A stretch of DNA of 64,000 nucleotides from assembly GCA_008632985.1 (NCBI GenBank), contig QPGO01000048.1, positions 62,001 through 126,000 of the forward strand, in the 5' to 3' direction. Position 1 is the first letter of the stretch; each line of letters starts with the position of its first letter. A program made the position numbers and the translations under genes. The notes beneath the pieces are model-generated. The model was not told where the DNA came from. It ran no database searches and saw only the letters and a program-made list of their open reading frames with translations. Source of the stretch: Psammoneis japonica. Lineage: Eukaryota. Positions 1 to 64,000 of the stretch are shown piece after piece.

Positions 1-717
1 CACCTCTCAACTTTTGGTGCAATAAAGTTACTGATTGATTGTTGTGTCGCAATCACAGCTTTTAATCACTGAAAGTGCAGACGAATCTTAGAATTCCGGC
101 TACTTTCCCACAGTGAGGCGTCCAGCTGAGTCGCTTGAGTTGAGTCCATTATTTAGGCTACATTGCAACACATTGTGTCTTTTACGGGACACTTTTTGTC
201 GCAACTGTATCAAGCCTAACAGTTGCATTTAAAACAAGACATTTACAAATCACAGAGATTACAGCACCTGCATCTTCCTTGAAAACTTTTCAGGCTTATG
301 GCAGTTGATGAATAGAGACTCTAACACTGGAGCTCTCGCGGTCGGTCGTACTGTACGTATTGTACGTCGGGCGGGCGGTCCAGTCCCGATTCCCTACAGC
401 ACGTGATTCAAAACGAGATAGTGCCATTCTGACGTTCTACGCGCTTCTCAGTATGTCTCCATGTACCTTATTTCAGTACGAACAGTTTGTCGTATGTAGG
501 GTTTGTACTCAATCCTACGGCCTGACGGGACCCGGCGTTGGAAGCACAAAGTCAGAAGCGAAGCACGCACACACAGAACAAAAAGCACGGCAACAAAGAC
601 GAAGTTGTTGCCTGTGTCATTTGCGTCGTCGGAGTTCCCTCGTCCTCTGCACCGACCGCAGAAGCAACCGTACCGTATCAAGTTCAAGGACATCAGAGAC
701 TCAGCGACTGGCATTGA

Positions 718-3522
<2,805 letters not shown>

Positions 3523-3592
3523 AGCTTTGGCGGAAAGTACACGTTTTTCACACTATGTGTAGTTCTTCTAAATTGAATAGACGAAATTGATT

Positions 3593-6500
3593 CTACTTCG
3601 AATGCAAAATTGCGACAGCGTCGCGCAGCTCTTTCGACTGCAAGATATCGGTGGTTGCTTTGAGCAGAGACGGGAACCTCACCTCTCTCCACTTGCCAAA
3701 CAGCAGGTGCTTCGAGAACGACGAAGATGGTGTTCGAGGCGAATCGATGGCATGGAAGAATTTTGCCAGAGCCAAAGCCGCGTAGTCGAAACAACGAGGG
3801 TCGTCAAGGCGAACTGAACCTGCCGACAAGCTCGTTGGCAAGGCGGAGAGCTCACGCACTAGCGTAACGATGTCAAATGACAATTCCCTCTGACGCTTTT
3901 CCGGGAAGGAAACGGGCAGCTCGATGTTGTCATTCGAAAGACCAACGCTATTTGTCCGTTCAAAATAATTACGCACAAGATTGTGGAAAGCCCCTTGCTT
4001 TTCCGTTTCCTTGACTTCTCGCTCCTCATTCGAAAGAGATGCGACGCCAGCTACATTTTGCAGTATTTCATAGATTCCCAGCACTTTGCTAGCAACAGAC
4101 TCGACATTTCTTGCAAACTGGTCCGACATTTCAGTCGCAAGGTTCTCCAAAAGCGACTTGTCACGAGTAGCTCCGCTGAAAAGGTTTATTCCTGCGCTTC
4201 GCAATCTGACATGGACAGAAGTCGTTTCAAGCAAAAGCTCTAGCTCTCCAGCATTCTGAAGACGACGGAGAGCCGCGAAAACGTGACGGGGTTCTGCTTC
4301 TGCTCCGAGGAGATTTGAGCACTTCGTAACGGAGAATCGATGGACTCCAAAACTGTAAGAATGGAATTGTCTTTCTCCTGTTGTTTCGATATCGTCATCG
4401 CTTTCATCGACACGTGTAGCGCACTTCAAAATACATTGGGCCAAAGGTTCGACGGTAGCAAGCTTCTCTAACTTTCGTCGTTTCAATGTAACTGTGGCGA
4501 TATCCGGCAATTGGCCTTCGACATGTAGGATGGGCTCTTCAGTCGATTTAACTTCCAGCAGAGAAAGAATAGTTTCGATGCTTTCATATTTGCAGTCCAT
4601 ATCGGCCACGGACGTGTCAATTGGAATTGAAACGCTGATGGATTTTCCACAAGTCGAACCAGGATCTTCAGAATCAAACCAATCTGCCTTCTCAAGCGCT
4701 TCAATCACAAGTTTCTGAAAGCCTCCCAGAAACATTCGTACTTGGCTTTGCGAAACGCTGTCGGAATGGGCAAGGGAGTGTCGGACAACTACGTCCTCCT
4801 TCATGACGAGTGCAATTGCCTGTGCGGATTTCCGTCACGACCAGCCCTACCTATTTCCTGGAGGTAATTTTCTGGTGACGACGGCAGATGCAAATGAACA
4901 ATAGCTGAAACATCTGCTTTATTTATCCCGAGCCCGAACGCAACCGTAGCCACACAGATTCGAGCCCGCCCTCGCATAAACTGATATAGATTTCAAGTAC
5001 GGCGAATCGCTTTGTAAGTAACATGAGAATCTGACGAGCGAAGAAGGGGAAAGGAAACATACCTGAGACTGGCTTTTCGCTCTGGACACAGCATTCATTC
5101 CACCATGGTAGACCACGATTCCGCCGTGGACACCAGAGGCGGCTAGATTCTCCGCAACAACTTCAGCATCTCTTTGTCGCCATACATAGACGATGACATT
5201 TCCTTCAGCTAGACATCCTGGACCGAGCGGATTTTCTTGGGCGTCATCTGCAGACTCGGACAAAGGAGTGAGAAGCTTTGAAAGCTGAAAGAACGGTTGA
5301 CAGCAACAAAAAGTGAGTCCAGACGCGCTGCATTGAAAGTGGGTTCCTCAGCAATTGCAAAACTCACCTCTAGGCGACGCTGCTCTTCGTCATGCATAAT
5401 CAGGCACTTCACGTCGATATTCTCGCGATTACACGACATGATTCTGACAGCCTCGCTATGGTTCTGCACTGGAGCTCCCGTTTTATCGTCAGATCTATCT
5501 TGCTCGTCATTGTACCCGTGATGAGGTATAGCCAGTGCCTGGCAGATGTCTTGCACAACGAGTGGGCCCGCCGTGGCAGTAATAGCTAAAACGCTTTTTG
5601 GTTTCGCAAGATCCACGAACGAACGGATTCGGAAAAATGTCGGTCGAAAACTGTGTGACCACTGACTCATGCAATGTGCTTCGTCAACGCACAAAAGGGA
5701 AACATTCGGGAATGCCCTTTCCTTGGAACGTGTATCGGCGTTCCACCGGGGACGGAAGAGTCGTCGGAAAGAAGAACTAGCCAGTCGTTCGGGAGACACG
5801 AAGAGGATCTTCAGGCGATTGCGGATTACGTCGTCAACTTTGGCGGCCATTTCGGCCGTTGACATTGCACCAGATAATGTTGTAGCCGGAATGTTCGGAG
5901 GCAATTGGTGGAGCTGATCCTGTGATTCAAGGATGGAGCAGTTCCCAGAAGAAAAATCTCAGTAAGCATGGCTCATGTATGTCGGATGCCAATGAGAACG
6001 ATACATACCTGAATGAGCGAAACGAGCGGAGAAACAACGATACATATTCCATCCATTGAGGCGGCAGGTAAAGCGTAGCACTATGTGAAGACAAACGCGG
6101 TACGGGTAAGAAAGAGAAAAAGACGTTGAATTCAGGATGCGTCGAAAGACCACAGCGAGTGGTCTCACCAAACTCTTTCCAAAACTAGTTGGCGCGACTA
6201 GCAAGGTCCTTTCCCCCTCAAGGCAGCGCCTTACCGCCCACTCTTGTCCATCGCGAAAGTTTTTGTAATTGAAGAATGATCTCAACGACGCACGGAGGGA
6301 ACGCGCCTTTCTGGTCGACGTCGTGGTAGTCCTCAAACTCTTCGCCGCTTTCCTCACCGGTGCCACCATCATCTTTCGGCTCGATGCTTTCATCATCCGT
6401 GACTTCGTCATGGTCAAAAGTTTCTTCTTCGTCACTAGAATCTGAAGACGAAGAAGAGTCCAGCGATATCAAGTCAAGATCATTAGCGGTTGAGTTGTCG

Positions 6501-8136
6501 ACAATCCTTTCTTCATCTGCACCTTTCGTAGGTTCGTTTGGCTTTTCCATTTTCGATATTTCATCTCGCACCCATACCGACAGTCGAGTCAAAAGCTGCT
6601 GCTTCTTTCCCGAGCTTTCTAGGTTACGACGCCTCGCCTCGGTTCTCAACTCGGGGACTGTGAGGATCCTGAAACGATCCGTGTATGCGCTAACTTGTCG
6701 AGCAACAAATCCCGAGTGTGAAGAATTTTTCAGTAGAGCAACCTTTGCGGCCTAGAGTAGGACCCAAAAGACAGGAATGACACAACAATAAACGACAAAA
6801 GTTAGACGCGAGAAATAGCATGATACAAGTCAAACTGCATCTGTTGTAGCCCTACCTGTGCAGTGTCGTCCGCCCACTGGAAATAATCGCACTGCTCTCC
6901 TCTCGGCATGGAGCACGCGTAGAACTTTCTTCCTTTATTTCCAGTCGTGTTCTTTTTTACAGTCAGTAAATTACAAGGACGTTGATGCCGAGCACAAGTG
7001 GGTCGCTGGGCGTTCTCTTTCTTTGATGTGGAACCGCCTTGAAATATTCCGTCCATATAATCATCTAGCGGATCGACGCCAGTGTTTGATATGAAGTTTC
7101 GCTTCTTTGCATTGTTTCGATTTCGATCGTCACCATCTCGAGGCTCAGAGGATCCAAAATTCCGCTTGCGCTTCTTATTCCTCGCCCCACGACAAGCTCC
7201 GGCATTGTTGCGAAGGTTGAGTCTGACAAAATTCTCATTGTTGGGCGTCTTCTTTGGTAGTGAAGGCGGCATGTCTGGCGCAATTACCTGACTGTTGTAA
7301 CGTCTTCGATCCGACAAAGACAAATTAGTTTTGCTTCCACTTGCTTTCAGAGCGTTTGGGAGCGATGATTCAAACTCTGTATCTTGAATCTTTTGATTGC
7401 TTCCTGAAAGTATGCGGCGTTCGTCAATTGCATGTTGCGTTGAAGAAAGCTCAAGCAAGCTATTCTTTTCTGTTGCTGGAGGACACATTGTCTCATCAAC
7501 GGGATGGCTATCGCAATCCTTCGCGCGTTGCTTGTTGGAGCTATCCATAGTTTCCGGTTCTCTGCTAAGGGAGGACGAACAAATGCCTTCGAGAGACCGT
7601 GTCCTTCTGGAGTTTGCCTCCGCACCTACCCGGATCGCCAACGGCTTCAAGTCCTTTCTCGCACTGCTGACCTTCGGTGGTGGTGCCGACGATGTCTTTG
7701 TCCGTATAGTGTCACGCGATTGAATAACCACATTTCTCTTCTTCGCTCCGCTCTTGATTACTTTCGAAGAGGGGTTTGAATCGCTCGTTTTTGCCGAGAT
7801 GCTTGCATGCTTCTTACTAGTTTTCGCGACTACCGATTTCTTCGCACCAACCAAATCTCCCAACGACTCAACCTTATCACTCTTACTACAGGAATTAACA
7901 ACACGAGACCACATGGTGCTGTTCTGTCCAGTGGCAGTCAGAGGAGCTCGTGCTCGAGCACTATTGGTTTTCGAAGCACGCTGCCCGTTTCTGAGACTGC
8001 GTTTCGGTTCAAGCATGGCTTCTAGCATTCTTGTCGTTTCAGAGGGCTTAGCACTGATATTTCTTGAAACGATTCTTCCTTTTCGTTTGTTGCCATTTTT
8101 ATCCTTGTTGCTCGAAGCACGTGCTTTCGAAGACAT
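3593..8136 (-). CDS. RECQL4: RECQL4-like RecQ helicase with N-terminal GRF zinc finger and SAP-like motif; multi-exon, two apparent 1-nt frameshifts (~6309, ~4830)
   Basis: RecQ4 motif NENFVRLNL; GRF finger CARH..VKKNTTGNKGRKFYAC..CDYFQWAD; helicase motifs FRDGQEWAV, APTSFGKS, VDEAHCMSQWSHSFRP, ITATA, YHGGM, AFGLGINKADV, YLQEIGRAGRDG. Confidence 0.88.
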
Positions 8137-8433
8137 GGTGGATGCCGGTATTTTGCGTCAGCCGAGATGAAAACGATGACGAGAAACCAAAAAGCACTAC
8201 TTTATATATATTCATGCATGAATGTTTTAAATGTAAGAACTGTAGTATTATTTCTACGTACATCTATTTGTACCAGTAGCTTACGAGCAATAAAAATGGC
8301 GCGAAACAGCGACTGATTTCGATGTACGGTACAGTAGCCCTACGCTCTGTAGCAACACAGGAGACAGGCAGGAGCAGAAGCTACCGAGTGGTTCCGATCA
8401 CTGATGTGGTAGCTGCTTGTTGTTCATACCATA

Positions 8434-11400
8434 CTACGGTCTCTCTCTAGAGAGAGAAGAGGAAGCGGCATTGCTTTCGTCACCAGGGCTTCTCGCTTGC
8501 TTTTTCTGTGGAGGAAGAGAGCTCTGAGGTTCTGTTACGGTCAACGAAAATCTGAGCTTGGAGGGGTTTCCTGCGGGCACAGTAAGCTTAACATGTTTTC
8601 GGACGCCCGCCAAGGTGATAGACGAGTGAAACGTATCTCCTTCGTTAAGTCCGGATGGAACTGTGACCACAAAAGACTCTGTGTTACCCTCTCCGTCTGC
8701 CTTTCGCTTTCTTTCTGTCGAAGTCTTTTTTCCTGTTGAAGAGCGAGGGGGGCTCGATGGTTCGTTTGGCTTATCCGACAAAGCGTTGGCCGGCTGCTTC
8801 CGTTTTCTGGATGTCTTGGAATGCAGAGATTTGAAAACACTCTGACATTCCGCAACTGCCGCCTTCAAAACAGCCAACTTCTTCCCTTTCCCAGACCAAT
8901 TATCTTCATCCTGGCTTGATATTTGATTCGTCTCCCTCGCGACCAAGAACGCTGAACACAAAGCTTCGACTTCGGGTACCGAGTCGCGGCCAAATCTCCA
9001 CTCTCGACTCCGCTCCACATCTTCAACAGGACAGTTCAACCGGAGGAAACACTTGTATGCATTTTTCAGCAGCTCAGACTTTTGAGACTCGACCTTCTTG
9101 TCTTTCGAACTAGATATGTTCGATACGTCATCGACAATTAGGCCAGCAATGGCGCTATTCGCGTGGCGCTTCACTGCCTGCAACAATCCAAGCGAAGCCA
9201 AAGCAGAATTCTTGGGTAGGAGATTATCTCGGTGATGAGAAGTACTCGGTGGACCCCCTTTGGAAATGGCACTAGCCCGAAAGAGCGCAGGAAGATCCCT
9301 CTTGCACGACGCAGTCCACTGCAGAAGTGTCTCCAGCTTGTTCGTCCTATGGCATACTCGGAGGCAATCTATCCAAGCTGTCAAATATTTCCTTCGAAGA
9401 GAGTCATACTTTCTAACAGAATTGTTCAGAAATGGAAAGGCTGACGAATGTGAGCCTGGGGCTGTCACCCATACCCCGCATAGCTGAGGGCGCTTCTTCT
9501 CAAAGAGCACTCCCAAAACGGCTTCGCTGCTATGGGCACAGGGTGTCGCGCTGTTCAGACCTCGGATTAGGTAACTTTTTGTTGCAGGAACCATGCCCAG
9601 TCCTTTCTCGGCTGCCCCGGCAACTGGGTCATGAAACACCTGCGCCCACATGAGCGCTTGGGCGTGCCGATAAACCGAACGGTGGAAAAAAGGCTGTTCA
9701 AGACGGCATTGAGCAAGGGCTGCCACTACGTCAACTAACACTGACCACACTCTCTCGCGGAGCGAGGTCCGCTCAGAATCTTCCGCGCCTTCAGAGGACA
9801 TGTAAAAGTGCTTTGTAGATAATCGCAAAGCCTCGTTTTCTGCAGCATCCCTTACACTGCTCCCTTGGCTGACAGCAAACAGTATACACTTGAACCTGGA
9901 AGCATGGAGTCGGTAAAACAATTCCAAAGCTCCGTGTTCGCTACCACCAGCTTGTATGTCTGCACGTCCTCCGTTGTCTTCAATCGCTTTGGCTTCCTTC
10001 CAACCCATGTAGTAATATTTAATTGCTGTATCCATTTCTCGTTCGTATTGCCGTATCTGAGACGTGTGATCACTGTCATTTTCACACTCGTTCGACAAAA
10101 ATAGTTCGCGTTTGAAAATCCCTGCTACTTTCTCGTGGCACTAGTAGGCCACAGGATGTAACCAGACACATCCTTTAGAAACGCATCAAATAGCGGTCAA
10201 CATTGTGCACTTCAATATACTCATCTCATCTTACCTTCCCAATCATGAACAGCAGGTCAAAGGTTTGTCGACTTTCTGATTCATCCTCGTCTCCCGAGAC
10301 ACTCACGGAATCCACTGCGCTCTTGAAACACAACGCCGAAGTCTCCGCCAACTGCCGCTTCCAGTAGTCGGTCATACGGTGCATTGGGTAGCCGTACTCT
10401 TGGGAGCCAATCAACATGCTGTAGTAGAGCGTTCCAAGCGACTCAGATACTTCGGCTACCATCGCGTTTTCCTCGAAATCACTTTTGCGCTGCTTCAAAG
10501 CCAGATACAGCGCGGCGAACAAACACCTTGTGGCAATCTTTCTCAGCGCGCTGACAAACATACCACCCCACGACTGCTGCCACCGTACGTAATCGCCCCT
10601 GCTATACATGGTCCTCATTTCCCCCCGCACATGCGCGTCAAAGACATCCATGTCAAAGCCACTTTGTGTTTGACACAGTTCGTCTTCGTCCACCTCCGTA
10701 GCGCATGAAAGTAGCGACACAAATGTCGACCAAGGATGGTGAACATACGGAAACAAGTTTTCCCCAACGTGTGGCACCCACCCTTCATGCCGACGACGAA
10801 ACTCCCGCTCCAACTCGAGCTCCAACTCAGCAAACTTAAGACTTTTGTTGGTTTTGAAACCGTGGTCCGGAATACTGAATTCACCAGTGCGAAAGCTTTT
10901 CGGTAAGACCAGACGATCTGCAACTAGTTCGGCTTTTGAAATGAGACATTGACCTGCGCGGTACCAGCTTTCGCAGCATAAAGCGTCCCCATAACAGAGG
11001 TCGTCAATAATGGCTTGAAACTTTTTGGACAGCTCGCGCTCGTGAGCAGCGGCAATCTCTCTTTCTTGCAGCTGCTTTGAGTGACTCTCTCTTGCGGCCA
11101 CTGGCTGCTCATTCAAAGAAGTTGAAAGCTGTGGGAGGGCTCCCTTCGCAAGTTCACGACAGACGCCTTTCCTGATAACAATCACTTCTTCTGTCGAGTC
11201 CTCTTGCGTCGACCCTGTGCTATTGTCCTCGGTTACACAATCAGGCAGCCTCTCGACCGAATCGCAATTTATTCCCTTCTTAAATAGCTTCCCGACATCT
11301 GAGGGTTCGAAATATGTGGCCCTCGCAGTGAAAAGAAAACGTTTAATGCTCGCACTTTTTTGGTCTTCAACAGGATCTGGAAGCGCTGAGATCACGCAAT

Positions 11401-14400
11401 TTAGCGCAGCCGTCGGTGGAGACTTCCTCCCTTTTGCATAGGCTCGAACAATACAGCGATAGAGTTGGGCGGCTGCACCAACCGACTCAGGTGGACATCG
11501 GTGGTGGGAGGCCTCATCGTATGAATTCACGACGGAGCAGTGTTCTTTTGTCAGCGTGCTCTGATTTCCGCAACTGAGGCTGAAGCCATGGAGGCAGCGA
11601 TAGGCTTTGCATAGAGTTTGGTCTAAGCGATTCCCCGCCGTTCTTGCACCAAATGGGTATTCTTCAGCCCATACACTTCCCTTACCTCCAGCATCGTCGC
11701 AAGAGCTCCCCCACTCGGAGAGGAATGTTTCGCAGATGCGATTTAGTACCCGTACAACAACCAACGGAAACATAGGGCCATGTTCACTGTTGTGCCAGGA
11801 AAAGGTACTTGGTGTACAGATTGTCTTTTCATCGAGGGAATCGAAAACTAGTGCCACACATTGGACAGCTAGGCACAAAGAGCGAAGCAGAGAACCGTTG
11901 GATTTGCGTGGTCGATGTTCGCTGTCGTCGGAATCAGAACTGTCCGCCCAATCGTTAGCGCTGGCGTCGGAATCGAAAAATTCACTGATGCACATGCAAC
12001 TGTCACTTTCAACACCTCCTCGTTCTCCTATCTCCTCTTTCTTGCCAGATTCTGGAAAGTTTGAGCCAAGAGCAGATCCACAGAGGCTCACAATGAGCGA
12101 GGCAATAGGACATATCATTTTCTCAACGATTGGGCGATCAAACGAACTGATACTTCCTGGAACCGTTGCCGTTCTCGAAACATTTGCCGGATCAGGGTTT
12201 GACCCATATTTCCAAAACCACAATGCTGAGTCGCAAAGTGCGGCAAGTGCAACGGGATTTTTTGGTTCCTTCGTCGAGTTGGCATCGATGGATACAGAGA
12301 AACTGAGAGCGAGAGCTTCGATCAAAAATGACGGCAACATCTCATCACCAACAATGCGCACCAAATTTCTAGAAAGCATCATCGACATTTCAGATGCAAC
12401 AGCCCCGATGTACTCTGCCCGTCCAGCGCAAAGTTTTTGGCGAACAGCTCGTCCGCTTCTATTGTCCCCGTGTGACCTTAGAAGCAGAGGAAAAACCTGC
12501 CGCTGGGAAACCAAAACCCTTGCGAGGCCGACGAAGAACAGGGACTGCATTTGATGATTGTGGTCGACAAGCTCGTCGTCGACTATTACAGAGGAGACGA
12601 AGGATCGTACAGTCAAAAGTACTTGAAAGTCAAGAGGCGACTGATGGATGAAGGAATCATGCATCGACTGGCGGTACCACTCAGCAGAGAATAGCATGGA
12701 GACTTTCATCATAATCACAAAATCATCTGCGGCGAGAAATGCCGTTTTGTCCTCGGTTGAAAGCTGCGAAAATATATCAGAGATTTTTTCAATGAGGAAT
12801 TGACACATGAGACAAAGCACTCTGCCCTTGCCTCTGCCTTGACGCCGGATTGATCTTCCTTTCTCTATTGACATCTCATCGTCGATAATCTCATCGCTCT
12901 CATCGCTAGAATCACTATCGCTGAGCGTGTCATGACCAGGAGAACGACCGATCCTTCCAAAAGTGCGCATGTCCCAGTTATTTAGACCCTGGTATGATAG
13001 AATGCCTTGTTGATCAAACACCATGCGAACGAGACGCGCCATCAATCGTGCAATCGACAGAGATCTTTCTGTCTTGGACTGGAGGCATGCGACCAATATT
13101 GTCAAGATGCTTGGATTGAGCATGTCACGAAATCGGCCCAATTCCAATTTTTCGGTAGGCACCACGTCCCACAGTCTACCCCATCGTAGCTTTCCCTGCG
13201 TAAATCCCTTCGTCATCTCCTCGTCCCTATCTGATCTAAGCAAGTCGTGAGAGCACAACAGGCGAAAATCATTCGCGAGTTCTTCGTATTTTCCGCCCTG
13301 ACCATCGTACTCAGTATCATATCTATCGAACAGCTGTTCGCCTATTTCACTCAATTTCTTAAGATCATTCTCCGAGAAGCAGGCGTCGAAACCTTCATTT
13401 GAACGTGTGCTGGCATCTTCCACGACCTCCAAGAATTGCTGACGGGCTAACGAAACGACAGAAGCTGCTCGAATTTCATCTTGGAAAGCGGATAGAACAG
13501 GAATAGATAGAACTTTCCAATGAATGTCAGTCCGCAGTGGGGACTCTAGGTGCGGTGTACGAACGGTGAGAATAGGGCGTGGTGCCGGAGTTCGGAGGTA
13601 TTCTATGGCACGATCGATATGTTCGAGCCCCAAGGTCTCAGCAGTTCTAGATTCTGACACGTTCTGAGACACCCTGCTCCTCCAAAGAAAGAATCCTGCA
13701 GCTAGCCAATGGCATCTTGTGTGAAGCTCTGTTAGAAGTCTCTTTTGGGACTGAACTCCGGTCTTATTGGACTTCAGGCTCTCCGACTCACGCAACAGGA
13801 CCGATACTGCTGCTGAAATTGCGTTAGCATCATTGTCAAATTCCTGCCCGATAGAGTGGCGCTCGCATCTCTTCAGTCTTAACTCAGCATTAAGAAGATT
13901 CACTGCGAATTGCTCGATACCAACGGCGTGCAGTTCGTCTCCAAACCACGAAGGCATCAGGGCTGGATTGGTCCCGCATCTCTTTCCAAGAAGGTCAACA
14001 CCTGAGATGAAAAGAAGCAACTACGGTTAGTGAAAAGGATACAACAACATGGGACGTCGGGATGGAACTTACTCTCCGACAAACATGATGCCAGAACCAT
14101 TGTGCCACCCGGATCGATGGCGAAAACATCGGCAACATTAAGAGAAACGTGAGTGACATACTTAGCCAACAAGTCTTGGGGCCCTGAATTCTTGCAACTC
14201 CAGCGTTCGACAAAGCTTGTTATCGATGCACAACTAGCACGTTCTCTGGCTTCGTCGCGCCGTCTATGCTCTTGCTTGCTCTCTGAACCACTAATATGGT
14301 ATTGTGTCACATGACTGTTTCTCCGAAACAAGCTACTGAAACTTTGATCAAAACCCTTCCATATTTCATTCTCATTAAGCATTGCTTTGTATGCTGAGTT

Positions 14401-15966
14401 CTCAGTGGTGCAGGAAAGTATACACGCAAGTAAACAGAATTCCACAGAATTCCTTCGGGCCGTTCGTTCCGCCAACTTCCCCGATGTAATCAGCTGGGAA
14501 CGGACACGTTTTGAAGAGCGATGGATAGACGTCCGCCGTTCTTTCTCCTCATCATTAGGCGTGGTGTCTTCCATGTCGATTCGTCGCTTGGCCTTCTGGT
14601 CTGTATCATTGTTATCAGAGATCGGGTTGACAGCGGTGGTGGCAGTTCGAGTAGAACCGTTCTGGAACTCGTGATCCATTGACGCCCTAGCTGAAATAAT
14701 GGAAACCGAAAGCGCGCGACAGGTTGATTCAAACTTCCACACTGACTCCTCGGCCAGAAATTGGCAAATTACTCCCAGCACAGCTGGCGGTAGCCCCAAC
14801 ATTGGTGATATTCGCAAAGCGATTGTAGGAGCACCGGTCCCTTTGATCAGATCCAACTGTCCAATTTCACGCGGAGCTGCGTTTGATGTAGCGAAACTTC
14901 CCTGACGACATGCTTTGATCAGCATTCTTCCCAAGACATACCATGAATAACGAGGCAAATCTAGATCCAGTATTGAGCACTTTGCCGGGGAAAGCAACTT
15001 CGACGTGGAGATAGCGGAACGCTGAACCGCATTTATTTCTTCAAGAGCTCTTACAACTGTCCTGTTCGGCGGTAAACCTACTCCAAGAGCAATTCTACCA
15101 CTCTCAAGAGCATGCTTTTCCAGTCGACGATATCTGCCTGTCGATTCTGGACAATCCGTTATGGTGCCTTCGGTGTTGCTATCCTGCCGTGCCAAAATAT
15201 GATCTAGCCCCCGGGCAGTACATGCTAACTTGAGCCATAGAGTAGGGTCAGAGCCATGGAGCACGGAGGCATCACAAAACGCCGCAAGAGCCAGATGATA
15301 TGTGCTTTCTTCCGTCTCGTTCTTCCAACAACACGTAGAAACGCCTTCCAACAGAAAGCCATGTTTTTCGACAACACCTCTATCCAGTATAGTATATTTT
15401 GCATTCCTTTGTTTGCTTTGATAAGAACAGGCGCATCCTGAGATGAGCAGGTCGGCATAGTTCACAAGAGTCAAATAAGCCAATTCGCGAACCGTCGCAT
15501 GATGAGCCGCCGATGTTATTGTTGGTGGGACAGGTCGGGATGACAAAAAGGATTCCGACCTATCTCCTGGGATCTTCGATTCCATCGAAAGTCGATGCAT
15601 GACCTTGTAGATGGTGGGTGTGTGAGGGAGTATCAGTGGGTCAAGAAGTACGCCGACTTCAAAAGATGATCGTGCAGCATTCGCTACTCTTTCCAGCTGT
15701 TTCGATGCGTCGCCGCGCCGCCCCGACGGATTTTCAGATAACGTTTCATCCTGCTCTCTTTCGGAAACTTTGAAAAGAATCGAGCTCGATCGATTTAGGG
15801 CACCAAGACAAGAAATCCCAGCAGAGTACGCCTTGGTAAGGCGGGCAAGGGCCGCTTCGGAGGTTTCGGTGCTTTGTCTTCTCACCGATGCGCTGTTACC
15901 CTCGCCATTCCTCTCTCGATGCTCATCCGCGCCATCCTGTCGGACATTGGCAGCCTCCCAACGCAT
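8434..15966 (-). CDS. CABIN1: CABIN1/Hir3-like HIRA-complex subunit; 3 exons (15966-14073, 14001-10235, 10140-8434)
   Basis: N-terminal TPR-like YLTLVNYADLL..DPTLWLKLACTAR..HALESG; ESWYRAGQC; MIGK|CHEK; C-terminal ELFYRLHASRFK as in CABIN1 proteins. Both introns are GT-AG and in frame; product ~2480 aa. Confidence 0.78.
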
Positions 15967-17061
15967 GTCGAATGATGATTCGTACTACTAGACCTAAGTA
16001 GACGCTACAAATTTCTTTCCGACTCCTCTCAAACTTTTGCTGCTCTATTCGAAAAACGACATGCCGTACGAGTACGTCTAAAGTGAAAAAGAAAAAGCAC
16101 AGAAGCAAATAGAGCGCAAGGCGGGGCAGACTAAAAACTTCGAAGAGACGCGGAGGATCGGAGACAGGGCGACGACATCATGGCATGGAACACAACACAT
16201 GGCACGCAGCGGGAATCCCACTCCCCCCTCGAATGCTAAAGATGTGCATACAGGTATGAAACATTACTACCGTACCGGTACGACAATACCGCGAAAAGAT
16301 TGAATGTGGTAGAAATCGCCCCCCCCTTGCTTCGCTCGCGCTTTTCCCATTCTCGCGTTCATGTGGGTTGCCCGTCTCCTTCCTAAAGTTTGTCAACTTT
16401 GAAGGCTCGTAAGTAAGGTGTGAGCTGCAGCATGAGCACGCTCTGCTTCCAGAGCTTCCACCGTGTGTGCCACCTGCCAGCGCACCACACTGCTGCAACG
16501 GCGCCACATTTGCTCCACTCCAAAGCCAGCAGCACGTTTCCTGTCACAAATTTTCACCACCAAAAACTGGATTTCTTCCACCAAACTTTGTTCCTGCCAA
16601 GCAGCAACCTCAAACGTGGTGCTCATGACATGCTGTGAGCCCTGGTGCAGCTGTGGGTGGCTCCACAATGTGGTCAAGGAAAAGATGAAATGACTGCACA
16701 CAGTCCTCACCTCAGGTTGTTGACAGTTTCACTTTTTCCTTCTGTCTTCTTCTTTTCTCTTATCTCTCTTCTCTTTTCCATTTTCCTTTGACTCTTTCTC
16801 TTCTTCTGAGCTGTGTTTCCCAGTCAAGTGTGTTCTCTCCTGCTCCAGCATTGCAGAGCACTGCTGCCCTGAGAGCAGCCACCCCAAACAAGCAATCCAG
16901 AGCAGTTGGATGAGTTGGCTGTGGTTGCCCCCTCTGGCGCTCCCCAGCCAGGGGGAAGTGAGAAGAGAAAACTTGCAATTGACAAAAGACAAGAGAAGGG
17001 GCACAAGCTGAGCTTCTTGGTTGAGCACACAACAAACTAGAGTGCCTGGAGTTTAAGAAGA

Positions 17062-17080
17062 AAGAGAGAGAGAGAGAGAG
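17062..17080 (+). repeat. (GA)n microsatellite
   Basis: agagagagagagagagag run. Confidence 0.8.
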
Positions 17081-17499
17081 ACAATGTGCGCAAATGAACT
17101 GCCCTGCAAAACAATCCTGTGAACAAAGCCATCTGTCCCCGCCCACCTCAGATCTTTTGACACAACAGCACTGACCTTGACCGTTTCAGTCACCATCATG
17201 ATGTCAACAACAGCTTCAACCAGATGTGACTGTTGCCCTTGAGAAGCATGTGATCACTTCCTGTTCTTGCACCCAGCAGATGGAAAATGACAATGAGTTA
17301 ATTCCTCACTTGGCTCAAATCAATTTGCACTCCAAACATCAAAAGCAGCTGAAAAGAGCCAGGAGTTTGCGGCTCCACAGGAGGAAATGACCGAGCTCAT
17401 TGCCCAAAAGAACCCAACAAGCTTTCAAATGCCAAGTCACCTGAGCCACACCAAAAGATCAAACTCCAAGTCATTCATCAAGAAATTGTGCAGTCATGC

Positions 17500-20140
17500 A
17501 TGAAAGCCATTTGACTGGCTGCCCCCACAGTTTTGCCATGGCAAACAGGAGCATTGCCACACCTGTCGATGCTGCAGGGGTTGTTCATCACAACTGCCAC
17601 CATAAAAACTCACTCAGGTTTGTCAAGATCTGCAAACTTGGCACTTTTTGTGCAAAGTGCAAGACAGCAAACAGCGCCCCAGATCTGCCCCAACAACTGC
17701 TGACTGCTCATGCTGACAACCAAATGGTGGGAACACAAGCTGCAGTCAGCGCTGATGAGCTGTTCTCTTTCTGGTGCAGCCACCATCAGCACCAGCCTCT
17801 CTGCAACCTTCTGCCACTTGACTGAAAATGGAGGCTGAGCTCAGCAAGATTTTCTGAGCACTTGACTGGCATGTCTTTGTCTCTCCCTTGAAGATCTGCC
17901 TGGGCTCCAAAGAGAAACACTGCATCAAGCTCCAATTGAGGAAAATGGACCCAGAGCACCATGGGTCAGATGCTTCCAAATGCACTGCAATGAGCTGTGA
18001 GGATGCTGGATGCCCAGCCAGCAGCTGATGTGCAGTCAACCTCCAAGAGCTCACTTGCAAGGAGACCAAGAAAAATGCAAAAAACCCACTCAGGACATCA
18101 GTTTGCTCTGCCACCAAGCTCTCCTTGAAATCTGTTGAACAATGACCAAACAAGCTGAGGCACCGCCCATCCAATGCTGGCACCTCATCACAAAAAGAGA
18201 AAGGCAAAAGTCCCTCATGAGGTTGTTTGTGGAAGCCACACTCACAGCAAGAACACACAACAAAGCTGATGCTGCCAACAATGCCATCACCAACACCAAC
18301 AGAAAAGCTTGCTGCTCCTCCAAATTGAAGCAGCAGTCAAAAAAGAAACAGCAGGAGTGACTGGCACTGAAGGAGAGCAGGAAGAGATTGCCAGACTCAA
18401 CCACTGCCATCACTTGTGAACAAATGTGAGTCTGAGCCCAGAGCATGATGTTGAGTGCAATTCCGAGTCAGCAATGGCACTGGCACAGTTCATGTGTGAG
18501 ATGAATGACAGACTCTGTTCAACCAGAAAGGGTGCTTTGTTTGCCCAACAGTGCCTGCTGCATGAAGGCCTGAAAGCATTTGGACAGAAGGGGCACAATG
18601 CCTCAAAGAAGGAGTCGGACCAATCCATGACAGAGTGTGCTTTGCACCAACATCTGTCAAAGACATGACTCTGAGTGAGAGGGTCAAGGCTGTGTGTGCC
18701 TTGATGTTCCTTGCAGAGAAACAAGACAGCTGGGTTAAAGGACAAATGGTCTGCAACAGGAAACCAACCAGAGAGTGGCCAGACAAAGACAAGTCAGCCA
18801 GCCCAATGACATCATTAGAAAAAGAATGTTCATTGCTGCCATTGTTGACACTGAGGAAGGACACGACATTGTGAGTGCTGATGCACCCAACATGTTCATT
18901 CAAACTCAGGTTCCAAAAGTTGAACAAGGAAACAATCGGATCATGATGAAGATTGCAGACACATGGTCCTGGAAAAGGTCAAGAGATTCCTTTGTGTGCG
19001 AGTGATTAGAGTGACACATGGCATGTTGGTTGCAGCACTGCTGTCTGGCAGAAGAAGTTCCGCAAGGACTTGGAAAAGATTGGGTTTGTGTTTGACCCAC
19101 ATGCCCCGTGCATTGCCAATTGTGTTGTCAATGGCAAACAGCACGCAGTGAGGTTTCAGGTGGATGACCTGTTGTTGAGCCACCAGAACCCAAAAGTGAA
19201 TGACAAGTTTTTAAGTTGGCTCAACAGAATGTGTGGGAGCCACAGAAAGGCTGTCATGACTTGAGGCAAGAAGCACGACTGTCCAGGGATGACCCCTGAC
19301 TTCACAGCAAAAAGTGCAAGTGTCAGCAGACATGACCAAGTGCATCAGCAAGACAACCAACCATTTCCCCAAGGCCATTGGAGCACAGATGCTGCCACAA
19401 CACCAGCTGGAGAAAACCTGTTTGACATGGTGGCGCACAAGGTTGCCGAAAGAGAAAGTGCAAACTTTCCACAAGCCACATGTGGGTGGCCAAGGGACTG
19501 TTTGTTTCCAAAAGAGGCTGGATGTGCATCCCACAATTGTTGCATTGTGCACAAGATTCATCAGAGAACCTGCCAACAAGGATTGGGGGAAACTGGTGGT
19601 CCATTGTTTGAAACATGTGAAGTGGGCATGAATGAAGTCACAACTTTCAGTGCAAAAGACCTCCAAGTCATCAAGTGGCACATGGATGCACCCTTTGCAG
19701 TGCACATGGATTTCAAGAGCTGTGCCAGAGCAGCAGTGACCATGGATGATGGAGCAGTGCAAGCTGCTTTGGATTTCAGAAGCTGAGCACCCAAAGCAGC
19801 ACAGAAGCTGAGCCAACAGTGGTCAATGATGCAATGACCATGACATCATGGAGCAAGCTCTTCTTGGAGCACCAAGGCTGTCTAACAACAAGAACACCCC
19901 ATGCCAAGACAACATGAGTGCCATCTTGCTTGAGAAAAAACAAGTGCAGGAGTGCAGGAAGCTTCCAGAGCTCTCAATGTTTGGTGCTTCTTTGTGACCA
20001 GCAATCAATTGAGAAAGGCAACCTGAGGGTGCAATGCTGTCCAACCCATGACATGTTGGGAGACTTCAAGACAAGTTGTTGCAAGGCAAGAAGTTTCAGA
20101 AATTCAAACAAGCTGTCATGGGGCATCAAATGGCAAGTGT
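17500..20140 (+). mobile_element. Degenerate Ty1/copia (CoDi-type) pol remnant: RT and RNase H, with a probable integrase remnant upstream; many stops and frameshifts
   Basis: Relics of conserved motifs: LMFLAEKQDSWVKGQMVCNRKPTREW, SADAPNMFIQT, HGMLVAALL, FDPHAPCIAN, RFQVDDLLLSH, KHDCPGMT, KWHMDAPFAVHMDFKS, QSSTEAE, CQDNMSAILLEK, CCPTHDMLGDF. The left boundary is approximate. Confidence 0.9.
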
Positions 20141-23100
20141 GACAGGCAGAGTTCCTGTCCAGTACATCAGACAAGAGTTCTGATGTGCACAGGTGAAAGA
20201 TCCCTGATTCATGGGTGAGAGATCCCCATGTGATGCCAAGACCTTCAAGCAGCCAAGAGATGAATGGTTCATGACACTTTGATGGGATGCAGAGGGTCTG
20301 CAATGCTTGTCAAGAACAAGCCAGGATGAGCACTGGAACAACTGTGCATGACATGAAGACACAGTGCTGGCCAAAGAATTGTTGGATGGACATTGAAACA
20401 GTCAGGTGGCTGTTGGACTTCACAAGGCCAACAAATCTTTATGTGAGGAAAGGAGAGAAGAACAACTGCAGCAAGAATGGGTGACTGGAGAACAGAGCTC
20501 ATCAAGCAATTCACTGAGAGTGCACTGGCAAAACCTCAGATGAGGGCCATGAGTCCTCTTCAGCAGAGACCACCAATCATTGGAAATTGAAAGGCAACAG
20601 ACATGAGAGATGCCCTGGACTGTGTCCAGCTTGTGACTTGAAGAAACAGAAGATGAGAATGCAATCACTCATTTGACATCATGGGTGGAATCAAACAATG
20701 CACTTTGACCAAAATGGGCTGAACTGTGCAAGAGAAGATTTGAGCTCATTGAGGACCCACATGTGTGTTGCATTGTAAGTTGGTCCCCAGAGATTGATGA
20801 GTGTGTGTCTGCTGCCCAACTGATGATTTCCATGCATGACAATTTTGAAACCTTGAAGAAAACATCAGGGACAAAGCTGGGTTCATGCACCTGACTGAGG
20901 AATGTTGGCAGATTGTTGGAAGTGATGTCCACAGTAACAAGTCAAATTTTGCACCAATTGGAGATTGACACGGCATTTTAGCAAGACATTTGACAAAACA
21001 ACAGTGGCAGGCTCGGGGGTGACAACTTGCAGTTGGCCCTGAGTGGACAAGATGCCAACCATCTGAGAGAACGGTTGAGTGTGAGTTGTCCCCCGTGCAG
21101 CATGGACATGGATGGGAGCTGTGGTCTCCCAAAAAGTGTCATGACAAAGCCAATGGGACATGAGACTGCTTCAGAGTGGTCAGGGATCCAACCAGAGTGA
21201 TTTTTGATGCCAGAAAATTGGCGCCATTTTTCCACCACAATGTTGAGGTTGCAAAGCTGGGTTTGACATGGACATGTCACAGAATGGAATTTTCAGAAAT
21301 GTGTCCAGAGAGAGTCAACAGATGGATTGAGCAACTGCTTGTTGGTTTGTTGGACAATGATGTGAAAGAGATTGTTCATCAAGCCTGCATCAGGCATTTT
21401 GTGGATGCCATGGAAGGACACACCCACAGGTTTCAAGATGATTGATTTCTCAGACAGCACATGTTGTGCCAATCTGTGGTGCAACAGCCAAGACATTGAA
21501 AATGCTGATGGTGCAAGTGGTGTCCCAGACAAGGAAATTGTCCAGCACCTCATCCCAAATCCTCAGAACACCAGTGAGAGCAGCAGGGGTGTGTTGGAGC
21601 ACACCTGACTTTGAGGGGCATCACGTGTGACCCAGAAATGAAGAATTTTCATCTTTTGAGCTCTGAAGTGGCAAGTTGATGCTGCTCTTTGGAGGTTTTT
21701 CTCTTTTCATTGATCACAATCTTACCAACTTTTTGTGCTCACTCTTTAAGCAAATCATCTGGTTTTGCCATCTGGATCATCATCTGGATTGTCAAGAACA
21801 ACAAGTGGCACCTGTCACTGTCCAAACAATCTGTTCAACACATGTGCGATGTTCAATGCAAGACAAACCACAGCTGAAACAGTCACCAGGGCAAGTGCAA
21901 TGATTGGCACAGGAAGCCTTGGGATTCCCTTTGGGCAACATTGACTGCCAATTCAACAACCCAAAAGTGCATCTGACCCAACTGGATGCCACCACCTTGA
22001 AGTTTGCTGACATCATCCAATGCTGCCATGCAACCTCAAAGCCAGACTCTTGAAGCTCTTTGCCAAATGCAGAGGCAGAGCCAACTTTCCAACTCAACAA
22101 TTTGCTGCACTTTCACCTTCCAAAAAAAAACCACTTTGTGTTGCTGTCCATGCCCAATGAGAGCTTGGGCCCTGTCATCATCAAAAAGACACAATGCACA
22201 TCAAAGTGGTGCTCTGCAACCATCTGGATGATGCATTTCAGGCACCAATCTCTGAGCAAGTTTGGTGCCCAAGTGCACAAATGCTGGCTCAAAAACACTC
22301 CCAGCAACTGGCTCAAAAAGCACAAAGTCAGCCTCCCATTGCAGACACAAGTTTCTGAAACATCAACTCAAGACTGACAAAAATCCCTTTTCCATTTTCT
22401 GCCTCACTTTAAAGATGCACAAGCTTCCACTGCTCTGACCCCACCTGATCATCATCTGGGCAGCAGATGACAACAAGCTCCAGCAAGTCACCAAGAGCTG
22501 CCAAAGTGGCTGCACTTTAAGAGCTTGCTGAACCTCAAGAACAAACTGATCTAGATGAGGAAATCCGCCAAGCTGGCTTCTCTTCTCATCTGCCATCAAG
22601 CAGGCTTGCTGCTCCAACATGCTCACCACCAAAAATCTCGTTGAGAAATTGCTCCTGCACCCCTTGCCAACAACGTGCACACAAACTGCCAAGATCTGCA
22701 CATGGCCATCTGGAAAATGCAGTTGCTCTTTTCAGAGCCAAAGTTTGCTCCACAACAAGAAGCCTGTGTTCTTGTTGAGTGCTCCTTCATTGCAACAAAT
22801 GGCTTTTTGCAGCTGACCAAATCATCAAAGCAGAAAACCAGACTCAAGACAAAATTGGGTCTCACAATGAATGGGCTCTTTGCAAGAGGATTTTTGAACA
22901 TGTTCGCGTGCAATTGTTGTGAATTTCTGTGTGTGCATCCACAGCATTGACAAAACTGGCATTTCAGGAAACAACAATGAAGAAACAAATGTGGCTCATT
23001 TCTGTGCACACACACCCTGACACCCAAGCAAGTCAACTGGGCTGAAGCATGCTGACAACTTGATTTGTTCATTTGTCAACTGGTGTGCATTTTGAAATTT

Positions 23101-26100
23101 TGGTTTCCAAAAATGTTTGTTTTCGGCACTGGCATTGTTTGGCACTTGGGGCATGCTCTTGTTCCATGCTGTCATTCCATTGTCTTTGCTCCCTCTGTTC
23201 TTTGAGCTGCCCCTCCCACAGTCTCTTGCAGTCTGTCTCACAGCACATGTTTCTGTTGTTGGCTGTGCTGCCATCAGAGCAATCCCTGGTGGAAGACAGC
23301 AGAGATGTTTTGAGCTTGGCATGTTTTGTGTGGCAAGCATGGCACAATGCTGCTGTTTCTGCTCACCTGTGTGCAATGTTGTGGCAATTTGTTTCTCATC
23401 CTTGGCTGTTTTTGTCAACTTGTTGGATTTTCAAAAAAGAAGAAATTTCAAAAGCACTGGTTTGTTGTTTGCTGCAAGCTCCTTGCTCTTGTGCCACACT
23501 TGTGACCTCTCACCTTTCTCATGGCATTTTTCATTGGCATGTGCAGAGCCCTGGATTTTGTTGGTGCCTTGCAGCAATGTTGTCATTGCTTGTGTGCTGC
23601 TTGGGTGCATCATCCTGTGTTTTTGTGTTGTTTTGTCTGGCGGTGATGTGGCTTTTTTGCCATGGAGCCAAGCCACCAGTTGGCCTGGTGATCATGGCAT
23701 GCATCATTCTGCAAACAGTCATTCTTCTTTGCAACCCTTTTGGCACATTTGTTTTTGAAGTTTGAGGCTGTTCAAATCAGCTTAAATCAATCATTTTGTT
23801 GGTCTTCACCAACAAAGCATTTTTGTTTGTTTGCCAGCTGGGTGTTGAACATTGTTTCACAATCAGATGCAGTGCATTTGTTTTCAAAGAAGATTGATGT
23901 CTCAGTCATTGTGACCTCTGAATCAACTCTTGTTCAGAGCAAAATCTTCACAGCTGTGCTGGTCTGAGCAGTTTGTTTGTTTGCATCTGTGGGACTCACA
24001 ACAACTTTTTTGGCTGTTGCAGCCAGCCATTCTCATCGTGTTTGAATCTTGCAGGCAACAAGAGGTCAAAAGAGGTGGCAGAGTTGGTCATGCAGGGCCA
24101 CAGCCCTGAACACAATGTGCCTGAAAAGAGCCAAAGCAGCAGCCCCTGGAGACGTGGGGGGCCACTGCAGCTGCAGCACCTCCTGCCAATGTTCTTCCAC
24201 CCCAACAAGTGGTTTCCCATGCCAGTGCAGCCATGTGCTGTTGTGACCCCATGTCACCTTGTCCCCAGAGGGTCAGTGCAGACTTGAGCTCCCCAACTTG
24301 AGAGCAAAGCAGCCCCATGATGGGCCCAACCAACCCAACAAGCAACAGCAGACTGAGAGCACTGGTGGTCTCTGATGGACCCCAGGCAACCAACATTTCA
24401 AAAACTGTGGCAGCCCTGGTTGAGTGTTGCAAGGTTGACACTGTGGTGTTGTGACCCCATGTTGCCTTGTCCCCAACAGCAGCAGACTTTGAATTTCCAA
24501 GCACCTGAGTGAAAGGATCCCATGATGGTGACAGTGCCAGCCAACCTGAAAACAGCAAGCTGAGGGCATTGGTGGTTTCTTTGTTTCTGTTTGTTGGAGG
24601 CAACAAAGAGCTGCTGTGATGAGTGGGCAAGCCATCCTCCATTTCATTCTGACCTGACATGCAGCAAGAACAGATCTTGCAGGCAGATTGGCTGGGATGT
24701 GGCTGGGATGCAAGCCACGCAAATTTTTGAGGCTTGTGGCCTTTGCAAAGCTTTCCTGCTGTGAGTTGTGGAGAGCAAGTCTTTGCAGTCAATCTTTTGT
24801 CAATGATGCAGTGGCTGCAATGTGGCATCAAACATCCATGCCAACCTTTGCACAAAAAATGAACCAATGTCAAATGAAATTCCACCACCAAAGCCTTGAT
24901 TGCAACTGCCACTCAATCAGCCCAACCCCCCATCAGCTGAGTGAATGGAGAATGCTCACCCTTGTTCTCTCCAACAAGCAAATTAGTGCCAGCACTTTGA
25001 CAAGCATGGCATCCAAACAACCTTTGCAATCTTCTGCAAGAGAGACAAAAATGGTGCATTTACAGAGCAACAACCAAGAGCTGTGCAGAAAGTGGACACG
25101 ATTTGGTGTTCACTGGCAGAAATCCAATGCCAAAGCCAAAACAGTGCACACCGCACATGCATGGACCCAAACAAAAACACAAAATAACTCACAACCATGT
25201 CAGCCTCAATGACTTGGCACCCACCAAAAATGTTTGCAGCACATTTGTTGTCAATGGATGGCTTGAAAGTGGTGCTCAATGAAGTGCAAATTGACCCTCA
25301 CTGCATCTGGGTTGATGTCAGGATTTGTCAAATTGTGATGTGATGATGATGAGGATGGGTCAGTTGGCTGAGCATTTGTGGCAGCAGGAAGCATGAATGA
25401 CAACAGGGGGATCAAATGATGACATGGCCATTGTGAGGGGCTGCTCAACATTGTGAATTGGGGTCTGGAGTGCAAGCTCACATTGGCAGAAGGACAGGAT
25501 CCAAACTTGCAACTGTTTTGTCTGTTAAAAGAGGATTGGTCCAACCATGTTGTGAGCAGTTGTTGTGAATGTTGGAGAGTGGCCGCAAGCAGGGAAGACA
25601 TGACTCCCTTCAAAAGTTTCTCAAGCTCAATTGATGGTGGGTCATTTGGGTTGCATGGCACATGTGGAGGAAGATGGGGTCACACAGGGGCTCTGACAAC
25701 TCCAAAAATGGAGCTGGTGCTTTGTGGGAAAGTGGCTTCAGTTTGTCAAGAAGTGACACTCCAGGGACATGCTGAGCTGAGTGTTGCTGGGCACACAAGC
25801 ACCAACTCATTTCATTTTTGTGCAGTCTTTGCATGGGTGCACGGGCCTTCTTGGAGTGAAATGGTGAGGTTCACTGAGTTGACTTTTTGTGAGATCTGGG
25901 CTTGTGACCCAGGTGGTGGCCCTGTCAGCGTCACTCAGCCTGAAGGCAAATGCTGCCCAGCAGTCATCATTGGTGATTTGCCAGATGCACAGTGGCATGC
26001 CAAAGGGGTTGATGGTGTGCCCCCACACTGTCCCATTGGACTGGCACCAACAAGCAGCATCACCAAATGTGCAAACAGTTGTTTTTTTCACAATGACTCA

Positions 26101-28264
26101 CAGTGCTTCAATGAGAGCTTCCATCTGCAACATGTTTTTGTGCTTGATGAGAAGATCAATTGATGAGCAGAAATGAAATTTTTACATGTGTGGTTGCACT
26201 CTTGACACGTGCAACACATTTTCAAAACTCAACCAAGGTGGCCACTGTCACTTAAATTCCAAACAATGTTTTGACACTGGCTGTGTTTTGGTCACAAATC
26301 TGGCATTGCAAAAGGCATCATTTTGGTCTGCAGTTGGGTTTTCCAGTGGTTGGGGATTTGCAATGTTTTGTTTTGTGGCCCAGCATTTTGTTTAGAGTTG
26401 ATTCATTTGTTTGGAAGAGCTTCAGCTCAAATGTCCATCGCATGATTTTGTTTTGTTTCTGCTGCATTTTTGTTTCTTTGTTGCATCCTTTGGCACCACA
26501 CAGCTCAGCCACCAACCCACTGTTCACTCAACAATGGTGTGCCCCTCTGTTGCAGTCTCTCCTGTGTCTCTGTTGCATGTCTGACAACAATGAGAAGAGT
26601 CTCCTTTTTCAAAATGCACATCAGATGGGCTGGGTGACCATGCATCACAGCCACTCCTGCAACCTCAGGAACCTCCTTTGGGACCCTTTGCATTTTGTGG
26701 GCTCCTGCTCATGGTGTGGCAGCCAGAATCTAAGTCTCTTTTGCTGCTGCCAGAGGGAGGAAGATGTGTTTGTCATTTGTTGTTGGCACAATGCTGGGCC
26801 GTCAATCTTGCTTCTTTGAGCATGAAGTTGAGCTTTCAAGGCCCACTTTCTGGGGCAAAATTTGAATTTTTTTACACCATGGGCACCCAAAGAGCCAGCA
26901 AGGCCAGCCAACCCCTGCCACTTTTCCTTCACACTTGTGAGAAAGGCTGTGATGCAGTGCAAGCGACAACAAGTTGGAGCAGAGAGGAGCCAATGTGTGC
27001 AGCCAGATGTGCTGCAAACACGAACATGGACAAAAAGAAAGAGCAAAGAGGGTGAGAGGGCTCATGAGAGACTCTTGGCCCAGCCAGGCCCCAGTGCAGC
27101 AATGTGGCTTGTCTCTTTTCTCTTTGTTCCTTCTCATCAACAGGGGCCAAAAGCGCTGAGCCACACCGCAGAGAGGCGCAAGCGCATGCTCTCCACCACC
27201 CTCTCATGCAACAAACAGCAGAGGCAGTGTCAAGAGAGTCATGTCTCATGCACACCACACATGACACAAGCAATGCAACATGCAATGCATCATCATCAAC
27301 AAGTGTCTGTCTCTGTGCACCTTCACAGCACCAAGCACCCCCAAGTGGCGGCCGGAGAGCCTCACAACCCTGGGCTGTGCCGCTGGGGCAAACTGCCCCA
27401 TAAAAATGCAGTGCGAGTTTCTGCCAGCCGTGTGGCATTTCTTTGTTATTTGTGTTGGCAGTCATGAATGTAAAAGTTTCTTCGTTTGCGAGTGCCGTAC
27501 GAGCATGATGTGGGCCCTAAATGTTAGACTGCCGCACCGCATGTGATCGAAAGACATTTTCTCGAAACAGCTGGTGGGGCATCTGCAAGAGACTTCAGGC
27601 ACGCAATGACGCACCGAGAGAGGCTGACGTTTCTTTGTTGGTTGACATCCCCATTAAATGAATCATTTAATAATTTTTCGGAATTTTGTTTAACAATGCA
27701 CTAGAGTCGTTAATTGGTTGTATTGACAGAAGATGAATGGGCAATGTGGGGACTTCTACTTCACTTCCGTGCAACGCAGAAGCCACTTATGCCGCCGTAC
27801 CGTATATACCTGAATGTACGTAAGATGGCGTTCGTTCAAATCAATCACCTTTTACAGTATTTTGATCGACATGCTCACATCCAACGAAACGAAGAACACC
27901 GAATCGGAACTACTTAGCCCTACAACCAAAGAAGTGCTGAAAAAACTTGCGAGATAGAGCACCAAGCAGTGGGCGGGGAAGTGGGATACTATTTTTGAGG
28001 GAAAAGTGAGGGTATTCTACGATAACTAAAAACAACACTACAAATTCAAAAAATAATCAAACAGAAATTCAAAATTGCAGAAGATGAATTCGGCATCTTC
28101 GGATAGGTCAGGAGCAGGTGTGCCGCCAAACTTCTCAGCATTGACGTTCCTCTGGGCGCTGCGTCAGCAACAATTCAGGATTCGTCGGTATCCTCTCGAC
28201 ACTTCTATGGAACAACAAGTTCGAACGCGTCTCTTAACTCGTCTTCTTTTCGGAGGCGGCAACG

Positions 28265-29484
28265 ATGGTTCTAGGAGGCTCATCATCCGCTTCACATACG
28301 GGCGCATTCCTTTTGAGTTTACAAAGCAACAAATCACTCGAACAGAAAGATCTACCGGCGTTTGTTAAGGAGCACAATGCCGCTCTTTCTTTCCCTGAGA
28401 AGGTAAGGCTGGGTTTCTACCGTTTGTTGGTTCGCGCCTACATAGAGATGCGAAAGGCCCTAACGAGATTAAACTGCTGATTTCCAACCACAGCTGATGA
28501 TCATGCTGACCCATGTAGACAAAGAGTTGTCCAATTCGAAGAACAAGGCAAGCACAGCTGAAGCAGAACAGCCCTGTATCTATTGGATCCTGAATGGCCG
28601 TGCGTTCATCATCCGCGACAGAGAGGCTCTTGTGAAGGACCTTCTGCCTCTCTTTTTCAAGGAAACAAAGTTCAATTCCTTCACTCGTAAGCTCTACAGG
28701 TGAGTTGGGCACATACTATCGCATGGGTGACGATGCAGATGCGTAAAGTGCTGTTTGAATTCGTCCTTTGACGATCAGCACTAAAAAACTAGGTTTGCTG
28801 TTCTTTATACTGTAGGTGGGGGTTTCGACAAGTCAATTTCGTGTCGGAGAAAGTGTACAACAACGTCGCGAGATGATCTTTGGCCATGATCACTTTCAGC
28901 GGGACAACAAGCAGTTGATAGTAGGAATGAAGAGCACCACTGCTGCAGGGAGGAGGAGAGCGGTTGCTGCAGCGCAGATGCGTGACCATGAGCAGCACTA
29001 TGTCAGTTCGTCTCGGGGTTTCGTGTTAGAGAACGAAAACCCCGCGCAGGCTGCAAAGCTTGTCGGTTCTGTTGCTGGCTCCAAAAGAGCTCCTACGGAG
29101 GAGCTTGAACAAGCTCTCAAGAAGAAGACTGCGTTAAGCTCAAATGTGCCTGCTCCTCAACAATTGTCAATGATGCAACTGTCAACCCCAAGGTTTCTTC
29201 AGATTGGGCATTCCTTTGCTCACGTTCCTGGCGGAGGTGCTCAAGGATTTGGGAGATCTCTATATCATCCTCAGCAGGGAATACTGCAGAGAAGCGAGCA
29301 GCTTGCGAGCCCTTACTTGCCAAGCCTCCCGCAGCCCTCTGCGACTATGCATCAAGCTACTTTACCAGGAGGAGTGGTGCACGGCGAATCTGGTAGCGAG
29401 GCCGATAGCGATCAAGCACCGTCAAAGAGAGAAAGGAACGACCGGGCGAAGAGCGGCATCGACTTGTTGCTGCGGTATTCATAG
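28265..29484 (+). CDS. Heat shock factor (HSF DNA-binding domain) transcription factor; 3 exons, apparent 1-nt frameshift at ~28838; start uncertain (could be 28084)
   Basis: SFPEK|LMIML, CIYWILNGRAFII, LLPLFFKETKFNSFTRKLYR|WGFRQV, FGHDHFQRD. Introns ~28403-28492 and ~28700-28815. Confidence 0.9.
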
Positions 29485-29793
29485 TGAAGCGCAGTCGATA
29501 CACACTAGCTACAGTATGCCGGTGCTTGCTTCGTTTCCAATGCCCTTGTGCATACCAAGGTATATGCACATCAACAGGCGTTCAATCTAAAGCTCTTTCT
29601 CTACACGCCTGCTGGGTTAGGTGCGTTCTTTCATATCAACAACTACATACTATATATTCAAAGGCGACAACTGAAGGGTAACCAGCGCTACAACAACAAT
29701 AATACATTCCACTTTCATCCCCTCTAGTAGAGGGTAGCTTAAAGAAAAACTACTAGGAACACGATTTGGGTCAACTCTGGACTAATGGTTGAT

Positions 29794-31206
29794 TCAACCA
29801 TCCCATTCTTCAATGACACGAGGGTACAGACAGTGGTCCATCAACATAAATATCGTGGCCTCATTATCCACATAAGTTTCCAAGCTCCAGTTTTTGAAAG
29901 CTTTTGGTCCCTCTTCGTCAAGACCATGGATATCGATTAGCTCCGTTTCAAAAAACTTGTTTGCGAGGACCACACAATCCAGCAGAGTTTGTGATCGAGA
30001 AATGTCATCCAATTCATCATCAAGTTGAAGCATCTGTTGACTGTAAGTAAGGGCGGCATTCTTTGTCAGTGGATGAGCGCAATTAAGTTCGTTGCAGAGA
30101 CGACGAATAGTCTTTTTGCGGCGCTGCAGAACTGGATCTTTTCGCTTCTTGTTGCTTTTCTTCGTTAAGTTGTTGGTGTGGATGTTTTCTTCGTTCTCTT
30201 GTTCATCCAACGGCAACGCAAGAGGCAACTCAATAACCGTTACTGGTGGTACTTCCATGCCATATTTTGTAAAGAGAGGAGACTGGAGTGCTTGCCTCGC
30301 AGTAAGTCGTTGTTTCGGGTCCACTTCCAACAGTCCCCGAACCAAATTCGCAAACGGTTGATCTGGTAGGGCTTCCTTTGCTTCCTCTATCAGTTTGGCC
30401 GCCTGTTTATTCCTCGACGTAGGTAAGGTTTGGTTGCGAATCATTTCTAGTAAGAGCACTCCTACGCTCCAAAGGTCCGAACTAAGATCGTAGTGTTGAG
30501 AAGAGACGACTTCTGGCGCCTGGTACGTAACCGTTCCGACCTCTCCCGTATGCGTAGTTTCTTCACTTGATCCTTCCTGACGAAAGTAGCTCGATCCCTT
30601 GCCGTACATGGCCCCATTCATAAGCTTTGCTAGACTGAAATCAATCAAGATCGGCTTCCAGGTTGGGGACGATGAATCTCCATCTCGCAACGTGTCGGGT
30701 TCAGCCAGCGTTACATTGGAAGCTTTGATGTCCCTGTGTATTAAGCCGTTGTCATGGAGGTAAGCCACGGCACTCAAGAGTCCATGCGCAATTTCTACCT
30801 TCGAAGAGCGACTTTTTAGCAATCCGTTGTCAATGGCGTCGCCCAACGTGCCTGTCTTGTAAAGAGGCATTGCCATCCCCAGACATCCTTCGGTTCCTGC
30901 ACCATAATCTTCTTCACCTTCATCTGTTTCAGGCGACTTGACATCAACCATTGGAACGATATTTTGATGCCCATTCTCTCCTCTGAGCAATCGTAGAGCA
31001 GAAATCTCCCTCAAGGCACCAAGATCATAGAGCTGAGAATCGTGCTGAGTCTCATCGTCCGCCGACGATTCTTCGTCGTCCAGGAAGAGCTTGAGAGCAT
31101 ACTCTTCTCCGTCATTGTTGTACACAGTCATCACTGATCCATATGTGCCATCTCCAACGGATTCAGCTCGATGATAAGTACTCAACGGCAACGTTCCGGA
31201 TGACAT
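29794..31206 (-). CDS. Intronless CDK-like Ser/Thr kinase with C-terminal cyclin-box-like domain
   Basis: VGDGTYGSV, ALK, ALREISALRLL, IHRDIKASN, DFSLAK, GTVTYQAPE, DLWSVG. The C-terminus has CVVLANKFFE and NEATIFMLMDHCLY. Confidence 0.88.
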   Translation of the reverse strand: MSSGTLPLSTYHRAESVGDGTYGSVMTVYNNDGEEYALKLFLDDEESSADDETQHDSQLYDLGALREISALRLLRGENGHQNIVPMVDVKSPETDEGEEDYGAGTEGCLGMAMPLYKTGTLGDAIDNGLLKSRSSKVEIAHGLLSAVAYLHDNGLIHRDIKASNVTLAEPDTLRDGDSSSPTWKPILIDFSLAKLMNGAMYGKGSSYFRQEGSSEETTHTGEVGTVTYQAPEVVSSQHYDLSSDLWSVGVLLLEMIRNQTLPTSRNKQAAKLIEEAKEALPDQPFANLVRGLLEVDPKQRLTARQALQSPLFTKYGMEVPPVTVIELPLALPLDEQENEENIHTNNLTKKSNKKRKDPVLQRRKKTIRRLCNELNCAHPLTKNAALTYSQQMLQLDDELDDISRSQTLLDCVVLANKFFETELIDIHGLDEEGPKAFKNWSLETYVDNEATIFMLMDHCLYPRVIEEWDG

Positions 31207-32395
31207 TTCGTCTTGGTACCGGAGGGCAAATGCAGCAGAAGTGGTGCCGATGCCGATCCAAGAGATAGATTGTGTAGCCTCTAGAGTAGCGAGCGAGCAT
31301 TTGTACTGAAGCAGTCAGTCAATCAGTGCGGCTTGAGCGTTTTAGAGATCGCTGGACAGACCGTACTAGAAGTACGTAGTTTCTCTTGCCTTCGCGCCCT
31401 ACTGTACGTGCGCGTACGTACGATTGATGTCGCACTGGCGATCAGACCTTCTTCGACGGATCTGTTGCGCTTTCGTGAAGACCTCTCCCACTTCAGATTG
31501 GGCGCGCCGCATGCAGCGCACAGACTGCTCTGGCTCTACTCCAGAGAGCAGAGTCTGTCCACAGTGCCTGTGTGGAGTGGTTTTGAAGCAGTTGCGGTGC
31601 CTGAACCGCTGCAATGGTGATGACGCCATGGTGGAATGACCAACGCCGCGTGCCGTTGCGTTGTGCACTCTGATTGCACTGCACTCCGACCCTTCTTTTG
31701 ATTTGTTTGGCAGAAGCAATGAGGAAAGAAAGGAGAGAGACAAGAAGCTTTGGGATCTTCTGCAGCATCATGTGGTGCTTGGTGAAGGAGCCGACCCAAG
31801 CACGAGGATCTCTCACTTCAATTGCAGGCTCTTGCCAGACAAAGAACTTGTGATTTGCTGCTGGAGTGTGTTGGAACATCTGCGTCATCTGTCGATGCAT
31901 TCGTGGACCCAATGGAGTCTCTCTGGTCATCCTTGTTGGAGGGCATTGTCGATGGAAACAGCTCTTGTGGCACTCACATCTGCAACAAACATGTGTCTTG
32001 GATTCAATGAATTGTCTTTTGAGGCCATGATGAGGCTTTGGAAGTCCTTGTGAGACAGCATTGAAGCCCCAAAACAGGACAAGCTTGAGGATCCTCCTTC
32101 TTCATCCAGCAATGATGGGGTCCAAGAGTTGAGAAAGGACACCGCTTTCTTGTGGCCGCCGTCATCCCAGGAAACAGAAAATTCATTGAAGCACTTGTGT
32201 CCAGAGATGGATGTGGGGAGTCAGGCATCTCATGAGGACACAGAGATGAAGGTTCAAGGCACTCTGAAGTGCGATCCAGAACTTCCTGCTGCGCACTTCT
32301 TGTGGTTCATCAATTGCCTCCACAATGATGAGAGGGTTGGAGCAATCAATGCACTCCACCAGTGCTTTGATTGCACCATGATTCAAGACCGGAAG

Positions 32396-32671
32396 TGACA
32401 GAAATTGAAGGCAAATGGCAAGAATTCAAACAACAACTCCTTGCTGCTGTCTGAACAGCAGATGAGTCTCCGCTCAGAGACCGTTGCAGGAGCCAAAAGA
32501 CGTGCAAGTCGGCACAATCGGGCCACTGTTGTCATTCTTGTGAGCCTTGTGGCTCGAAAGCAAACTGCATCGCGCGCGAACACGCGGAACTAAAGCACAC
32601 AAAACTGTGCGCGGCAAACCAAACAGCGCATGACATTTCGCGCGCACCCAAATCCTGTTCAAATCCTGTCA
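32396..32671 (-). repeat. 3' LTR (276 bp)
   Basis: + strand begins tgacagaaat and ends aaatcctgtca (TGACAG inverted termini). Bases 32396-32514 match 35911-36029. Confidence 0.85.
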
Positions 32672-32680
32672 CTCCCCAGT
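32672..32680 (-). promoter_or_regulatory. Polypurine tract end
   Basis: Minus strand reads ctggggag|tgaca, the typical copia GGGGAG-TG junction. Confidence 0.7.
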
Positions 32681-33224
32681 TTGCTTGAGGAGCCACAGAA
32701 ACAGATTCGACTTTGGATTGACCAAAGAACTTTGGAGTCAAGGCACCAAAAACATGAGGAGACAAGAAAGGATCAAAGTGGGTCATCTTGAGATGAGCTG
32801 CGTCTCCCCAATTGCAGATGTCGTTGTGCTTTTCAAAGCTCAAGGCACACTTGGGATCTTGTGGGATTCCACATCCGCACTTGCAATGGAAGGAGCAAAG
32901 CTTGGTCTGGTTGACAATGTTGAACGGCGGGGCAACATTGCAGGCGGCATGGTGTTTGCACGACTCGGGGAACAGAGCAAGCATGAGTTCAAAGGCACAA
33001 GCGGTGGCCTTGTGTTCCACCAATCCGATTGCAAGCTCAGCTGCATCTCCTGAGAGACTGATCCAATTGGAGAAACGAGTCTCAAGGTGCAAGCCTTCGG
33101 GGATCGGATTGGAGCAAGACATCTTGTGGTGCAAGGCTGCAGACATCTGATTGGGGCAACCAGTCCCATGCTGCAAGGCTTCTGGGATCCAAAAGGACTT
33201 GCCAGTCTTGTGACACGAGTCTTC

Positions 33225-33920
33225 GGGGATCCAATCAGGAGGCCAAGTCTTGAGGTGCGAGACTTGGGGGATCCAATCAGGAGGCCGAGTCTCGTGGCGC
33301 AAGACTTGAGGGATCCAATCCGGAGGCCGAGTCTTGAGGTATGAGACGTGGAGGATCCAATTGGGAGGCCCGGTCTCGAGGCACGAGACGTGGAGAGTCC
33401 AGTTGGGAGGCCTGGTCTCAAGGCACGAGACTTGGGGCATCCGATCAGGAGGCCCAGTTTCGACGTACGAGACTTGAGGCATCCAATCAGGAGGCCCAGT
33501 CTCGAGGTACGACACTTGGGGCATCCAATCAGGAGGCCCAGTCTCGAGGTGCGAGACTTGAGGCATCCAATCAGGGGGCCTGGTCTCGAGGTACGAGACT
33601 TGAGGCATCCAATCAGGAGGCCTGGTCTCGAGGTGCGAGACTTGGGACATCCAATCAGGAGACCTGGTCTCGAGGTACGAGACTTGGGGCATCCAATCAG
33701 GAGGCCCAGTCTCGAGGTACGAGACTTGAGGCATCCAACCAGGAGGCCTGGTCTCGAGGTACGAGACTTGAGGCATCCAATCAGGAGGCCCAGTCTCGAG
33801 GCACGAGACTTGAGGCATCCAATCAGGAGGCCTGGTCTCGAGGTACGAGACTTGAGGCATCCAATCAGGAGGCCTGGTCTCGAGGTGCGAGACTTGGAGC
33901 ATCCGGTCAGGAGGCCTGGT
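33225..33920 (-). repeat. 42-bp coding tandem array, ~16 units (ETRPPDWMPQVSYL)
   Basis: Unit catccaatcaggaggcc(tg/ca)gtctcgaggtacgagacttgagg on the + strand, head to tail with no spacers. Confidence 0.95.
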
Positions 33921-34233
33921 CTCATGGTGCGATGCTTGGAGGATCCGAAGACAACAAAGCTGCTTGGATGTCCTGAACTCCCCATCTGATGAACCGGTTG
34001 AACTGTTGTGAACAGATTCAATGACGGGAAAAGGAGGCCTCGAGACTTGAGGCATCCAATCAGGAGGCCTGGTCTCAAGGTGCGAGACTTGGAGCATCCG
34101 GTCAGGAGGCCTGGTCTCATGGTGCGATGCTTGGAGGATCCGAAGACAACAAAGCTGCTTGGATGTCCTGAACTCCCCATCTGATGAACCAGTTGAACTG
34201 TTGTGAACAGTTTCAATGACGGGAAAAGGAGGC
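33846..34233. repeat. 195-bp tandem duplication (65 aa) within the LTR element
   Basis: 33846-34037 is nearly identical to 34041-34232. Confidence 0.9.
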
Positions 34234-35895
34234 TCCCCATCAGGAGATGCGAGAAGCAAGTTGTCATCTCCATCACTTCCCAGACGAAGACTGTGAAGGG
34301 TGACAGTGGTCAACATGTGGAGGTTGGCAGCATGTGGTTTGCGGGGTGCAAAGACTGCAGCTTTGGAAGCCATGGGTGGAGTGTCCCAACTGGTCTCGAA
34401 GTGCGGGCCTGTGCAAGGGCTGCAATCCTGCACTGGGCCGAGGTTGCTTGCAGGCGGGTTGGTCAAGACATGTGGGGTGCGACTGACACCACTTCTAGGG
34501 GACACCTGAGTGGCGGCACAGTGCAAGGCTGGTGTCAAAATGGCACTGGGTTCACCTGGTTTGGATGGCAAGGGACTCGGCACAGGTGCGGAGGGTGCTG
34601 CGCCAGTGGCCAGAGAGGTCAAGTGGTCCGGACCAAGGCGGCAGTTGCGAAATTCGTCGGGTGTGAGCAACTGGGGTTCATTGGTCACATCATCACCATT
34701 GCAAACTTTGACAAAGTAGAAGCTGATCAAAGCTGCCAGGAGGTTTCTGTGGGTCCATGGCAAAGGCACTGCATTGGCGCCATCTCTGCAAGTGAGGGCG
34801 TCAATTTGGGTGGGTGAGAACGTGAACAACTCCTCGCACGATTCAATCCCATTGATGGACAGGGCAGAATGAAGAGGGCTGTCATCGTCTTGATTGAGCA
34901 CAGTGCCTAGAATGCATTTGAAGCTTTCGGTTTGTTGCTGTCACGTGAGAACCATGACGGAGGACGGTGCAGTAGAAACAAAAGACAGGAACCAATCTAG
35001 AGCGCGATCTTGACTTGGAGTTTTGACTTGGAACTTGGCTTGAAAAAGACTTGACTTGAGCTAGACTTGACTTGAAATCTTGGACCATCTTAAAATCAGA
35101 AGTCGCCGGGTTGTGCTGTCCCGTTCGTTGTCAAGTGCTAAACTTCCCATCCGGTCCGTAGAGTTGTGCCGGCACGTCCGAACCCGCAGCTGGTGGTGCT
35201 TTGGGTTGCTTGCGAGCGGAGCAGCGGGTTGTTAACCCCTGCAGGCAAGCTGACTAGAGGTGGACAAGACCCCCGAACCGTTCTCATTTTATGTCGGTTG
35301 GATTTCCCGATCAGGCTGGCCAGTTGACGCAGGCGTTGGGCGCTGTCGACGAACGAACAAATGCGGGAAAAAACACCCTCACCCCAACGTAGGCTGCAAT
35401 CACGGCTGCTTGCTCTCACAGTCGTCCTCGTGGACCTAGTGGAACTGTAGAGCACCAGCAGTCCGGGGTAGATCAGGTACAATGGACTCGGTGTGCTTGT
35501 AGAGTGGCAGCAAAGCCGCAGTCCAAAGAGTGGGTACAAGTTCTTGGCCGTGAAGATATGTATATATATATGTCTTCAGCGACGAAGATTCTTGAATGTG
35601 TAGGGTTCTTGACCGTTAACCGTTGAATGGGTATACTAAGGGATGAGGATCAAGGATAGACTTGGATATGACCGTTGAATGTATGTCTTCAGCGATGAAA
35701 GGTAGTGTGATCAATCCAGATATCCAGCGGTAAGGAGACTTGACGGTGACGTTAAATTCCTGCCGATGCCTGGTATTGAACGCGCGTAGACTTGCCGATG
35801 TACGTAGAATATATACGGAGGTCCACGCAGAATTGAAAAGGCGTCGTCGGTAAATCAACGACGACGATGGCGGTTGCTCAATGGGTTGACAATGA

Positions 35896-35910
35896 GCAAG
35901 ACTGTTAATC
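35896..35910 (-). promoter_or_regulatory. Putative primer-binding site complementary to the tRNA-Asn(GUU) anticodon arm (half-tRNA priming)
   Basis: + strand gcaaga-ct-GTT-aa-tc directly abuts the 5' LTR. Confidence 0.6.
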
Positions 35911-36029
35911 TGACAGAAATTGAAGGCAAATGGCAAGAATTCAAACAATAACTCCTCACTGCTGTCTAAACAGCAGATGAGTCTCCGCTCAGAGACCGTC
36001 ACAGGAGCCGAAAGATGTGTGAGTCGGCA
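35911..36029 (-). repeat. Truncated 5' LTR (119 bp retained)
   Basis: 109/119 identical to 32396-32514; similarity stops abruptly at 36029. Confidence 0.85.
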
Positions 36030-37454
36030 GTCTCATTGTTCGCTCTTCACTCATCTTTTGGCAACAGGGATCTTTCTTGCAATGCCACAGAGGAGGCTGT
36101 CTGTGTTGCTCAGGCAAGCAGTGACAAAGCATGTGTGGCATGTGCTCTTGGGTGGTTGTGTCACAACAAAGCAAAGCAAGGCACGGGGAGTCAGAGGAGC
36201 TCTTGGAGTGATGTTTGAGTCATGCGGCCAACACAGCAAACTGCGTTCCCTTGCTGGAGGTGTCAACATGGAGCTTGCAAGACACTGTCTCATGCCACCC
36301 TCTCATGATCATCAAGAGCTTTAACAACCCCATGGATTTGAGAGCACAGTTGCTGCAAGGCAATGCTTGGACAGGGCTGGGCTCATCCAAGGCAGGCAGA
36401 AAGCCATTGTGCAACCGTGTGCCACATCTTGCCTTGTCAAAGAGCTCTCCATCAGTGTCTGCAGACCAAACAGGATGCAGTGGATGATCCTGGATAGTGG
36501 GCTCCTTTGGGAGCATTGAAGATGGAAAGGTGATGACAGAATCGTCCCAATCCAGTTTGTCACAAGTGTCACAGCAATTGCTGAAATTGTCAGCATCGTC
36601 CAGTTTGGCCATCTCAACAGAAATCTTGCACCACTCTCTCTGAACTGCAGGACTTGGAACGAATGGAAACATGCATGACAGCAGCAGCAGTGCCAGATGT
36701 GTTCTCAATGGGACAACAATGGAACCCGGCACAGACTGGCATTCCTCTGGTGTGGGGCAGTCATCACAATCCCAAGTGCAAGTCTCACGATGATCAAGAC
36801 TTCAGCATTGATCCCACCCAGCAAAGCCGCGGCAATGCCAATGTCACAAGGGTGACCTCTGTCATGTTAGAGACAATGCTTCAGGAGTGGACTGTTGTCA
36901 GAGTTGTTGAATGCACAAACCCCTTGGCGAAAAAGAAATCAACCAGTCATCTTCTTGCCTCACTCAGTCATTCCCAGTCAACCGATTTGGAAGAAGAGGG
37001 GACACACAACCTTTCTCCAATTCCCATGCTTGTCCATTGCATGAAAACAAGAATGAAATTGAGGTTTGTGTCCCATGTGACAGGTCCATTTCCATCACCA
37101 TTCATCATCCTGATGACACGATTGTGAGGAAAATTCAAGAAACTCACATGGTGGGTGCAGATTTCACTTTTCATTCTAAACCTTTCAGGCATTGACAAAT
37201 GATGCACAAACATTGGCATTGGCCAGACAGAGCTGGTGATTCCAACAGAGCATGTGCAAGCATGTGGTGCTGTGCACTGCAGTCAACAGAGGAAAAGAAT
37301 TAGCCACGCTGAGGAAGTGGTGATGACCATGAGCCCAACAATGGCAAAAGAGGACCAAGACAGTCAACAGAGACAAAGAGAAACAGCAGATGGACTGGAG
37401 AAAGCCACACTGGTTTTGCCCACAGGGACTTGTTGGTGTCATGGACCACAATGT

Positions 37455-37772
37455 GAGGATGCACTTCTTGTAAAAAAAGCACCATTTGAGACGGTGTGGC
37501 AGAACAGCCAGAGCATGAGTTGATCCTTGGCCACCGAAGTGGTCCCCGCAACAAGCGAACCCAATCGGGATTTAGAGACAGGTGGACCAGCTGAGAGATC
37601 CATGCCAGTTTTGCCCATTGGGACTCAGTGGCAACTCAGACCGTAAATCTGAGGATGCAACCCTTGTAAAACAGGCACCATTTGAGATGGTGTGGCAGAA
37701 TGGCCAGAGCACGACTCGATCCTCGGCTGCCAAAGCGGTCCCCGCAAAAGAGCGGACCCAACCAGGATTTGG
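37455..37772. repeat. Diverged ~196-bp tandem duplication
   Basis: gaggatgca..cttgtaaaa..gcaccatttgaga.ggtgtggcagaa occurs at 37455 and 37651. Confidence 0.8.
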
Positions 37773-38903
37773 AGCATGTCCATGCAAGATGGCACCACAT
37801 GGTGTGAACTCAGTCAACATGACAGAGAAGGGTGGGAGGTGCATCCACAAGACAGTGCCAAATGGCATGGTGAAATGGCGCCAATGCACGAGACACTCCC
37901 GACTGCGCAAAAGCAGACCACGCAAGGGATTTTCTGTCAGCTGACAGGAAGGAAGAAAGCCCATTTCAATTTTCATTGTTGGCATCTGCTTGGAGACACC
38001 TTGACAGTTCCATGGTGTCTCCCAACCTGCCAGACAATGAGGGATCCCTTGGGCTGGCCTCATTTCTGGTTTTGCTTGCTCGTCTCATCCATCGTCCATC
38101 CATCATCCGCCCATCATCCTTCCTTCACCCGCTCATTCCTGCTTTCATGCAGTGCTCTTGGTCCAGCCAAGGAGGTCCTCTCATTCTTGGGCTTAGAGTC
38201 TTAGCCACGATTGCGAGATTTTTTGTCTTGCCATCATCTCCGCTCTTTTTGAGCTCAGCGCGTTTTGTGTCTGGTCGTCGCATGGCACATTCTTTGCGCT
38301 CAGGCTTGCAAGATTTTTCATCTTGCCATTGTCCATTCTTTTTTTAATCAGCGGATTTTTAGTCTGGCCATCATGCAACAATTGATTGTCTGGTTGTCAT
38401 CCACAATCCGTGCACTTGCAAGTTGCAAGGTGTCCGTTTCGTTCGTTCTTCTCTCTCTCTCTCTCTAAAAAACAACATGTCAAAACTCAAGCACAGTGGT
38501 TGCTCGTCACTCTGAATGACATCAACAAGCCATCCATTGACACAAACACACAAACAGCAATGTGGGTGAAGAACAAGCATGCAGGAATTTGGCGTGTCGA
38601 TTCAAAACCCGTCCTGTTGTCCTTCCTGCAGATTGTTCAGACGGGAGGAGAGTGTGACTTCGCTCAGGTCACCATAAACAAAATTTTTGTGCCTTCCTCG
38701 CTGAAATTAGTCCTGGTAAAGTTTCCGGCCTTGGTGAATACAAAGTGGACACAGATGACCGGAAGAACCACTGTGCCATTAATGACATTCTCATCTATCT
38801 CAGTCCGTCTTCAGTCAGTCTGTCCGTCATCAATCCTTGTCGTCGTCCCTCCGTCGTCCGGTAGTCCGGAAGGTGGATGCAATACAGTAATGGACGATGG
38901 ACG

Positions 38904-40774
38904 ATGACGACTGACGACGACACAGCAAACAAGTTGAATTGGCCAACACTTTGCATGCAACTGTTGACCGCATGTACGGTGAACAAACTGAGACGCTGCG
39001 TGGTCGTATTGGGACAGCTTTGTACTCGTCTCTATGTCGAACCTGTGGCGGTGGGGCTCACACGGGAGTACATCGTGTCACCGGATTTGACGCGCATGAC
39101 AGCAGCGACAGCGAAGGCAGCCAATGGACAAAAACTCTGAAAGACCTGGCGTTTTCAAGCATATCCTTTCCAAACAAATCTATCACTTCCATTGACGGGA
39201 AGCCGCATGATATCGAGGTGCGCTCTGCTTTGTCCCTGTTCCACCGTTATAAAAGTCGTCATGCGGACGGAGGTGCAATTCTTCACGTCGTGTCAGATAT
39301 GGGCTTAGTTCGATCGATACAGACGCCGCTTGAACTGGCAAGAATCATATGCGTTGCATTAGAGGATGACTTCCGACGCGATGGATTAAGCTACGATGTC
39401 AGGGCCAACGCGTCTGGAATAATTTGTGTCGTGACTGCCGACCGTGCGAAGTTTCTTCGTAGCAACGATAGATTGCCTTGCCCTCGCTGTGTCAAGTGGT
39501 TAAAAGGTGAAAAAGGACTGTGGTGGCATCAGCAGCGAGAGCACGGATCCGAACACTATATGGCAAGGGCTAACTCGCAGCAAAGCTCCCTAGAAATTGT
39601 GGTGTACAACAAAGGTTTCCAGATGCAAAAGCTGCAGGCTTTTAAACGGAACGAGTCTAGACGACCATCTCAGTTGTCTCTTTGTTGGAACGAGCAAGTC
39701 ATTGAATTCGTTAAGCAAGGAAATTTGGATGGATTGACACGTGCAGTTATGGTGGGTTTCAAATAGACGCAGCGTGATTGAATGTTGAAATACTATGCGA
39801 GACTAACTCATCTTTGTCGCTCGGCACCGGGACTTGCACAGGATGGATTTGACCCAAAGCAGGAATTAGACAAGCACGGTGCATCGGTGGTTTCCTGGGC
39901 TGCTGGATCAGGACAATTAGACATTCTCAAGTATTTGATAGAGAAGTGTGGATGCTCTGCTGATGTGGCTCAACGCGGAAAGCGATCGTTTTCAGGACGG
40001 ACGCCACTTCATTGGGCGGCTCGTAACGGGCATCTCGGTGTTGTCGCGTATCTTGTAGAGGTACGAGACGTAGACTTGGATGCAACAACAGCTGATGGAA
40101 CAACGGCATTTTGTTGGGCATGTTGGCAATGTCACCGTGATGTTATGGAGTGAGTAGAAAGAATCGCACTCTGCCGTCAAAACGAATTCTTGTTCAACAA
40201 ACAAAAGGATTTGAGCACTTACCGATGATCGTTGCTGGTTCTATATAGATACCTTTATCGAGCCGGTTGCAATGTCAACATATCGAATTCATTTGGTTGC
40301 AATGCAGTTTTATGGTGTGCTCAAGGAGGCGCCAACGTTGAAGCACTGAAATGGCTTGCTTCGGTTAACTGCGTATTGACGACTGTAAACACGAACGGTC
40401 ACGGCGCCATCCATAAGGGCGCCCAAAGAGGTCACGCGGAAACCTGTAGATGGCTTATATCTTGTTTAGAAGACGACGTGAATACCACGGAAGAAAAATC
40501 GAACATCATCCAGCTCATTGGCCCAGATTCTGACGGATGTTGTCCTTCGGACTTGGCAGGAACAGAAGGCTACTATGAATTGGCCTCTTGGTTAGCACAG
40601 AAAGAAGTTTGTCTGGTCAAAAGATGGTGCTGCAACTCAGCATTGCCGAAGTTTCTGGTGAGCGCAAGTGGGACGGGAGCATCACACTATGACATTGCTC
40701 AAACTGAACCCTACCGATGGGAACCAGGAGGCGGGGTTATGCGCATGATTTCATCCATTCACAAGCAAAAGTGA
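38904..40774 (+). CDS. Ankyrin-repeat protein with a C2H2-like zinc finger; 3 exons, probable 1-nt frameshift at ~38928
   Basis: CPRCVKWLKGEKGLWWHQQREH; ankyrin repeats GASVVSWAA, GRTPLHWAARNGH, GTTAFCWAC, GCNAVLWCA, GHGAIHKGAQRGH. Introns 39752-39841 and 40150-40248. Confidence 0.85.
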
Positions 40775-41758
40775 CTGCTTCTGGAGCATGCATCGCAGTC
40801 TTCTTTTGTCGGCCCTGACACAACTTTCCGTTGCCAAAGACCCAGCCTCGGGCTTCAGACCACCATTGATACGTTCCCACGGCGATTTACCTTCCGTTCG
40901 ACTGCATCAATTGAGCAAAAAAGAAAACAATGAGAAGTACATTTGCTATTCCAAGCTTTCTGTTTCTGCAAAGATGAAGAAAAGGAGAAGAGGCGGCAGC
41001 AGCAAAGCATTTTGATCCAGATGTCGTTACACCCGAGCATGTGGCGAAGGCAATGGCTCGAAGCGATGACATGGTTTGTCCAAATGTTGTGAGGCGGGAG
41101 GCATGCTGACACATGAAGTAAGAGGGTGTGAAGTACGACAAAAAAAAAAACCGGTTCTCGCAACTTGCATTCTCGTTGAACAAGGTCGGGTGCAGCTGTT
41201 AGGATCGAGCACTTTGTTTGTCTAGGATGCTTTCCGAAAAGCATTATTGCTTCCATCCAATGCTGCGATCATACACGAGAAGGTACAGTCTGGGGGAAGT
41301 TTCAGCCCGTTAGAGACGTGTAATGATTTAATGGCAGATTACACTTCTAGCTTCTTAGGCCTGGGCCTGAAACAAGTCTCTGTCGTGCAGAGATAAGCCA
41401 GTAGGAAGTCCTCACTTCAATCTCCATCTGACACCGCCGATTGGTGGATAGAGCCCAAGACGTCTCGGCGCTCCAGCTATTTGCTTTAGAAGTCGAAGTC
41501 CGCTCTCTTTCCATCACGTGGACAATCCAGCTCTTGCTAGTGTACGGCACAAGAGTTTGATGTTTTCCTTTACGCACTGCCTGTGGGCACCGTGTCCTTG
41601 TCACCCGCTTGATTGGTTTTAAAGGAGGCGTTCTGCGCCAAACCAATGCCATCATAAGTGACACAACCATTTCCAAGGTCAAGCATACTGTAAGAATGCA
41701 ACAGGAGAGTCACTTTAGAGTCCATAACTTGCCGGTGAATTCTGACGCTTTAAAAAAG

Positions 41759-42692
41759 TTACTGCTGGCCTGTCTTGCTACGTGAAAGGATAAATACTGA
41801 ACCTTTATGCCCCCGCGTTATTCTGATGTCTTTGTCAATGTATACAGTTCGCAGCCATCCTGTAGGGCCTATGAAGCCAAGCGGGATCTTAACGTCGATC
41901 GGAGACTTTTGAACGAGGACGCGACAGGCATCAAACTTGACATCAATCCTCCTCTGATCTGACATACTCGGTCGAAAATTCACGTCGACAGTCAGTGAGG
42001 CTCGGAGCGGGTTCCGCGGTGACGGTATCTCAAATGCTACCACATTTCTCACACGACCTCTTCTAATATCTACGGATTGGCTGCTCCGGACGTCCGCATC
42101 ACTATCGGGCAAAATGATCCCCATTTTCTCCAGGCTATCCTGAAGGTTGCGAGGTAAAATTGGATTCGACCTTCCACCTGGGTTGTTGCTATATGATTGA
42201 TTCTCCAACGGGTTTATCCAAGTCCGAAGAAAGCCGTTGTCCCATTCGGGCTCATCTTATCTTGCGCTGTCCACATGAGCTCCCAATTACCAGCAAGACT
42301 GCATCAAAGAACAAGAGGAAATCAACACTTAGGCGTGGTTTTCGTCGTCACAGCTCACAGCCACCAGAACTGCGAAAGACTCTGGCAGAATACCGCGCTC
42401 AGAACAAAACCCCCTACCTTTCAAGTACATCGCTATCTACTGTTGGACAGGTCTTTTCGAGTTGTTTCACGAGGTCCAAAATGTCGCCTGTCATAGCTTT
42501 CGGTGTCGCGGCGTTGTTGGGAGTGTTCGCTAGGAGTTCAAACAACTTGGACTTGTATTTCTCCCCGGCCTCAGACAAAACAAGGTCAGATTCTGCGGAT
42601 AGCGGGCGCAATGAAATCGCACGATCGGCAGGAGGCTTGCGGACAGTGAAAGTAGCTGCAAATTGAGGCAACAGTAGAATCAACAGCCGCAT
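41759..42692 (-). CDS. Plastid lipid-associated protein/fibrillin (PAP) family; one intron, apparent frameshift at ~42249
   Basis: Signal-like MRLLILLLPQFAATF; LVKQLEKTCPT; LAGNWELMWT; C-terminal GWLRTVYIDKDIRITRGHKGSVFIL. Confidence 0.85.
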
Positions 42693-43030
42693 CCTGCTTC
42701 TATGTGATGGAAGGTCACGACTTTTTTTTTTTCTGAGAATGAAAAGAGTCTGACGTCGTCGCAAAATCCAGGTGAAATTGGGTGAAATCGAAATTTCCAG
42801 GATTTCGTGGACCAGTCGAATTATTCCTCGATACTTGAATACTGAACAGCAAAAAGCGATCTCTCCATAGCCTCTCTTTCAGCTAGCTAGTAGTAGCTCT
42901 CTCTACTAGAGAGCTAACCCTTACGCAGAGACAACAACTGCTTTCTACTCTCTAGAGAGAGGAGAAATAAGAGAGGAACGAGAGAGCGATATTCTAGAGT
43001 AGAGACAAGCCGTTCACATTACACAGGATT

Positions 43031-44728
43031 TCACCACAGACCGACTTTCTTTTTCAGAGCCGTCTGCCTCCATTTCTTTAGTTTCCTGAATTCTTCCTTT
43101 ACCATTCCAAACTCGGATTTGAAATCTTCAGGTGACAAGTACATTTCTCGTTTCGTGTAGTCTACCCCATCGATACCGCCTTTCTGAAGCTCTTCCTTTG
43201 AGTAGTAGCTTGCGCTGTCTTCGTTTACCTCCTTTTCTTCCGTTTGGCCACCGTCTATCTTCGCTTCTTGCACCGCCAATCGCTCCTGCTCTTCTTTCGC
43301 CGCAACGTCCGCCGCTTCTTGAGCCTTCCGCTCGGCAGCCAAACGCTCCTCCTCTTCTTTCGCGGCCTTCTCAGCCACTTGCTGCGCCTTTTTTGCTTCC
43401 GCGACAGCCATGCGCTCCTCCTCTTCTTTCGCGGCTATTTCAGCCGCTTCTTGTGCCGTCTTTGCTTCCTCAGCAGCCACACGTTCCTCCTCCTCTTTTG
43501 AGGCCATTTCAGCCGCTTCCTGCGCCTTTTGTTCAGCAGCCAAACGCTCCTGCTCTTCTTTCGCCGCCACTTCAGCTGCTTCTTGTGCTTTTTTTGCTTC
43601 CTCGGCGGCCAAACGCTTCTGCTCTTCTTTCGCGGCCACTTCAGCTGCTTCTCGTGCTTTTTTTGCTTCCTCGGCGGCCAAACGTTCCTGCTCTTCTTTC
43701 GCGGCCACTTCAGCTGCTTCTTGTGCCTTTTTAGCTTCCTCTGCTGCCACGCGCTCCTCCTCCTCTTTCGCGGCCATTTCAGCCGCTTCTTGTGACTTTT
43801 TTGCTTCCTCGGCGGCCACGCGATCCTCCTCCTCTTTTGCGGCCATTTCTTGTGCCTTTTTTGCTTCCTCTGCGGCCACGCGTTCCTCCTCCTCTTTCGC
43901 GGCCATTTCAGCCGCTTTTTGCTCTTCAGCCAAACGCTCCTGCTCTTCTCTCGCGGCTATTTCAGCCGCTTCTTCTGCTTTCTTTGCGTCCTCGGCGGCC
44001 ACGCGCTCCTCTTCCGCTTTTGTGGCCATTTCAGCCTCGTCCTTCGCTTCCTCGGCAGCCACGCGCTCCTGCTCTTCTTTCGCGGCCTCTTCCTGTGTCT
44101 TTCTTGCTTGTTCCTCTTTCGCAGCCATTTGTGCAGCTTCTTCTGCTTTCATTGCTTCCTCGGTGGCCAAAGGCTCGTCCTCCTCTTTTACGGCCTTTTG
44201 TTCAGCTACTTCTTGTGCCACTTTCATCTCCTCGTCAGAGGCTGAAACCGGAGTGGGTTCAAGTACTTCCTCCTTCAATTCCACCTGCTCTTCAGCTGGC
44301 GATTCTTTGGACTCCTCGGCGGATGACAAATCATTGCCTGGATTCATATCCTCTGCTGCAGAGTCAGCGGCAAGACTTGACTCTGCCAACTCTTCTCCCT
44401 CGGTTGGCGCTTTGTGGTCACCACTAGTCTCAGTCGCGTTTTCTGAAGATTCCGCTGCAACTGCTGCATCGTCCATTTTCTCCTGGAAACTGTTTGCATC
44501 TTCTGTCGTTTCTTTTGCTGCTTCCTCCTCGGGAGCTCCACCATCTGTACCAGGCTCCGTCATTTCTGCTTGGGCTGCTCCTGCGTCCTCGGTAGTGGTC
44601 TCACTAGGCGCTTCCCCGGCTACCGAGACTCCAGTCTCTTCGACTGCGTTTTCTTCCAACGCATCACCGTTTGGTTTAGTCTGTTTCTGTGGAGCCTTTT
44701 TCTTGTTCCGGTTCTTCTTTTTTGCCAT
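43031..44728 (-). CDS. Acidic / E-A-K repeat helical protein with C-terminal villin headpiece domain
   Basis: C-terminus KREMYLSPEDFKSEFGMVKEEFRKLKKWRQTALKKKVGLW matches the villin headpiece. About 14 repeats of AAKEE(E/Q)ER(V/L)AAEEAKKAQEAAE. Confidence 0.88.
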   Translation of the reverse strand: MAKKKNRNKKKAPQKQTKPNGDALEENAVEETGVSVAGEAPSETTTEDAGAAQAEMTEPGTDGGAPEEEAAKETTEDANSFQEKMDDAAVAAESSENATETSGDHKAPTEGEELAESSLAADSAAEDMNPGNDLSSAEESKESPAEEQVELKEEVLEPTPVSASDEEMKVAQEVAEQKAVKEEDEPLATEEAMKAEEAAQMAAKEEQARKTQEEAAKEEQERVAAEEAKDEAEMATKAEEERVAAEDAKKAEEAAEIAAREEQERLAEEQKAAEMAAKEEEERVAAEEAKKAQEMAAKEEEDRVAAEEAKKSQEAAEMAAKEEEERVAAEEAKKAQEAAEVAAKEEQERLAAEEAKKAREAAEVAAKEEQKRLAAEEAKKAQEAAEVAAKEEQERLAAEQKAQEAAEMASKEEEERVAAEEAKTAQEAAEIAAKEEEERMAVAEAKKAQQVAEKAAKEEEERLAAERKAQEAADVAAKEEQERLAVQEAKIDGGQTEEKEVNEDSASYYSKEELQKGGIDGVDYTKREMYLSPEDFKSEFGMVKEEFRKLKKWRQTALKKKVGLW

Positions 44729-45365
44729 TATAGCAGTGCCTTGCGTATTAACACTCTCGGTTGAGGAGCTTCAAGCCAGCTCTTACCGTTGAAGAACAGA
44801 GAGTGGTAGTGTGGCGGAAATGAAAAATTGTGACGATGAAATTGCGAAGTCGTCATCGAACCGCAAAAAATCGGTCGATGACCGTTGAACGTATATAAAC
44901 ATATCCGTATGTATATCGTATAATGTTAAGCTTGCGACCGTTAAAAAACACCGTCCGTCCTGCGCCTCAAGTACCGTATGTATGTATGTATGGTGCAATT
45001 GTACATACTGTAGGGCCCTATCCTTTTTGCGCCAAATCCACCTCGCGACTCGCAACAACCACCGACCACCGTTCCTTTTCGTTTCATTTATTCGAGTCGT
45101 CGTCCTCCACTCTCTCTCTATCTACTCTACCGGTAGCAATAGAGGAGGTACAACAAGTCGACTGGCACTCAAGCTTGTCGTGTTTGAATCGTCGACTCAA
45201 CTGCTTCTTCACTCAGGATCATCAGTAACTTCCTAAATCTACGCGTTTACCATTCGCATCATCATCCGTTTGCTCATCGCTCATCGGTATTTCTGGCTGC
45301 AGCAGTGGCAAGTTAGAGTTACGCAGCGATAGGCGACAAATAACCTACTTTCTTTACTGGTCGTC

Positions 45366-46268
45366 ATGGGGCGCCTATCGAAATACAAGAAGGTAAAGTC
45401 AACGAATCTCTTTGATAGCGAGAATGACACACTGGAAGGTGCCGTGTGGGGGTTTGGGAACAGCGGGCGCAAGAAAAAGAAGCGCAGCAGAACGGCACAG
45501 GCAATGAAGAACAAGAAGCTGAAGCGTAAGCGGGAAAGAGGTGGCGAAGATGACGATGGATTTGATCTACCACCAAGTCAAGACGATGAGTTCAATTTGT
45601 CGGATTTCAATGTCAAAAAACAAAGGCTTGCGTCCTTGGATGACGGACTCGTTGAACGCCATCAGGAAAAAACTTCTGCTGGTTTGCGTTGCGTAATCCC
45701 AGAAACAGAGAAGGAGGCTGCCAAGATGGCTCGCTCACTAAAGATCGACAAGAGTCCTCAACAAAAGAAATCAACGCAGCAGGGGAGAATGGAGGGCGAA
45801 AGTAACAATGCGTTCAATCGTCGTGTCAAGAATGAAACACGACAAATAATCAAACGCGAAGCAAGAGACGAGCGGAACCCAGAAAAGAGACGGAAGAAGA
45901 AAGATTTTTTAAACAATAAGAAAAAGAAGAAAAAGAAGGGACCCTTGAAGCAGAGCGAACAGGTGTCCTTTGACGGAGAAAGCAGCGGAGAAGCTTTCGA
46001 AGGCCAGTTAGTTACAGGTGAACAAGCAGCTGCAACTGCCCGTGTAGCATTCGGAGAGCAGGCGGAGCGACCCCCTGTCTTCAATCAACTTCCTCGCGGA
46101 GCTTCGATCAAAAGCAGGCGAGCTGAAAAGAAAGCACGACATGGCTCAATGAGCGATTCTCAGATTGATGCAGAACGCAAAGCAATGCAATCGATGCGGA
46201 AGAAGGTTCAGGCTCAGTACGCAATAATCAAAGCAAAGAGGAAAAAGGCTGGCGATTTCCACTTGTAG
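45366..46268 (+). CDS. Lysine-rich, probably nucleolar protein, CCDC137-like
   Basis: 300-aa basic ORF. The motifs VAFGEQAERPP..LPR and RKKVQAQYAIIK resemble the CCDC137 C-terminus. Confidence 0.6.
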   Translation: MGRLSKYKKVKSTNLFDSENDTLEGAVWGFGNSGRKKKKRSRTAQAMKNKKLKRKRERGGEDDDGFDLPPSQDDEFNLSDFNVKKQRLASLDDGLVERHQEKTSAGLRCVIPETEKEAAKMARSLKIDKSPQQKKSTQQGRMEGESNNAFNRRVKNETRQIIKREARDERNPEKRRKKKDFLNNKKKKKKKGPLKQSEQVSFDGESSGEAFEGQLVTGEQAAATARVAFGEQAERPPVFNQLPRGASIKSRRAEKKARHGSMSDSQIDAERKAMQSMRKKVQAQYAIIKAKRKKAGDFHL

Positions 46269-46296
46269 AGAGCGTTCTAGCGCAGCAGAAATTAAT

Positions 46297-48565
46297 TTAG
46301 CTTGTAAGCAGTCTCGTTTTACCAGACCTGTTCATCCACCAGACACCGATATCATACGCCTTTATCCTAACAACCAGCTTCATGTAGTCAAGCCATGACT
46401 TGATTCTGTCACTTATCGTGCCATTTTGAAGTTGATTATTGTACACCGCCCTTGCAGCATAGTTACCAGAAACAACCAAACTATTTGTTGGTGACTTCAG
46501 CGAATAATCGATATGCCTGAGGCAATCGTTCATCTTTAGAAGCAACAACATTTGACGGGGAATTGTGTTCAGAATCGCTACAATTTCCTGAAAATACTGT
46601 TGAGCATAACCCTGAATCATTGCCCTATCTGCAGTGCTTTCAGGCTTAGCACCTGCTTCAAGTGACCCGTTTTTCGATCTTTCAATTATTTCGTCAAACG
46701 GTCGGGTAGTCAACATTGCCGCAAGCAGTGTGTACTGCTCGACAAGGAGGAAGAACACGACCGCGATGAGAACATTCATGGACCATGGAGCACCTGTAAA
46801 TCCTCTATGCTGCGCTTACCATTTCATCCACTCCAAGGCTCTTACATGAGGCTTTGATTCCTTCAAGATCTGCCATCATCAGTGATCGCCACAGGTGTGC
46901 ATAACGAATGCGAAAATCGTCGTCGACGCATTTGTACAGGCCGTGATCTACGAGTACCATCTGGGGCTTACCGTTCTTTTCCCTGATAAGAACATTTGCA
47001 GGATGAGGATCACAATGCACAAAGCCTTTGAGGAATGCCTGAGCACTAAAAACGGACGAAACAAGTCGTGCGACATCCCTAAGAAAAACAGGGTGTAAGA
47101 TGTAAGTCAGTCAGTGAGTGAGTGAGTTCGGAATAGAGCGTGCGGCACGTTAGGTCATCGTACCGTTTCTGTAGACCTGCTTCTTTCATGGCGTCGACGT
47201 CGGTTGCTTTAAACCCTTCTTCAAACTCCATGCAGAGGACACGCTCTGTCGTCTGATCCCAGATTACGTTGGGGACCACACAGTTTAAACCAAGCTCGCA
47301 GATATGCTCTGCCGCCATATCTGCATTTCTTCCCTCGTTGCAAAAGTCGAGTTCCTTTGGAAGCTGTGGTGCGATCTCATCGGCAATCCAATTGTATGTG
47401 AAGTCCTTAAACATAGCGTCAAGCGTTCTCACAGCCGCTGTTAGTGCAAGCAGGTCCCCGCTAGACGTCTCGCGAAGTCCACGGTGCTGAACTTTTATTG
47501 CGAGTTTCTTCCCTGTCCTCTTGTCCACGGCAGTATGAACTTGCGCAAGAGAAGCTGAAGCAATGGGTTCAGGGTCAAATGAGTGAAAGATTTCTTCGGG
47601 GTACTCCCCAAGCTCCTCTTTTATTACTTCCCGAACGTCAGAGTATGCTGCATAAAAACAAAATGTTTAAAAGAGTTAGGCACTTGGTTTGTATGGACCG
47701 CTGGCTACGAAGAATGAAGTTGAACACACCTGTCATGGGAGCGTCATCAAAGAGGGAAGAGAGAACTTCCACATATTCCCGAGGGATGAGGTAGTCAAGG
47801 TTGGCCTGTTGTACAGAAGGACAATTCGTTATGGTAAGCAGCTGTCTTGCAAATAATTCATTGGAAATAGTCGTTGTGGATCCAACTCGAAAACGTACAA
47901 GGTGTTGACCGACTTTGATGTACACTCCCGCATTTTGTCGGCAGAGAGACAACAACCTGTTGGCCGCCTTTAAATGAACCATGCTTTTCCGATCCCCATA
48001 TTCCGCCAAACAATCCTGTGCTTCAGCTAATTTATCCGCTGCATCATGAACTGCACGCTTCTGTTGCTCTTTCTTTGAACGCGAGAGGGACAGGCAACGT
48101 TAAAAATACGTGAGGAATTGAACAGTTACAGTAGTTGCGACTGCTTACGGCAGGGTCACCTACCACCCTTTTAATATCGACGGCATCCGTCTCATTCGTG
48201 TCCGACGTGTAAGCAATCTGGGCTCTCTCGAGTTCCTGTCGGCACCGTTCGAGTTCTTCTTCCCAATGTTGCTTTTCGTCCTTTCCGTGTTCCTCCACGC
48301 TTGCAACACGTTGACTGAAAGCCCCAAACTTTGAAATTTCATAGTCACAAACCATCTGTACAGCTGTGACGAAAAGCCTAAAGGCTCGAACGGACGCTTC
48401 AAGGGTAGGAATAACCACATCCTTTGACTTCGACCGCATTGTGGTGGATTCAGTCAAGTCACTTGTTGAATACCGGTATGCAACTGCTCCTGTCGTGGCT
48501 GTGAAAAAAGCAACCCTTCGGAAACTCCCATGGCGGCTAGCCACAGCTCTGACACGCCCCAGCAT
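46297..48565 (-). CDS. ADCK1: ABC1/UbiB atypical kinase, ADCK1-like; multi-exon
   Basis: NAGVYIKVGQHL, PIASASLAQVH, AIKVQH, LPKELDFCNEGRN, VHCDPHPANVL, LVDHGLY, LLLLKMNDCLRHI. Confidence 0.9.
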
Positions 48566-49098
48566 ATTTTTAGTTTTTAGTCTTCCCAAAAGTCACCAGG
48601 CTAAGCAAAGCAAGCAACCTACAAACAACTGATCAGGCGACACACTCCAGCGAAGAAAATGACACAGTTGAAACTGCGATTATGAAAGATGAAATGAAAG
48701 GTAAGCTTAACGGTACACAGCAATGATCTATCAATGTGATGCCTCTGTGTTGTTTGCGCCCTGCTGCGCCCGCAAACGCGAAAACGTCAAAACGACCACG
48801 TCATCTACTATTCATTCAGTCATCAAGCAAAGCTTGCGTCTGGCTTCGCCTGTCAATGCAACAGAATCAATTCTCCTGCTCTAGCTAGAGAGTAGTAGAG
48901 TAATAGCAAGCCTAGACTAATGGTTAAAAACTTTGAAACAAGACTACAAGCATGCTCAATAAGAAAAGTATACAAGAAACTATCTTTGTTGAAAGCAAGT
49001 GAATCGTAAAGGCCTCATACATGTTGCGTCAATCCTTAGCCACTCTAAGCGAACCCATCATACATATAACGACACTCTAGGGATATCATCCGGTCTCT

Positions 49099-50783
49099 TT
49101 ACTGAATGGAAACTGTTTCAACGTCCTTCAGTATATCAAGATTCTGTGAGATTTGTGCCATGAAAAAGTTTTCAAACCTCCGCTGTTTCTCGGCTTCATC
49201 TACATGAACCATGTCGTTGGTGATATAGTAATGGATATCAAGCGCAGATCCCGTCTCGCCTTCACCAAGGGGTGTCTCGTCCCCACCTGTGTGCTCAAGC
49301 TGTCTCATTTTGTACTTGTAGCACATGAGCAGAGGTGCGAAATCAGCCTCGTCCGTGTCGTTGAATCCAGCCAACTTGGAAACACCAATCGAGGTGTAAA
49401 GCTTCATGTAGGATCGAAGCTTCCGAGTAGCGTGCTGGGTCGACATCTCATGAACAAACCGCTTAACCTGTAGCTTGTAGGCATCATGAGTATTGGTGTT
49501 TGGTTGACTGTAGTCAGGAAAGGAAGCGTTGACGAACTTGGGGCAAGCAAACATAAACAAGTCTTCGTAGCCTTCCTCCCTCGCATCAATCTTGGAGACC
49601 TGGGACCCGTGCTTTTCCCTAATCGTGCGAATCACACTCTCTTCCACCAAACCAGTAGGTTGGCACACGTGCGTGAGTATTGCCAAAAGCGCAATCATGC
49701 GGTCGTAAAGCTTTCCAAACTGTTCCGAGTTTGGCAACTTGCGAAGCTGGCCAGTCTACAGTGCGTCAGAACAAGAATACGGCAAAGACAAAGTGAGAAG
49801 CATGAACGTGTTGCAACGGTTGCGATCTCCCAGTTATACCATACCTTGAAGCCGCGCTGCATGTAAGCACAGATTTCTCCAAGGATTCGGATCGCGTCCT
49901 TGTAGCGACGAAGCATGAGAAAGGCCACCCCAGCGTGATAGGCCATAATGAGGCGAGCAGCGAACACGCTCTTGACGACCGCCAGAGCTGAATGTGTTTC
50001 CTCTTCCTCTTTCACAAGCATGGGAGATGCAGTAGGTGCCAACGAAGAGACGCATCCATGGTAGTCTCCCAACAAGCACTCGAGACGGGAGAGTGTCACA
50101 GACGCAAACAGTCCCAAGTACTGATAAGCAGGCACGGTGCACTTGGGCGAAGTTCCAACTGAGATGAGGCGCTGTAAGTAGAAGAGCACGGTTTCGACTG
50201 CCCATGCATCACGATTCTGAGACACAACGGTGAGGTTCTCGGTAACATGGTGTGGAGCAGATCCACTAGGAGAGGTTGCTTCTCCTCCAGTAGAAGACGG
50301 CAGCGTCACACCATGCCGGGTGGCGCTTGCATGCAGAGACGAGCGAAACTGACAGAATCCCTGGAACTGATACACAAACTCGTGGAGGATATCAAACGTC
50401 CACTCGGGAAGAATGTAAAAGTTTGGGAGGGACCTACTGGCGGCTTCTTCCGCATCCATAAGGATTTCGTCAAAGAGCTCCCGGTACACATGCCAGCCTT
50501 CAATCCGATCTCTGACGGTCGGGTGACTCACAGAGTGCCAATGGCGCTGTGTCACTTCGCGATAAAGCGCCAAGAAGAGGGGGTGCCCGTTGCATTCTGA
50601 AGCAATCGACTGAGGAGAGGGCCACGGGGAAGTCGCGTAGTACTTTGACGACAGCTCACGAAAGGTCTCAGAGTAAAGCTTGCGCTGTTCTTCAGGGATC
50701 TGAGACATTGTTACTGAATCACAAATGTCAAAGACAAAGTCAGTAAGTGCCTGAGGCACGCAAGCATCAGAGTCGTTCGCCAT
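49099..50783 (-). CDS. EIF3L: Eukaryotic translation initiation factor 3 subunit L; intron 49844-49756
   Basis: WTFDILHEFVYQFQGFCQF, LSRLECLLGDY, GVAFLMLRRYKDAI, FACPKF, LRSYMKLYTSI. Confidence 0.93.
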
Positions 50784-51013
50784 GGCGACCCAATCATATG
50801 TATGAACGGCTCCGATTTGCCGATTCCTCGCGTATGTCCGTCGTACGCGAACATGATGATTACTGTATTCCATGACGCATAGAAGTAATCATACGCGTAG
50901 ATTGAATATACCTGCGTGGCGCCACCTTTTGATCGTCGCGGTCGTCGGGTCGATGATGGCCTGTCACTTTTTTCGGCTGGGCGTTTGAGTTGTGACGTAC
51001 TGAGTACTTGACC

Positions 51014-52057
51014 ATGACACGCGTTTTCTCGTTAGCCGTTGCAGTGCTCTCTGCACCTTCCTTTGTTGTGGGCTTGAGCGCTGGAGATACTAAGCTTGCG
51101 AAGGCACGACTTTTGGAGGCGCTTGCTCCGCCGTCGGGAAAGCTGAGTCTATGCCCGGAAATCATCATTCCTGAGCCATCAGACCCTACGGCTCTCCTCT
51201 TGCAAGCCACTGCTGTCAATGCAATGTCGGAAAAAATAAGGTCGAACGCAAAGGCAAATGCTGCATGGATATCTGGAACAATTAACTCCCTGAAAACGTT
51301 TTGCTCAGAGCAGGAGACGGCTCGTGGAGGCTTTCCAAGCCCTTTGCCTGTCGTTTACTGTCCTCTCAAGGAATGCAGTGTGGATGAATTGGAGGACATT
51401 TCGGACGCAGGTGCCTCGGGCGTTATGTTGACTGTTAAGATGGATGAAATATCCTCCGATGAGGTATTTTCTGCAACTGTGAAATCACTTCTCCAGCAAG
51501 GATTGAATCCCATACCCGAAGTTGTGCTGGAAGAGACGAGCGCAGCTTCCTTTACAGAAGACGACGTAACGTCCCTCGTGAGCACATTAGAAGAGATCAT
51601 TGGTTCCGAGCCTGCTTCAGTTCTTCTCACTGTTAGATCTGAAAATGAAGAAGAAGAGCACGTTTCTTTGCCTAGTGTGCCGAATGCTTTGGGAAAGAGG
51701 GTACCAATCCTCGGGAGCGTCGCTGTTAATGCCGGTGAAAACAGGATAAGTCAAGAGACAGCTCGATTGAAGGAGGCTGGATTTACTGGAGCGGTGCTAC
51801 GAGCCGATTGTCTGCCTGGCTTTAGAATGAATCCCGACTTGGAAGCTGTCGGGGGATTCTGGAGCGCCTGTATTGGCGACCTGAAAAGCACACGAAGCAA
51901 AAGCTTTAGCTTCCGCGCTGCAAACAATATGGAAAAAAGCGTTCCTTTGGAATGGGCAAAGTACCAGAATGATGTTGTGGACTCTGGAGCTCTTGGAGAT
52001 ATGAACGACAACTTTTCTGAGGTTGATTCGTCGTCTGGAGAATACAAAGGTTTCTGA
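51014..52057 (+). CDS. Hypothetical protein with signal peptide, possibly a degenerate TIM-barrel and plastid-targeted
   Basis: Intronless ORF with a hydrophobic N-terminus and alternating beta/alpha-like segments (DAGASGVML, EAGFTGAVL). Confidence 0.7.
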   Translation: MTRVFSLAVAVLSAPSFVVGLSAGDTKLAKARLLEALAPPSGKLSLCPEIIIPEPSDPTALLLQATAVNAMSEKIRSNAKANAAWISGTINSLKTFCSEQETARGGFPSPLPVVYCPLKECSVDELEDISDAGASGVMLTVKMDEISSDEVFSATVKSLLQQGLNPIPEVVLEETSAASFTEDDVTSLVSTLEEIIGSEPASVLLTVRSENEEEEHVSLPSVPNALGKRVPILGSVAVNAGENRISQETARLKEAGFTGAVLRADCLPGFRMNPDLEAVGGFWSACIGDLKSTRSKSFSFRAANNMEKSVPLEWAKYQNDVVDSGALGDMNDNFSEVDSSSGEYKGF

Positions 52058-52135
52058 ATACTCGACATAAACAAACAGTGCTACCCCTTGCATATACAGT
52101 ACGTAAAGAACGCACTACTTAACGTTCTAGTTTCA

Positions 52136-53455
52136 CTACGCTTCTAAATGCTTGATGCAGGCGGCAAGAGTTGGGCCAGCGGGAGACTCAACTTTCGTAA
52201 CCTCCAGGCCATCTAACTCCGCTCGCGTTTCGCCTACGTTCAGAATAGCGATCGGAATTCCTTTAGACGCCGCAGCACGAACAAATCTGAAGGCAGAATG
52301 CACTGCCAAAGATGATCCGACACAAAGGAGACCATCACAAGCTTCAACTGCTGCCATGCACCTATTCACTCGGTGCCTTGGAACGCTATCTCCAAAGAAC
52401 ACCACATCTGGTTTCATAAATCCGCCACATTTTTGACACTGCGGTATCATCACGTCGTCATAGTTATCCCGAGCCACGTATCCATCCCCATCTGGTCTTA
52501 GGTCGCTGGCCTTGCGCTCGCTCATCACTTGCGCAAGCCAGTCGCGGTTCATGCTTTCAAGAGCCTCGTGAAAATCTCCTCGCGATCTGCGATCCGCACG
52601 GGTGTCGCAAGATTTTCAGTCGCGATTTTCCAAGCCACACATATGGTTTGGTCAAGCCTCACGTTCCCTTATTTGTAACTTACCTAGTTGTCCCACAGTT
52701 CATGCATTTCAGACGATTAGTTCTCCCATGAAGCTCTGTAACGTGTTTCATACCAGCTCGGTGGTGCAATCCGTCGACATTCTGGGTAATTACAGAAAGC
52801 TGCTGGGTTCCAGCACTAACAGCCCAATCCATTTCATTCTCTGGTCCATAAAACCCCTGTTTGTCGTCGAACAAGACACCAATTTTCCCTATTCGTTCCA
52901 AGTCTGCCAAGGCGTGATGACCGGCCTGCGGAAGCCACAAGTGAACTGTAAGTAGGTGCATTCTCTTTCTTGCGTGCGTGCGGATCGCCTACTCACATTC
53001 GGTACCGAGGCGTTAAAATCTCGCCAACCAACCATCGAACGACCCCAATACCTTTTCCTCTGGGCTTCACTATTCATGAACTGGTCGTGAATCATGGGTT
53101 TGTGTCCGTTGTGGTACGATCCCTTGTGGCCTCTATAATCTGGTATCCCGCTCTCGGTCGAAAGCCCAGCCCCAGTCAATCCTAAAACACTTTTCTTCCC
53201 ATCAAACCAGTCGAGAAGCTAGAATGCAAAGACTCCTTGTGAGATGGGGAAGAAGCGGAGTACAGATTTCGTCGGGGTAGAGGATCGTTCGATGACAAAA
53301 CATACCTCGGCGACATTCTCCTGTATTCCTTCAGGCGTCAAAAAATTCTGGGGATCCGGAGGTCGTTCTGTCACGTCATGAATCCCAAGCGTTGCAGTAG
53401 CACTTTGTCGACGTGGCACAACCCTGAGATTGATACGACCGTGGATGTTCACCAT
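52136..53455 (-). CDS. SIRT4: NAD-dependent sirtuin, class II (SIRT4-like); multi-exon
   Basis: [76 protein letters not shown]. Confidence 0.92.
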
Positions 53456-53985
53456 ACCTGTTCTTGATTTCTTGGCACCTGGGATCAACAGGAACGATGA
53501 TTCTATCAGAGCTACTACGATTTTCATGCGATTCTGATGTAGATTTTGTTTGGGTTGATCAAGAATCTTTTGCTGTACGTCCACGAACAACAATCACTGT
53601 GGCTCGGTTGTCGACGCTGGTATCATATATGAGAGAGAGGAGAGCAGCGCCTATGGATAGAAATGAGTTCCTTTCGTTCGCGTCATTTTTGCGTCGTCGT
53701 TCCTTCATTTCGCTCGACTTGTTGGACATAATTCATAATGTATATTTTAATTGATGCATAAAAAATTTGATGTTGACGTCAGAAAACGGCCGCGGTAAGT
53801 TGCCAGTCGAGCGAGTCATTCCGTCCTTCCATCAAAAGCCAAAATTGATGAATGGCGGCCATGGCGGCATGACACATGACAACGGCGAACGGCGAGATAG
53901 ACGTCAAGACTCAAGACTCGTACCATAGAGGTTGACATTGGTCCATAGAGGTTAACATTGCTCAATTGATTTATCGGGAACCATC

Positions 53986-55347
53986 ATGTCGCCCGTTCGA
54001 ATGTCTGCTGTGCAACAGGCAATCAGCAGAGGCAAAGTTCGTGGTGTTCGGAATGTCAGACACCGCCGACTGCCATCAGGATGTCGAGCATTTACTAGCG
54101 GGAAAGAATCAGATCAACTTTATCGCCTGTGTTCGTCAGCGTCTAGTTTGGGACTCATCTCAGAGTTCGTTGCACCTAGGCTTGCATCAATTCGACAACT
54201 CCCGGAGGTGGAGTCTTCATTGAACACTACAGATACGACATCCTCGAGTGCCTTGCAAGGGATTGAACGCGCCGTTCAGGTGTTTGAAATGATGAACAAG
54301 GGAGGACCGGAGCACCTGGCTGTCTTGGCCTTGCTTGCACAGTTTCAACAAACTGCGGGACGCTATACCGCGGCATTTAGCACTCTCGACAAGCTCAGTC
54401 AGCTCACAAGCGGATCTGCGAATCTTGACTTACAAGAGGCGCAAGCCAAGGTTCTCTGGTATGAGGGGGATTTTGCGGCGTCATTAGAGAAATGCAAACA
54501 CATTGCGGACAAGGATGGTTGTCCAGCACTTCGACAAGCTTGCGCTCTGAATGGCATGGGCGTATCGAGCTTGCTCGCGCTACCTGCAGAAGACATTCAC
54601 GAAGCTGACGCTGTTAGAGAACTGCTGCAGGTTGCATGTAAAACTGCAGAGAATGCCTACCGGGAGACTCCCTTGTCGGTTGAGTTGGGCTTAGCCGGAT
54701 CCGCTTGCTACGGTAATCTGGGAGTTGCTCAGTTTCTCTATTCTGATATATTGTCAAAGAAGGTCCCTGATATGCCGGTGCCAAAATACGCAGCTCTTCA
54801 GGCATGGCGTGATGGCCTCAACTTGTTAGAGGAGGTTGAGTCTTTTCCAACTCTGTCGGAGCGACGCTTTTCTTTGTTGAACTTGATGCGGGCTCGCCTG
54901 CATGCCAACATGGCATGGGCGCTTCTTCAAGATGACGATGACGAAAACAATCTCTCAATCGCATCGGAGTACGCACGAGAAGCGCTATCCACCTATGAGG
55001 ATCACAGTGGCTTGTCTGAATCAGCTAAACAAGCCTGTCTGGGGCGCGCATTGACGCTTGTGGCAATGTGTTATCACAAGACGGATTCGGCGGTAACAGC
55101 TGAGGGACTTTTCCAGACAGCAGTTGATTCGTTGGGCCGCGGTGTGGGGCCATTAGAAATGATGGACTTGCGACATGCGTGTGCCCAGTATGCTTCATTG
55201 TGTATGCAATGGGAAAAGCGCGAAGGAGACTCTCTTGCGCTGGAGAAGCGAAGCAAAGAAGTTAACAACTCCTTGGCGGAAAGCTGGAGAGGAAAATCGG
55301 AAGTATTCAGTGGACTATGGTTTTTTACCACCGGTGACTTCTCATGA
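53986..55347 (+). CDS. TPR-like helical protein with mitochondrial-type presequence
   Basis: 453-aa ORF with an Arg-rich N-terminus and TPR-like segments (ACALNGMG, ACYGNLG, LHANMAW, TAEGLFQTA). Confidence 0.75.
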   Translation: MSPVRMSAVQQAISRGKVRGVRNVRHRRLPSGCRAFTSGKESDQLYRLCSSASSLGLISEFVAPRLASIRQLPEVESSLNTTDTTSSSALQGIERAVQVFEMMNKGGPEHLAVLALLAQFQQTAGRYTAAFSTLDKLSQLTSGSANLDLQEAQAKVLWYEGDFAASLEKCKHIADKDGCPALRQACALNGMGVSSLLALPAEDIHEADAVRELLQVACKTAENAYRETPLSVELGLAGSACYGNLGVAQFLYSDILSKKVPDMPVPKYAALQAWRDGLNLLEEVESFPTLSERRFSLLNLMRARLHANMAWALLQDDDDENNLSIASEYAREALSTYEDHSGLSESAKQACLGRALTLVAMCYHKTDSAVTAEGLFQTAVDSLGRGVGPLEMMDLRHACAQYASLCMQWEKREGDSLALEKRSKEVNNSLAESWRGKSEVFSGLWFFTTGDFS

Positions 55348-55909
55348 GAAAGGCCTGCTGTAGACTACTTGATCTGTCCCGGACTCATGCATGTTGCATG
55401 CGCTGCTTAACGATGTATCGTCCACGAAGCCAGAAAATTCTACGAAAATCTCAACTCAAATACAAATATAACGGGTAGTAATTGAGTAGCAAGCAAAAAT
55501 ATTTTGTCATCAATGGCCTTGGCCTGCTTGGTGCATGGCGAGTTTGCATGTTTGGTTTCTGATTGTTTCCTGTTCCGCACGTTCACATACCCGTAGCAAC
55601 GCGCGTCGCCCAATTTCACTCTCGCTGAACGAATGAACTACCCGGAGCAACGCAAGTCGCCCAATTTCACTCTCGCTACCAGATATGAACGAATGAACTT
55701 CCGCGCCGTTTGAACAAGGAGAAACTACCCTTCTTACCTCACAACAAGCAACACTGGCATGCAAAAACGAGTAAGTACGTTATGCACCAGTGCGTATTTT
55801 TGTCGGAGGGAACTTTTTGAAAAAATAATGAACTAATGCGTATATTATATCCGCGTCGAATATATTTATTCGCATAACATTCTGGAGTTCTTACTTTGAC
55901 AACCTCACG

Positions 55910-57222
55910 ATGATGGCATCTGCGAGTGGCTCAATCTTCGGACTGTTCTTTCTGTTACAGACTGCTTTCTTGTTTTTAGTTTGCAGAGTTCATTGTTACA
56001 CACCCGGCTTAGGGCGGAAAGAAGTTGCTGGGATTTGGCGACTGTCGTCGAAACCATCGTTCTTACCGCGCCTGTCGATTCTTAGTACAGAAGACCAGAA
56101 TGTTGAGGATGAGGAACAGATATTGCTCAGCTTGAAGGAAGACGGCTCGTTCGTTCAGCACGATGCAATGAATGAAAGGGGTACAGAAACAAGAATGACC
56201 ACCACTCTCACTGGCGTGTGGGATTACAACGACGGAGAGCTTGTTTTGGCAATTGACCGGCCTCCACACAACAAAGTCCTGCAGGCGAACGACACAATCA
56301 TTATTGGGACGATTGAAACACAGTCCAGGAGCAGTCTTCTCAATAAAAGAGAGAGGATGAAGAATGAAAGTGACGTTTATCTTTCCGTTCCAACGGGGCA
56401 GCTTTCAATCGGGAAGTTCACATACCCAAAGCACCATCCATCCTTCTTTGAACAACCCATTTTCCAGCCACAATACAGAGGCACCGTAAAACTTCAGCAG
56501 GTATTGGGAGTCCTTAATACACAGCGATCGAGATCGTCAAAGAACAAGGAAAAGCAAGCAGCCGCGTTTCACAAAACAGATTTTTACGGAAAGAAGTTCT
56601 TACTCACTAGCACTCCGGTGCAACCAGCACGCAAGTCATCAGGGCTCACCTGGAACAGAAAAGAAGGAAAATACATATCGGAGAAACTCGATGAAGGTTC
56701 TTTGCCGCCAGTCGACATTCGAGTCATGTCCATCGAGTTCTTCGCGAACAACACTTTCGCCGCATACGGATCGAACAAGATACTACGAGGGCGGTTTGGT
56801 ATCACTTCTGACAAAAGAGATCACCTTTGGTTTCAAGTGTCTTTGTTTGGTGCTGGCAGAACCGCACCTGGCTCAGTTTACAGGTGAGTCATCTGTTTTA
56901 GTCGGATTTGAATGCGGCGGCGGATTGTATGTTATTCACACTCACTATCGCAATGCTTTTAAGTGAAGGGAACGGTCTCACACACGACGATAGGCGTTCG
57001 TACATGGGTACCATAAGTCACAAAGAAAAAGCAGGAGGTGGGCCCCGCAACTCAAAGAAGGTCCTGTTTGTGGAAGGTAGTGCGGTAGTAGGTTCAGATT
57101 TGGGATCAGATGCTAGACCTGAGCCAGTTGCACATTTCACGATGAGAGAGGTAGAAAGTTTGTCACAAAGGGATGATGTCAGAGACGATAATCCTGACTC
57201 TTTTGAGAGTGTATTTGAGTGA
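55910..57222 (+). CDS. Hypothetical protein with signal peptide; 2 exons
   Basis: 325-aa ORF, then a GT-AG intron (~56884-56962), then an in-frame exon EGNGLTHDDRRSY. Confidence 0.75.
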
Positions 57223-57855
57223 ACCGTTCTAGCTGGCGGCACCACTATGGCTGATCTCTTCCTTGCTTGACACCTTCTACAGTTCCGTAACCAGTCGATT
57301 TGCACGCAAAGCCCCTCTCGATTTCATCTTGATGCGGTGATATCAGAAAGCTCCATATAGGCTCCATAGATCTCTAATCTCTTTGTTGCAACTATTAACA
57401 TACCTTGAACCTGGTAATACATTCTCACCCTCCGTTGAACGTGGGTGAGAATCGTTCTTTCGAAACTTTGACTTTGCCCTTGCGTTGAAACTACTTCCGA
57501 AGGTTCCCGCAGTCCTTTCGTATGGATGAGATCAAGTGCTAGGACTATCTTCTAGTCCGAGCCAACCTTTCTAGTAGAGTAGAGAGCTACTCTAGCTACC
57601 GTACAGTAAAGTAGAGAGGAGACGAGATAGAGGATAGAGGAGTGAGTCACGTCATCAATCGTCGTTTTCCGCCATTTTTCAGTCACGTTCGTGACCGTAT
57701 CTTTTCAAGCCAATCTCCAAATCCACCAACACTCGTACACTACACCGACCGCCGCAGGCCGCAGGTTGTTTCGCCTAACCAACAAAAAACACCACCAACA
57801 AGTCCATTGCATCCGATTCCATACTGTGAGCAGGAGAGGATCGGCGCTGCGTCGA

Positions 57856-59361
57856 ATGACACTCGGAGTGACAACCACAACTCTTCGTCAGGTTTCTCCG
57901 CTTATTGCGAGAGCATCGCTTCATCGAAAGATTTGGTGTTGCTTGCCTTGGGTTGCGATTTGTGGCTCACCTAATTTCTTCGACGCTCTGGCATTCTCGC
58001 CGCCCTCCGTATTTCGTCCTTTTGGATCTGTTCCACCACCGTTTCACATCAACATGGCGAGGAAACGCGCCGTGCATCACGAGGCGGCAGTTGAAGCCAC
58101 AGAAGAAAATGAGAACGGGTCTCCATCCAAGCGAAGCAAGCCAACGCGCAAGTCCCCTAAGAAAAAGAAAGCGGCTGTATCGGCGAAGAAAGAAGCGGAA
58201 ACAAAGGAGGAGAGTCCCAAGAAGAAACCCAAGAAATCAGATCACCAGCGCCTCACGCAGAGAGATGAGCTACCCAAACTATGGGACGCAGACGTATCAA
58301 ACAAGGGGAACGGATCGTACAGTTGAGTGGAGTACTTATCGTTATACTCGTTGAATCTTTTGCTTATTATTACTTACACTGTCTTGTCTGTATTAGCTTT
58401 CAAGATCATGTCTTGGAATGTTGCCGGACTTCGGGCATTGATGCGAAACCACCCGAATGCTCTGGCCGATCTAGCGAAAAAGCACGACTTTGACGTCATT
58501 TGCTTGCAGGAGACAAAGCTGCAGGAGGTTCACGTCACTGATCCAAAGCTCAAGCTCAAGGGTCACTTGCTGGAAGAAGAAGGATACGACTCATATTACT
58601 CTTGCTCTACAGCGAAAAAGGGATACTCTGGAGTAGCAGTTTTCGTTCGGAATCACGGCGGGAAGAAAAAGCAGGCGACGATTGGTAGCTACTTTGGTAA
58701 AAAGACCGAGGATTCCAATAGTAGCCAGGCCACCAAAGAGAAACAATCGGCCGCAGGTGACTTTGACGCATCTCTTCTCACACCGGAAAATATTACTTAT
58801 CAGTTGGGAAAAGATGAACATGACACAGAAGGTCGTATCATCACGGTGGATTTTCCACGGTTTTCCTTGTCCAATCTCTACGTCCCCAACTCGGGCCAAA
58901 AACTGGAAAGGCTAGAATATCGAACTAAAAACTGGGACACCGACCTTCTCAAGTTTATGCAGCAAAAGCAACGCGATCGAGGTGTGCCAGTTCTTTGGCT
59001 GGGAGATCTCAATGTAGCACACACCGCCATGGAGACATGGAACGAAGGCGCGAAACATCTTGCAAAAAGCGCTGGAACGACAGCTGAGGAGCGTCAATCC
59101 TTTCAGCGTCAGTTAGATGCGGGGTTTGTCGATGCGTTTCGTCGTTTGCACCCAACTGCGCAAGGCCAGTACACGTATTGGAGTCAACGTGCCGGAAACC
59201 GCGAACCCAACAAAGGGCTTCGACTTGACTACTTCATCTGCAGCCCTTCTCTTTTTGATGATGATAGCAATGCTGTCGTACGAGACTGCTGGATGTTGCA
59301 CGACCAAATCGGATCAGACCACTGTCCCATTGTTTTAGAAATTGAGATTAAGTCGAATTAG
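57856..59361 (+). CDS. APE1: AP endonuclease / exonuclease III (APE1/ARP family); intron 58322-58396; alternative start at 58054
   Basis: SWNVAGLR, CLQETK, GYSGVA, EGRIIT, LYVPNSG, GDLNVAH, YTYWS, GLRLDYF, GSDHCPI. Confidence 0.93.
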
Positions 59362-60054
59362 ATGAAGGTTGAAACAGTCTCAGATCCACTACTCGTAAGT
59401 TACAATATTGCTCAGATCTTGGCTCAGATCCTGGTGATGATGCGCACACGAAACAACAGCCTAAATCTATCCGCCCTCAAACTCACGCTCCGCCGCCGCA
59501 CCACGCACCGCGGTGCACGCACCCACCCCGTGAAAGAGGTGCATTATTATAGTAGCCGTAGGCCCGGTACATTGTCTGTTCTTCAACCCACTACGGTAAA
59601 TACATACGACGACTTACGTAAGATCCCAGGCGCGGACAGACTTTCTTTCCGAAGCGGTGGATTTTTTGGTTTGGAGATGACAGATGATGGATGCGCCGAC
59701 CCACAATCCGCCTTGTTTGAGCTATTCTCCATCGTTTTCGTTCATTGAAGACACGTATGTTACTTTTGGGAGATCGTATTATTAGCTGAGGTCCTTGGTT
59801 TGGCGAGAAACGGAGTTGTCGTTGTGTAGAAAGCAAGTTTTTCTGTTGCCATTTCTGAGCAACAAAACCCACAATCCGATGTTTATTCGTTCATTTCACC
59901 TCCTCTGTTCAATACCATTGCTTGCATTCAATTAACATAGTTAAAGAAGGTATCCCATTTCTTGGGTATGATGTGGGTGGGGGCTGTGGCGAGAAACATC
60001 TTTCTCTCGTATTGGACAAGAAACACCAAAAAACATGGAATTGACACGATCCAT

Positions 60055-61100
60055 AATCCGACGTTTATCCGTTTTCTGTACCTCCTCTGTTCAATACCAT
60101 TGCTTGTATCGACTCAACATAGTCACGAAAGGTATCCCATGTCTTGTGTATGCTGTGTGTTTGACCTGAGGGGAGAAACATCGGTCGCACTCGTGCGGTC
60201 TAGTGTCGGTAGTTCGTGACTACGCCGACCCATACTTTGATGTTTGTTCGTTCATTTCGTCTCTTTACTCAAACTTCTTTGATTGAACCTTTGATTTATA
60301 GGTACAAAAACAGTATACTCTCTTGGATTTGCTTTCAGTGCGAGCTGTGAAGAGCAAGGATCATTCATGCCAACGACGACATGCACCGACGCCTCTTCTC
60401 ACTTTCCGAGTTCCGAGAATGCATTTTTCCCGTTTGTCTAATCTATTGGACACTAATCGAGTCATAAAATAGAGTGGTGATACTGTGCGAATTCTTCTAT
60501 TATCTGAAGCTATTGTTTCCTCGTTTTCATTGGCAGCATCATGCTCCTCGGCTGTCGTGTGCTCGTGAGTCGAATGAAGACTGGAATTCTCATTTTGTCC
60601 AATATCAGCGCCTTCACTAGAAGAATCATGAGTAGAGGAGTTGCTTGACGAGCTGCAAGTACTTTTGATTTCGATATTGACGAAATAACCCCGATTCTTT
60701 TTGTCAGTACTAGCACTCGTACGAACGGCATCGGTGCTTTCCTCGGTGGACGTGTCAACAACGGCCTTTGCTTGGCATTTCTTGGTGGGTCTATTGCACT
60801 TCAATTGAAAGCAAATCCAAGAGTAGAAAGTCGTTTTGTATCTATAAAGTAAATATTCGATCAAAGAAGTGTGAGTAAAGACACGAAATGAACGAAAAAC
60901 AAACAAAGTATGGGTCAGCGATAATCACAAATGGCTGACACGAGACCACACGAGTGCGACCGATATTTCTCTCCTCAGATAAAACACACAGCATACACAA
61001 GACATGGGATACCTTTCGTGACTATGTTGAGTCGATACAAGCAATGGGCGTCAACAGAGGAGGCGACGCGAACGAATAAACATCAGAGTATGGGTTCTTG
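60055..61100. repeat. Long imperfect inverted repeat (arms ~60055-60337 and ~60805-61100), with diverged direct copies of the left arm upstream (~59700-60050)
   Basis: ccattgcttgtatcgactcaacatagtcacgaaaggtatcccatgtcttgtgtatgctgtgtg at ~60097 has an exact reverse complement at ~60985-61047. Confidence 0.9.
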
Positions 61101-61646
61101 ACAACAACCGAATGTGGGTGAGTCAGTGAAATGAAAAAAACACCAATCAAATCGAAACTTTGAGGAGGAATCGCCACGCAGTGTCCTTCTATTGGGGGTA
61201 AGAGAGACTATTATACCCCGATTCCTCCTCAATTGTCAACATTGACGACCTCGGAACAGTACATTCATCATGGTCGACGGCTTTTTTTCCCCGCACAAAA
61301 AGCACGGAGAATGCGGATGACGGACAAGCAAAAAGCAAAAATATTTAGTCGATTTATTCGAGCTGTAATGCAACTTTCACGTAGAACTTTCACGGAGTGC
61401 ACCACGCACCATCACCGCCGCCTGCCCCGCGTCAGTGGAGTGGTCGTGGTCGTCAGTGACAGAAAGCTGGAGGCAATGTTGCAGCTCTAACTACTAGACC
61501 AAGGCTCCAAGGCTACTCTAGACGTATCGGTACGAAAGAGAAGCCCTACATTGAACTAAAGTACCCAAATATCGCATAAAAGACAAGCGAAAGAGAAAGT
61601 GAATCGCACAGAGATATCCTTGTGAACGAGTTTTGCAGGACAAAAC

Positions 61647-63564
61647 ATGCTGTTGAAGAGGCTCCCGATACCATGTCTGTGCATTAGTTATTGTGTGACG
61701 GACGCTTTCGTATCGTCCCCTAGACGGCGTTTGCCGTCGGTGGGATCTTCTTCTTTCGTATGCTCGTTGCAGCGAGGAATCAATTCCAATAACGCCCCCA
61801 GGACCTCATCAAGTTTACATATGATGTTTGATCAACTCGCATCAGCGATATCTGATGTGGCAAAGAACCTCGGACCAAAGAAGCGGTGAGTTTGTTATGA
61901 TGAAGTATGCCCTTTATACTTCGAGTGCTTGAGTATCCGTGAAGTCGTTCTCATTCGACATCTTTCTTTGAATTAAGGATGACTGAAGGCAGCATCAAAC
62001 CAGCCTTGAGAGACGTCCGTCGAGCGCTGTTGGACGCAGATGTTAATATAGCCGTTGCTGACGCTCTAATTGAGGGAGTCAAAACTCGCAGTTTAGGAAA
62101 GGAAGTGACAAAGGGAGTGACTGCGGATCAACAGTTTATTAAAGCTATGTATGATGAGCTTCTCGATATGATGGGTGGCGATTCGACCTCCAAAGCAGAA
62201 GATTCTGAAACTGGACGCAGTGCTCCTGTGGCAACTCTGGCGGCAGGTACACCTAGCGATCCTGCCGTTGTACTGCTTGCGGGTCTGCAAGGTGCTGGTA
62301 AGACTACAGCAGCTGGCAAATTGGCACTTTACTTGAAAGAGCGGGAAGTTGATTATGACGCTGTCAATGCCATGGACGAGGAAACCTCATCGCAAATGTT
62401 GTCAACTCGTCTCCCTAAAAGAGAAAGAAAGGTCTTATTGGCCGCCGCTGATGTCTATCGCCCTGCAGCAATTAAACAGCTTCAAGTTTTAGGCGAAAGC
62501 ATTGGAGTGGAAGTGTTTAGTATGGGGTCTGAAGCTGATCCTGTGGACATTGCAGCTGCCGCTCTCGACAAAGCAAAGACAGAAGGATACGACACCGTGT
62601 TGGTAGATACTGCTGGCCGGCAGGTAATTGACGAAGACTTGATGAGCGAACTAAAGCGTATTAAGGAAGCAGGTGAGGTCTTTTGATGTTTGCGAATAAC
62701 CGGACTTACAGCATCTTCTCACTGCTAGAAATTGCTCCTTTCGAATCAGTGAATCCGGCGGAAACGCTTCTCGTGGTCGACGCAATGACAGGTCAGGAAG
62801 CTGCGTCTTTGACCGCTTCTTTCGATGCTGCAGTGGGAATCTCTGGTGCGATATTGACAAAGTTAGATGGAGATTCCCGTGGTGGTGCAGCTGTGAGCGT
62901 ACGCGGTGTTAGCGGAAAGCCAATCAAGTTTGTCGGAACAGGTGAGAAGACACCTGACTTAGAACCCTTTTACCCTGATCGAATGGCATCGCGAATTTTG
63001 GGTATGGGGGACGTTGTGAGTCTGGTGGAAAAGGCTGCTGCCGAAGTTTCTGATGCAGAAGCGCTTAAAATGCAGCAGAAGATGATGGAAGCAAAGTTTG
63101 ATTTTGATGACTTTTTGAAACAGTCGAGTCTAGTTTCCAAGATGGGGAATATTGCGAGCGTGGCAAAAATGATTCCTGGTTTATCTGGCCAAGTTGATAA
63201 CGCTCAAATGCGCAATGTGGAAATTAGGTTGAAAAAGAACAAGGCAATGATTTGCAGTATGACCAAGAAGGAACGCGCGAACCCAGAGCTCCTTATAACC
63301 GATGCAACGGCCAGGTCTCGCATAACGCGAATCACAAAGGGATCAGGCTGCACTTTTGAAGAAGGGCTTGGGTTTATGAGTGAATTTCAAAAAATGAGGA
63401 CTATGATGAGTCGCATGCAGAAGCAGATGGCTGGCTCAGAAGGAGATCCGGCAATGGCTGGAGCAGATGGCTCTGCCGCACCCGAAATAGGCAATCGTGC
63501 GATGCGTCGAATGGCTAAGAAGAAAAAGAAAGGGGGGCGTCGAGGTGGTGGTGGATTTGGATGA
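61647..63564 (+). CDS. cpSRP54: Chloroplast signal recognition particle 54 kDa subunit; 3 exons
   Basis: Bipartite presequence (TDAFVSS); MFDQL, VRRALLDADVN, GLQGAGKTT, DVYRPAAI, DTAGR, TKLDGDSRGG, FYPDRMASRILGMGD, ICSMTKKER. Confidence 0.95.
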
Positions 63565-63674
63565 AGCCTTGGAAGAACAATATTTTAAGCCTTTAGGCAT
63601 CCTCTATCTATTCTTTAGTAGAGATGCGATGGAACTACCTGGTATGAAGCATTGTTTAGCGGCGGTGTGCGTCT

Positions 63675-64000
63675 TTACACGGGATCACAAAGGAGGAACC
63701 TCCCAACCGGTTCAAGATGCCTATCAGATTCACCGTCAAACACTTTCTCTCCACGAAGCCAAGTTCCCAAGACACGACCATGCAGCGACATATCAGCAAA
63801 GTAGCTACCCGGCCACCTATGGTGCTCGTTGCCATAGTCATTGGGGACACCAAAGTAGCTGGGATCCCACCACACCAAATCGGCTTGTCGCCCTTCCGCT
63901 ATTACGCCCTTTATTGTCTCCATACCTGGAATCATGCGAGAAGGGTTCTCACTCCACCATGTTGCGATCGTTGAGAGAGAGGCCAACCCCCTCTCCTTGG
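63675..64000 (-). CDS. Amidohydrolase, probably allantoinase (C-terminal part; gene runs off the window)
   Basis: WWSENPSRM..KGVIAEGRQADLVWWDP..HHRW..GRVLGTWLRGEKVF. Confidence 0.75.
   Translation of the reverse strand, partial: KERGLASLSTIATWWSENPSRMIPGMETIKGVIAEGRQADLVWWDPSYFGVPNDYGNEHHRWPGSYFADMSLHGRVLGTWLRGEKVFDGESDRHLEPVGRFLLCDPV

Follow-up and report, generated by a model that had tools for sequence, protein, structure and literature searches.

Targeted hypermutation directed against mobile DNA is established for cytosine, as in fungal RIP and in the action of APOBEC; RIP consists of C to T changes, mainly at CpA, which create TpA and lower the GC content. For adenine, the engineered base editors are deaminases of the ADAT2/TadA family with activity on DNA, and the natural tRNA target of this family, A34, comes after the conserved U33, that is, in a U-A step; we know of no natural enzyme with such an activity on chromosomal DNA at the density described below. 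The amphioxus enzyme BjADAT2, expressed in E. coli, acts on DNA with the motifs GAA for A and TCG for C, according to the sections consulted here (PMC10354150). Cytosine methylation in diatoms is described as linked to transposable elements (TEs), and the diatom methyltransferase DNMT4 as related to RID (PMC9998398, as far as the consulted part of that paper goes). The only report found in the literature of a counterpart directed at adenine or TpA comes from a preprint of 2026 that deals with a single rhizarian alga, Bigelowiella natans, and whose available text places the targets in integrated NCLDV and virophage DNA (Mettrop et al., bioRxiv 10.64898/2026.01.13.699255). In particular, two integrated viral regions had acquired 231 de novo mutations, of which 230 were A to G or T to C; every one of these GC-biased changes fell at TpA, with a rate about 1000 times the background, and TpA-depleted coding sequences were enriched for reverse transcriptase and DDE domains (same preprint).

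The window analysed here is a stretch of 64,000 nt from the diatom Psammoneis japonica, in which two discrete regions lie beside normal genes, with edges at 16414/16415, 27400/27401, about 31420-31540 and about 38670. The first region, tract 1 (16415..27400, unstranded), is hypermutated, with almost every TpA and some 90% of the CpG turned into TpG/CpA: it holds 30 TA and 62 CG, compared with 411 and 642 expected at the density of the flanks (1-16000 and 39001-64000, 41,000 nt; Poisson log10 P = -132 for TA). Measured against base composition over 16415-27500 (11,086 nt), TA occurs 34 times for 756 expected (observed/expected, o/e, 0.04) and CG 67 times for 630 (0.11), while TG and CA are in excess (1245/659 = 1.89 and 1292/724 = 1.78); the corresponding o/e values of the flanks are 0.56 for TA, 1.00 for CG, 1.09 for TG and 1.13 for CA. 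These counts confirm what the first-pass annotation had described by eye, TA-poor and TG/CA-rich domains beside genes with normal TA, and its figure of about 30 TA in the first domain is exact. Other dinucleotides are barely shifted from the flanks (AA 1.19 vs 1.16, AT 0.79 vs 0.87), the fraction of A is 0.274 vs 0.255 and the GC content is unchanged (0.477 vs 0.484); the enrichment of A to G change at TpA over other A contexts, also proposed at first, holds in that AA and the other A contexts are the same as in the flanks. The six-frame stop codons of tract 1 amount to 590 TGA, 40 TAA and 11 TAG. The borders are sharp, the final TA on the left being at 16414 and TA resuming at 27401, and all 27 TA-free gaps of at least 200 nt that are also CG-poor fall within the two domains.

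A Copia-type (RVT_2) polyprotein remnant, limited to the RT and RNaseH part, was located in tract 1 by homology search and tblastn (18276..20136, plus strand). The search returned 42 homologues, all with PF07727, of which those named belong to the diatoms Fragilaria crotonensis and Nitzschia inconspicua, and in tblastn the homologues align to 18276-20136 alone; by its named homologues the window is assigned to a diatom. At the conserved columns of the RT remnant none of 12 Tyr residues is kept, the present residues being 6 Cys, 2 His, 1 Trp, 1 Gln, 1 Leu and 1 Phe, and only 4 of 15 Arg residues survive, with changes that include 3 Gln, 1 His, 1 Cys and 1 stop; the remaining 18 residue types keep 136 of 232 columns (summed from the column table), with Lys at 12/19 and Asn at 7/12. 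Related Copia loci from metagenomes have a TA o/e of 0.32-1.09 (median 0.63), and since all 80 loci stand at 0.32 or above, the possibility raised at first that active TE consensus sequences are already TA-free found no support. No TE domain at an E of 0.01 or better was returned by Pfam from the 107 ORFs of at least 80 aa, whose sole match was ANAPC5, nor from 50 frame pieces of tract 1 in which TGA was written as X; the RVT_2 relatives surfaced in the homology search although both scans gave no TE domain. The remaining 9 kb or so of the tract obtained no identity in the two Pfam scans and tblastn, and BLAST in a purine/pyrimidine alphabet found neither a bounding LTR pair nor a target-site duplication.

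The second region (31401-38670) is depleted of TA (75/426, o/e 0.18) and has lost only about half of its CG (262/480, 0.55). By homology it is a pseudogene of the host gene APC5 into which an LTR-like element has been inserted. The earlier label "TE-derived" is only in part correct: the first domain has its Copia-type RT/RNaseH remnant, and the second is not simply of TE origin. The first part of the APC5 (ANAPC5) pseudogene, equivalent to residues 1-260 of the orthologue, is TA-free and lies on the plus strand at 31420..32395 (tblastn 31628-32395); it contains one frameshift and TGA stops, matches positions 1-32 of the Pfam ANAPC5 profile and differs from the orthologues by QYFDY to QCFDC, FLRF to FLWF and MAERPTP to MVE*PTP. 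Its continuation, about residues 264-402, is found by tblastn on the same strand at 36024..36375, matches profile positions 36-87 (E = 1.5e-10) and shows EEAVRVAQ to EEAVCVAQ and VAYALGW to VACALGW. At positions that two orthologues conserve, the pseudogene has Cys or His in place of Tyr, and Trp, Cys or a stop in place of Arg; the comparison is made at the protein level with orthologues of 39% and 34% identity, the organism's own APC5 paralogue being absent from the protein collection.

The element inserted in the pseudogene is bounded by two plus-strand terminal direct repeats of 119 nt, copy a, with TG...CA ends, at 32396..32514 and copy b at 35911..36029, identical to each other in purine/pyrimidine letters. 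Its inner part (32515..34972, minus strand), in which TA is mostly lost and about half of the CG is kept, has an open frame of 802 codons on the minus strand (32535-34940) and a 42-bp tandem array at 33215-34143, whose junction column reads TA, TG or CA depending on the unit, giving the protein variants SYLETRPP, SHLETRPP and SCLETGPP. An island of normal composition of about 0.85 kb follows (34973..35815, unstranded), and the surviving TA of the second domain lies mostly in this island and in the 42-bp array; the interval 34973-35970 holds 45 TA and 58 CG in 998 nt, and since the few TA farther to the right are of the protected TAA type described below, the right edge of the island was put at about 35815-35850. 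A tract border inside repeat b was considered and dropped, as the two TA of this repeat are of the same protected type. The rest of tract 2 (36376..38670, unstranded), delimited by its TA gaps and CG density, is TA-poor and includes a 196-nt tandem duplication at 37378-37774, whose copies differ at 40 of 175 aligned columns, with 30 transitions and with 22 of the 40 differences inside TA, CG, TG or CA dinucleotides in both copies, an older and noisier spectrum. The pairs judged real in the purine/pyrimidine BLAST, whose E-values are uncalibrated for two letters, are the 119-nt repeats, the 42-bp array, the 196-nt duplication and two short pairs.

The change thus runs from TA to TG/CA, i.e., from A:T to G:C, on both strands alike and in place after the copies arose, a direction supported by several lines of evidence. 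No Tyr can be encoded without TA, so that a coding element cannot have started out TA-free. The two terminal repeats differ by 10 letters at 7 sites and nowhere else, all 10 being transitions inside TA, CG, TG or CA dinucleotides; three sites are TG vs CA doubles and two are TA vs TG or CA. Both repeats of one inserted element were thus converted independently. The sense strand of the RT remnant shows both Cys (TG) and His (CA) outcomes, the TG and CA counts are balanced across 500-nt bins and the outcomes of neighbouring sites are uncorrelated (lag-1 r = 0.017, permutation sd 0.021), with no strand-coordinated run of TG or CA in this neighbour-outcome test; conversion proceeds site by site, on each strand separately. 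The RT Tyr columns, the APC5 changes and the terminal-repeat pair bear out the directional, strand-symmetric A to G (T to C) change that had been inferred at the outset. Another reading is that the elements are TA- and CG-free by nature, or were edited as RNA by an ADAR-like enzyme before reverse transcription, and ADAR is described in the B. natans preprint, in its available text, as favouring a 5' U (bioRxiv 10.64898/2026.01.13.699255); such a composition, original or acquired before integration, is nonetheless scarcely credible in view of the loss of all 12 conserved Tyr columns in a remnant whose relatives have normal TA, of the balanced TG and CA outcomes, both on the sense strand, of the independently altered terminal repeats and of the equal effect on a host pseudogene and on non-coding DNA.

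The loss of CpG follows a course of its own. Tract 1 has a CG o/e of 0.11 and tract 2 one of 0.55, and among the Arg codons there are changes to those for Gln, His, Cys or to stops. The left edge of tract 1 (16415..16615, unstranded) is TA-free and CpG-bearing, with 7 CG and with TA absent over 16415-16760, and so is the right edge (27154..27400, unstranded), where the TA gap 26873-27401 contains 9 CG, 7 of them from 27154 on; these edges of 200-250 nt and the TA-free stretches of tract 2 keep 2-4 CG per 100 nt. TpA loss is separate from CpG decay, because the second domain and the edges of tract 1 are TA-free and still bear CG, in agreement with the early view that the missing TpA cannot be put down to CpG decay. 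CpG loss itself most likely corresponds to ordinary 5mC deamination in methylated repeats, to judge from its products; as the whole cause, 5mC decay was rejected, since it cannot remove TpA and the TA-free stretches keep their CG. The two losses share the same tracts, and this would suit a collateral repair in which the T:G mismatches left by 5mC deamination recruit a polymerase of the pol eta type that miscopies T at WA. The hotspots of pol eta are in fact WA; AA is undepleted, the terminal-repeat pair has transitions only, with no transversions, and TA has gone completely from stretches that still have about half of their CpG, so that pol eta-type repair, one of the candidates of the first-pass annotation, fits poorly. 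In the B. natans hypermutable regions, moreover, GC-to-AT mutation is at or near zero according to the consulted text of the preprint, and collateral repair is considered very unlikely.

The few TA that survive in tract 1 follow a context rule. Where TAA stands on neither strand 3 TA are left of 257 expected, where it stands on one strand 17 of 137, and TTAA survives 10 times for 16.6 expected; the contexts of the surviving TA depart from those of the flanks (chi-square p = 1.5e-15) and of the relatives (p = 1.3e-10), the ancestral context frequencies being represented by proxies, taken either from the genes of the flanks or from related elements in other organisms. Among the products, the gain estimated to derive from TA is -18 for TGA, 171 for TGC, 140 for TGG and 121 for TGT, under the assumption of a context-independent CpG decay. 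The motif on each strand is 5'-TA[C/G/T], with TAA avoided, and TTAA often survives because TAA, a poor substrate, stands on both of its strands. The exclusion of TAA is not absolute: at site 32453 of the terminal repeats, one of the two resolved TA sites, TAA has become TGA.

A sequencing or assembly artefact, in which modified bases of heterochromatin are misread and the true DNA keeps its TA and CG, can be weighed with a public run (X1) that holds 0.68 of 1048 sampled words of 13000-22999, and whose reads are probably accurate, judging from a longest contig of 315 kb and an even word depth near 58-60. Over 480-688 nt of tract 1 the X1 contigs depart from the window at 7-15 letters; the difference is 1-3% inside tract 1 and 5 letters in 2246 in the flank, and some of the differences are CA vs TG doubles at single-contig coverage, which is what misreading might produce. 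The contigs carry the TA-free sequence all the same, and none of the 33 listed differences inside tract 1 gives TA for a TG or CA of the window, an outcome that did not refute the pattern by the basecalling check put forward at first; the library type of X1 is not on record, and should the run come from the window's own source sample, this agreement would not be independent support. Misreading by strand predicts long runs of only TG or only CA, or random calls of TA/CG, and the sequence shows instead a fine mixture from which about 97% of TA is absent; the context rule and the survival of TTAA also point to chemistry acting on DNA, which makes an artefact extremely unlikely. Many diverged relatives appear among the X1 contigs, 2787 of 3593 being under 99% alike to tract 1, and a relative of the APC5 piece is about 88% alike. 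The summed depth is about 58-60 in the flanks, 105-1414 over 17335-26672 and up to 176,138 at 32009-32675, values that are a sign of diverged relatives only and not a copy number. No RNA set is among the runs listed for the stretch. A second run (X2) removes the GT..AG introns 28403-28493 and 28700-28815 and thus behaves like RNA; it has no contig on tract 1, a blank that carries no weight as evidence of silence.

The account that we consider probable, with some reserve, is that repeated or duplicated DNA in the diatom nucleus is mutated in place, from TpA to TpG/CpA near to completion, with the motif TAB and with a slower and separate loss of CpG. The DNA that has been hit comprises the Copia RT remnant, the LTR-like element and also a copy of the host APC5 gene; the substrate would be a Copia-type remnant together with other repeats and a duplicated APC5 fragment carrying the LTR-like insertion. 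The process would act on each strand site by site, the A of 5'-T-A-B-3' (B = C, G or T) being later read as G, would be far faster at TpA than ordinary divergence and would halt within tens of bases of the adjoining genes, while a second and slower process would strip CpG, tract 1 losing about 90% and tract 2 about half. The normal island of 0.85 kb within tract 2 is unexplained and counts against this account. The agent may be an enzyme that is targeted to chromatin of a silent or foreign kind and there turns the adenine of DNA into hypoxanthine by deamination, a DNA adenine deaminase being the leading guess among candidates.

The chemistry could instead reside in thymine: a TET/JBP-type dioxygenase would oxidise the T of TpA in silent DNA to 5-hydroxymethyl- or 5-formyluracil, whose mispairing with G would lead to T to C changes, and the motif would then be, by complementarity, 5'-V-T-A-3'. 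All the sequence results are complement-symmetric, T to C on one strand being indistinguishable from A to G on the other; 5-formyluracil does mispair with G, and in dinoflagellates 5-hydroxymethyluracil is enriched at TpA. No result here shows thymine modification in diatoms, some transversions would be expected where the terminal-repeat pair has 10 transitions out of 10, and the B. natans authors, in the text available, favour adenine deamination; both thymine oxidation and its complementary motif are therefore judged unlikely. Returning to adenine, a wider reading is conceivable and is offered only tentatively, namely an active adenine-deaminating defence of diatoms at 5'-TAB-3', homologous to that of B. 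natans, so that an A-to-G counterpart of RIP would be old and widespread in the stramenopile, alveolate and rhizarian lineages. Such an active defence would attack silent repeats, inserted elements and gene duplicates strand by strand until no TpA and no Tyr codon is left.

The same signature, saturated in a diatom, extends the phenomenon to a second, distant and ecologically dominant lineage, and shows retrotransposons and duplicated host genes to be among the DNA affected. The substrate rule, in which TAA is spared and TTAA often survives, is a usable screen for candidate enzymes, and a natural DNA adenine deaminase with a defined motif, if real, would be of interest for base editing. Such tracts evade the domain-based annotation of TEs, as the two Pfam scans without a TE domain illustrate, contain long false open frames, TGA being the one kind of stop left, and will skew divergence-based dating of repeats.

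Among the known systems, the ADAT2/TadA deaminases resemble the process proposed here in that adenine is deaminated and then read as G, and differ in context, which for BjADAT2 is GAA or TCG and here is TA (PMC10354150, consulted sections). The decay of CpG by 5mC covers the CpG to TpG/CpA part, whereas the loss of TpA is more complete and reaches further than that of CpG. Fungal RIP shares with this locus a dense, transition-only, strand-symmetric mutation in place of repeated or duplicated DNA with sharp borders, and in both cases transposons and gene duplicates are inactivated; in contrast, TpA is destroyed here with GC unchanged (0.477 vs 0.484), and the early description of the pattern as the opposite of fungal RIP was correct. 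The accompanying statement that no matching system had been described is outdated by the report of TpA to TpG/CpA hypermutation in B. natans (bioRxiv 10.64898/2026.01.13.699255). In that preprint, as far as its consulted text goes, the host is a chlorarachniophyte (rhizarian) and not a diatom (stramenopile), the events are caught as they occur and the targets are viral insertions, while here a saturated end state, with about 97% of TA gone, affects the remnant of a retrotransposon together with an LTR-like element and a duplicated fragment of a host gene. The strong loss of CpG and the TAB rule are further differences, in that "CpG", "trinucleotide", "TTAA" and "flanking" each occur 0 times in the main text of the preprint; the CpG loss of this diatom is therefore either something added to the B. 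natans pattern or a process apart. The likeness concerns the change itself, which is only TpA to TpG/CpA, on both strands, in discrete regions beside normally evolving genes, the long-term clusters poor in TpA and rich in TpG/CpA, and the role proposed, in both cases one of defence against invading DNA; by analogy, the process recorded in this diatom may well be the same kind of system as the de novo TpA hypermutation of B. natans.

Two blocks set apart from the rest of the window by a sliding dinucleotide count are nearly devoid of TA. In block 1 (16415–27500, 11,086 nt), TA occurs 34 times against 756 expected from base composition (observed/expected, o/e, 0.04) and CG 67 times against 630 (0.11), while TG reaches 1245/659 (1.89) and CA 1292/724 (1.78); the corresponding o/e values in the flank (1–16000 plus 39001–64000, 41,000 nt) are 0.56 for TA, 1.00 for CG, 1.09 for TG, and 1.13 for CA. 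The remaining twelve dinucleotides are near-constant between block 1 and the flank and the GC content is barely shifted (0.477 versus 0.484). At flank density, 16415–27400 would hold 411 TA and 642 CG, and it contains 30 (Poisson log10 P = -132) and 62, respectively; the loss of TA is real and well past chance, and the near-absence of TA reported by the first-pass annotation, including its estimate by eye of about 30 TA, is borne out. Both borders are sharp: on the left TA is present at 16410 and 16414 and next only at 16761, and on the right it resumes at 27401. In block 2 (31420–38670) TA is equally scarce, with TA-free gaps of up to 1054 nt, and CG is retained at 2–4 per 100 nt (flank, 5.8); the outermost 200–250 nt of block 1 are like block 2, without TA and with CG still present. 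A further 750 nt without TA (43436–44189) have high CG (6.4–8.4 per 100 nt) and normal TG+CA (o/e 1.03), and sit within a repeat-rich ORF (43031–44770, -) whose end is a villin headpiece domain; this gap looks like coding-repeat composition rather than the hypermutation signature.

The host is a diatom, judging from the eIF3L gene of the flank, whose best named relatives are diatoms only (Nitzschia, Cylindrotheca, Pseudo-nitzschia, and Seminavis, 57–63% identity). Pfam searches of 107 ORFs of the window, and of 50 frame pieces of block 1 with TGA read as X, gave no transposon domain; a homology search with the frame 19010–19882 retrieved 42 proteins, all with RVT_2 (PF07727), the named ones being from the diatoms Fragilaria crotonensis and Nitzschia inconspicua. 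By tblastn these relatives match only 18276–20136 (+), and only by their reverse transcriptase (RT) and RNaseH part, so that block 1 holds a truncated Copia-type element; about 9 kb of the block lie outside this match.

The TA-free state cannot be the original one of a coding element, because without TA there is no Tyr codon. Over the 259 columns that the RT relatives conserve, the remnant keeps none of 12 Tyr (now Cys 6, His 2, Trp 1, Gln 1, Leu 1, and Phe 1) and 4 of 15 Arg, whose changes include Gln 3, His 1, Cys 1, and a stop, while 136 of the 232 columns of the 18 remaining residue types are kept (summed from the table). The same residues are changed in a copy of the APC5 gene at the start of block 2: Tyr in QYFDY to QCFDC and VAYALGW to VACALGW, and Arg in FLRF to FLWF, EEAVRVAQ to EEAVCVAQ, and MAERPTP to MVE*PTP. 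Related Copia loci from metagenomes have TA o/e values of 0.32–1.09 in 80 of 80 (median 0.63), these being the best 80 of 552 confirmed matches, among which hypermutated relatives were possibly ranked out. The Tyr and Arg losses, together with the TA-normal Copia loci, therefore define the changes as conversion of TA, and likewise of CG, to TG or CA.

The APC5 copy, to which two orthologues (796 and 777 aa) align at 31628–32395 and about 36024–36375, carries a frameshift and an in-frame TGA, and is split into two parts by a 3.6-kb LTR-like element that has a 119-nt direct repeat with TG...CA ends on either side (32396–32514 and 35911–36029). From the way in which such elements integrate, the two repeats would have been identical at insertion. 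They now differ by 10 letters at 7 sites, all 10 being transitions inside a TA, CG, TG, or CA dinucleotide, with no difference at any other position; at three sites one copy has TG and the other CA, so that each copy resolved the shared ancestral dinucleotide on its own. An open frame of 802 codons in the element (32535–34940, -), which has no Pfam family, translates into some 20 units of a 14-residue repeat, S[Y/H/C]LETRPPDWMPQV; the unit junction of the 42-bp tandem array inside the element is TA, TG, or CA depending on the unit, giving Tyr, His, or Cys in the repeat peptide. This frame stays open in TA-depleted DNA: an in-frame stop is impossible via TA to TG or CA, CGA to TGA is the sole route, and CG is half kept there.

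Adjoining the 3' terminal repeat, an island of normal TA and CG within block 2 (about 34973–35815), with a TATATATATA run at 35557–35570 and no Pfam match, may have been inserted later or been protected. A very abundant family seems to include both the 119-nt repeat and the 42-bp array: in X1, a public sequencing run with contigs matching the window, summed word depth, which is not a copy number, rises to 176,138 at 32009–32675 and is 12,756–17,227 further on, against about 58–60 in the flank; in the very small run X3, 33 of 1439 contigs match, the eight listed falling in 32458–32676 and 33761–33874; and 32396 is the start of many run contigs, whose ends lie near 32501. A 196-nt tandem duplication (37378–37774) in block 2 differs between its copies at 40 of 175 aligned columns, with many TG/CA/CG swaps. 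Elsewhere in the window, a 66-nt inverted repeat (60097–60162 and 60982–61047) has the same purine/pyrimidine letters in both arms, and 60073–60162 (-) and 60964–61071 (+) around it encode the same peptide, AYTRHGIPFVTMLSRYKQW, on opposite strands.

The run X2 removes two GT..AG introns of a neighbouring gene and has a contig about 88% alike to 31611–32394 (96 other letters in 784); in all six of its matching records, scored by base change alone, transitions (G>A 21, C>T 23, T>C 15, A>G 17) outnumber the 21 transversions.

On the sense strand of both RT and APC5 the TG and CA outcomes are present together; they are balanced across 500-nt bins and successive outcomes are uncorrelated (lag-1 autocorrelation 0.017, permutation sd 0.021). 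Editing of RNA before reverse transcription is excluded by this mixture, and the lack of correlation argues against long single-strand runs. The mixture also bears on the possibility that the TG and CA letters come from a modified base misread according to strand, since such misreading should produce either stretches with a single outcome or random TA and CG calls, not the fine mixture seen here. This artefact is unlikely. X1, which contains 0.68 of 1048 sampled words from 13000–22999 and whose reads appear accurate from a 315-kb contig and even word depth, matches block 1 with 7–15 other letters per 480–688 nt (three records). The first-pass annotation had proposed checking the converted sites in reads, and in X1, possibly the source sample of the assembly, TA stands at a window TG or CA in none of the 33 differences listed in block 1 (from the best-supported 40 of 1238); one of them is TG at a window TA and six are CA-versus-TG doubles. 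At six places in 17624–24681 the sole matching X1 contig and the window have opposite letters, one TG and the other CA. These swaps could be differences between haplotypes or near-identical copies that resolved one ancestral dinucleotide independently, which would point to recent or ongoing activity.

The TA surviving in block 1 are a non-random set by context: 3 against 257 expected at flank density where neither strand reads TAA, 17 against 137 where one does, and 10 against 16.6 at TTAA, where both do. With three tracts pooled and the tandem array left out, the surviving contexts differ from those of the flank (chi-square p = 1.5e-15) and of the relatives (p = 1.3e-10). The product counts are in agreement: corrected for CpG decay, and assuming that this decay is context-independent and that the ancestor had flank composition, the TA-derived gain is about -18 for TGA, 171 for TGC, 140 for TGG, and 121 for TGT. 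These contexts are most simply described by a per-strand motif 5'-T-A-B-3' in which A is changed to G; V-T-A with T changed to C would, by complementarity, fit equally well. TAA is not wholly exempt, one TAA to TGA change being found at 32453 in the 119-nt repeat pair. Among CpG contexts, TCG is the most depleted in block 1 (20 of 402 kept, versus 29–43 of 252–316 in the others).

The phenomenon is very probably an in-place, TpA-specific A:T to G:C hypermutation of repeat and duplicated DNA, overlaid on CpG decay; an adenine deaminase is proposed as its agent only tentatively. Fungal RIP has a similar logic and the opposite chemistry. The first-pass annotation knew of no described system, a statement now out of date: full-text searches gave one matching paper, on Bigelowiella natans. 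Of 302 nuclear point mutations in its mutation-accumulation lines, 231 lay within two integrated viral regions; 230 of these were A-to-G or T-to-C changes, and according to the authors these GC-biased mutations were all on TpA, at about 1000x the background rate (bioRxiv 10.64898/2026.01.13.699255). The same preprint reports 124 genomic clusters of TpA-poor, TpG/CpA-rich windows, with reverse transcriptase and DDE domains enriched in TpA-depleted coding sequences, and proposes an ADAT2-like DNA adenine deaminase. DNA-active amphioxus ADAT2 is described as preferring GAA and TCG, not TA (PMC10354150), and the TCG depletion in block 1 is a weak hint in this respect; diatom DNMT4, a relative of the RIP enzyme RID reported as without known function (PMC9998398), would at most be relevant to the CpG part. 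The TpA signature described in B. natans is the same as that seen here, whereas the host lineage and the degree of saturation differ, the targets here include a host gene copy, CpG loss accompanies TpA loss, and a 3' exclusion of A is seen that goes unmentioned in the main text of the preprint. This kind of process has been described previously only for a distant alga, in a single preprint of 2026, and the window adds another case.

Follow-up and report, generated by a model that had tools for sequence, protein, structure and literature searches.

What process could remove every tyrosine from a protein-coding relic while sparing most of its other conserved residues? The question arises from a 64,000-nt stretch of Psammoneis japonica DNA (hereafter the window), in which a sequence-only reading had noted a copia-type reverse transcriptase and RNase H whose conserved tyrosines were systematically turned into cysteine or histidine. 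It had concluded that TA was changed to TG or CA independently of CpG, and that the process destroys the proteins of transposable elements.

The window was compared with 121 intact RVT_2 polyproteins bearing the PF07727 domain. All 532 tblastn matches in the window fall within positions 18303–20177 of the forward strand, with sum E-values down to 3e-88, and nothing outside this segment was matched. The profile built from these polyproteins aligns to 18396–20129 of the same strand across 11 frame switches, in pieces of 42, 68, 40, 46, 157, and 54 bits (maximum 157 bits, E = 1e-49). Profile positions 472–585, which represent the C-terminal part of the RVT_2 relatives, match 19774–20112 with 54 bits, placing the RNase H directly after the reverse transcriptase; one relative, P0087, carries the source name "Ty1/Copia family ribonuclease HI". 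These matches support an assignment of the relic to the copia type as an RVT_2-homologous reverse transcriptase, as its earlier label had it. The range first given for it, 18420–20100, does lie within copia homology, but the homology is slightly longer than that.

The relic is homologous in its reverse transcriptase and RNase H to these 121 RVT_2 polyproteins and corresponds to the last ~600 residues of a ~1700-aa polyprotein. Ty1/copia (RVT_2) elements occur in marine protists and include the CoDi lineages of diatoms, of which the relic is a candidate member. Only this RT/RNase H third is left, and it contains three in-frame stops in addition to the frame switches. In contrast to intact Ty1/copia elements, it lacks detectable gag, protease, and integrase, for which an N-terminal profile of 45 relatives gave no match at E ≤ 1 when the full window was searched in six frames. 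Long terminal repeats around the relic were found neither by direct repeats or relaxed blastn nor by a transition-blind search in purine/pyrimidine code. None of the 142 frame pieces from the surrounding block (block 1, described below) matched RVT_2 in Pfam at E ≤ 0.01, and the only five Pfam matches among them were sub-threshold and unrelated. Because these pieces are short and decayed, the missing direct match reflects decay and not absence. A single-sequence search with a 173-aa frame gave 15 weak matches, none below 1e-10, and served as a bridge to the relative P0032.

The profile contains 17 columns in which tyrosine is the majority residue, and the relic retains Tyr in none of them: nine hold Cys (TGY), four hold His (CAY), and four hold other residues. 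All nine motifs listed in the sequence-only reading are present, each with a Cys or His codon at the Tyr column. On the forward strand, they are QQC (TGC at 18552; Tyr in 79% of the 121 relatives), MVCNR (TGC at 18752; 69%), LCV (TGT at 18993; 98%), THGML (CAT at 19017; 100%), DPHAPC (CAT at 19100; 100%), HDCPG (TGT at 19280; 92%), KWHMD (CAC at 19679; 64%, with His in 9%), CQDN (TGT at 19879; 94%), and QCCPT (TGC at 20035; 87%, with His in 10%). Four further Tyr-majority columns, absent from that reading, have also become Cys (18456, 19232, and 19341) or His (18960). The remaining four hold Gln (CAG at 19049), Thr (19613), Ala (19903), and Leu (19987), the last in a poorly aligned column.

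Other conserved residues have fared differently. Among well-aligned columns with at least 90% conservation, Tyr is kept in none of nine, whereas non-Tyr residues are kept in 106 of 151 (about 70%; Fisher p = 3.5e-5), with Phe kept in 10 of 11 and Trp in all five. Where such columns are substituted, Cys or His replaces Tyr in eight of nine cases versus four of 45 for the other residues (p = 4e-6). Over 565 aligned codons, the relic has no Tyr, compared with 2.5–4.5% in the relatives; Cys reaches 4.8% (0.5–2.0% in the relatives) and His 4.4% (1.4–4.3%). In the relatives themselves, Cys and His are nowhere near as frequent at these positions. A total of 135 database proteins were screened at 15 Tyr columns. 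Of the 15 proteins richest in Cys and His there, those of full length have either residue at no more than two of the 15 columns and the 561-aa fragment P0023 at three of 12; none of these 15 proteins is nearly free of Tyr.

Because TGY and CAY in the window correspond to Tyr (TAY) in the intact relatives, the direction of change is from TA to TG or CA, in agreement with the earlier proposal. CpG decay cannot explain the loss of Tyr. The ancestral states come from intact relatives about 35–40% identical to the relic in protein, not from an intact copy of the element. The 54 substituted columns of the strongly conserved set comprise 14 single TA-type steps, 11 CG-type steps, five other transitions, eight transversions, and 16 multi-step changes, and 17 of the 45 non-Tyr losses are single TA-type or CG-type steps. 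Because 29 of the 54 replacements are neither TA- nor CG-type, the relic is evidently old and some of its decay is unrelated. The idea that the process destroys transposon proteins holds for the conserved tyrosines, but the frame switches, the stops, and these 29 replacements indicate that loss of TpA was not the sole cause of the relic's death.

The relic is embedded in block 1 (16415–27400), about 11 kb that also holds multi-copy sequence and from which TpA and CpG are nearly missing. Its 10,986 nt contain 30 TA and 62 CG, corresponding to 2.7 TA per kb versus 38.0 in the remaining window (about 14-fold depletion) and 5.6 CG per kb versus 58.2 (more than tenfold). TG stands at 112 versus 68 per kb, and CA at 117 versus 71. 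The balance is closed: TA plus CG falls from 96.1 in the remaining window to 8.4 per kb in the block and TG plus CA rises from 139.1 to 229.3, so that the four YpR dinucleotides taken together keep their frequency (237.7 per kb in the block and 235.2 in the remaining window). Both strands are affected, with 206 TG and 226 CA in the reverse transcriptase region. The observed/expected ratio of TpA in the depleted DNA is 0.01–0.07. The borders of the block are sharp, and the flanking host genes are unaffected. Host genes also place the DNA in a diatom. On both sides, the TA-free zone exceeds the CpG-poor zone by about 120–250 nt, and CpG is still there in these margins. TGA accounts for 588 of the 636 stops in six frames, and because it is nearly the only stop left, long spurious open frames occur in all six.

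Two further blocks of the same kind separate the two losses. Block 2 (31540–34900) has 3.3 TA and 37.2 CG per kb, with TpA nearly gone and CpG mostly retained, and block 3 (35970–38650) has 5.2 TA and 22.0 CG per kb, with TpA nearly gone and CpG lowered. Because blocks 2 and 3 lack TpA and retain much CpG, loss of TpA and loss of CpG are separable and have different footprints. Block 2 includes an 802-aa open frame on the reverse strand (32535–34940), which has no Pfam family and no similarity to the copia relatives and matched only unnamed clusters in a protein atlas search; its family is unassigned. Block 3 opens with an ANAPC5-domain frame on the forward strand (35970–36215; PF12862, E = 1.5e-10, 41.4 bits with a cut-off of 23).

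Repeated sequences inside the blocks display the change directly. The 802-aa frame contains a tandem array of 17 units of 42 nt (33205–33918, reverse strand), which holds eight of the 11 TAs of block 2. Across the units, one site is TA eight times, TG and CA four times each, and CG once, which puts Tyr, His, Cys, or Arg into the frame; another site is TG eight times, CA five times, CG once, and never TA. A 119-nt segment (32396–32514, forward strand) has a second copy at 35911–36029 with 92% identity, and all seven of its differences are exchanges among TA, CG, TG, and CA, three of them TG versus CA. In a second pair of duplicates, eight of 10 differences are of the YpR type. The occurrence of TA, TG, and CA as alternative states of one site in the duplicates and the array indicates that the DNA was mutated in place, on both strands. 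A one-strand A-to-G change common to all copies was also considered and rejected; changes occur in both orientations, and the copies differ in TG and CA.

The TAs that survive are nearly all in TTA or TAA contexts. In block 1, T precedes or A follows 27 of the 30, whereas 620 of 1655 background TAs have such a neighbour (p = 3e-9); in block 3 the same holds for 13 of 14. Outside the array, block 2 has three surviving TAs, one of which fits the rule. Such TTA/TAA sites may have arisen anew instead of having escaped change.

We consider it probable, with good confidence, that the Tyr-to-Cys/His replacements are the protein-level footprint of an in-place transition process at TpA, accompanied by a separate decay of CpG in the same block. 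Such a process would work on integrated DNA, converting TpA to TpG or CpA, i.e., A to G on either strand, and ordinary decay of CpG to TpG or CpA would be the second process. The direction of the change is given by the Tyr codons and the duplicated copies. Under the genetic code, replacing TA with TG or CA cannot make a stop out of a sense codon, and it eliminates TAA and TAG; it alters every Tyr codon and many codons for Ile, Leu, Val, Thr, Asn, and Lys. Because no new stops are made, proteins are disabled by missense and reading frames remain open. An enzyme that deaminates adenine at T-A may be responsible, an explanation put forward for the chlorarachniophyte Bigelowiella natans. The process may defend the genome by targeting DNA that is silenced or repeated, and the CpG loss is plausibly due to cytosine methylation.

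B. natans is the only organism for which our literature search gave hypermutation of TpA to TpG or CpA; for diatoms, the search yielded no account of either TpA hypermutation or TA-free transposons. In mutation-accumulation lines of this alga, according to the preprint, A-to-G/T-to-C changes occur in integrated viral DNA only at TpA, make up 230 of the 231 mutations in two hypermutable regions, and all fall on TpA; genomic clusters poor in TpA and rich in CpA plus TpG are enriched in reverse-transcriptase and DDE domains (Mettrop et al. 2026, bioRxiv 10.64898/2026.01.13.699255). As far as that account goes, the two systems share the TpA target, the TpG/CpA products, the action on both strands, and the confinement to delimited regions, which consist of foreign DNA in B. 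natans and possibly also in the diatom. They differ in the host (a diatom, i.e., a stramenopile, versus a rhizarian), in the target (a retrotransposon relic versus a giant-virus or virophage insert), and in the depth of depletion, since the observed/expected ratio given for the B. natans NCLDV region is 0.45. CpG is lost and TTA/TAA is apparently spared here, whereas the term "CpG" and the terms "flanking", "trinucleotide", and "context" are absent from the main text of the preprint, whose supplements may hold motif data. In B. natans, new mutations were observed in living lines, whereas in this diatom the process is deduced from sequence comparison.

A single enzyme system that strips both CpG and TpA, such as a deaminase acting on C and on A, would be an alternative to two independent processes. 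Block 1 loses both dinucleotides more than tenfold within nearly identical borders, both end as TG or CA, and ADAT2 of amphioxus and Trypanosoma is cited in the preprint as acting on A and C (bioRxiv 10.64898/2026.01.13.699255). However, much CpG persists where TpA has been lost in blocks 2 and 3 and at the edges of block 1, and in the B. natans lines, as reported there, the one recurrent class of change lies wholly on TpA. We therefore regard a single enzyme as unlikely.

Editing of the element's RNA before reverse transcription, by an ADAR-like activity on A after U, would have brought the mutations in with the copy. A retroelement is indeed among the affected sequence, and ADAR prefers U before the edited A, as stated in the preprint's Discussion (bioRxiv 10.64898/2026.01.13.699255). 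Editing of one RNA strand is nevertheless at odds with the coding strand, on which both TA-to-TG and TA-to-CA changes are found (nine Cys and four His) with near-equal TG and CA counts, and with copies elsewhere in the genome that have TG versus CA at one place. The array units and the two local duplicates differ in TA, TG, and CA, which requires change after integration, and the blocks include DNA that bears no mark of a retroelement, for example the ANAPC5-like frame. RNA editing is thus very unlikely.

Two other accounts can hardly be maintained. The element could have been poor in TA and CG on entry, through selection against UpA and CpG in RNA or through a donor genome of that composition, and joint suppression of UpA and CpG is reported for RNA viruses (PMC3829696). 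Selection of this kind would not replace 17 of 17 conserved Tyr, including columns with Tyr in 98–100% of relatives; the sequence is a broken pseudogene, and TA, TG, and CA alternate between duplicated segments of the window. To our knowledge, moreover, cases of selective suppression are far weaker than an observed/expected ratio of 0.01–0.07.

A sequencing or assembly artefact, with systematic miscalls at heavily modified bases of a long-read assembly, is scarcely credible either. Modified motifs do give systematic transition miscalls in nanopore data, and the one sequencing run known to contain the block may itself be the source of the window. Against this, contigs of run X1 reproduce parts of block 1 with 0–15 differences, array sites of identical context read TA, TG, or CA, which a systematic miscall would not yield, and genuine indels and transversions are present in the relic as well. 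Fungal RIP was rejected outright, as C-to-T change at CpA would enrich TpA.

In-place TpA transition nevertheless resembles RIP in several respects. Both consist of dinucleotide-directed transitions that riddle repeated or foreign DNA in place and disable genes. In RIP, however, C becomes T, chiefly at CpA, so that TpA rises and GC falls, and stop codons are made. By the genetic code the TpA process makes none, and here TpA is removed and TG plus CA rise. The preprint's Discussion describes RIP as a cause of strong C-to-T mutation (bioRxiv 10.64898/2026.01.13.699255). Methylation-driven CpG decay likewise turns CG into TG or CA and, in the relic, Arg into Gln, His, or a stop, but it cannot touch Tyr codons or TpA and accounts for only the 11 CG-type steps among the 54 strongly conserved replacements.

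It is a realistic, if tentative, possibility that diatoms possess a regulated defence by chromatin- or repeat-directed editing of DNA adenine, of the kind reported in the chlorarachniophyte. If so, such editing would date far back and be common across the SAR supergroup. Its diatom target would be roughly V-T-A-B, with TTA and TAA escaping, and it would run to saturation beside CpG methylation yet independently of it. Duplicated host-gene sequence, namely the ANAPC5-like frame and the 119-nt duplicate, would also be struck, in which case the defence would be triggered by repeats, as in RIP, rather than specific for transposons. Because no stops are made, such a system would leave long Tyr-free open frames, possibly called as genes.

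New relative to the main text on B. natans are the near-saturation, the concurrent CpG loss, the TTA/TAA survivors, and the absence of created stop codons. The window would add a second, distant host lineage for a process described in one organism, which prompts the question of an ancient origin. TA-free blocks with doubled TG and CA provide a genome marker, and Tyr-free, Cys/His-rich transposon frames a protein marker, that could be used across algal genomes, where TpA-depleted DNA evades domain annotation, as RVT_2 did in block 1. The flanking bases of the survivors give a first hint of a preference that constrains the enzyme; a DNA adenine deaminase specific for T-A, should that be the enzyme, would be of interest to base-editing work.

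Related sequences elsewhere have ordinary composition. A metagenome scan with the 84-aa reverse transcriptase frame of the window gave nine related loci, none above 59% identity, with TA observed/expected ratios of 0.41–0.89; no second hypermutated example outside P. japonica was present among these nine. Among the sequencing runs listed as containing this DNA, none is of RNA. Contigs of run X2 cover the genes on either side of the block, leaving out short intron-like stretches there, and none falls in the block, an observation that has no bearing on expression. Contigs of run X1 reach a summed depth in block 1 of up to 16 times that of the flanks. Compared with the window, these contigs show 285 transitions and 119 transversions, and a subset of 40 of the 406 rows of differences includes five adjacent TG/CA double changes.

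The element at 18303–20177 is, judged by its tblastn and profile matches to relatives carrying RVT_2 (PF07727), a decayed reverse transcriptase (RT) and RNase H of the Ty1/copia type. A Pfam search with 142 frame pieces of the surrounding block did not find RVT_2, and the longest frame (19265–19783), used as a single-sequence query, gave just 15 weak matches. One of them, the database protein P0032 (722 aa), has a sub-threshold RVT_2 and is itself an RT/RNase H fragment that looks intact. When P0032 was used as a query for longer proteins, 464 matches below 1e-30 were obtained, and the 120 listed are polyproteins of 1268–2068 aa, all with PF07727. In tblastn of 121 RVT_2 proteins against the window, 532 of 532 matches fell inside 18303–20177 on the plus strand. 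A profile of 592 positions, built from the 121 RT/RNase H regions, is matched by the three plus-strand frames in successive pieces (42, 68, 40, 46, 157, and 54 bits), with 565 aligned positions, 11 frame switches, and three in-frame stops. Neither tblastn of the 121 relatives on the window nor a profile of 45 N-terminal regions, run over six frames of the whole window, detected gag, protease, or integrase. No LTRs of the relic were found, a transition-blind search included.

The loss of tyrosine from this relic is real and highly non-random. At the 17 columns with a Tyr majority among the 121 relatives, the window has Cys at nine (TGC/TGT), His at four (CAC/CAT), and Tyr at none; Gln, Thr, Ala, and Leu occupy the other four, one each. 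All nine motifs in which the sequence-only reading of 18420–20100 had listed Tyr to Cys or His replacements are among these 17, and the direction from TA to TG or CA that it had deduced from the Tyr codons is correct. It had proposed an alignment to intact relatives; in well-aligned columns with at least 90% conservation, Tyr is retained at 0 of 9 and other residues at 106 of 151 (Fisher p = 3.5e-5), including Phe at 10/11, Trp at 5/5, Met at 5/5, and Glu at 8/8. Over the 565 aligned codons, the window has no Tyr (2.5–4.5% in relatives), 4.8% Cys (0.5–2.0% in relatives), and 4.4% His. The relatives do not already carry Cys or His at the Tyr columns: among the 15 of 135 screened proteins that are richest in Cys/His there, no full-length one exceeds 2 of 15, and a fragment, the database protein P0023, reaches 3 of 12.

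Tyrosine loss is one read-out of a transition process directed at TpA, which has gone nearly to saturation in a diatom block that is multi-copy, derived from transposons, and presumably silenced, with CpG decay alongside. Among the 54 strongly conserved columns that are substituted, 14 show single-step TA-type changes (Tyr to Cys/His, Leu to Pro/Ser, Thr to Ala, Asn to Asp) and 11 show CG-type changes (Arg to Gln/His/stop, Gly to Arg, Thr to Met, Ala to Val/Thr, Val to Ile, Asp to Asn). Together, these two types cover 25 of 38 replacements that need a single step. The rest of the 54 comprise five other transitions, eight transversions, and 16 multi-step changes, and the relic has decayed by further routes besides the two dinucleotide processes.

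Positions 18420–20100 sit within a block of about 11 kb (block 1, 16415–27400), the composition of which is sharply unlike that of the remaining window. In per-kb profiles at 17–27 kb, the observed/expected ratios are 0.01–0.07 for TA, 0.02–0.14 for CG, 1.67–2.16 for TG, and 1.50–2.46 for CA, whereas outside this and two further depleted blocks they are 0.39–0.71 for TA and 0.77–1.20 for CG. Block 1 contains 2.7 TA, 5.6 CG, 112.2 TG, and 117.2 CA per kb, compared with 38.0, 58.2, 68.4, and 70.7 in the background. The sum of these pyrimidine-purine dinucleotides (YpR) is constant (237.7 per kb vs 235.2 in the background); the gain of TG and CA equals the loss of TA and CG, as expected of transitions within them. 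Both edges are sharp: TA is dense up to 16414 and next occurs only at 16761, and there is none between 26873 and 27401. The TA-free zone overshoots the CpG-poor zone by approximately 120–250 nt at both edges (16415–16615 and 27150–27400), and CpG has roughly half its normal density in these margins. Because TGA makes up most of the stop triplets over six frames of block 1 (588/636), many overlapping open frames are present there.

Block 2 (31540–34900) has 3.3 TA and 37.2 CG per kb, and block 3 (35970–38650) has 5.2 and 22.0. These blocks and the margins of block 1 are TA-poor yet CpG-bearing, which points to two processes, with TpA loss independent of CpG loss. TpA loss is therefore either faster or wider in reach than CpG loss. 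Surviving TAs have T before and/or A after at 27/30 sites in block 1, 13/14 in block 3, and 1/3 in block 2 outside its tandem array, compared with 620/1655 (37%) in the background (p = 3e-9 for block 1). Such flanks occur at roughly half of all TG and CA sites of block 1, and random back-mutation would thus not yield the excess. Most simply, the TpA process acts poorly on TTA and TAA; alternatively, the surviving TTA and TAA sites may have been newly made instead of spared. The 49 surviving CpGs at 16540–27150 are enriched in G/C flanks; T precedes 15% of them (background 33%), and A follows 18% (background 31%).

The evidence points to mutation in place on both strands. The coding strand of the relic shows both orientations (TGY, nine Cys; CAY, four His), and the RT region contains similar numbers of TG (206) and CA (226). 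A 119-nt segment (32396–32514) is duplicated at 35911–36029 with seven differences, all exchanges among TA, CG, TG, and CA; at three of the seven, TG in one copy faces CA in the other, the pattern expected from one ancestral dinucleotide resolved independently. Eight of the 10 differences in a second local duplicate (37477/37673) are YpR exchanges. In a 42-nt tandem array of 17 units (33205–33918), inside an 802-aa minus-strand frame, one site reads TA in eight units, TG in four, CA in four, and CG in one, encoding Tyr, His, Cys, and Arg, respectively, on the minus strand, while the repeats are identical in other respects. At a second site, eight units have TG, five have CA, and none has TA.

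Block 1 is made up of multi-copy families, since most contigs of sequencing run X1 that pile on it are less than 95% identical to the window; their summed depth reaches 945, compared with approximately 58 in the flanks. X1 is the one public run containing block 1; it may be the window's own source, and is thus not independent confirmation of the sequence. Between its contigs and the window there are 285 transitions and 119 transversions, and 40 of the 406 difference rows include five cases in which two neighbouring changes swap TG and CA. A weak direct repeat (24234–24373/24442–24580; 69% identical, 86% in purine/pyrimidine code) falls where the summed X1 depth peaks in block 1.

Under the genetic code, TA to TG/CA changes convert TAY to TGY/CAY, NTA to NTG/NCA, and a following ANN codon to GNN. 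TAA/TAG become TGA, TGG, CAA, or CAG, and sense codons yield no new stop; stops are created only via CGA to TGA, the CpG step. Proteins are thus disabled via missense rather than truncation, and the 802-aa frame (32535–34940, minus strand) of the younger-looking block 2 is still open. This frame, of unknown family and in TpA-free DNA, carries a 14-residue repeat in about 20 copies, with one position that varies among Tyr, His, Cys, and Arg; its sole Tyr outside the repeat is near the N-terminus. An ANAPC5 (anaphase-promoting complex subunit 5) domain is clear in a plus-strand frame at the start of block 3 (35970–36215), beyond which that strand is fragmented. This frame may be a hypermutated host-gene copy, in which case the process would not be limited to transposons. 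Blocks 2 and 3 are parted by approximately 1 kb of normal composition (35000–35970), TA- and CG-rich with a short (TA)n run. This spacer lies between the two divergent gene-like bodies, and the depleted blocks thus coincide with the bodies and spare it.

This kind of process is already published for one unrelated alga. In mutation-accumulation lines of Bigelowiella natans, A-to-G/T-to-C changes at TpA only, at approximately 6e-7 per site per generation, sit in integrated giant-virus and virophage regions; the genome has 124 clusters that are TpA-poor and CpA+TpG-rich, reverse-transcriptase and DDE domains are over-represented among its TpA-poor coding sequences, and an ADAT2-like adenine deaminase is the proposed agent (2026 preprint, bioRxiv 10.64898/2026.01.13.699255). 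Neither CpG nor flanking bases nor sequence context turned up when the preprint's main text was searched by term, and a full-text literature search found no report of TpA hypermutation in diatoms. What is new is its occurrence in a diatom, its saturation, the fact that it can be separated from CpG loss, and the exception of TTA/TAA; the enzyme, trigger, and present-day activity of the diatom process are matters that we infer.

The flanking genes are ordinary eukaryotic ones (CNNM, DEAD-box helicase, protein kinase, PAP-fibrillin, ABC1, eIF3L, and SRP54). The SRP54 frame is 81–86% identical to its best database matches, none being near 100%, and the three matches with an organism name are all diatoms (Ditylum brightwellii, 83%; Conticribra weissflogii, 75%; Thalassiosira pseudonana, 74%). 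The lack of any near-identical match means that the source is neither Bigelowiella natans nor another species with proteins in the database. The sole named relative of one long flanking frame is a Bacillariaceae genome from a metagenome. Minus-strand frames of 1264 and 675 aa resemble a pair of exons from a single gene (approximately 1940 aa), because one contig from run X2 connects 13999 directly with 14071 (region 13957–14070) and skips the 71 nt between them; this length agrees with that of two relatives, the database proteins P0008 and P0009. A long degenerate tandem repeat (43034–44800; period about 63–66 nt, AT skew −0.53) lies within a 579-aa minus-strand frame that ends with a villin headpiece domain. 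An inverted repeat of approximately 290 nt (60048–60339/60804–61096; 84% identical, arms approximately 465 nt apart), with a direct partial copy at 59862–60000 and normal composition, is possibly a small DNA transposon.

Follow-up and report, generated by a model that had tools for sequence, protein, structure and literature searches.

TpA and CpG dinucleotides are lost on a common map from transposons and adjoining host DNA in the diatom Psammoneis japonica

Across the 64,000 nucleotides of the Psammoneis japonica genome analyzed here (contig QPGO01000048.1, positions 62,001 to 126,000; hereafter the window), and in the sister copies of a copia element that it contains, a TA mutator and a slower CG decay strike and spare the same stretches, and would thus act in one silencing zone. 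As judged from paralogous sequences, both processes strike host DNA as well, not just transposons. Taken as a whole, the explanation that two mutational chemistries act on one zone of silenced chromatin is probably correct.

Observed/expected (o/e) dinucleotide counts were read against the normal DNA of the window (TA 0.55-0.59, CG 0.98-1.04). TA-depleted DNA accounts for 34% of 174 kb and is arranged in sharp blocks, and strong depletion is limited to TA and CG among the 16 dinucleotides. The features concerned, including the four edges flagged in the original prediction, are:

16419..27400, no strand: old erased domain; core TA o/e 0.04, CG o/e 0.08, TG and CA 1.84
16415-16620: flagged edge; 0 TA, 7 CG, CG o/e 0.51
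27150-27450: flagged edge; 2 TA, 9 CG, CG o/e 0.41
29794..31314, minus strand: host gene for a protein kinase, TA and CG both normal; bounds the affected zone on its outer side
31421..31610, no strand: edge zone, intergenic, flanked by the kinase on one side and the APC5 duplicate on the other
31430-31700: flagged edge; 1 TA, 19 CG, CG o/e 0.85
31611..32394, plus strand: dead APC5 duplicate, 5' part; 0/28 TA and 15/44 CG kept relative to G000:C83:98346-99124
32396..32671, minus strand: 3' LTR, 276 bp, TGACAG...CTGTCA; keeps 1/17 family TA sites and 19/22 CG sites
32532..34940, minus strand: internally deleted gag-derived frame, 801 aa
33215..33923, no strand: tandem array, 17 units of 42 bp; a 195-bp duplication then extends to 34233
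34941..35500, minus strand: gag-proximal leader, partly converted; 12/27 TA and 34/40 CG sites kept
35501..35910, minus strand: spared leader beside the 5' LTR; 26/30 TA and 24/25 CG sites kept
35911..36029, minus strand: 5' LTR remnant, 119 of 276 bp; 2/7 TA sites kept
36027..36307, plus strand: APC5 duplicate, continuation; 0/9 TA and 2/15 CG kept
36308..38210, no strand: erased fragments of other multi-copy elements; TA o/e 0.08 and CG 0.27 over 36308-38049
38050-38670: flagged edge; 5 TA, 23 CG, CG o/e 0.67
38211..38873, no strand: right edge zone; duplicate on contig C83, with conversion in both copies
38942..39979, plus strand: unmutated host gene region; ORF 38915-39766 without a Pfam match, ankyrin repeats next (40229-40774)

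The rate and timing of the losses can be read from the paired LTRs of 41 copies of the element family, comprising 32 of the 40 short copies fetched and 9 of the 13 full-length ones. Eight short copies were dropped for missing, truncated, or nested LTRs or for a target site without a match, and four full-length copies for a target-site mismatch (L018), a 3' LTR that was not found (L030), or extension past contig ends (L022, L027). In the 32 short-copy pairs, TA is kept at 0.281 and CG at 0.874 of the sites, with differences at 59/6251 other sites of the same LTRs (0.94%, or 0.47% change per base). TA loss runs ~9x faster than the loss of CG to TG/CA and ~135x above the background of other sites in the same LTRs; the CG loss is itself ~14x above that background. 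TG-versus-CA discordant pairs number 135/326, against 135.7 expected for independent post-insertion loss: the TA losses are post-insertion events in DNA, on both strands and independent in each copy. The youngest pairs show 4-9 TA-site and 0-2 CG-site differences (L017 with 9 TA, 0 CG, and 0 other differences; L026 with 9, 0, and 1), and the gags of L017-L021 and L026 have lost ~80% of their TA and ~6% of their CG. Gag losses differ by copy, reaching 25% of TA and 13% of CG in L022, the latter figure being inflated by lineage differences, and 62% and 30% in L029. The old pairs L028 and L029 retain 19 and 14 of 34 LTR TA sites, and the TA:CG loss ratio varies between copies from about 2 to above 20. 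Among related copia gags from metagenomes, TA is normal in 22/23 and CG strongly depleted in 16/23. These CG-depleted gags with normal TA, together with the survival of 28% of TA against 87% of CG in the LTR pairs, uphold the original prediction of two chemistries with TpA loss being the earlier and faster.

The element at 32396-36029 is a non-autonomous copia retrotransposon that sits in a dead, duplicated copy of host APC5. Its 276-bp TG...CA LTRs and an autonomous partner with a copia reverse transcriptase (a 7.4-kb element; RVT_2, E 2e-16; LTR and leader 93% identical) place it in the Ty1/copia group. The 801-aa frame has no Pfam match and no pol, its residues 1-131 and 179-243 matching the N- and C-terminal parts of full copia gag. 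A deletion removed the remainder of the 5' LTR along with about 43 bp of APC5, because of which the window copy lacks a target-site duplication; exact 5-bp duplications flank 29/32 short and 9/10 full-length copies. The leader patch at 35501..35910 is also spared in young copies elsewhere. Of the 11 TA in the body (32500-34900), 8 lie inside the array, where the GTAC site of the 42-bp units retains TA in 8 units and reads TG or CA in the others; the 3 outside it (o/e 0.02-0.04) bear out the near absence of TA first noticed there. The CG of the body, originally described as abundant, is far above that of the old core (0.08) but significantly lowered (o/e 0.57; 0.40 in 32672-33214), and the CpG-rich example assigned to the body, cgcgcgaacacgcgg, in fact sits at 32573 in the left LTR (CG o/e 1.01). 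In the family master, this ORF already contained no more than 1 TA site over 519 bp and 11 over 701 bp. The TA-poverty of the body is thus mostly inherited from the master copy, and since the master ORF is already TA-poor the body is a weaker example of TA loss than it appears. We propose that the non-autonomous family arose by amplification of a master copy in which gag, being dispensable, had been cleared of TA beforehand.

The APC5 duplicate overall keeps 0/37 TA and 17/59 CG of its unmutated paralog, with CG kept at 6/10 sites in the outer 90 bp versus 9/34 deeper, a difference that is not significant (P 0.067). The unmutated region at 38942..39979 has an erased partner at G000:C83:109945-110966 that keeps 4/37 TA and 13/58 CG. 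In each of these host pairs one copy is untouched and the erased copy adjoins transposon DNA, and the converted TA sites divide into 37 TG and 32 CA.

At all four flagged edges the TA scarcity exceeds chance (P<0.01 each), and among ~4,100-4,270 overlapping windows of equal size taken from normal DNA, none matches their TA poverty; these intervals were picked by eye, so that their P values flatter the claim, the LTR-flank and 39-edge tests being unbiased in this respect. CG, originally noted as present at these edges, is indeed counted at all four but is already lowered at three of them. At the old domain, the TA boundary is further out than the CG boundary by 86 bp on the left and 53 bp on the right; a genome search with the edge zones 16150-17500 and 26600-27900 returned no close copy, and TA loss there is for this reason read from counts only. 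The interval 31430-31610 holds 1 TA and 12 CG (P 0.004-0.06 for the TA shortage, varying with the expectation used), and ~31452-31490 is similar to sequence found upstream of APC5 at its intact paralog. In 38050-38670, all 5 remaining TA are in TTAG, TTAA, or CTAA contexts.

Edges were located more broadly by an HMM, with 39 counted and two (34971 and 35971, inside the element and bordering the spared leader) excluded. TA has the outer edge at 30/39 (median offset 185 bp) and CG at 9/39, where either model predicts fewer (6-10%). Beside LTR ends the TA deficit spans 200-300 bp, and eight flanks selected for high CG, with near-normal CG, have TA at 0.09, 0.36, and 0.70 of normal across the first 300 bp. 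Coincidence of TA and CG boundaries, named at the outset as the outcome that would count against an offset, is rejected in simulations (P 2e-6), whereas simulating a single zone, with a soft edge and rates 9x apart, reproduces the offset (P 0.22-0.29). The predicted reach of TpA loss a few hundred bp further is therefore real as an offset, but a separate or wider domain is not needed: because one soft zone with the 9x gap fits equally well, the TA halo is no evidence of a wider target. An anchored metaplot of the kind originally suggested does not separate one zone from two, simulations of both resembling the observed profile.

The claim that the two losses are decoupled fails in space. Over the 41 LTR pairs TA loss tracks CG loss (rho 0.68), and the 5' LTR and leader are spared by both. 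In the same pairs CG was lost 106 times in 3' LTRs versus 53 in 5' LTRs (P 3e-5) and TA kept at 208 versus 269 sites (P 0.036); in the 32 short copies alone the TA difference (138 in 3' versus 162 in 5' LTRs) is not significant (P 0.23). In the 6/40 copies with a spared leader, CG there is also better kept (142/150 vs 720/843, P 0.0015), and in 10/11 foreign relatives CG retention is higher upstream of gag than across the body.

After insertion, then, copia DNA undergoes TpA to TpG/CpA conversion at the rates given above within a zone set by position rather than sequence: the 3' LTR is struck and the identical 5' LTR and ~400 bp of leader initially spared, the zone extends into adjoining host DNA, and only the transposon-side gene duplicate is erased, with CG decay following the same map. 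That map may be the CG-methylated, silenced chromatin of diatom transposons (PMC9998398, PMC2806351), in which the methylation is DNMT5-dependent (PMC9998398); the genome has 27 matches to PF00145 (C5 methyltransferase). Its edge would be soft, with a decay length of about 60-100 bp, and TA would saturate where CG decay has scarcely begun, producing both the apparent TA halo of 100-300 bp and young elements that are TA-free and CG-rich. The inconstant TA:CG ratio among copies, the nine edges with CG outermost, the equal fit of two nested zones to the edge data, and the lack of a significant CG gradient in the APC5 duplicate count against this explanation.

TA conversion prefers T-A-pyrimidine and avoids TAAA/TAGA, with median per-strand hazards of 0.96 (TA-Y), 0.63, and 0.12 (TA-RA; P 2e-7), a rule seen again at 40 further gag sites (0.69, 0.31, 0.02). 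The most tentative step of our explanation is that a TadA/ADAT2-type enzyme might deaminate the adenine, yielding hypoxanthine, which is read as G. Such an enzyme would require a 5' T, prefer a 3' pyrimidine, and avoid TAAA/TAGA, and it could serve genome defense through the removal of tyrosine codons and cis-signals. The genome has nine PF00383 matches, and five of the eight loci retrieved were translated and are, by motif reading, dCMP-deaminase-like, TadA-like, or ADAT2-like (the last on G000:C26 near 119.9 kb). Such genes are expected in any eukaryote, and the deaminases found appear to be of these ordinary kinds, none of them tied to DNA. TadA-derived deaminases are alike in their strong 5' U/T need and 3' pyrimidine/U preference, a 3' U boosting editing 1.5-2x and engineered forms preferring adenines adjoining pyrimidines on DNA (PMC12027372). 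They differ in being engineered enzymes or tRNA editors rather than a natural chromosomal mutator; moreover, UAG is the best site in a fixed reporter (PMC12027372), whereas TAG is converted at a low rate here, a point against this step.

RIP of ascomycetes likewise wrecks repeats by dinucleotide-specific transitions that leak into flanks. It makes TpA from CpA and mutates both copies of a duplication, whereas the direction here is opposite (core TA 0.04, CA/TG 1.84), each host pair retains an unmutated copy, and the loss is uneven between the identical LTRs of a single element. Fungal RIP was rejected on the lack of TpA enrichment and on the untouched copy in each of the APC5 and ankyrin-region pairs. 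5mC-driven CpG decay would account for the CG half of the pattern, viz., loss to TG/CA in transposons that spreads into neighbors and stands well above background (CG kept 0.874 vs 0.47% change per base elsewhere), but it cannot remove TA, and in most foreign gag relatives CG has decayed but TA has not been lost. One earlier report, on one unrelated alga, describes a DNA mutator specific to TpA, and its main text gives no established enzyme or methylation link: in Bigelowiella natans, integrated NCLDV/virophage DNA undergoes TpA-restricted A:T to G:C hypermutation at a measured rate of about 1000x background per generation (231 mutations), active only in some lines, for which an ADAT2-type deaminase is proposed but unproven, and transposon domains are overrepresented among low-TpA genes (Mettrop et al., bioRxiv 10.64898/2026.01.13.699255). 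As far as the preprint describes it, that system shares with ours the DNA-level conversion of TpA to TpG/CpA on both strands, far above background, in patches of foreign or silent DNA; the loss here is similarly TpA-restricted (72% of TA sites) and confined to sharp blocks, presumed silent, that also reach adjacent host duplicates. The present case differs in concerning a diatom, LTR retrotransposons, and adjoining host genes, in its nearly complete conversion, and in the CpG decay on the same map, the spared 5' end of the element, and the 3'-context rule; further, the B. natans rate was measured, whereas the diatom figure is relative to other sites in the same LTRs. The words "diatom", "CpG", "context", "flanking", and "trinucleotide" were not found in the main text of the preprint. 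A literature search, with subscription journals mostly outside its coverage, returned nothing on TA loss from the repeats of diatoms, only this preprint and fungal RIP papers.

An alternative that we consider unlikely is that of two independently targeted systems, with the TA mutator directed by a distinct and wider mark, either a histone modification or a small-RNA guide, acting earlier and 100-300 bp beyond CG methylation, maybe in locus-specific bursts. The 30 edges with TA outermost, the TA-poor flanks selected for high CG, the wide range of TA:CG ratios, the foreign relatives with CG decay alone, and the line-restricted activity reported for B. natans all favor it, and the metaplot is matched equally well by simulating two domains or a shared zone. 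Conversely, the joint sparing of the 5' LTR and leader, the correlation of losses across copies, the reproduction of the edge offset without a second domain, and the lowered CG at three of the four named edges argue for the shared zone. An improbable variant retains the same targeting and places the lesion on thymine, a modified T at TpA mispairing with G, or invokes an error-prone polymerase that puts G opposite T at TpA in silenced DNA. Sequence is blind to A-to-G on one strand versus T-to-C on the other, the context rule can equally be read as purine-T-A favored and TY-T-A avoided, and oxidized thymines cause T-to-C; against this, a genome search for the Tet/JBP family gave 0 candidates, which by itself does not prove absence, and the strict dinucleotide specificity fits an enzyme pocket. 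Decay of ApT-methylated adenine was rejected as a source, AT steps being only mildly lower in the domains (0.79 vs 0.89).

RNA-level A-to-I editing fixed by reverse transcription, or plain inheritance from TA-poor masters, is highly improbable as an account of the losses, notwithstanding the TA-poor ORF of the family master, two A_deamin loci in the genome (G000:C40 near 112.7 kb, G000:C79 near 344.6 kb), and a plus-strand excess of CA (1085) over TG (851) in the direction expected of sense-strand editing. This excess is almost gone at 26 palindromic-context sites (TG 321, CA 358); the LTRs of one copy differ, TG versus CA, at the rate of independent DNA events, rather than having in common the sense-strand-only changes of ADAR-type editing; and the non-retrotransposed APC5 and ankyrin-region duplicates are converted on both strands. 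The LTR pairs and host duplicates thus refute it as the main cause, leaving it to account solely for what the body inherited. The chance that the pattern reflects assembly or base-calling errors at modified bases, or fortuitously TA-poor edges, is negligible. The intact APC5 in this long-read-type assembly has two 1-bp gaps absent from short-read contigs, and a villin repeat (43262-44177) is TA-poor yet CG-rich, a state that can come from composition; however, coincident-edge simulations are rejected as noted, and the short-read contigs, probably from the same sample as the assembly, match the erased sequence base for base, with one difference over 29700-31769 and none in four further pieces within 31740-32395. 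Because of this agreement, assembly artefact is refuted: the TA-erased state is not a product of the assembly. A listing of sequencing runs showed none of RNA and none from a different study.

Beyond the shared-zone explanation, we tentatively raise the possibility, for which we would not claim even balance, that diatoms and some other algae possess a natural editor of chromosomal adenine, which senses whether chromatin is silenced and, once a transposon lands, rewrites T-A-pyrimidine at ~hundred times above background, reaching the promoter end last, leaking a few hundred bases into host DNA, and finishing off a host-gene duplicate beside the transposon. It would be a position- rather than homology-guided mirror image of fungal RIP, and its half-erased products could give birth to non-autonomous elements. 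A natural DNA adenine deaminase, if true, would be of interest to the base-editing field, and the locus and its sister copies supply aids for hunting the enzyme, namely the rate relative to CpG decay, the context rule, the spared patch, the reach into flanks, and before-and-after host gene pairs. Because the two losses follow a common map, dependence on CG methylation versus the underlying chromatin is directly testable in diatoms. In genomes of this kind, LTR-LTR divergence overdates insertions, and dead genes retain open frames in which tyrosine becomes histidine or cysteine.

The genes of the window, part of a 91.4-Mb assembly, have observed/expected (o/e) ratios of ~0.57 for TpA (TA) and ~1.0 for CpG (CG), and the best named matches of its SRP54 gene are from diatoms. 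Two blocks, 16.4-27.4 kb and 31.4-38.7 kb, are depleted in both dinucleotides, with only TG and CA enriched; the erased sequence recurs in short-read contigs, probably of the same sample, and therefore does not stem from assembly error. In the original prediction, TA loss was decoupled from CG loss, coming earlier and reaching further. Its counts of TA scarcity at all four block edges and in the element body are correct and beyond chance. The claim that CG persists there needs correction: CG is already lowered at three of the four edges (o/e 0.51, 0.41, and 0.67, vs. 0.85 at 31430-31700), its supposed abundance in the element body is in fact a reduction (o/e 0.57), and the CG run quoted from the body sits in the LTR. 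An imperfect inverted repeat (acagactgctct...agagcagagtctgt) occurs at window 31520-31560, its loop carrying the only TA of that edge zone.

The element in question is organized as follows:

32396-36029, minus strand: LTR element with a 276-bp 3' LTR, an 801-aa frame containing a 42-bp array, a 970-bp leader, and a truncated 5' LTR

It has its LTR and leader in common (93%) with a 7.4-kb RVT_2-bearing copia element, whose gag its frame matches at the two ends only; it is therefore a non-autonomous derivative. Across the family, TA vs. CG columns number 1 vs. 17 in 32672-33190, 11 vs. 34 in 34240-34940, and 58 vs. 65 in the leader; the paucity of TA columns in the frame relative to the leader shows that the master copy was already TA-poor in this dispensable region. 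As sister copies of the 801-aa frame differ mostly at CG, the body presents the inherited end state of TA loss together with ongoing CG decay, and the leader and LTRs present the process itself.

The relative timing is captured by the two LTRs of each copy, which start out identical when the copy inserts. Across the 32 pairs used from 40 copies, TA is kept at 0.281 (17 sites) and CG at 0.874 (22 sites), with other sites differing at 59/6251; this amounts to a TA-over-CG hazard ratio of about 9 (per base, ~135x background for TA and ~14x for CG) and bears out the earlier onset of TA loss. Where TA is lost in both LTRs (n=326 site pairs), 135 are TG-vs-CA discordant, as against 135.7 expected under independent post-insertion loss. 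The seven youngest full-length pairs show 4-9 differences at TA sites, 0-2 at CG sites, and 0-2 elsewhere, and the gag of six young full-length copies keeps 7-9 of 40 TA and 97-99 of 104 CG. In the copies L127 and L150, the two 5-bp target-site copies differ only as CA vs. TG; hence, the host bases adjoining the element underwent independent post-insertion conversion.

TA loss also depends on sequence context. Taken as A-to-G changes, 70 sites give per-strand hazards of 0.96 for T-A-pyrimidine, 0.63 for T-A-purine-not-A, and 0.12 for TAAA/TAGA (P 2e-7), though individual sites may be biased by the common ancestry of copies; in the full-length family, 40 gag sites give 0.69, 0.31, and 0.02 for the same classes in that order. 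The leftover TAs of old domains are TTAA, CTAA/TTAG, or GTAA/TTAC in 31/39 cases. The GTAC site of the array (window 33215-33923) is still TA in 8/17 units, and in 175/533 units across copies, which exceeds what such a sensitive context would predict; the site may be reset by recent turnover of the array.

The element interrupts a host APC5 duplicate (window 31611-32394 and 36027-36307), whose uninterrupted counterpart on contig C83 (98346-99124) retains normal TA and CG levels and gives a Pfam ANAPC5 match at 4e-23. Read depth is full at both loci, which are therefore paralogues rather than alleles; two 1-bp gaps in the C83 gene, not seen in short-read contigs, are probably assembly errors. 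Relative to this paralogue, the duplicate keeps TA at 0/37 and CG at 17/59. Reciprocally, it is the window that is intact at 38942-39979; the C83 copy of this region, within a 12-kb erased block, keeps TA at 4/37 and CG at 13/58. Conversions in these pairs are strand-symmetric (37 TG, 32 CA). Host DNA, too, is converted, according to its position; unlike in RIP, each host pair has one untouched copy. A further allele of the APC5 duplicate shows four differences; the three listed are two at CG sites and one transversion, and none of these restores a TA. The pairs belong to a segmental duplication (window 31185-39979 and C83 98138-110966), about 5-7% diverged outside TA/CG sites, with reciprocal gene loss: the window side retains a kinase and the 38915-40774 gene and has lost APC5, and the C83 side retains APC5, with the kinase as a converted remnant and the other gene as an erased copy.

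As for decoupling, the phenomenon is real, and the two losses are distinct in chemistry and evolution but not in place. Among related metagenomic gags, 22/23 have normal TA (o/e 0.49-0.75) and 16/23 have CG o/e <0.4; the TA:CG loss ratio, which ranges among copies from about 2 to more than 20, counts against a fixed coupling. Spatially, TA loss is correlated with CG events across 41 LTR pairs (rho 0.68), and the same 5' LTR is spared by both, with 53 CG losses in 5' vs. 106 in 3' LTRs and 269 vs. 208 TAs kept. In young copies, the spared patch is sharply bounded, comprising the 5' LTR and ~400 bp of leader; the window copy keeps 26/30 TA there, and in the 6/40 short copies with a patch, CG is also better kept within it (142/150 vs. 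720/843). The patch needs no normal neighboring DNA, because in four copies (L017, L020, L021, and L117) the flanking DNA outside the 5' LTR is itself TA-poor. Of 11 foreign relatives, 10 retain CG better upstream of gag than within the body, so CG sparing at the 5' end is general among these elements. Within the patch, window 35550-35575 holds a TATATATAT run, intact in the window copy and young copies, which may belong to an internal promoter or a site of protein binding. A metagenomic copia relative absent from the assembly (L188, JAAUYE010059589.1, 600-3516; best match 77% over 190 bp) has a TA o/e of 0.17 in the body against 0.67 upstream and retains its conserved tyrosines, and the protein P0171 has Cys or His at 6/9 conserved tyrosine columns; these hint at other hosts doing likewise.

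The predicted reach of a few hundred bp is right as a description. With edges called by separate two-state models for TA and CG (n=39; 16 in 200 kb of contiguous DNA, 23 in flanks), the TA edge lies outside the CG edge at 30/39 (13/16 and 17/23, respectively), by a median of 185 bp; coincident edges are rejected, as their simulated median is 12 bp (P 2e-6). In the 20 of 62 LTR-end flanks taken for having normal DNA at 1-2 kb, successive 100-bp bins give TA at 0.09, 0.16, 0.35, 0.36, and 0.57 of normal and CG at 0.37, 0.62, 0.49, 0.63, and 0.58, with TA below CG in 16/20 (P 0.003). A model of two domains, one each for TA and CG, also fits; yet a separate TA domain is unnecessary, since a single soft zone (strength decaying over 60-100 bp, TA 9x faster) yields medians of 134-211 bp, indistinguishable from the data (P 0.22-0.29). 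CG is outermost at 9 of the 39 edges, exceeding the prediction of either model. We accordingly read the further reach as a consequence of the faster rate: within one zone, the faster process would saturate first and so appear to extend further.

The likeliest mechanism is a dedicated enzyme that targets TpA within silenced chromatin, the zone where methylated CG would also decay. Methylation of this zone is suggested by work on other diatoms (PMC9998398 and PMC2806351) and by 27 matches to the C5 methyltransferase PF00145 in the genome, several of them clustered and partly broken on contigs C297, C301, and C10. Our best guess for the TpA change is adenine deamination by a TadA/ADAT2-type enzyme, which agrees with the ADAT2-type deaminase proposed for the chlorarachniophyte B. 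natans and with the 5'-U and 3'-U preference of TadA8.20 (PMC12027372), although UAG is reported there as a good site, unlike TAG here. The deaminase genes of the genome are of ordinary-looking kinds, plus two A_deamin loci; a genome search found no match to the Tet/JBP family. This mutation type has already been reported in one 2026 preprint on B. natans (bioRxiv 10.64898/2026.01.13.699255), whose main text mentions neither diatoms, CpG, nor sequence context, and our literature search found no diatom report. This locus contributes the rate from 41 LTR pairs, the shared TA/CG sparing, the rule on sequence context, the inherited component, and the reciprocal controls provided by host genes.

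Elsewhere, an apparent case of TA lost with CG kept at window 43031-44770 is a false positive: this villin-headpiece gene, with a 69-bp coding repeat, is TA-poor and CG-rich through its amino-acid composition. A 5-kb TA-depleted block lacking a CG-depleted segment, at 154236-159211 of the same contig (window-relative 92236-97211), is probably another young element. Window 59866-61096, normal in TA and CG, contains repeats of 130-290 bp in direct and inverted orientation, with 76-84% similarity.

Follow-up and report, generated by a model that had tools for sequence, protein, structure and literature searches.

A terminal repeat pair in a diatom genome and the probable in situ, deamination-type hypermutation of an abundant gag-derived element

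Differences between the two repeat copies

The stretch of Psammoneis japonica DNA analyzed here (64 kb; the window) contains two copies, A and B, of a 119-nt direct repeat on either side of a gag-related open reading frame (ORF) (Table 1). The locus raises the question of how the two copies came to differ as they do and whether they are the ends of a mobile element. A first-pass annotation had described them as an LTR pair with 10 mismatches at 7 sites, all of them transitions. When the alignment was repeated, the same result was obtained: the 119 nt aligned without gaps at 91.6% identity, and 10/10 mismatches were transitions that lay within pyrimidine-purine (YR) dinucleotides. The states at the seven sites were also exactly as annotated (copy A/copy B: CA/TA at 32434, TG/CA at 32442-3, TG/TA at 32453, TG/CA at 32485-6, CA/CG at 32495, CG/TG at 32501, and CA/TG at 32505-6). 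YR dinucleotides cover 54 of the 119 repeat positions, and no change was found at the 65 non-YR positions. The probability that seven independent events would all be YR transitions is ~2e-4 at a transition share of 2/3 and 2e-6 at a share of 1/3, and if 10 mismatches were placed at random, three or more adjacent doubles would arise with a probability of 0.028. No third copy of the repeat was found within the 64-kb window.

Copy B keeps two TA dinucleotides, at 35949 and 35968, where copy A has CA and TG. Three CG sites are kept in both copies and two in one copy, and there are three TG/CA doubles; by simple arithmetic, ~0.2 visible doubles would be expected if one hit rate, fitted to the CG sites that were kept, applied throughout. 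The TA sites were more heavily hit than the CG sites. Because a raw divergence of 8.4% accompanies 0/65 non-YR changes, LTR-divergence dating would overestimate the age of the pair, as the annotation had warned.

Table 1. Features of the locus, with positions in the window
Feature	Position	Strand	Remarks
Island 1	16419..27346	.	10.9 kb; few copies; no Pfam domain
Island 2	about 31662..34904	.	Contains copy A and the ORF
Terminal direct repeat, copy A (119 nt)	32396..32514	-	Inside hypermutated tract; TA count 0; 3' LTR on the minus-strand reading, if the 32396-36029 element is so read
Gag-related ORF	32532..34955	-	ATG at 34955-34953; stop 17 nt before copy A
42-bp tandem array and 195-bp duplication	33037..34233	.	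Inside the ORF
Unmutated tract	34908..36041	.	Leader and part of copy B, inside the high-copy element
Terminal direct repeat, copy B (119 nt)	35911..36029	-	5' LTR on the minus-strand reading
Island 3	36048..38590	.	CG o/e 0.33, TA o/e 0.09

Hypermutated islands and their copy number

The signature of the repeat pair recurs in three islands, which segmentation delimited sharply, to within tens of bases. In the islands, up to 91-99% of CG and TA is lost (about half in the case of CG in island 2), TG and CA rise to o/e values of 1.4-1.9, and the 12 remaining dinucleotides, the base composition, and the G+C content are unchanged. The change is thus restricted to four dinucleotides. In the normal DNA of the window, CG o/e is 1.00 and TA o/e is 0.57. 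Depletion is strongest in island 1 (CG o/e 0.09, TA o/e 0.04, TG o/e 1.89, CA o/e 1.79), where 59 CG and 30 TA are left among 2599 YR sites, or 3.4% versus 40-42% in normal DNA. Island 2 has nearly lost its TA (o/e 0.07) and about half of its CG (o/e 0.53). The host genes around the islands are unaffected. The recurrence of the signature in all three islands bears out the annotation's proposal of fast, context-specific change in situ at sites derived from TA and CG.

Repeats inside the islands were compared as well. In island 3, the pair at 37413-37577 and 37608-37774 has 19 of its 26 transitions at YR sites, with five CA/TG doubles. The young units of the 42-bp array also differ mainly at YR sites (TA/TG/CA/CG); its 17 tandem units show 33 YR transitions, 23 other transitions, and 17 transversions. 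The non-YR changes among these tandem units count against a hypermutation account, as do two further observations. The old pair at 24234-24373 and 24442-24580 in island 1 (72% identity) has an ordinary spectrum, with 4 of 27 transitions at YR sites and 19 transversions. In addition, the 1.1-kb tract at 34908-36041 resembles ordinary DNA (CG o/e 0.99, TA o/e 0.69) although it lies inside the high-copy element, and such an account leaves this tract unexplained.

The evidence is drawn entirely from this 64-kb window and the contigs of a single sample. Depth was taken from contigs of sequencing run X1, whose library type is not on record; 5715 contigs were placed on a 20-kb stretch. Summed X1 depth over 31841-36509 was 6,000-90,000 by bin, against a single-copy depth of ~57, so that the element is present at very high copy number, ~1000 times single-copy depth. 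The high depth seems to run ~400 nt past both repeats, a point against reading them as LTRs. Island 1 had a depth of 63-576, and all three islands are either above single-copy depth or gag-related, which links the signature to repeats.

Domain searches of island 1 were negative: 0 of 121 ORFs of at least 55 aa matched Pfam, 18 of the island's ORFs gave sub-threshold matches only, and a word-based search found no homologues of the ORF at 24091-24912. Since no recognisable transposon or viral domain was found in the islands, it is depth and the gag-related domain that mark them as repeated or foreign DNA.

The X1 contigs also provided a comparison with the assembly. Their differences from the 20-kb stretch were mainly transitions (A>G 65, C>T 64, G>A 64, T>C 84; 8-17 in each transversion class), and within the islands, the variants were swaps between YR states. 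X1 contigs at single-copy depth matched island sequence over 333 nt with no differences and over 929 nt with 5 differences. The pattern is not confined to the assembly.

Nature of the repeated element

The two repeats have the same orientation and run from TGACAG to GTCGGCA, with the TG...CA ends of an LTR. In other copies, a real junction with unrelated sequence lies at position 35911. An element of very high copy number lies between the two repeats, and these features, together with the gag-related ORF in a fitting orientation, speak for the LTR reading. Other hallmarks were not recognised. Directly outside the repeats, the sequence is GGAAG on the left and GTCTC on the right, so that there is no target-site duplication of 4-6 bp, and YR transitions cannot reconcile the two. 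A TGG-type primer-binding site was not seen by eye in either orientation; no tRNA genes were found in the window, and hence there were none to compare with such a site. Where a polypurine tract would be expected, the sequence read by eye was only weakly purine-rich (AAGAATGACAACAG, preceding copy A on the minus strand). Six-frame Pfam scans of 31501-38600 on both strands, with stops translated as X, detected no pol domain (protease, integrase, or reverse transcriptase) and no gag domain; their sole match was TPR-like. With neither a target-site duplication nor a primer-binding site nor pol detected, the LTR reading is only partly supported.

Further searches around the element were likewise negative. 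Rfam over 31000-39000 gave a chance-level match only, and Pfam assigned no family to the 802-aa ORF or its neighbours. When the two flanks were joined in silico, no convincing interrupted gene appeared. In other copies, the repeat's first 15 nt are followed by the motif ATGACTGGGTGGAAG, which does not occur in the window. A degenerate 38-mer of the repeat had 0 matches in metagenome contigs.

The ORF has a TGA at codon 5 (34943-34941), after which the frame is open for 802 aa. The family has arginine at this codon, as do most relatives, consistent with a CGA-to-TGA nonsense change. A phmmer search with the ORF returned 23 matches (E values of 5e-10 to 1e-3). The family match is confined to ORF residues 1-117, which hhalign aligned to the family with a probability of 99% (E value of 5.7e-18). 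No gag Pfam family was found in the 23 relatives (E ≤ 0.001) or in 7 long ones (E ≤ 5). A 395-aa family member was modelled (mean pLDDT of 74), and its residues 140-349 were compared with known capsids, giving Z scores of 11.8 for the Copia capsid (184 aligned, rmsd of 9.6), 8.9 for Ty1 CA-CTD (90 aligned, rmsd of 2.9), 8.0 for PNMA2, and 5.8 for HIV-1 CA; unrelated rows scored at most 4.6. Foldseek with the modelled member reached only an E value of 0.3. On the basis of this model, longer members of the family are predicted to fold like copia/Ty1 capsids, and the window ORF would carry their N-terminal domain. The capsid part was not detected in the window ORF, in which the tandem array takes its place.

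Other homology searches added little. A word-based search with the ORF N terminus against proteins of 441-1404 aa found nothing, and a protein atlas gave weak leads only, to diatom hypothetical proteins. A second metagenome scan with one relative (P0125) returned three loci, namely, its own 2.4-kb contig and two weak matches that are probably spurious; the contig has no Pfam domain downstream of the gene. In the explanation favoured below, the element would be a gag-derived, non-autonomous, retrotransposon-like unit whose ends are the two 119-nt repeats.

Direction of change and its explanation

The direction of change was read from other copies and from the protein family. At 32524, the window has CA and the family has TA at 66,648 of 98,580 depth, and three loose-end consensus sequences of other copies have TA or CG at positions that are TG or CA in the window. 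In alignment A1, the window has cysteine at a position where 16 of 20 relatives have tyrosine (TAY to TGY). A related gene of another diatom has a TA o/e of 0.71, versus 0.09 here. The other copies and the conserved protein family point, as the annotation had supposed, to TA and CG as the ancestral states. One conserved histidine (CAY) is cysteine (TGC) in the window; since this change needs two steps in one dinucleotide, TG and CA may also interconvert.

TG and CA were balanced and interspersed, and strand-coordinated tracts were looked for and not found (runs test for TG versus CA in the three islands, z = -0.71, +1.19, and +1.12). The two strands are hit independently. Of the TA left in islands 1 and 3, 40/44 are flanked as TTA or TAA, compared with 639/1721 in normal DNA (Fisher p = 2.8e-13). 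TTA and TAA are relatively spared.

We give a probability of about 60% to the reading that the two repeats are the ends of one abundant gag-derived diatom element that has undergone deamination-type hypermutation in situ. The differences between copies A and B would have been made in place by a process aimed at repeated DNA. Its targets would be the two self-complementary pyrimidine-purine dinucleotides, TpA and CpG, each converted to TpG or CpA according to which strand is hit. Hits would be made independently at each site and on either strand of the duplex, with near-complete conversion in old copies. From the pattern we infer both chemistry and enzyme. The favoured chemistry would deaminate adenine in TpA, the route proposed for Bigelowiella natans, and also cytosine or 5-methylcytosine in CpG. 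One ADAT2-like deaminase acting on both A and C in DNA may be responsible, or there may be two systems that are drawn to the same silenced chromatin. The CpG loss could also be ordinary methyl-CpG decay, separate from the TA process.

Two ordinary processes might instead account for the islands, namely, slow methyl-CpG decay of densely methylated transposons and a general avoidance of TpA, with copies A and B coming from separate insertions or brought together by recombination among family members, their differences then being old family polymorphism. The missing target-site duplication is in keeping with this, as are the ~1000 family copies that could serve as recombination partners, the excess of CG-involving over TA-involving single-step differences in the three island repeat pairs (12 versus 3), and a TA o/e that is already 0.57 in normal DNA of the genome. 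However, TA o/e values of 0.04-0.09 with sharp bounds far exceed general avoidance, the young element loses TA faster than CG, and the residual TA obeys a flanking rule. The complete lack of non-YR differences would also be unexpected for unrelated members, since other copies differ from this one by ~5% in the leader. We regard this reading as a whole as unlikely. Slightly less likely again is a single TET/JBP-type oxidase acting in silenced repeats. Its substrates would be the 5-methyl groups of TpA thymine and of CpG 5-methylcytosine, and its formyl or hydroxymethyl products would mispair or be repaired erroneously to give T-to-C and C-to-T changes. Such an enzyme would unite the two targets, both of which are 5-methylpyrimidines in self-complementary YpR steps, and its products would be symmetrical across strands. 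5-Formyluracil and 5-formylcytosine mispair, and 5-hydroxymethyluracil in dinoflagellates shows a TpA preference. Against this, the only experimental precedent for the TpA signature is interpreted by its authors as adenine deamination.

The remaining alternatives are poorer still. A long-read basecaller might miscall modified CpG and TpA bases in silenced repeats as TG or CA. Small indels between the window and the X1 contigs (3 gaps in 3.7 kb of single-copy DNA) do resemble an unpolished long-read assembly, and there are several TG/CA doubles at which X1, a run of unrecorded library type, disagrees with the window at full depth. However, the X1 contigs reach 3.7 kb with an even depth of ~57, as accurate reads would; the X1 island contigs are equally poor in CG and TA; and their variants swap YR states with no wholesale restoration of CG or TA. 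Strand-random miscalls should also yield TA and CG in the consensus, and we regard such an artefact as improbable. That the islands are viral or transferred DNA that was free of CG and TA before integration, for instance, to evade a host nuclease or sensor, would agree with their sharp bounds and with the lack of homologues and Pfam domains, but it is the least credible of these readings. Homologous positions take all four YR states in repeats, tandem units, paralogous contigs, and the family; conserved tyrosine and arginine codons have been destroyed; and the element's own leader is normal in CG and TA.

For hypermutation in place, the closest precedent is B. natans, and the preprint on this alga was the sole relevant item in a literature search that found no report of the signature in diatoms. 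In that work, TpA changes to TpG or CpA in integrated viral DNA at ~6e-7 per site per generation, a de novo rate raised ~1000-fold in mutation-accumulation lines (Mettrop et al., bioRxiv 10.64898/2026.01.13.699255). Clusters depleted of TpA and enriched in CpA and TpG are enriched for RT and DDE domains, the targets are NCLDV and virophage DNA, and the authors read the process as genome defence by adenine deamination; they also cite ADAT2 enzymes able to deaminate A as well as C in DNA (bioRxiv 10.64898/2026.01.13.699255). The two cases share the strand-dependent conversion of TpA to TpG or CpA and its limitation to regions of foreign or mobile DNA. They differ in host (a chlorarachniophyte there, a diatom and hence a stramenopile here), in target (integrated NCLDV/virophage DNA versus a high-copy retrotransposon-like repeat), and in extent (TA o/e of 0.45 in the B. 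natans NCLDV region versus near-total depletion at 0.04 here). The B. natans changes are almost exclusively A/T to G/C, lacking any G/C to A/T component, whereas CpG is lost here too (91% in island 1); the main text of the preprint mentions neither CpG nor flanking or trinucleotide context, and TTA/TAA sparing is seen here. The pattern has so far been reported only for TA, in one unrelated alga; the diatom lineage, the added CpG loss, and the TTA/TAA sparing are new.

A wider reading can be put forward only tentatively: diatoms may possess a RIP-like defence with a new chemistry, in which one repeat-aimed system, possibly an ADAT2-like dual adenine/cytosine DNA deaminase, erases TpA and CpG on duplex DNA, spares TTA/TAA, stops at sharp chromatin bounds, and has a common origin with the TpA hypermutation of Bigelowiella. 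If so, such a defence would span at least the SAR supergroup. Hypermutation in place, if real, would mean that diatoms, which are major marine primary producers, defend themselves against mobile DNA in this way; it would tie the single 2026 chlorarachniophyte observation to a second lineage and make an ancient eukaryotic deaminase defence directly testable. Such genomes will upset dating by LTR divergence, clustering of repeat families, k-mer detection of repeats, and homology searches, because every copy becomes unique and loses Tyr and Arg codons. A pattern of missing CG and TA, with TG and CA doubled and the other dinucleotides untouched, would itself serve as a cheap, annotation-free detector of silenced foreign DNA, and the TTA/TAA sparing and the unmutated leader offer concrete handles on the enzyme and its targeting.

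Several better-known processes resemble the pattern in part. RIP in ascomycete fungi changes C to T, mostly in CpA, and so creates TpA and lowers G+C. The islands share with RIP the repeats riddled with dinucleotide-context transitions, the disabled transposons, and the unreliable dating from repeat divergence; they nevertheless do not fit fungal RIP, as they are depleted of TpA with G+C unchanged. Methyl-CpG decay, as in vertebrates, plants, and diatoms with CpG-methylated transposons, likewise turns CpG into TpG or CpA on either strand and leaves TG/CA sister pairs. It cannot, however, remove TpA, and the young element lost TA before CG (o/e 0.07 versus 0.53). ADAR and APOBEC editing also produces clusters of deaminase transitions in mobile or viral sequence, with a 5' U preference for ADAR. 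Their substrates are RNA or single-stranded cDNA, and the runs that they leave are coordinated and biased to one strand, in contrast to the balanced and interspersed TG and CA found here, and unlike their products, the tracts at this locus run on into flanking old repeats.

Substitutions in the repeat pair and islands of CG and TA loss

Pairwise alignment of the two 119-nt direct repeats, copy A and copy B, was gapless over 119 nt and contained 10 mismatches at 7 sites. All mismatches were transitions, each swapping one pyrimidine-purine (YR) dinucleotide (TA, CG, TG, or CA) for another; the site types were CA/TA, TG/TA, CA/CG, CG/TG, and three TG/CA doubles. The 65 non-YR positions were identical in the two copies. 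Seven random events would all be YR-position transitions with a probability of ~2e-4, even allowing for a 2:1 bias toward transitions, and 10 randomly placed mismatches would include three adjacent doubles with P = 0.028. The realignment thus reproduced exactly the mismatches described in the first-pass annotation as transitions at TA- and CG-derived sites. Self-comparison of the 64-kb window revealed no third copy of the repeat.

Composition was read in 2-kb and 500-bp bins, and island bounds were set by two-state segmentation over YR sites. Three regions had CG and TA nearly absent and TG and CA almost doubled. In island 1, 59 CG and 30 TA remained in 2,599 YR sites (3.4%), versus 40 to 42% across the remaining window. 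Base composition and the other 12 dinucleotides were the same in the islands as in normal DNA. Since only CG and TA are down, only TG and CA are up, and the rest is unchanged, this is the pattern predicted if CG and TA were converted into TG and CA. The differences between the repeats are a local sample of this window-wide pattern. Copy A lies within island 2, copy B spans one boundary of the 1.1-kb normal-composition tract, and two TA retained in copy B were both lost from copy A. The core inference of the first-pass annotation holds: sites derived from TA and CG change rapidly in situ, which skews LTR dating.

Features of the window, with observed/expected (o/e) dinucleotide ratios
Feature	Coordinates (strand)	CG	TA	TG	CA	Remark
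Normal DNA		1.00	0.57	1.09	1.14	
Island 1	16419-27346	0.09	0.04	1.89	1.79	
Island 2	31662-34904	0.53	0.07	1.42	1.55	Interrupted where some CG survive
Island 3	36048-38590	0.33	0.09	1.57	1.79	
Normal-composition tract	34908-36041	0.99	0.69			
Copy A	32396-32514					
Copy B	35911-36029					
ANAPC5 match	36012-36168 (+)					Frame 3
Tandem array	43275-44092 (-)					69-bp (and 138/201-bp) units
eIF3L	49099-50888 (-)					Split over two overlapping ORFs
Control outside islands	59866-61096					Ordinary spectrum
Direct repeat, 132 nt	59869/60051					80%; within control
Inverted repeat, 288 nt	60051-60337/60806-61093					84%; within control
SRP54	61943-63564 (+)					Split over two overlapping ORFs

The DNA is from a diatom. 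The host genes flanking the islands (CNNM, DEAD helicase, kinase, eIF3L, and SRP54) were ordinary, and the best named relatives of the eIF3L ORF came from Nitzschia, Bacillariaceae, Cylindrotheca, Pseudo-nitzschia, and Seminavis, at 57 to 63% identity. SRP54 is bacterial-type and probably plastid-targeted. The split eIF3L and SRP54 ORFs suggest short introns or assembly frameshifts. The 69-bp tandem array lies in a 579-aa ORF with a terminal villin headpiece domain and is TA-free solely through its repeat unit.

Direction of change and properties of the process

Several observations indicate that the ancestral dinucleotides were TA and CG. Position 32524 is CA in the window and TA in 66,648 of 98,580 (two thirds) of the family depth. 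The loose-end consensus of other copies reads ACTACATCG, AACTAAAC, and CGCGCGA, versus ACTGCATCG, AACCAAAC, and CGCATGA, respectively, in the window. In an alignment of the window's gag-like ORF with its protein relatives, codon 5 is a stop versus Arg in most relatives (CGA to TGA), and a Cys in the ORF stands opposite Tyr in 16 of 20 relatives (TAY to TGY); the first 240 residues contain a single Tyr. An environmental diatom contig carries a related gene with a TA o/e of 0.71, versus 0.09 here, indicating that the gag-like family is not natively TA-poor. A contrary case is a conserved His (CAY) that is Cys (TGC) in the ORF; because this change needs two steps in one dinucleotide, some TG/CA traffic probably runs via a CG or TA intermediate.

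Three CG in the repeat pair were kept by both copies and two by one copy. If one CG hit rate is fitted to these sites, ~0.2 visible doubles are expected by arithmetic, and three are present, so TA sites struck in both copies are the likelier source of the TG/CA doubles. A TA origin also agrees with island 2, which has lost its TA but retains half of its CG.

At codon 5, one relative has Trp and one has Gln, the products expected of CGG decay to TGG or CAG. In a related contig, L001, the CG o/e was 0.39 inside the gene versus 0.92 outside. A similar CpG decay may act on the gag-like family in other diatoms.

Across the three islands, TG and CA products were equally frequent and randomly interspersed (runs test, z = -0.71, +1.19, and +1.12); in normal DNA they were, if anything, more clumped. 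Long single-strand tracts, which are of the APOBEC or ADAR kind, were not found in the islands. The substrate appears to be duplex DNA struck one site at a time. Of the 44 TA left in islands 1 and 3, 40 were TTA or TAA, versus 639 of 1,721 in normal DNA (Fisher P = 2.8e-13). Site counts give a loss of ~99% for VTAB and ~82% for TTA/TAA. The remaining CG favoured GCGC and CCGC contexts over TCGA, and residual CG/TA sites were evenly spread along island 1. The repeat pair 37413/37608 fits the signature (19/26 transitions at YR sites, 5 doubles). An old pair in island 1, 72% identical, had an ordinary spectrum (4/27 transitions at YR sites), and the units of the 42-bp tandem array within the gag-like ORF had 33 YR transitions, 23 other transitions, and 17 transversions. 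Repeat pairs outside the islands had an ordinary substitution spectrum.

A high-copy, probably gag-derived element

Contigs from four runs of one sample were placed on 18501-38500. Single-copy depth was ~57, as in one contig spanning 28048-31769, and summed depth across 31841-36509 was 6,000 to 90,000 by bin. On this 20-kb stretch, 5,715 contigs were placed at 90 to 100% identity, differing mainly by transitions. The summed depth and these diverged contigs indicate that the repeat pair is part of a family with about 1,000 diverged copies; two tiny runs contained this element exclusively. Depth in island 1 was 63 to 576, with contigs skipping and rejoining segments, like paralogous repeat fragments. 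Position 35911 was joined to island-1-like sequence in one contig and preceded by 906 foreign bases in another. These differing joins mark 35911 as a true element end, and 32396 likewise by homology. High depth seems to reach ~400 nt past both repeats, so the element may lie within another abundant repeat. In sequencing run X2, which is RNA-like, a 2,995-nt contig (28048-31246) lacks 28401-28491 and 28698-28813, apparently two short introns adjoining the kinase gene.

The ATG of the gag-like ORF (34955-34953, minus strand) starts M-V-L-T-stop-Q-Q-Q, and an 802-aa open frame after this early stop terminates 17 nt short of copy A. Exhaustive phmmer with the first 240 ORF residues returned 23 relatives (E, 5e-10 to 1e-3), all matching residues 1-134, mostly at the relative's own N terminus. 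Profile comparison gave 99% probability across residues 1-117, and Pfam contains no model for the family. A 395-aa family member was modelled with a mean pLDDT of 74. Its residues 140-349 matched the Drosophila Copia capsid (Z 11.8; 184/184 aligned; rmsd 9.6), the Ty1 capsid C-terminal domain (Z 8.9; 90 aligned; rmsd 2.9), PNMA2 (Z 8.0), MOAP1 (Z 7.2), and HIV-1 CA (Z 5.8), with unrelated helical proteins at Z ≤ 4.6, although middling Z scores are easily reached by helical folds. Given this ease and a Foldseek E value, taken alone, of 0.3, the modelled family is likely, rather than proven, to be a copia-type Gag.

The window's ORF retains only the N-terminal domain, and a 42-bp tandem array occupies the expected capsid position. 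A search of both strands of 31501-38600 found no pol or other transposon domain. The repeats lack a flanking target-site duplication (GGAAG versus GTCTC), and neither a PBS nor a PPT is clearly recognizable. The LTR label of the first-pass annotation is plausible but, lacking a target-site duplication, a clear PBS/PPT, and pol, incomplete. We read the element as non-autonomous, gag-derived, and LTR-type, on the minus strand, and put the probability that both repeats are its own LTRs at about two in three.

The normal-composition tract lies within this hypermutated element and spans the ORF's upstream leader and part of copy B; other family copies likewise have TA and CG across it. Just beyond copy B, within island 3, the Pfam ANAPC5 (TPR-like) match (E = 3.5e-8; 33.9 bits versus a cut-off of 23) may be a decayed gene or chance from skewed codon content.

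Basecalling artefact and known systems

Run contigs agreed with the window inside the islands (333 nt with 0 differences and 929 nt with 5), although modified bases are able to mislead long-read basecallers and, if misread, would make the islands an artefact. These contigs resemble accurate reads, with even depth and one 3.7 kb long, and across the islands they showed no wholesale CG/TA restoration. Small indels separate them from the window; their listed differences were YR swaps (seven TG/CA doubles, four CG-to-TG/CA, two TG-to-CG, and one TA-to-TG). Because the library type of the runs is off record, we keep a small probability for an artefact.

At several places in island 1 (within 18501-27300), the only contig placed, at full single-copy depth, has CA for the window's TG or the reverse (e.g., 18870-1, 21159-60, and 24645-6). 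Allelic, strain, or paralogue variation, or choices made in assembly, may explain these swaps.

The signature is best classed with a form of targeted hypermutation described only very recently; its chemistry and targeting here are inferred. The one relevant work found by full-text literature searches was a 2026 Bigelowiella natans preprint (bioRxiv 10.64898/2026.01.13.699255). According to its main text, integrated giant-virus and virophage regions in mutation-accumulation lines mutate ~1000x faster than the remaining genome, nearly all changes being A-to-G or T-to-C and every one falling on TpA. Its authors propose an ADAT2-like DNA adenine deaminase and cite ADAT2 enzymes able to deaminate A as well as C in DNA. 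CpG, flanking context, and diatoms receive no mention in that main text. The TpA half of the window's signature matches the hypermutation as described there, whereas the window also has CpG loss, far deeper depletion, a flanking-base rule, a diatom host, and a high-copy retrotransposon-like family as the target. Methyl-CpG decay accounts for only the CG half of the signature. Fungal RIP is a functional analogue, yet its effect on TpA is the opposite.
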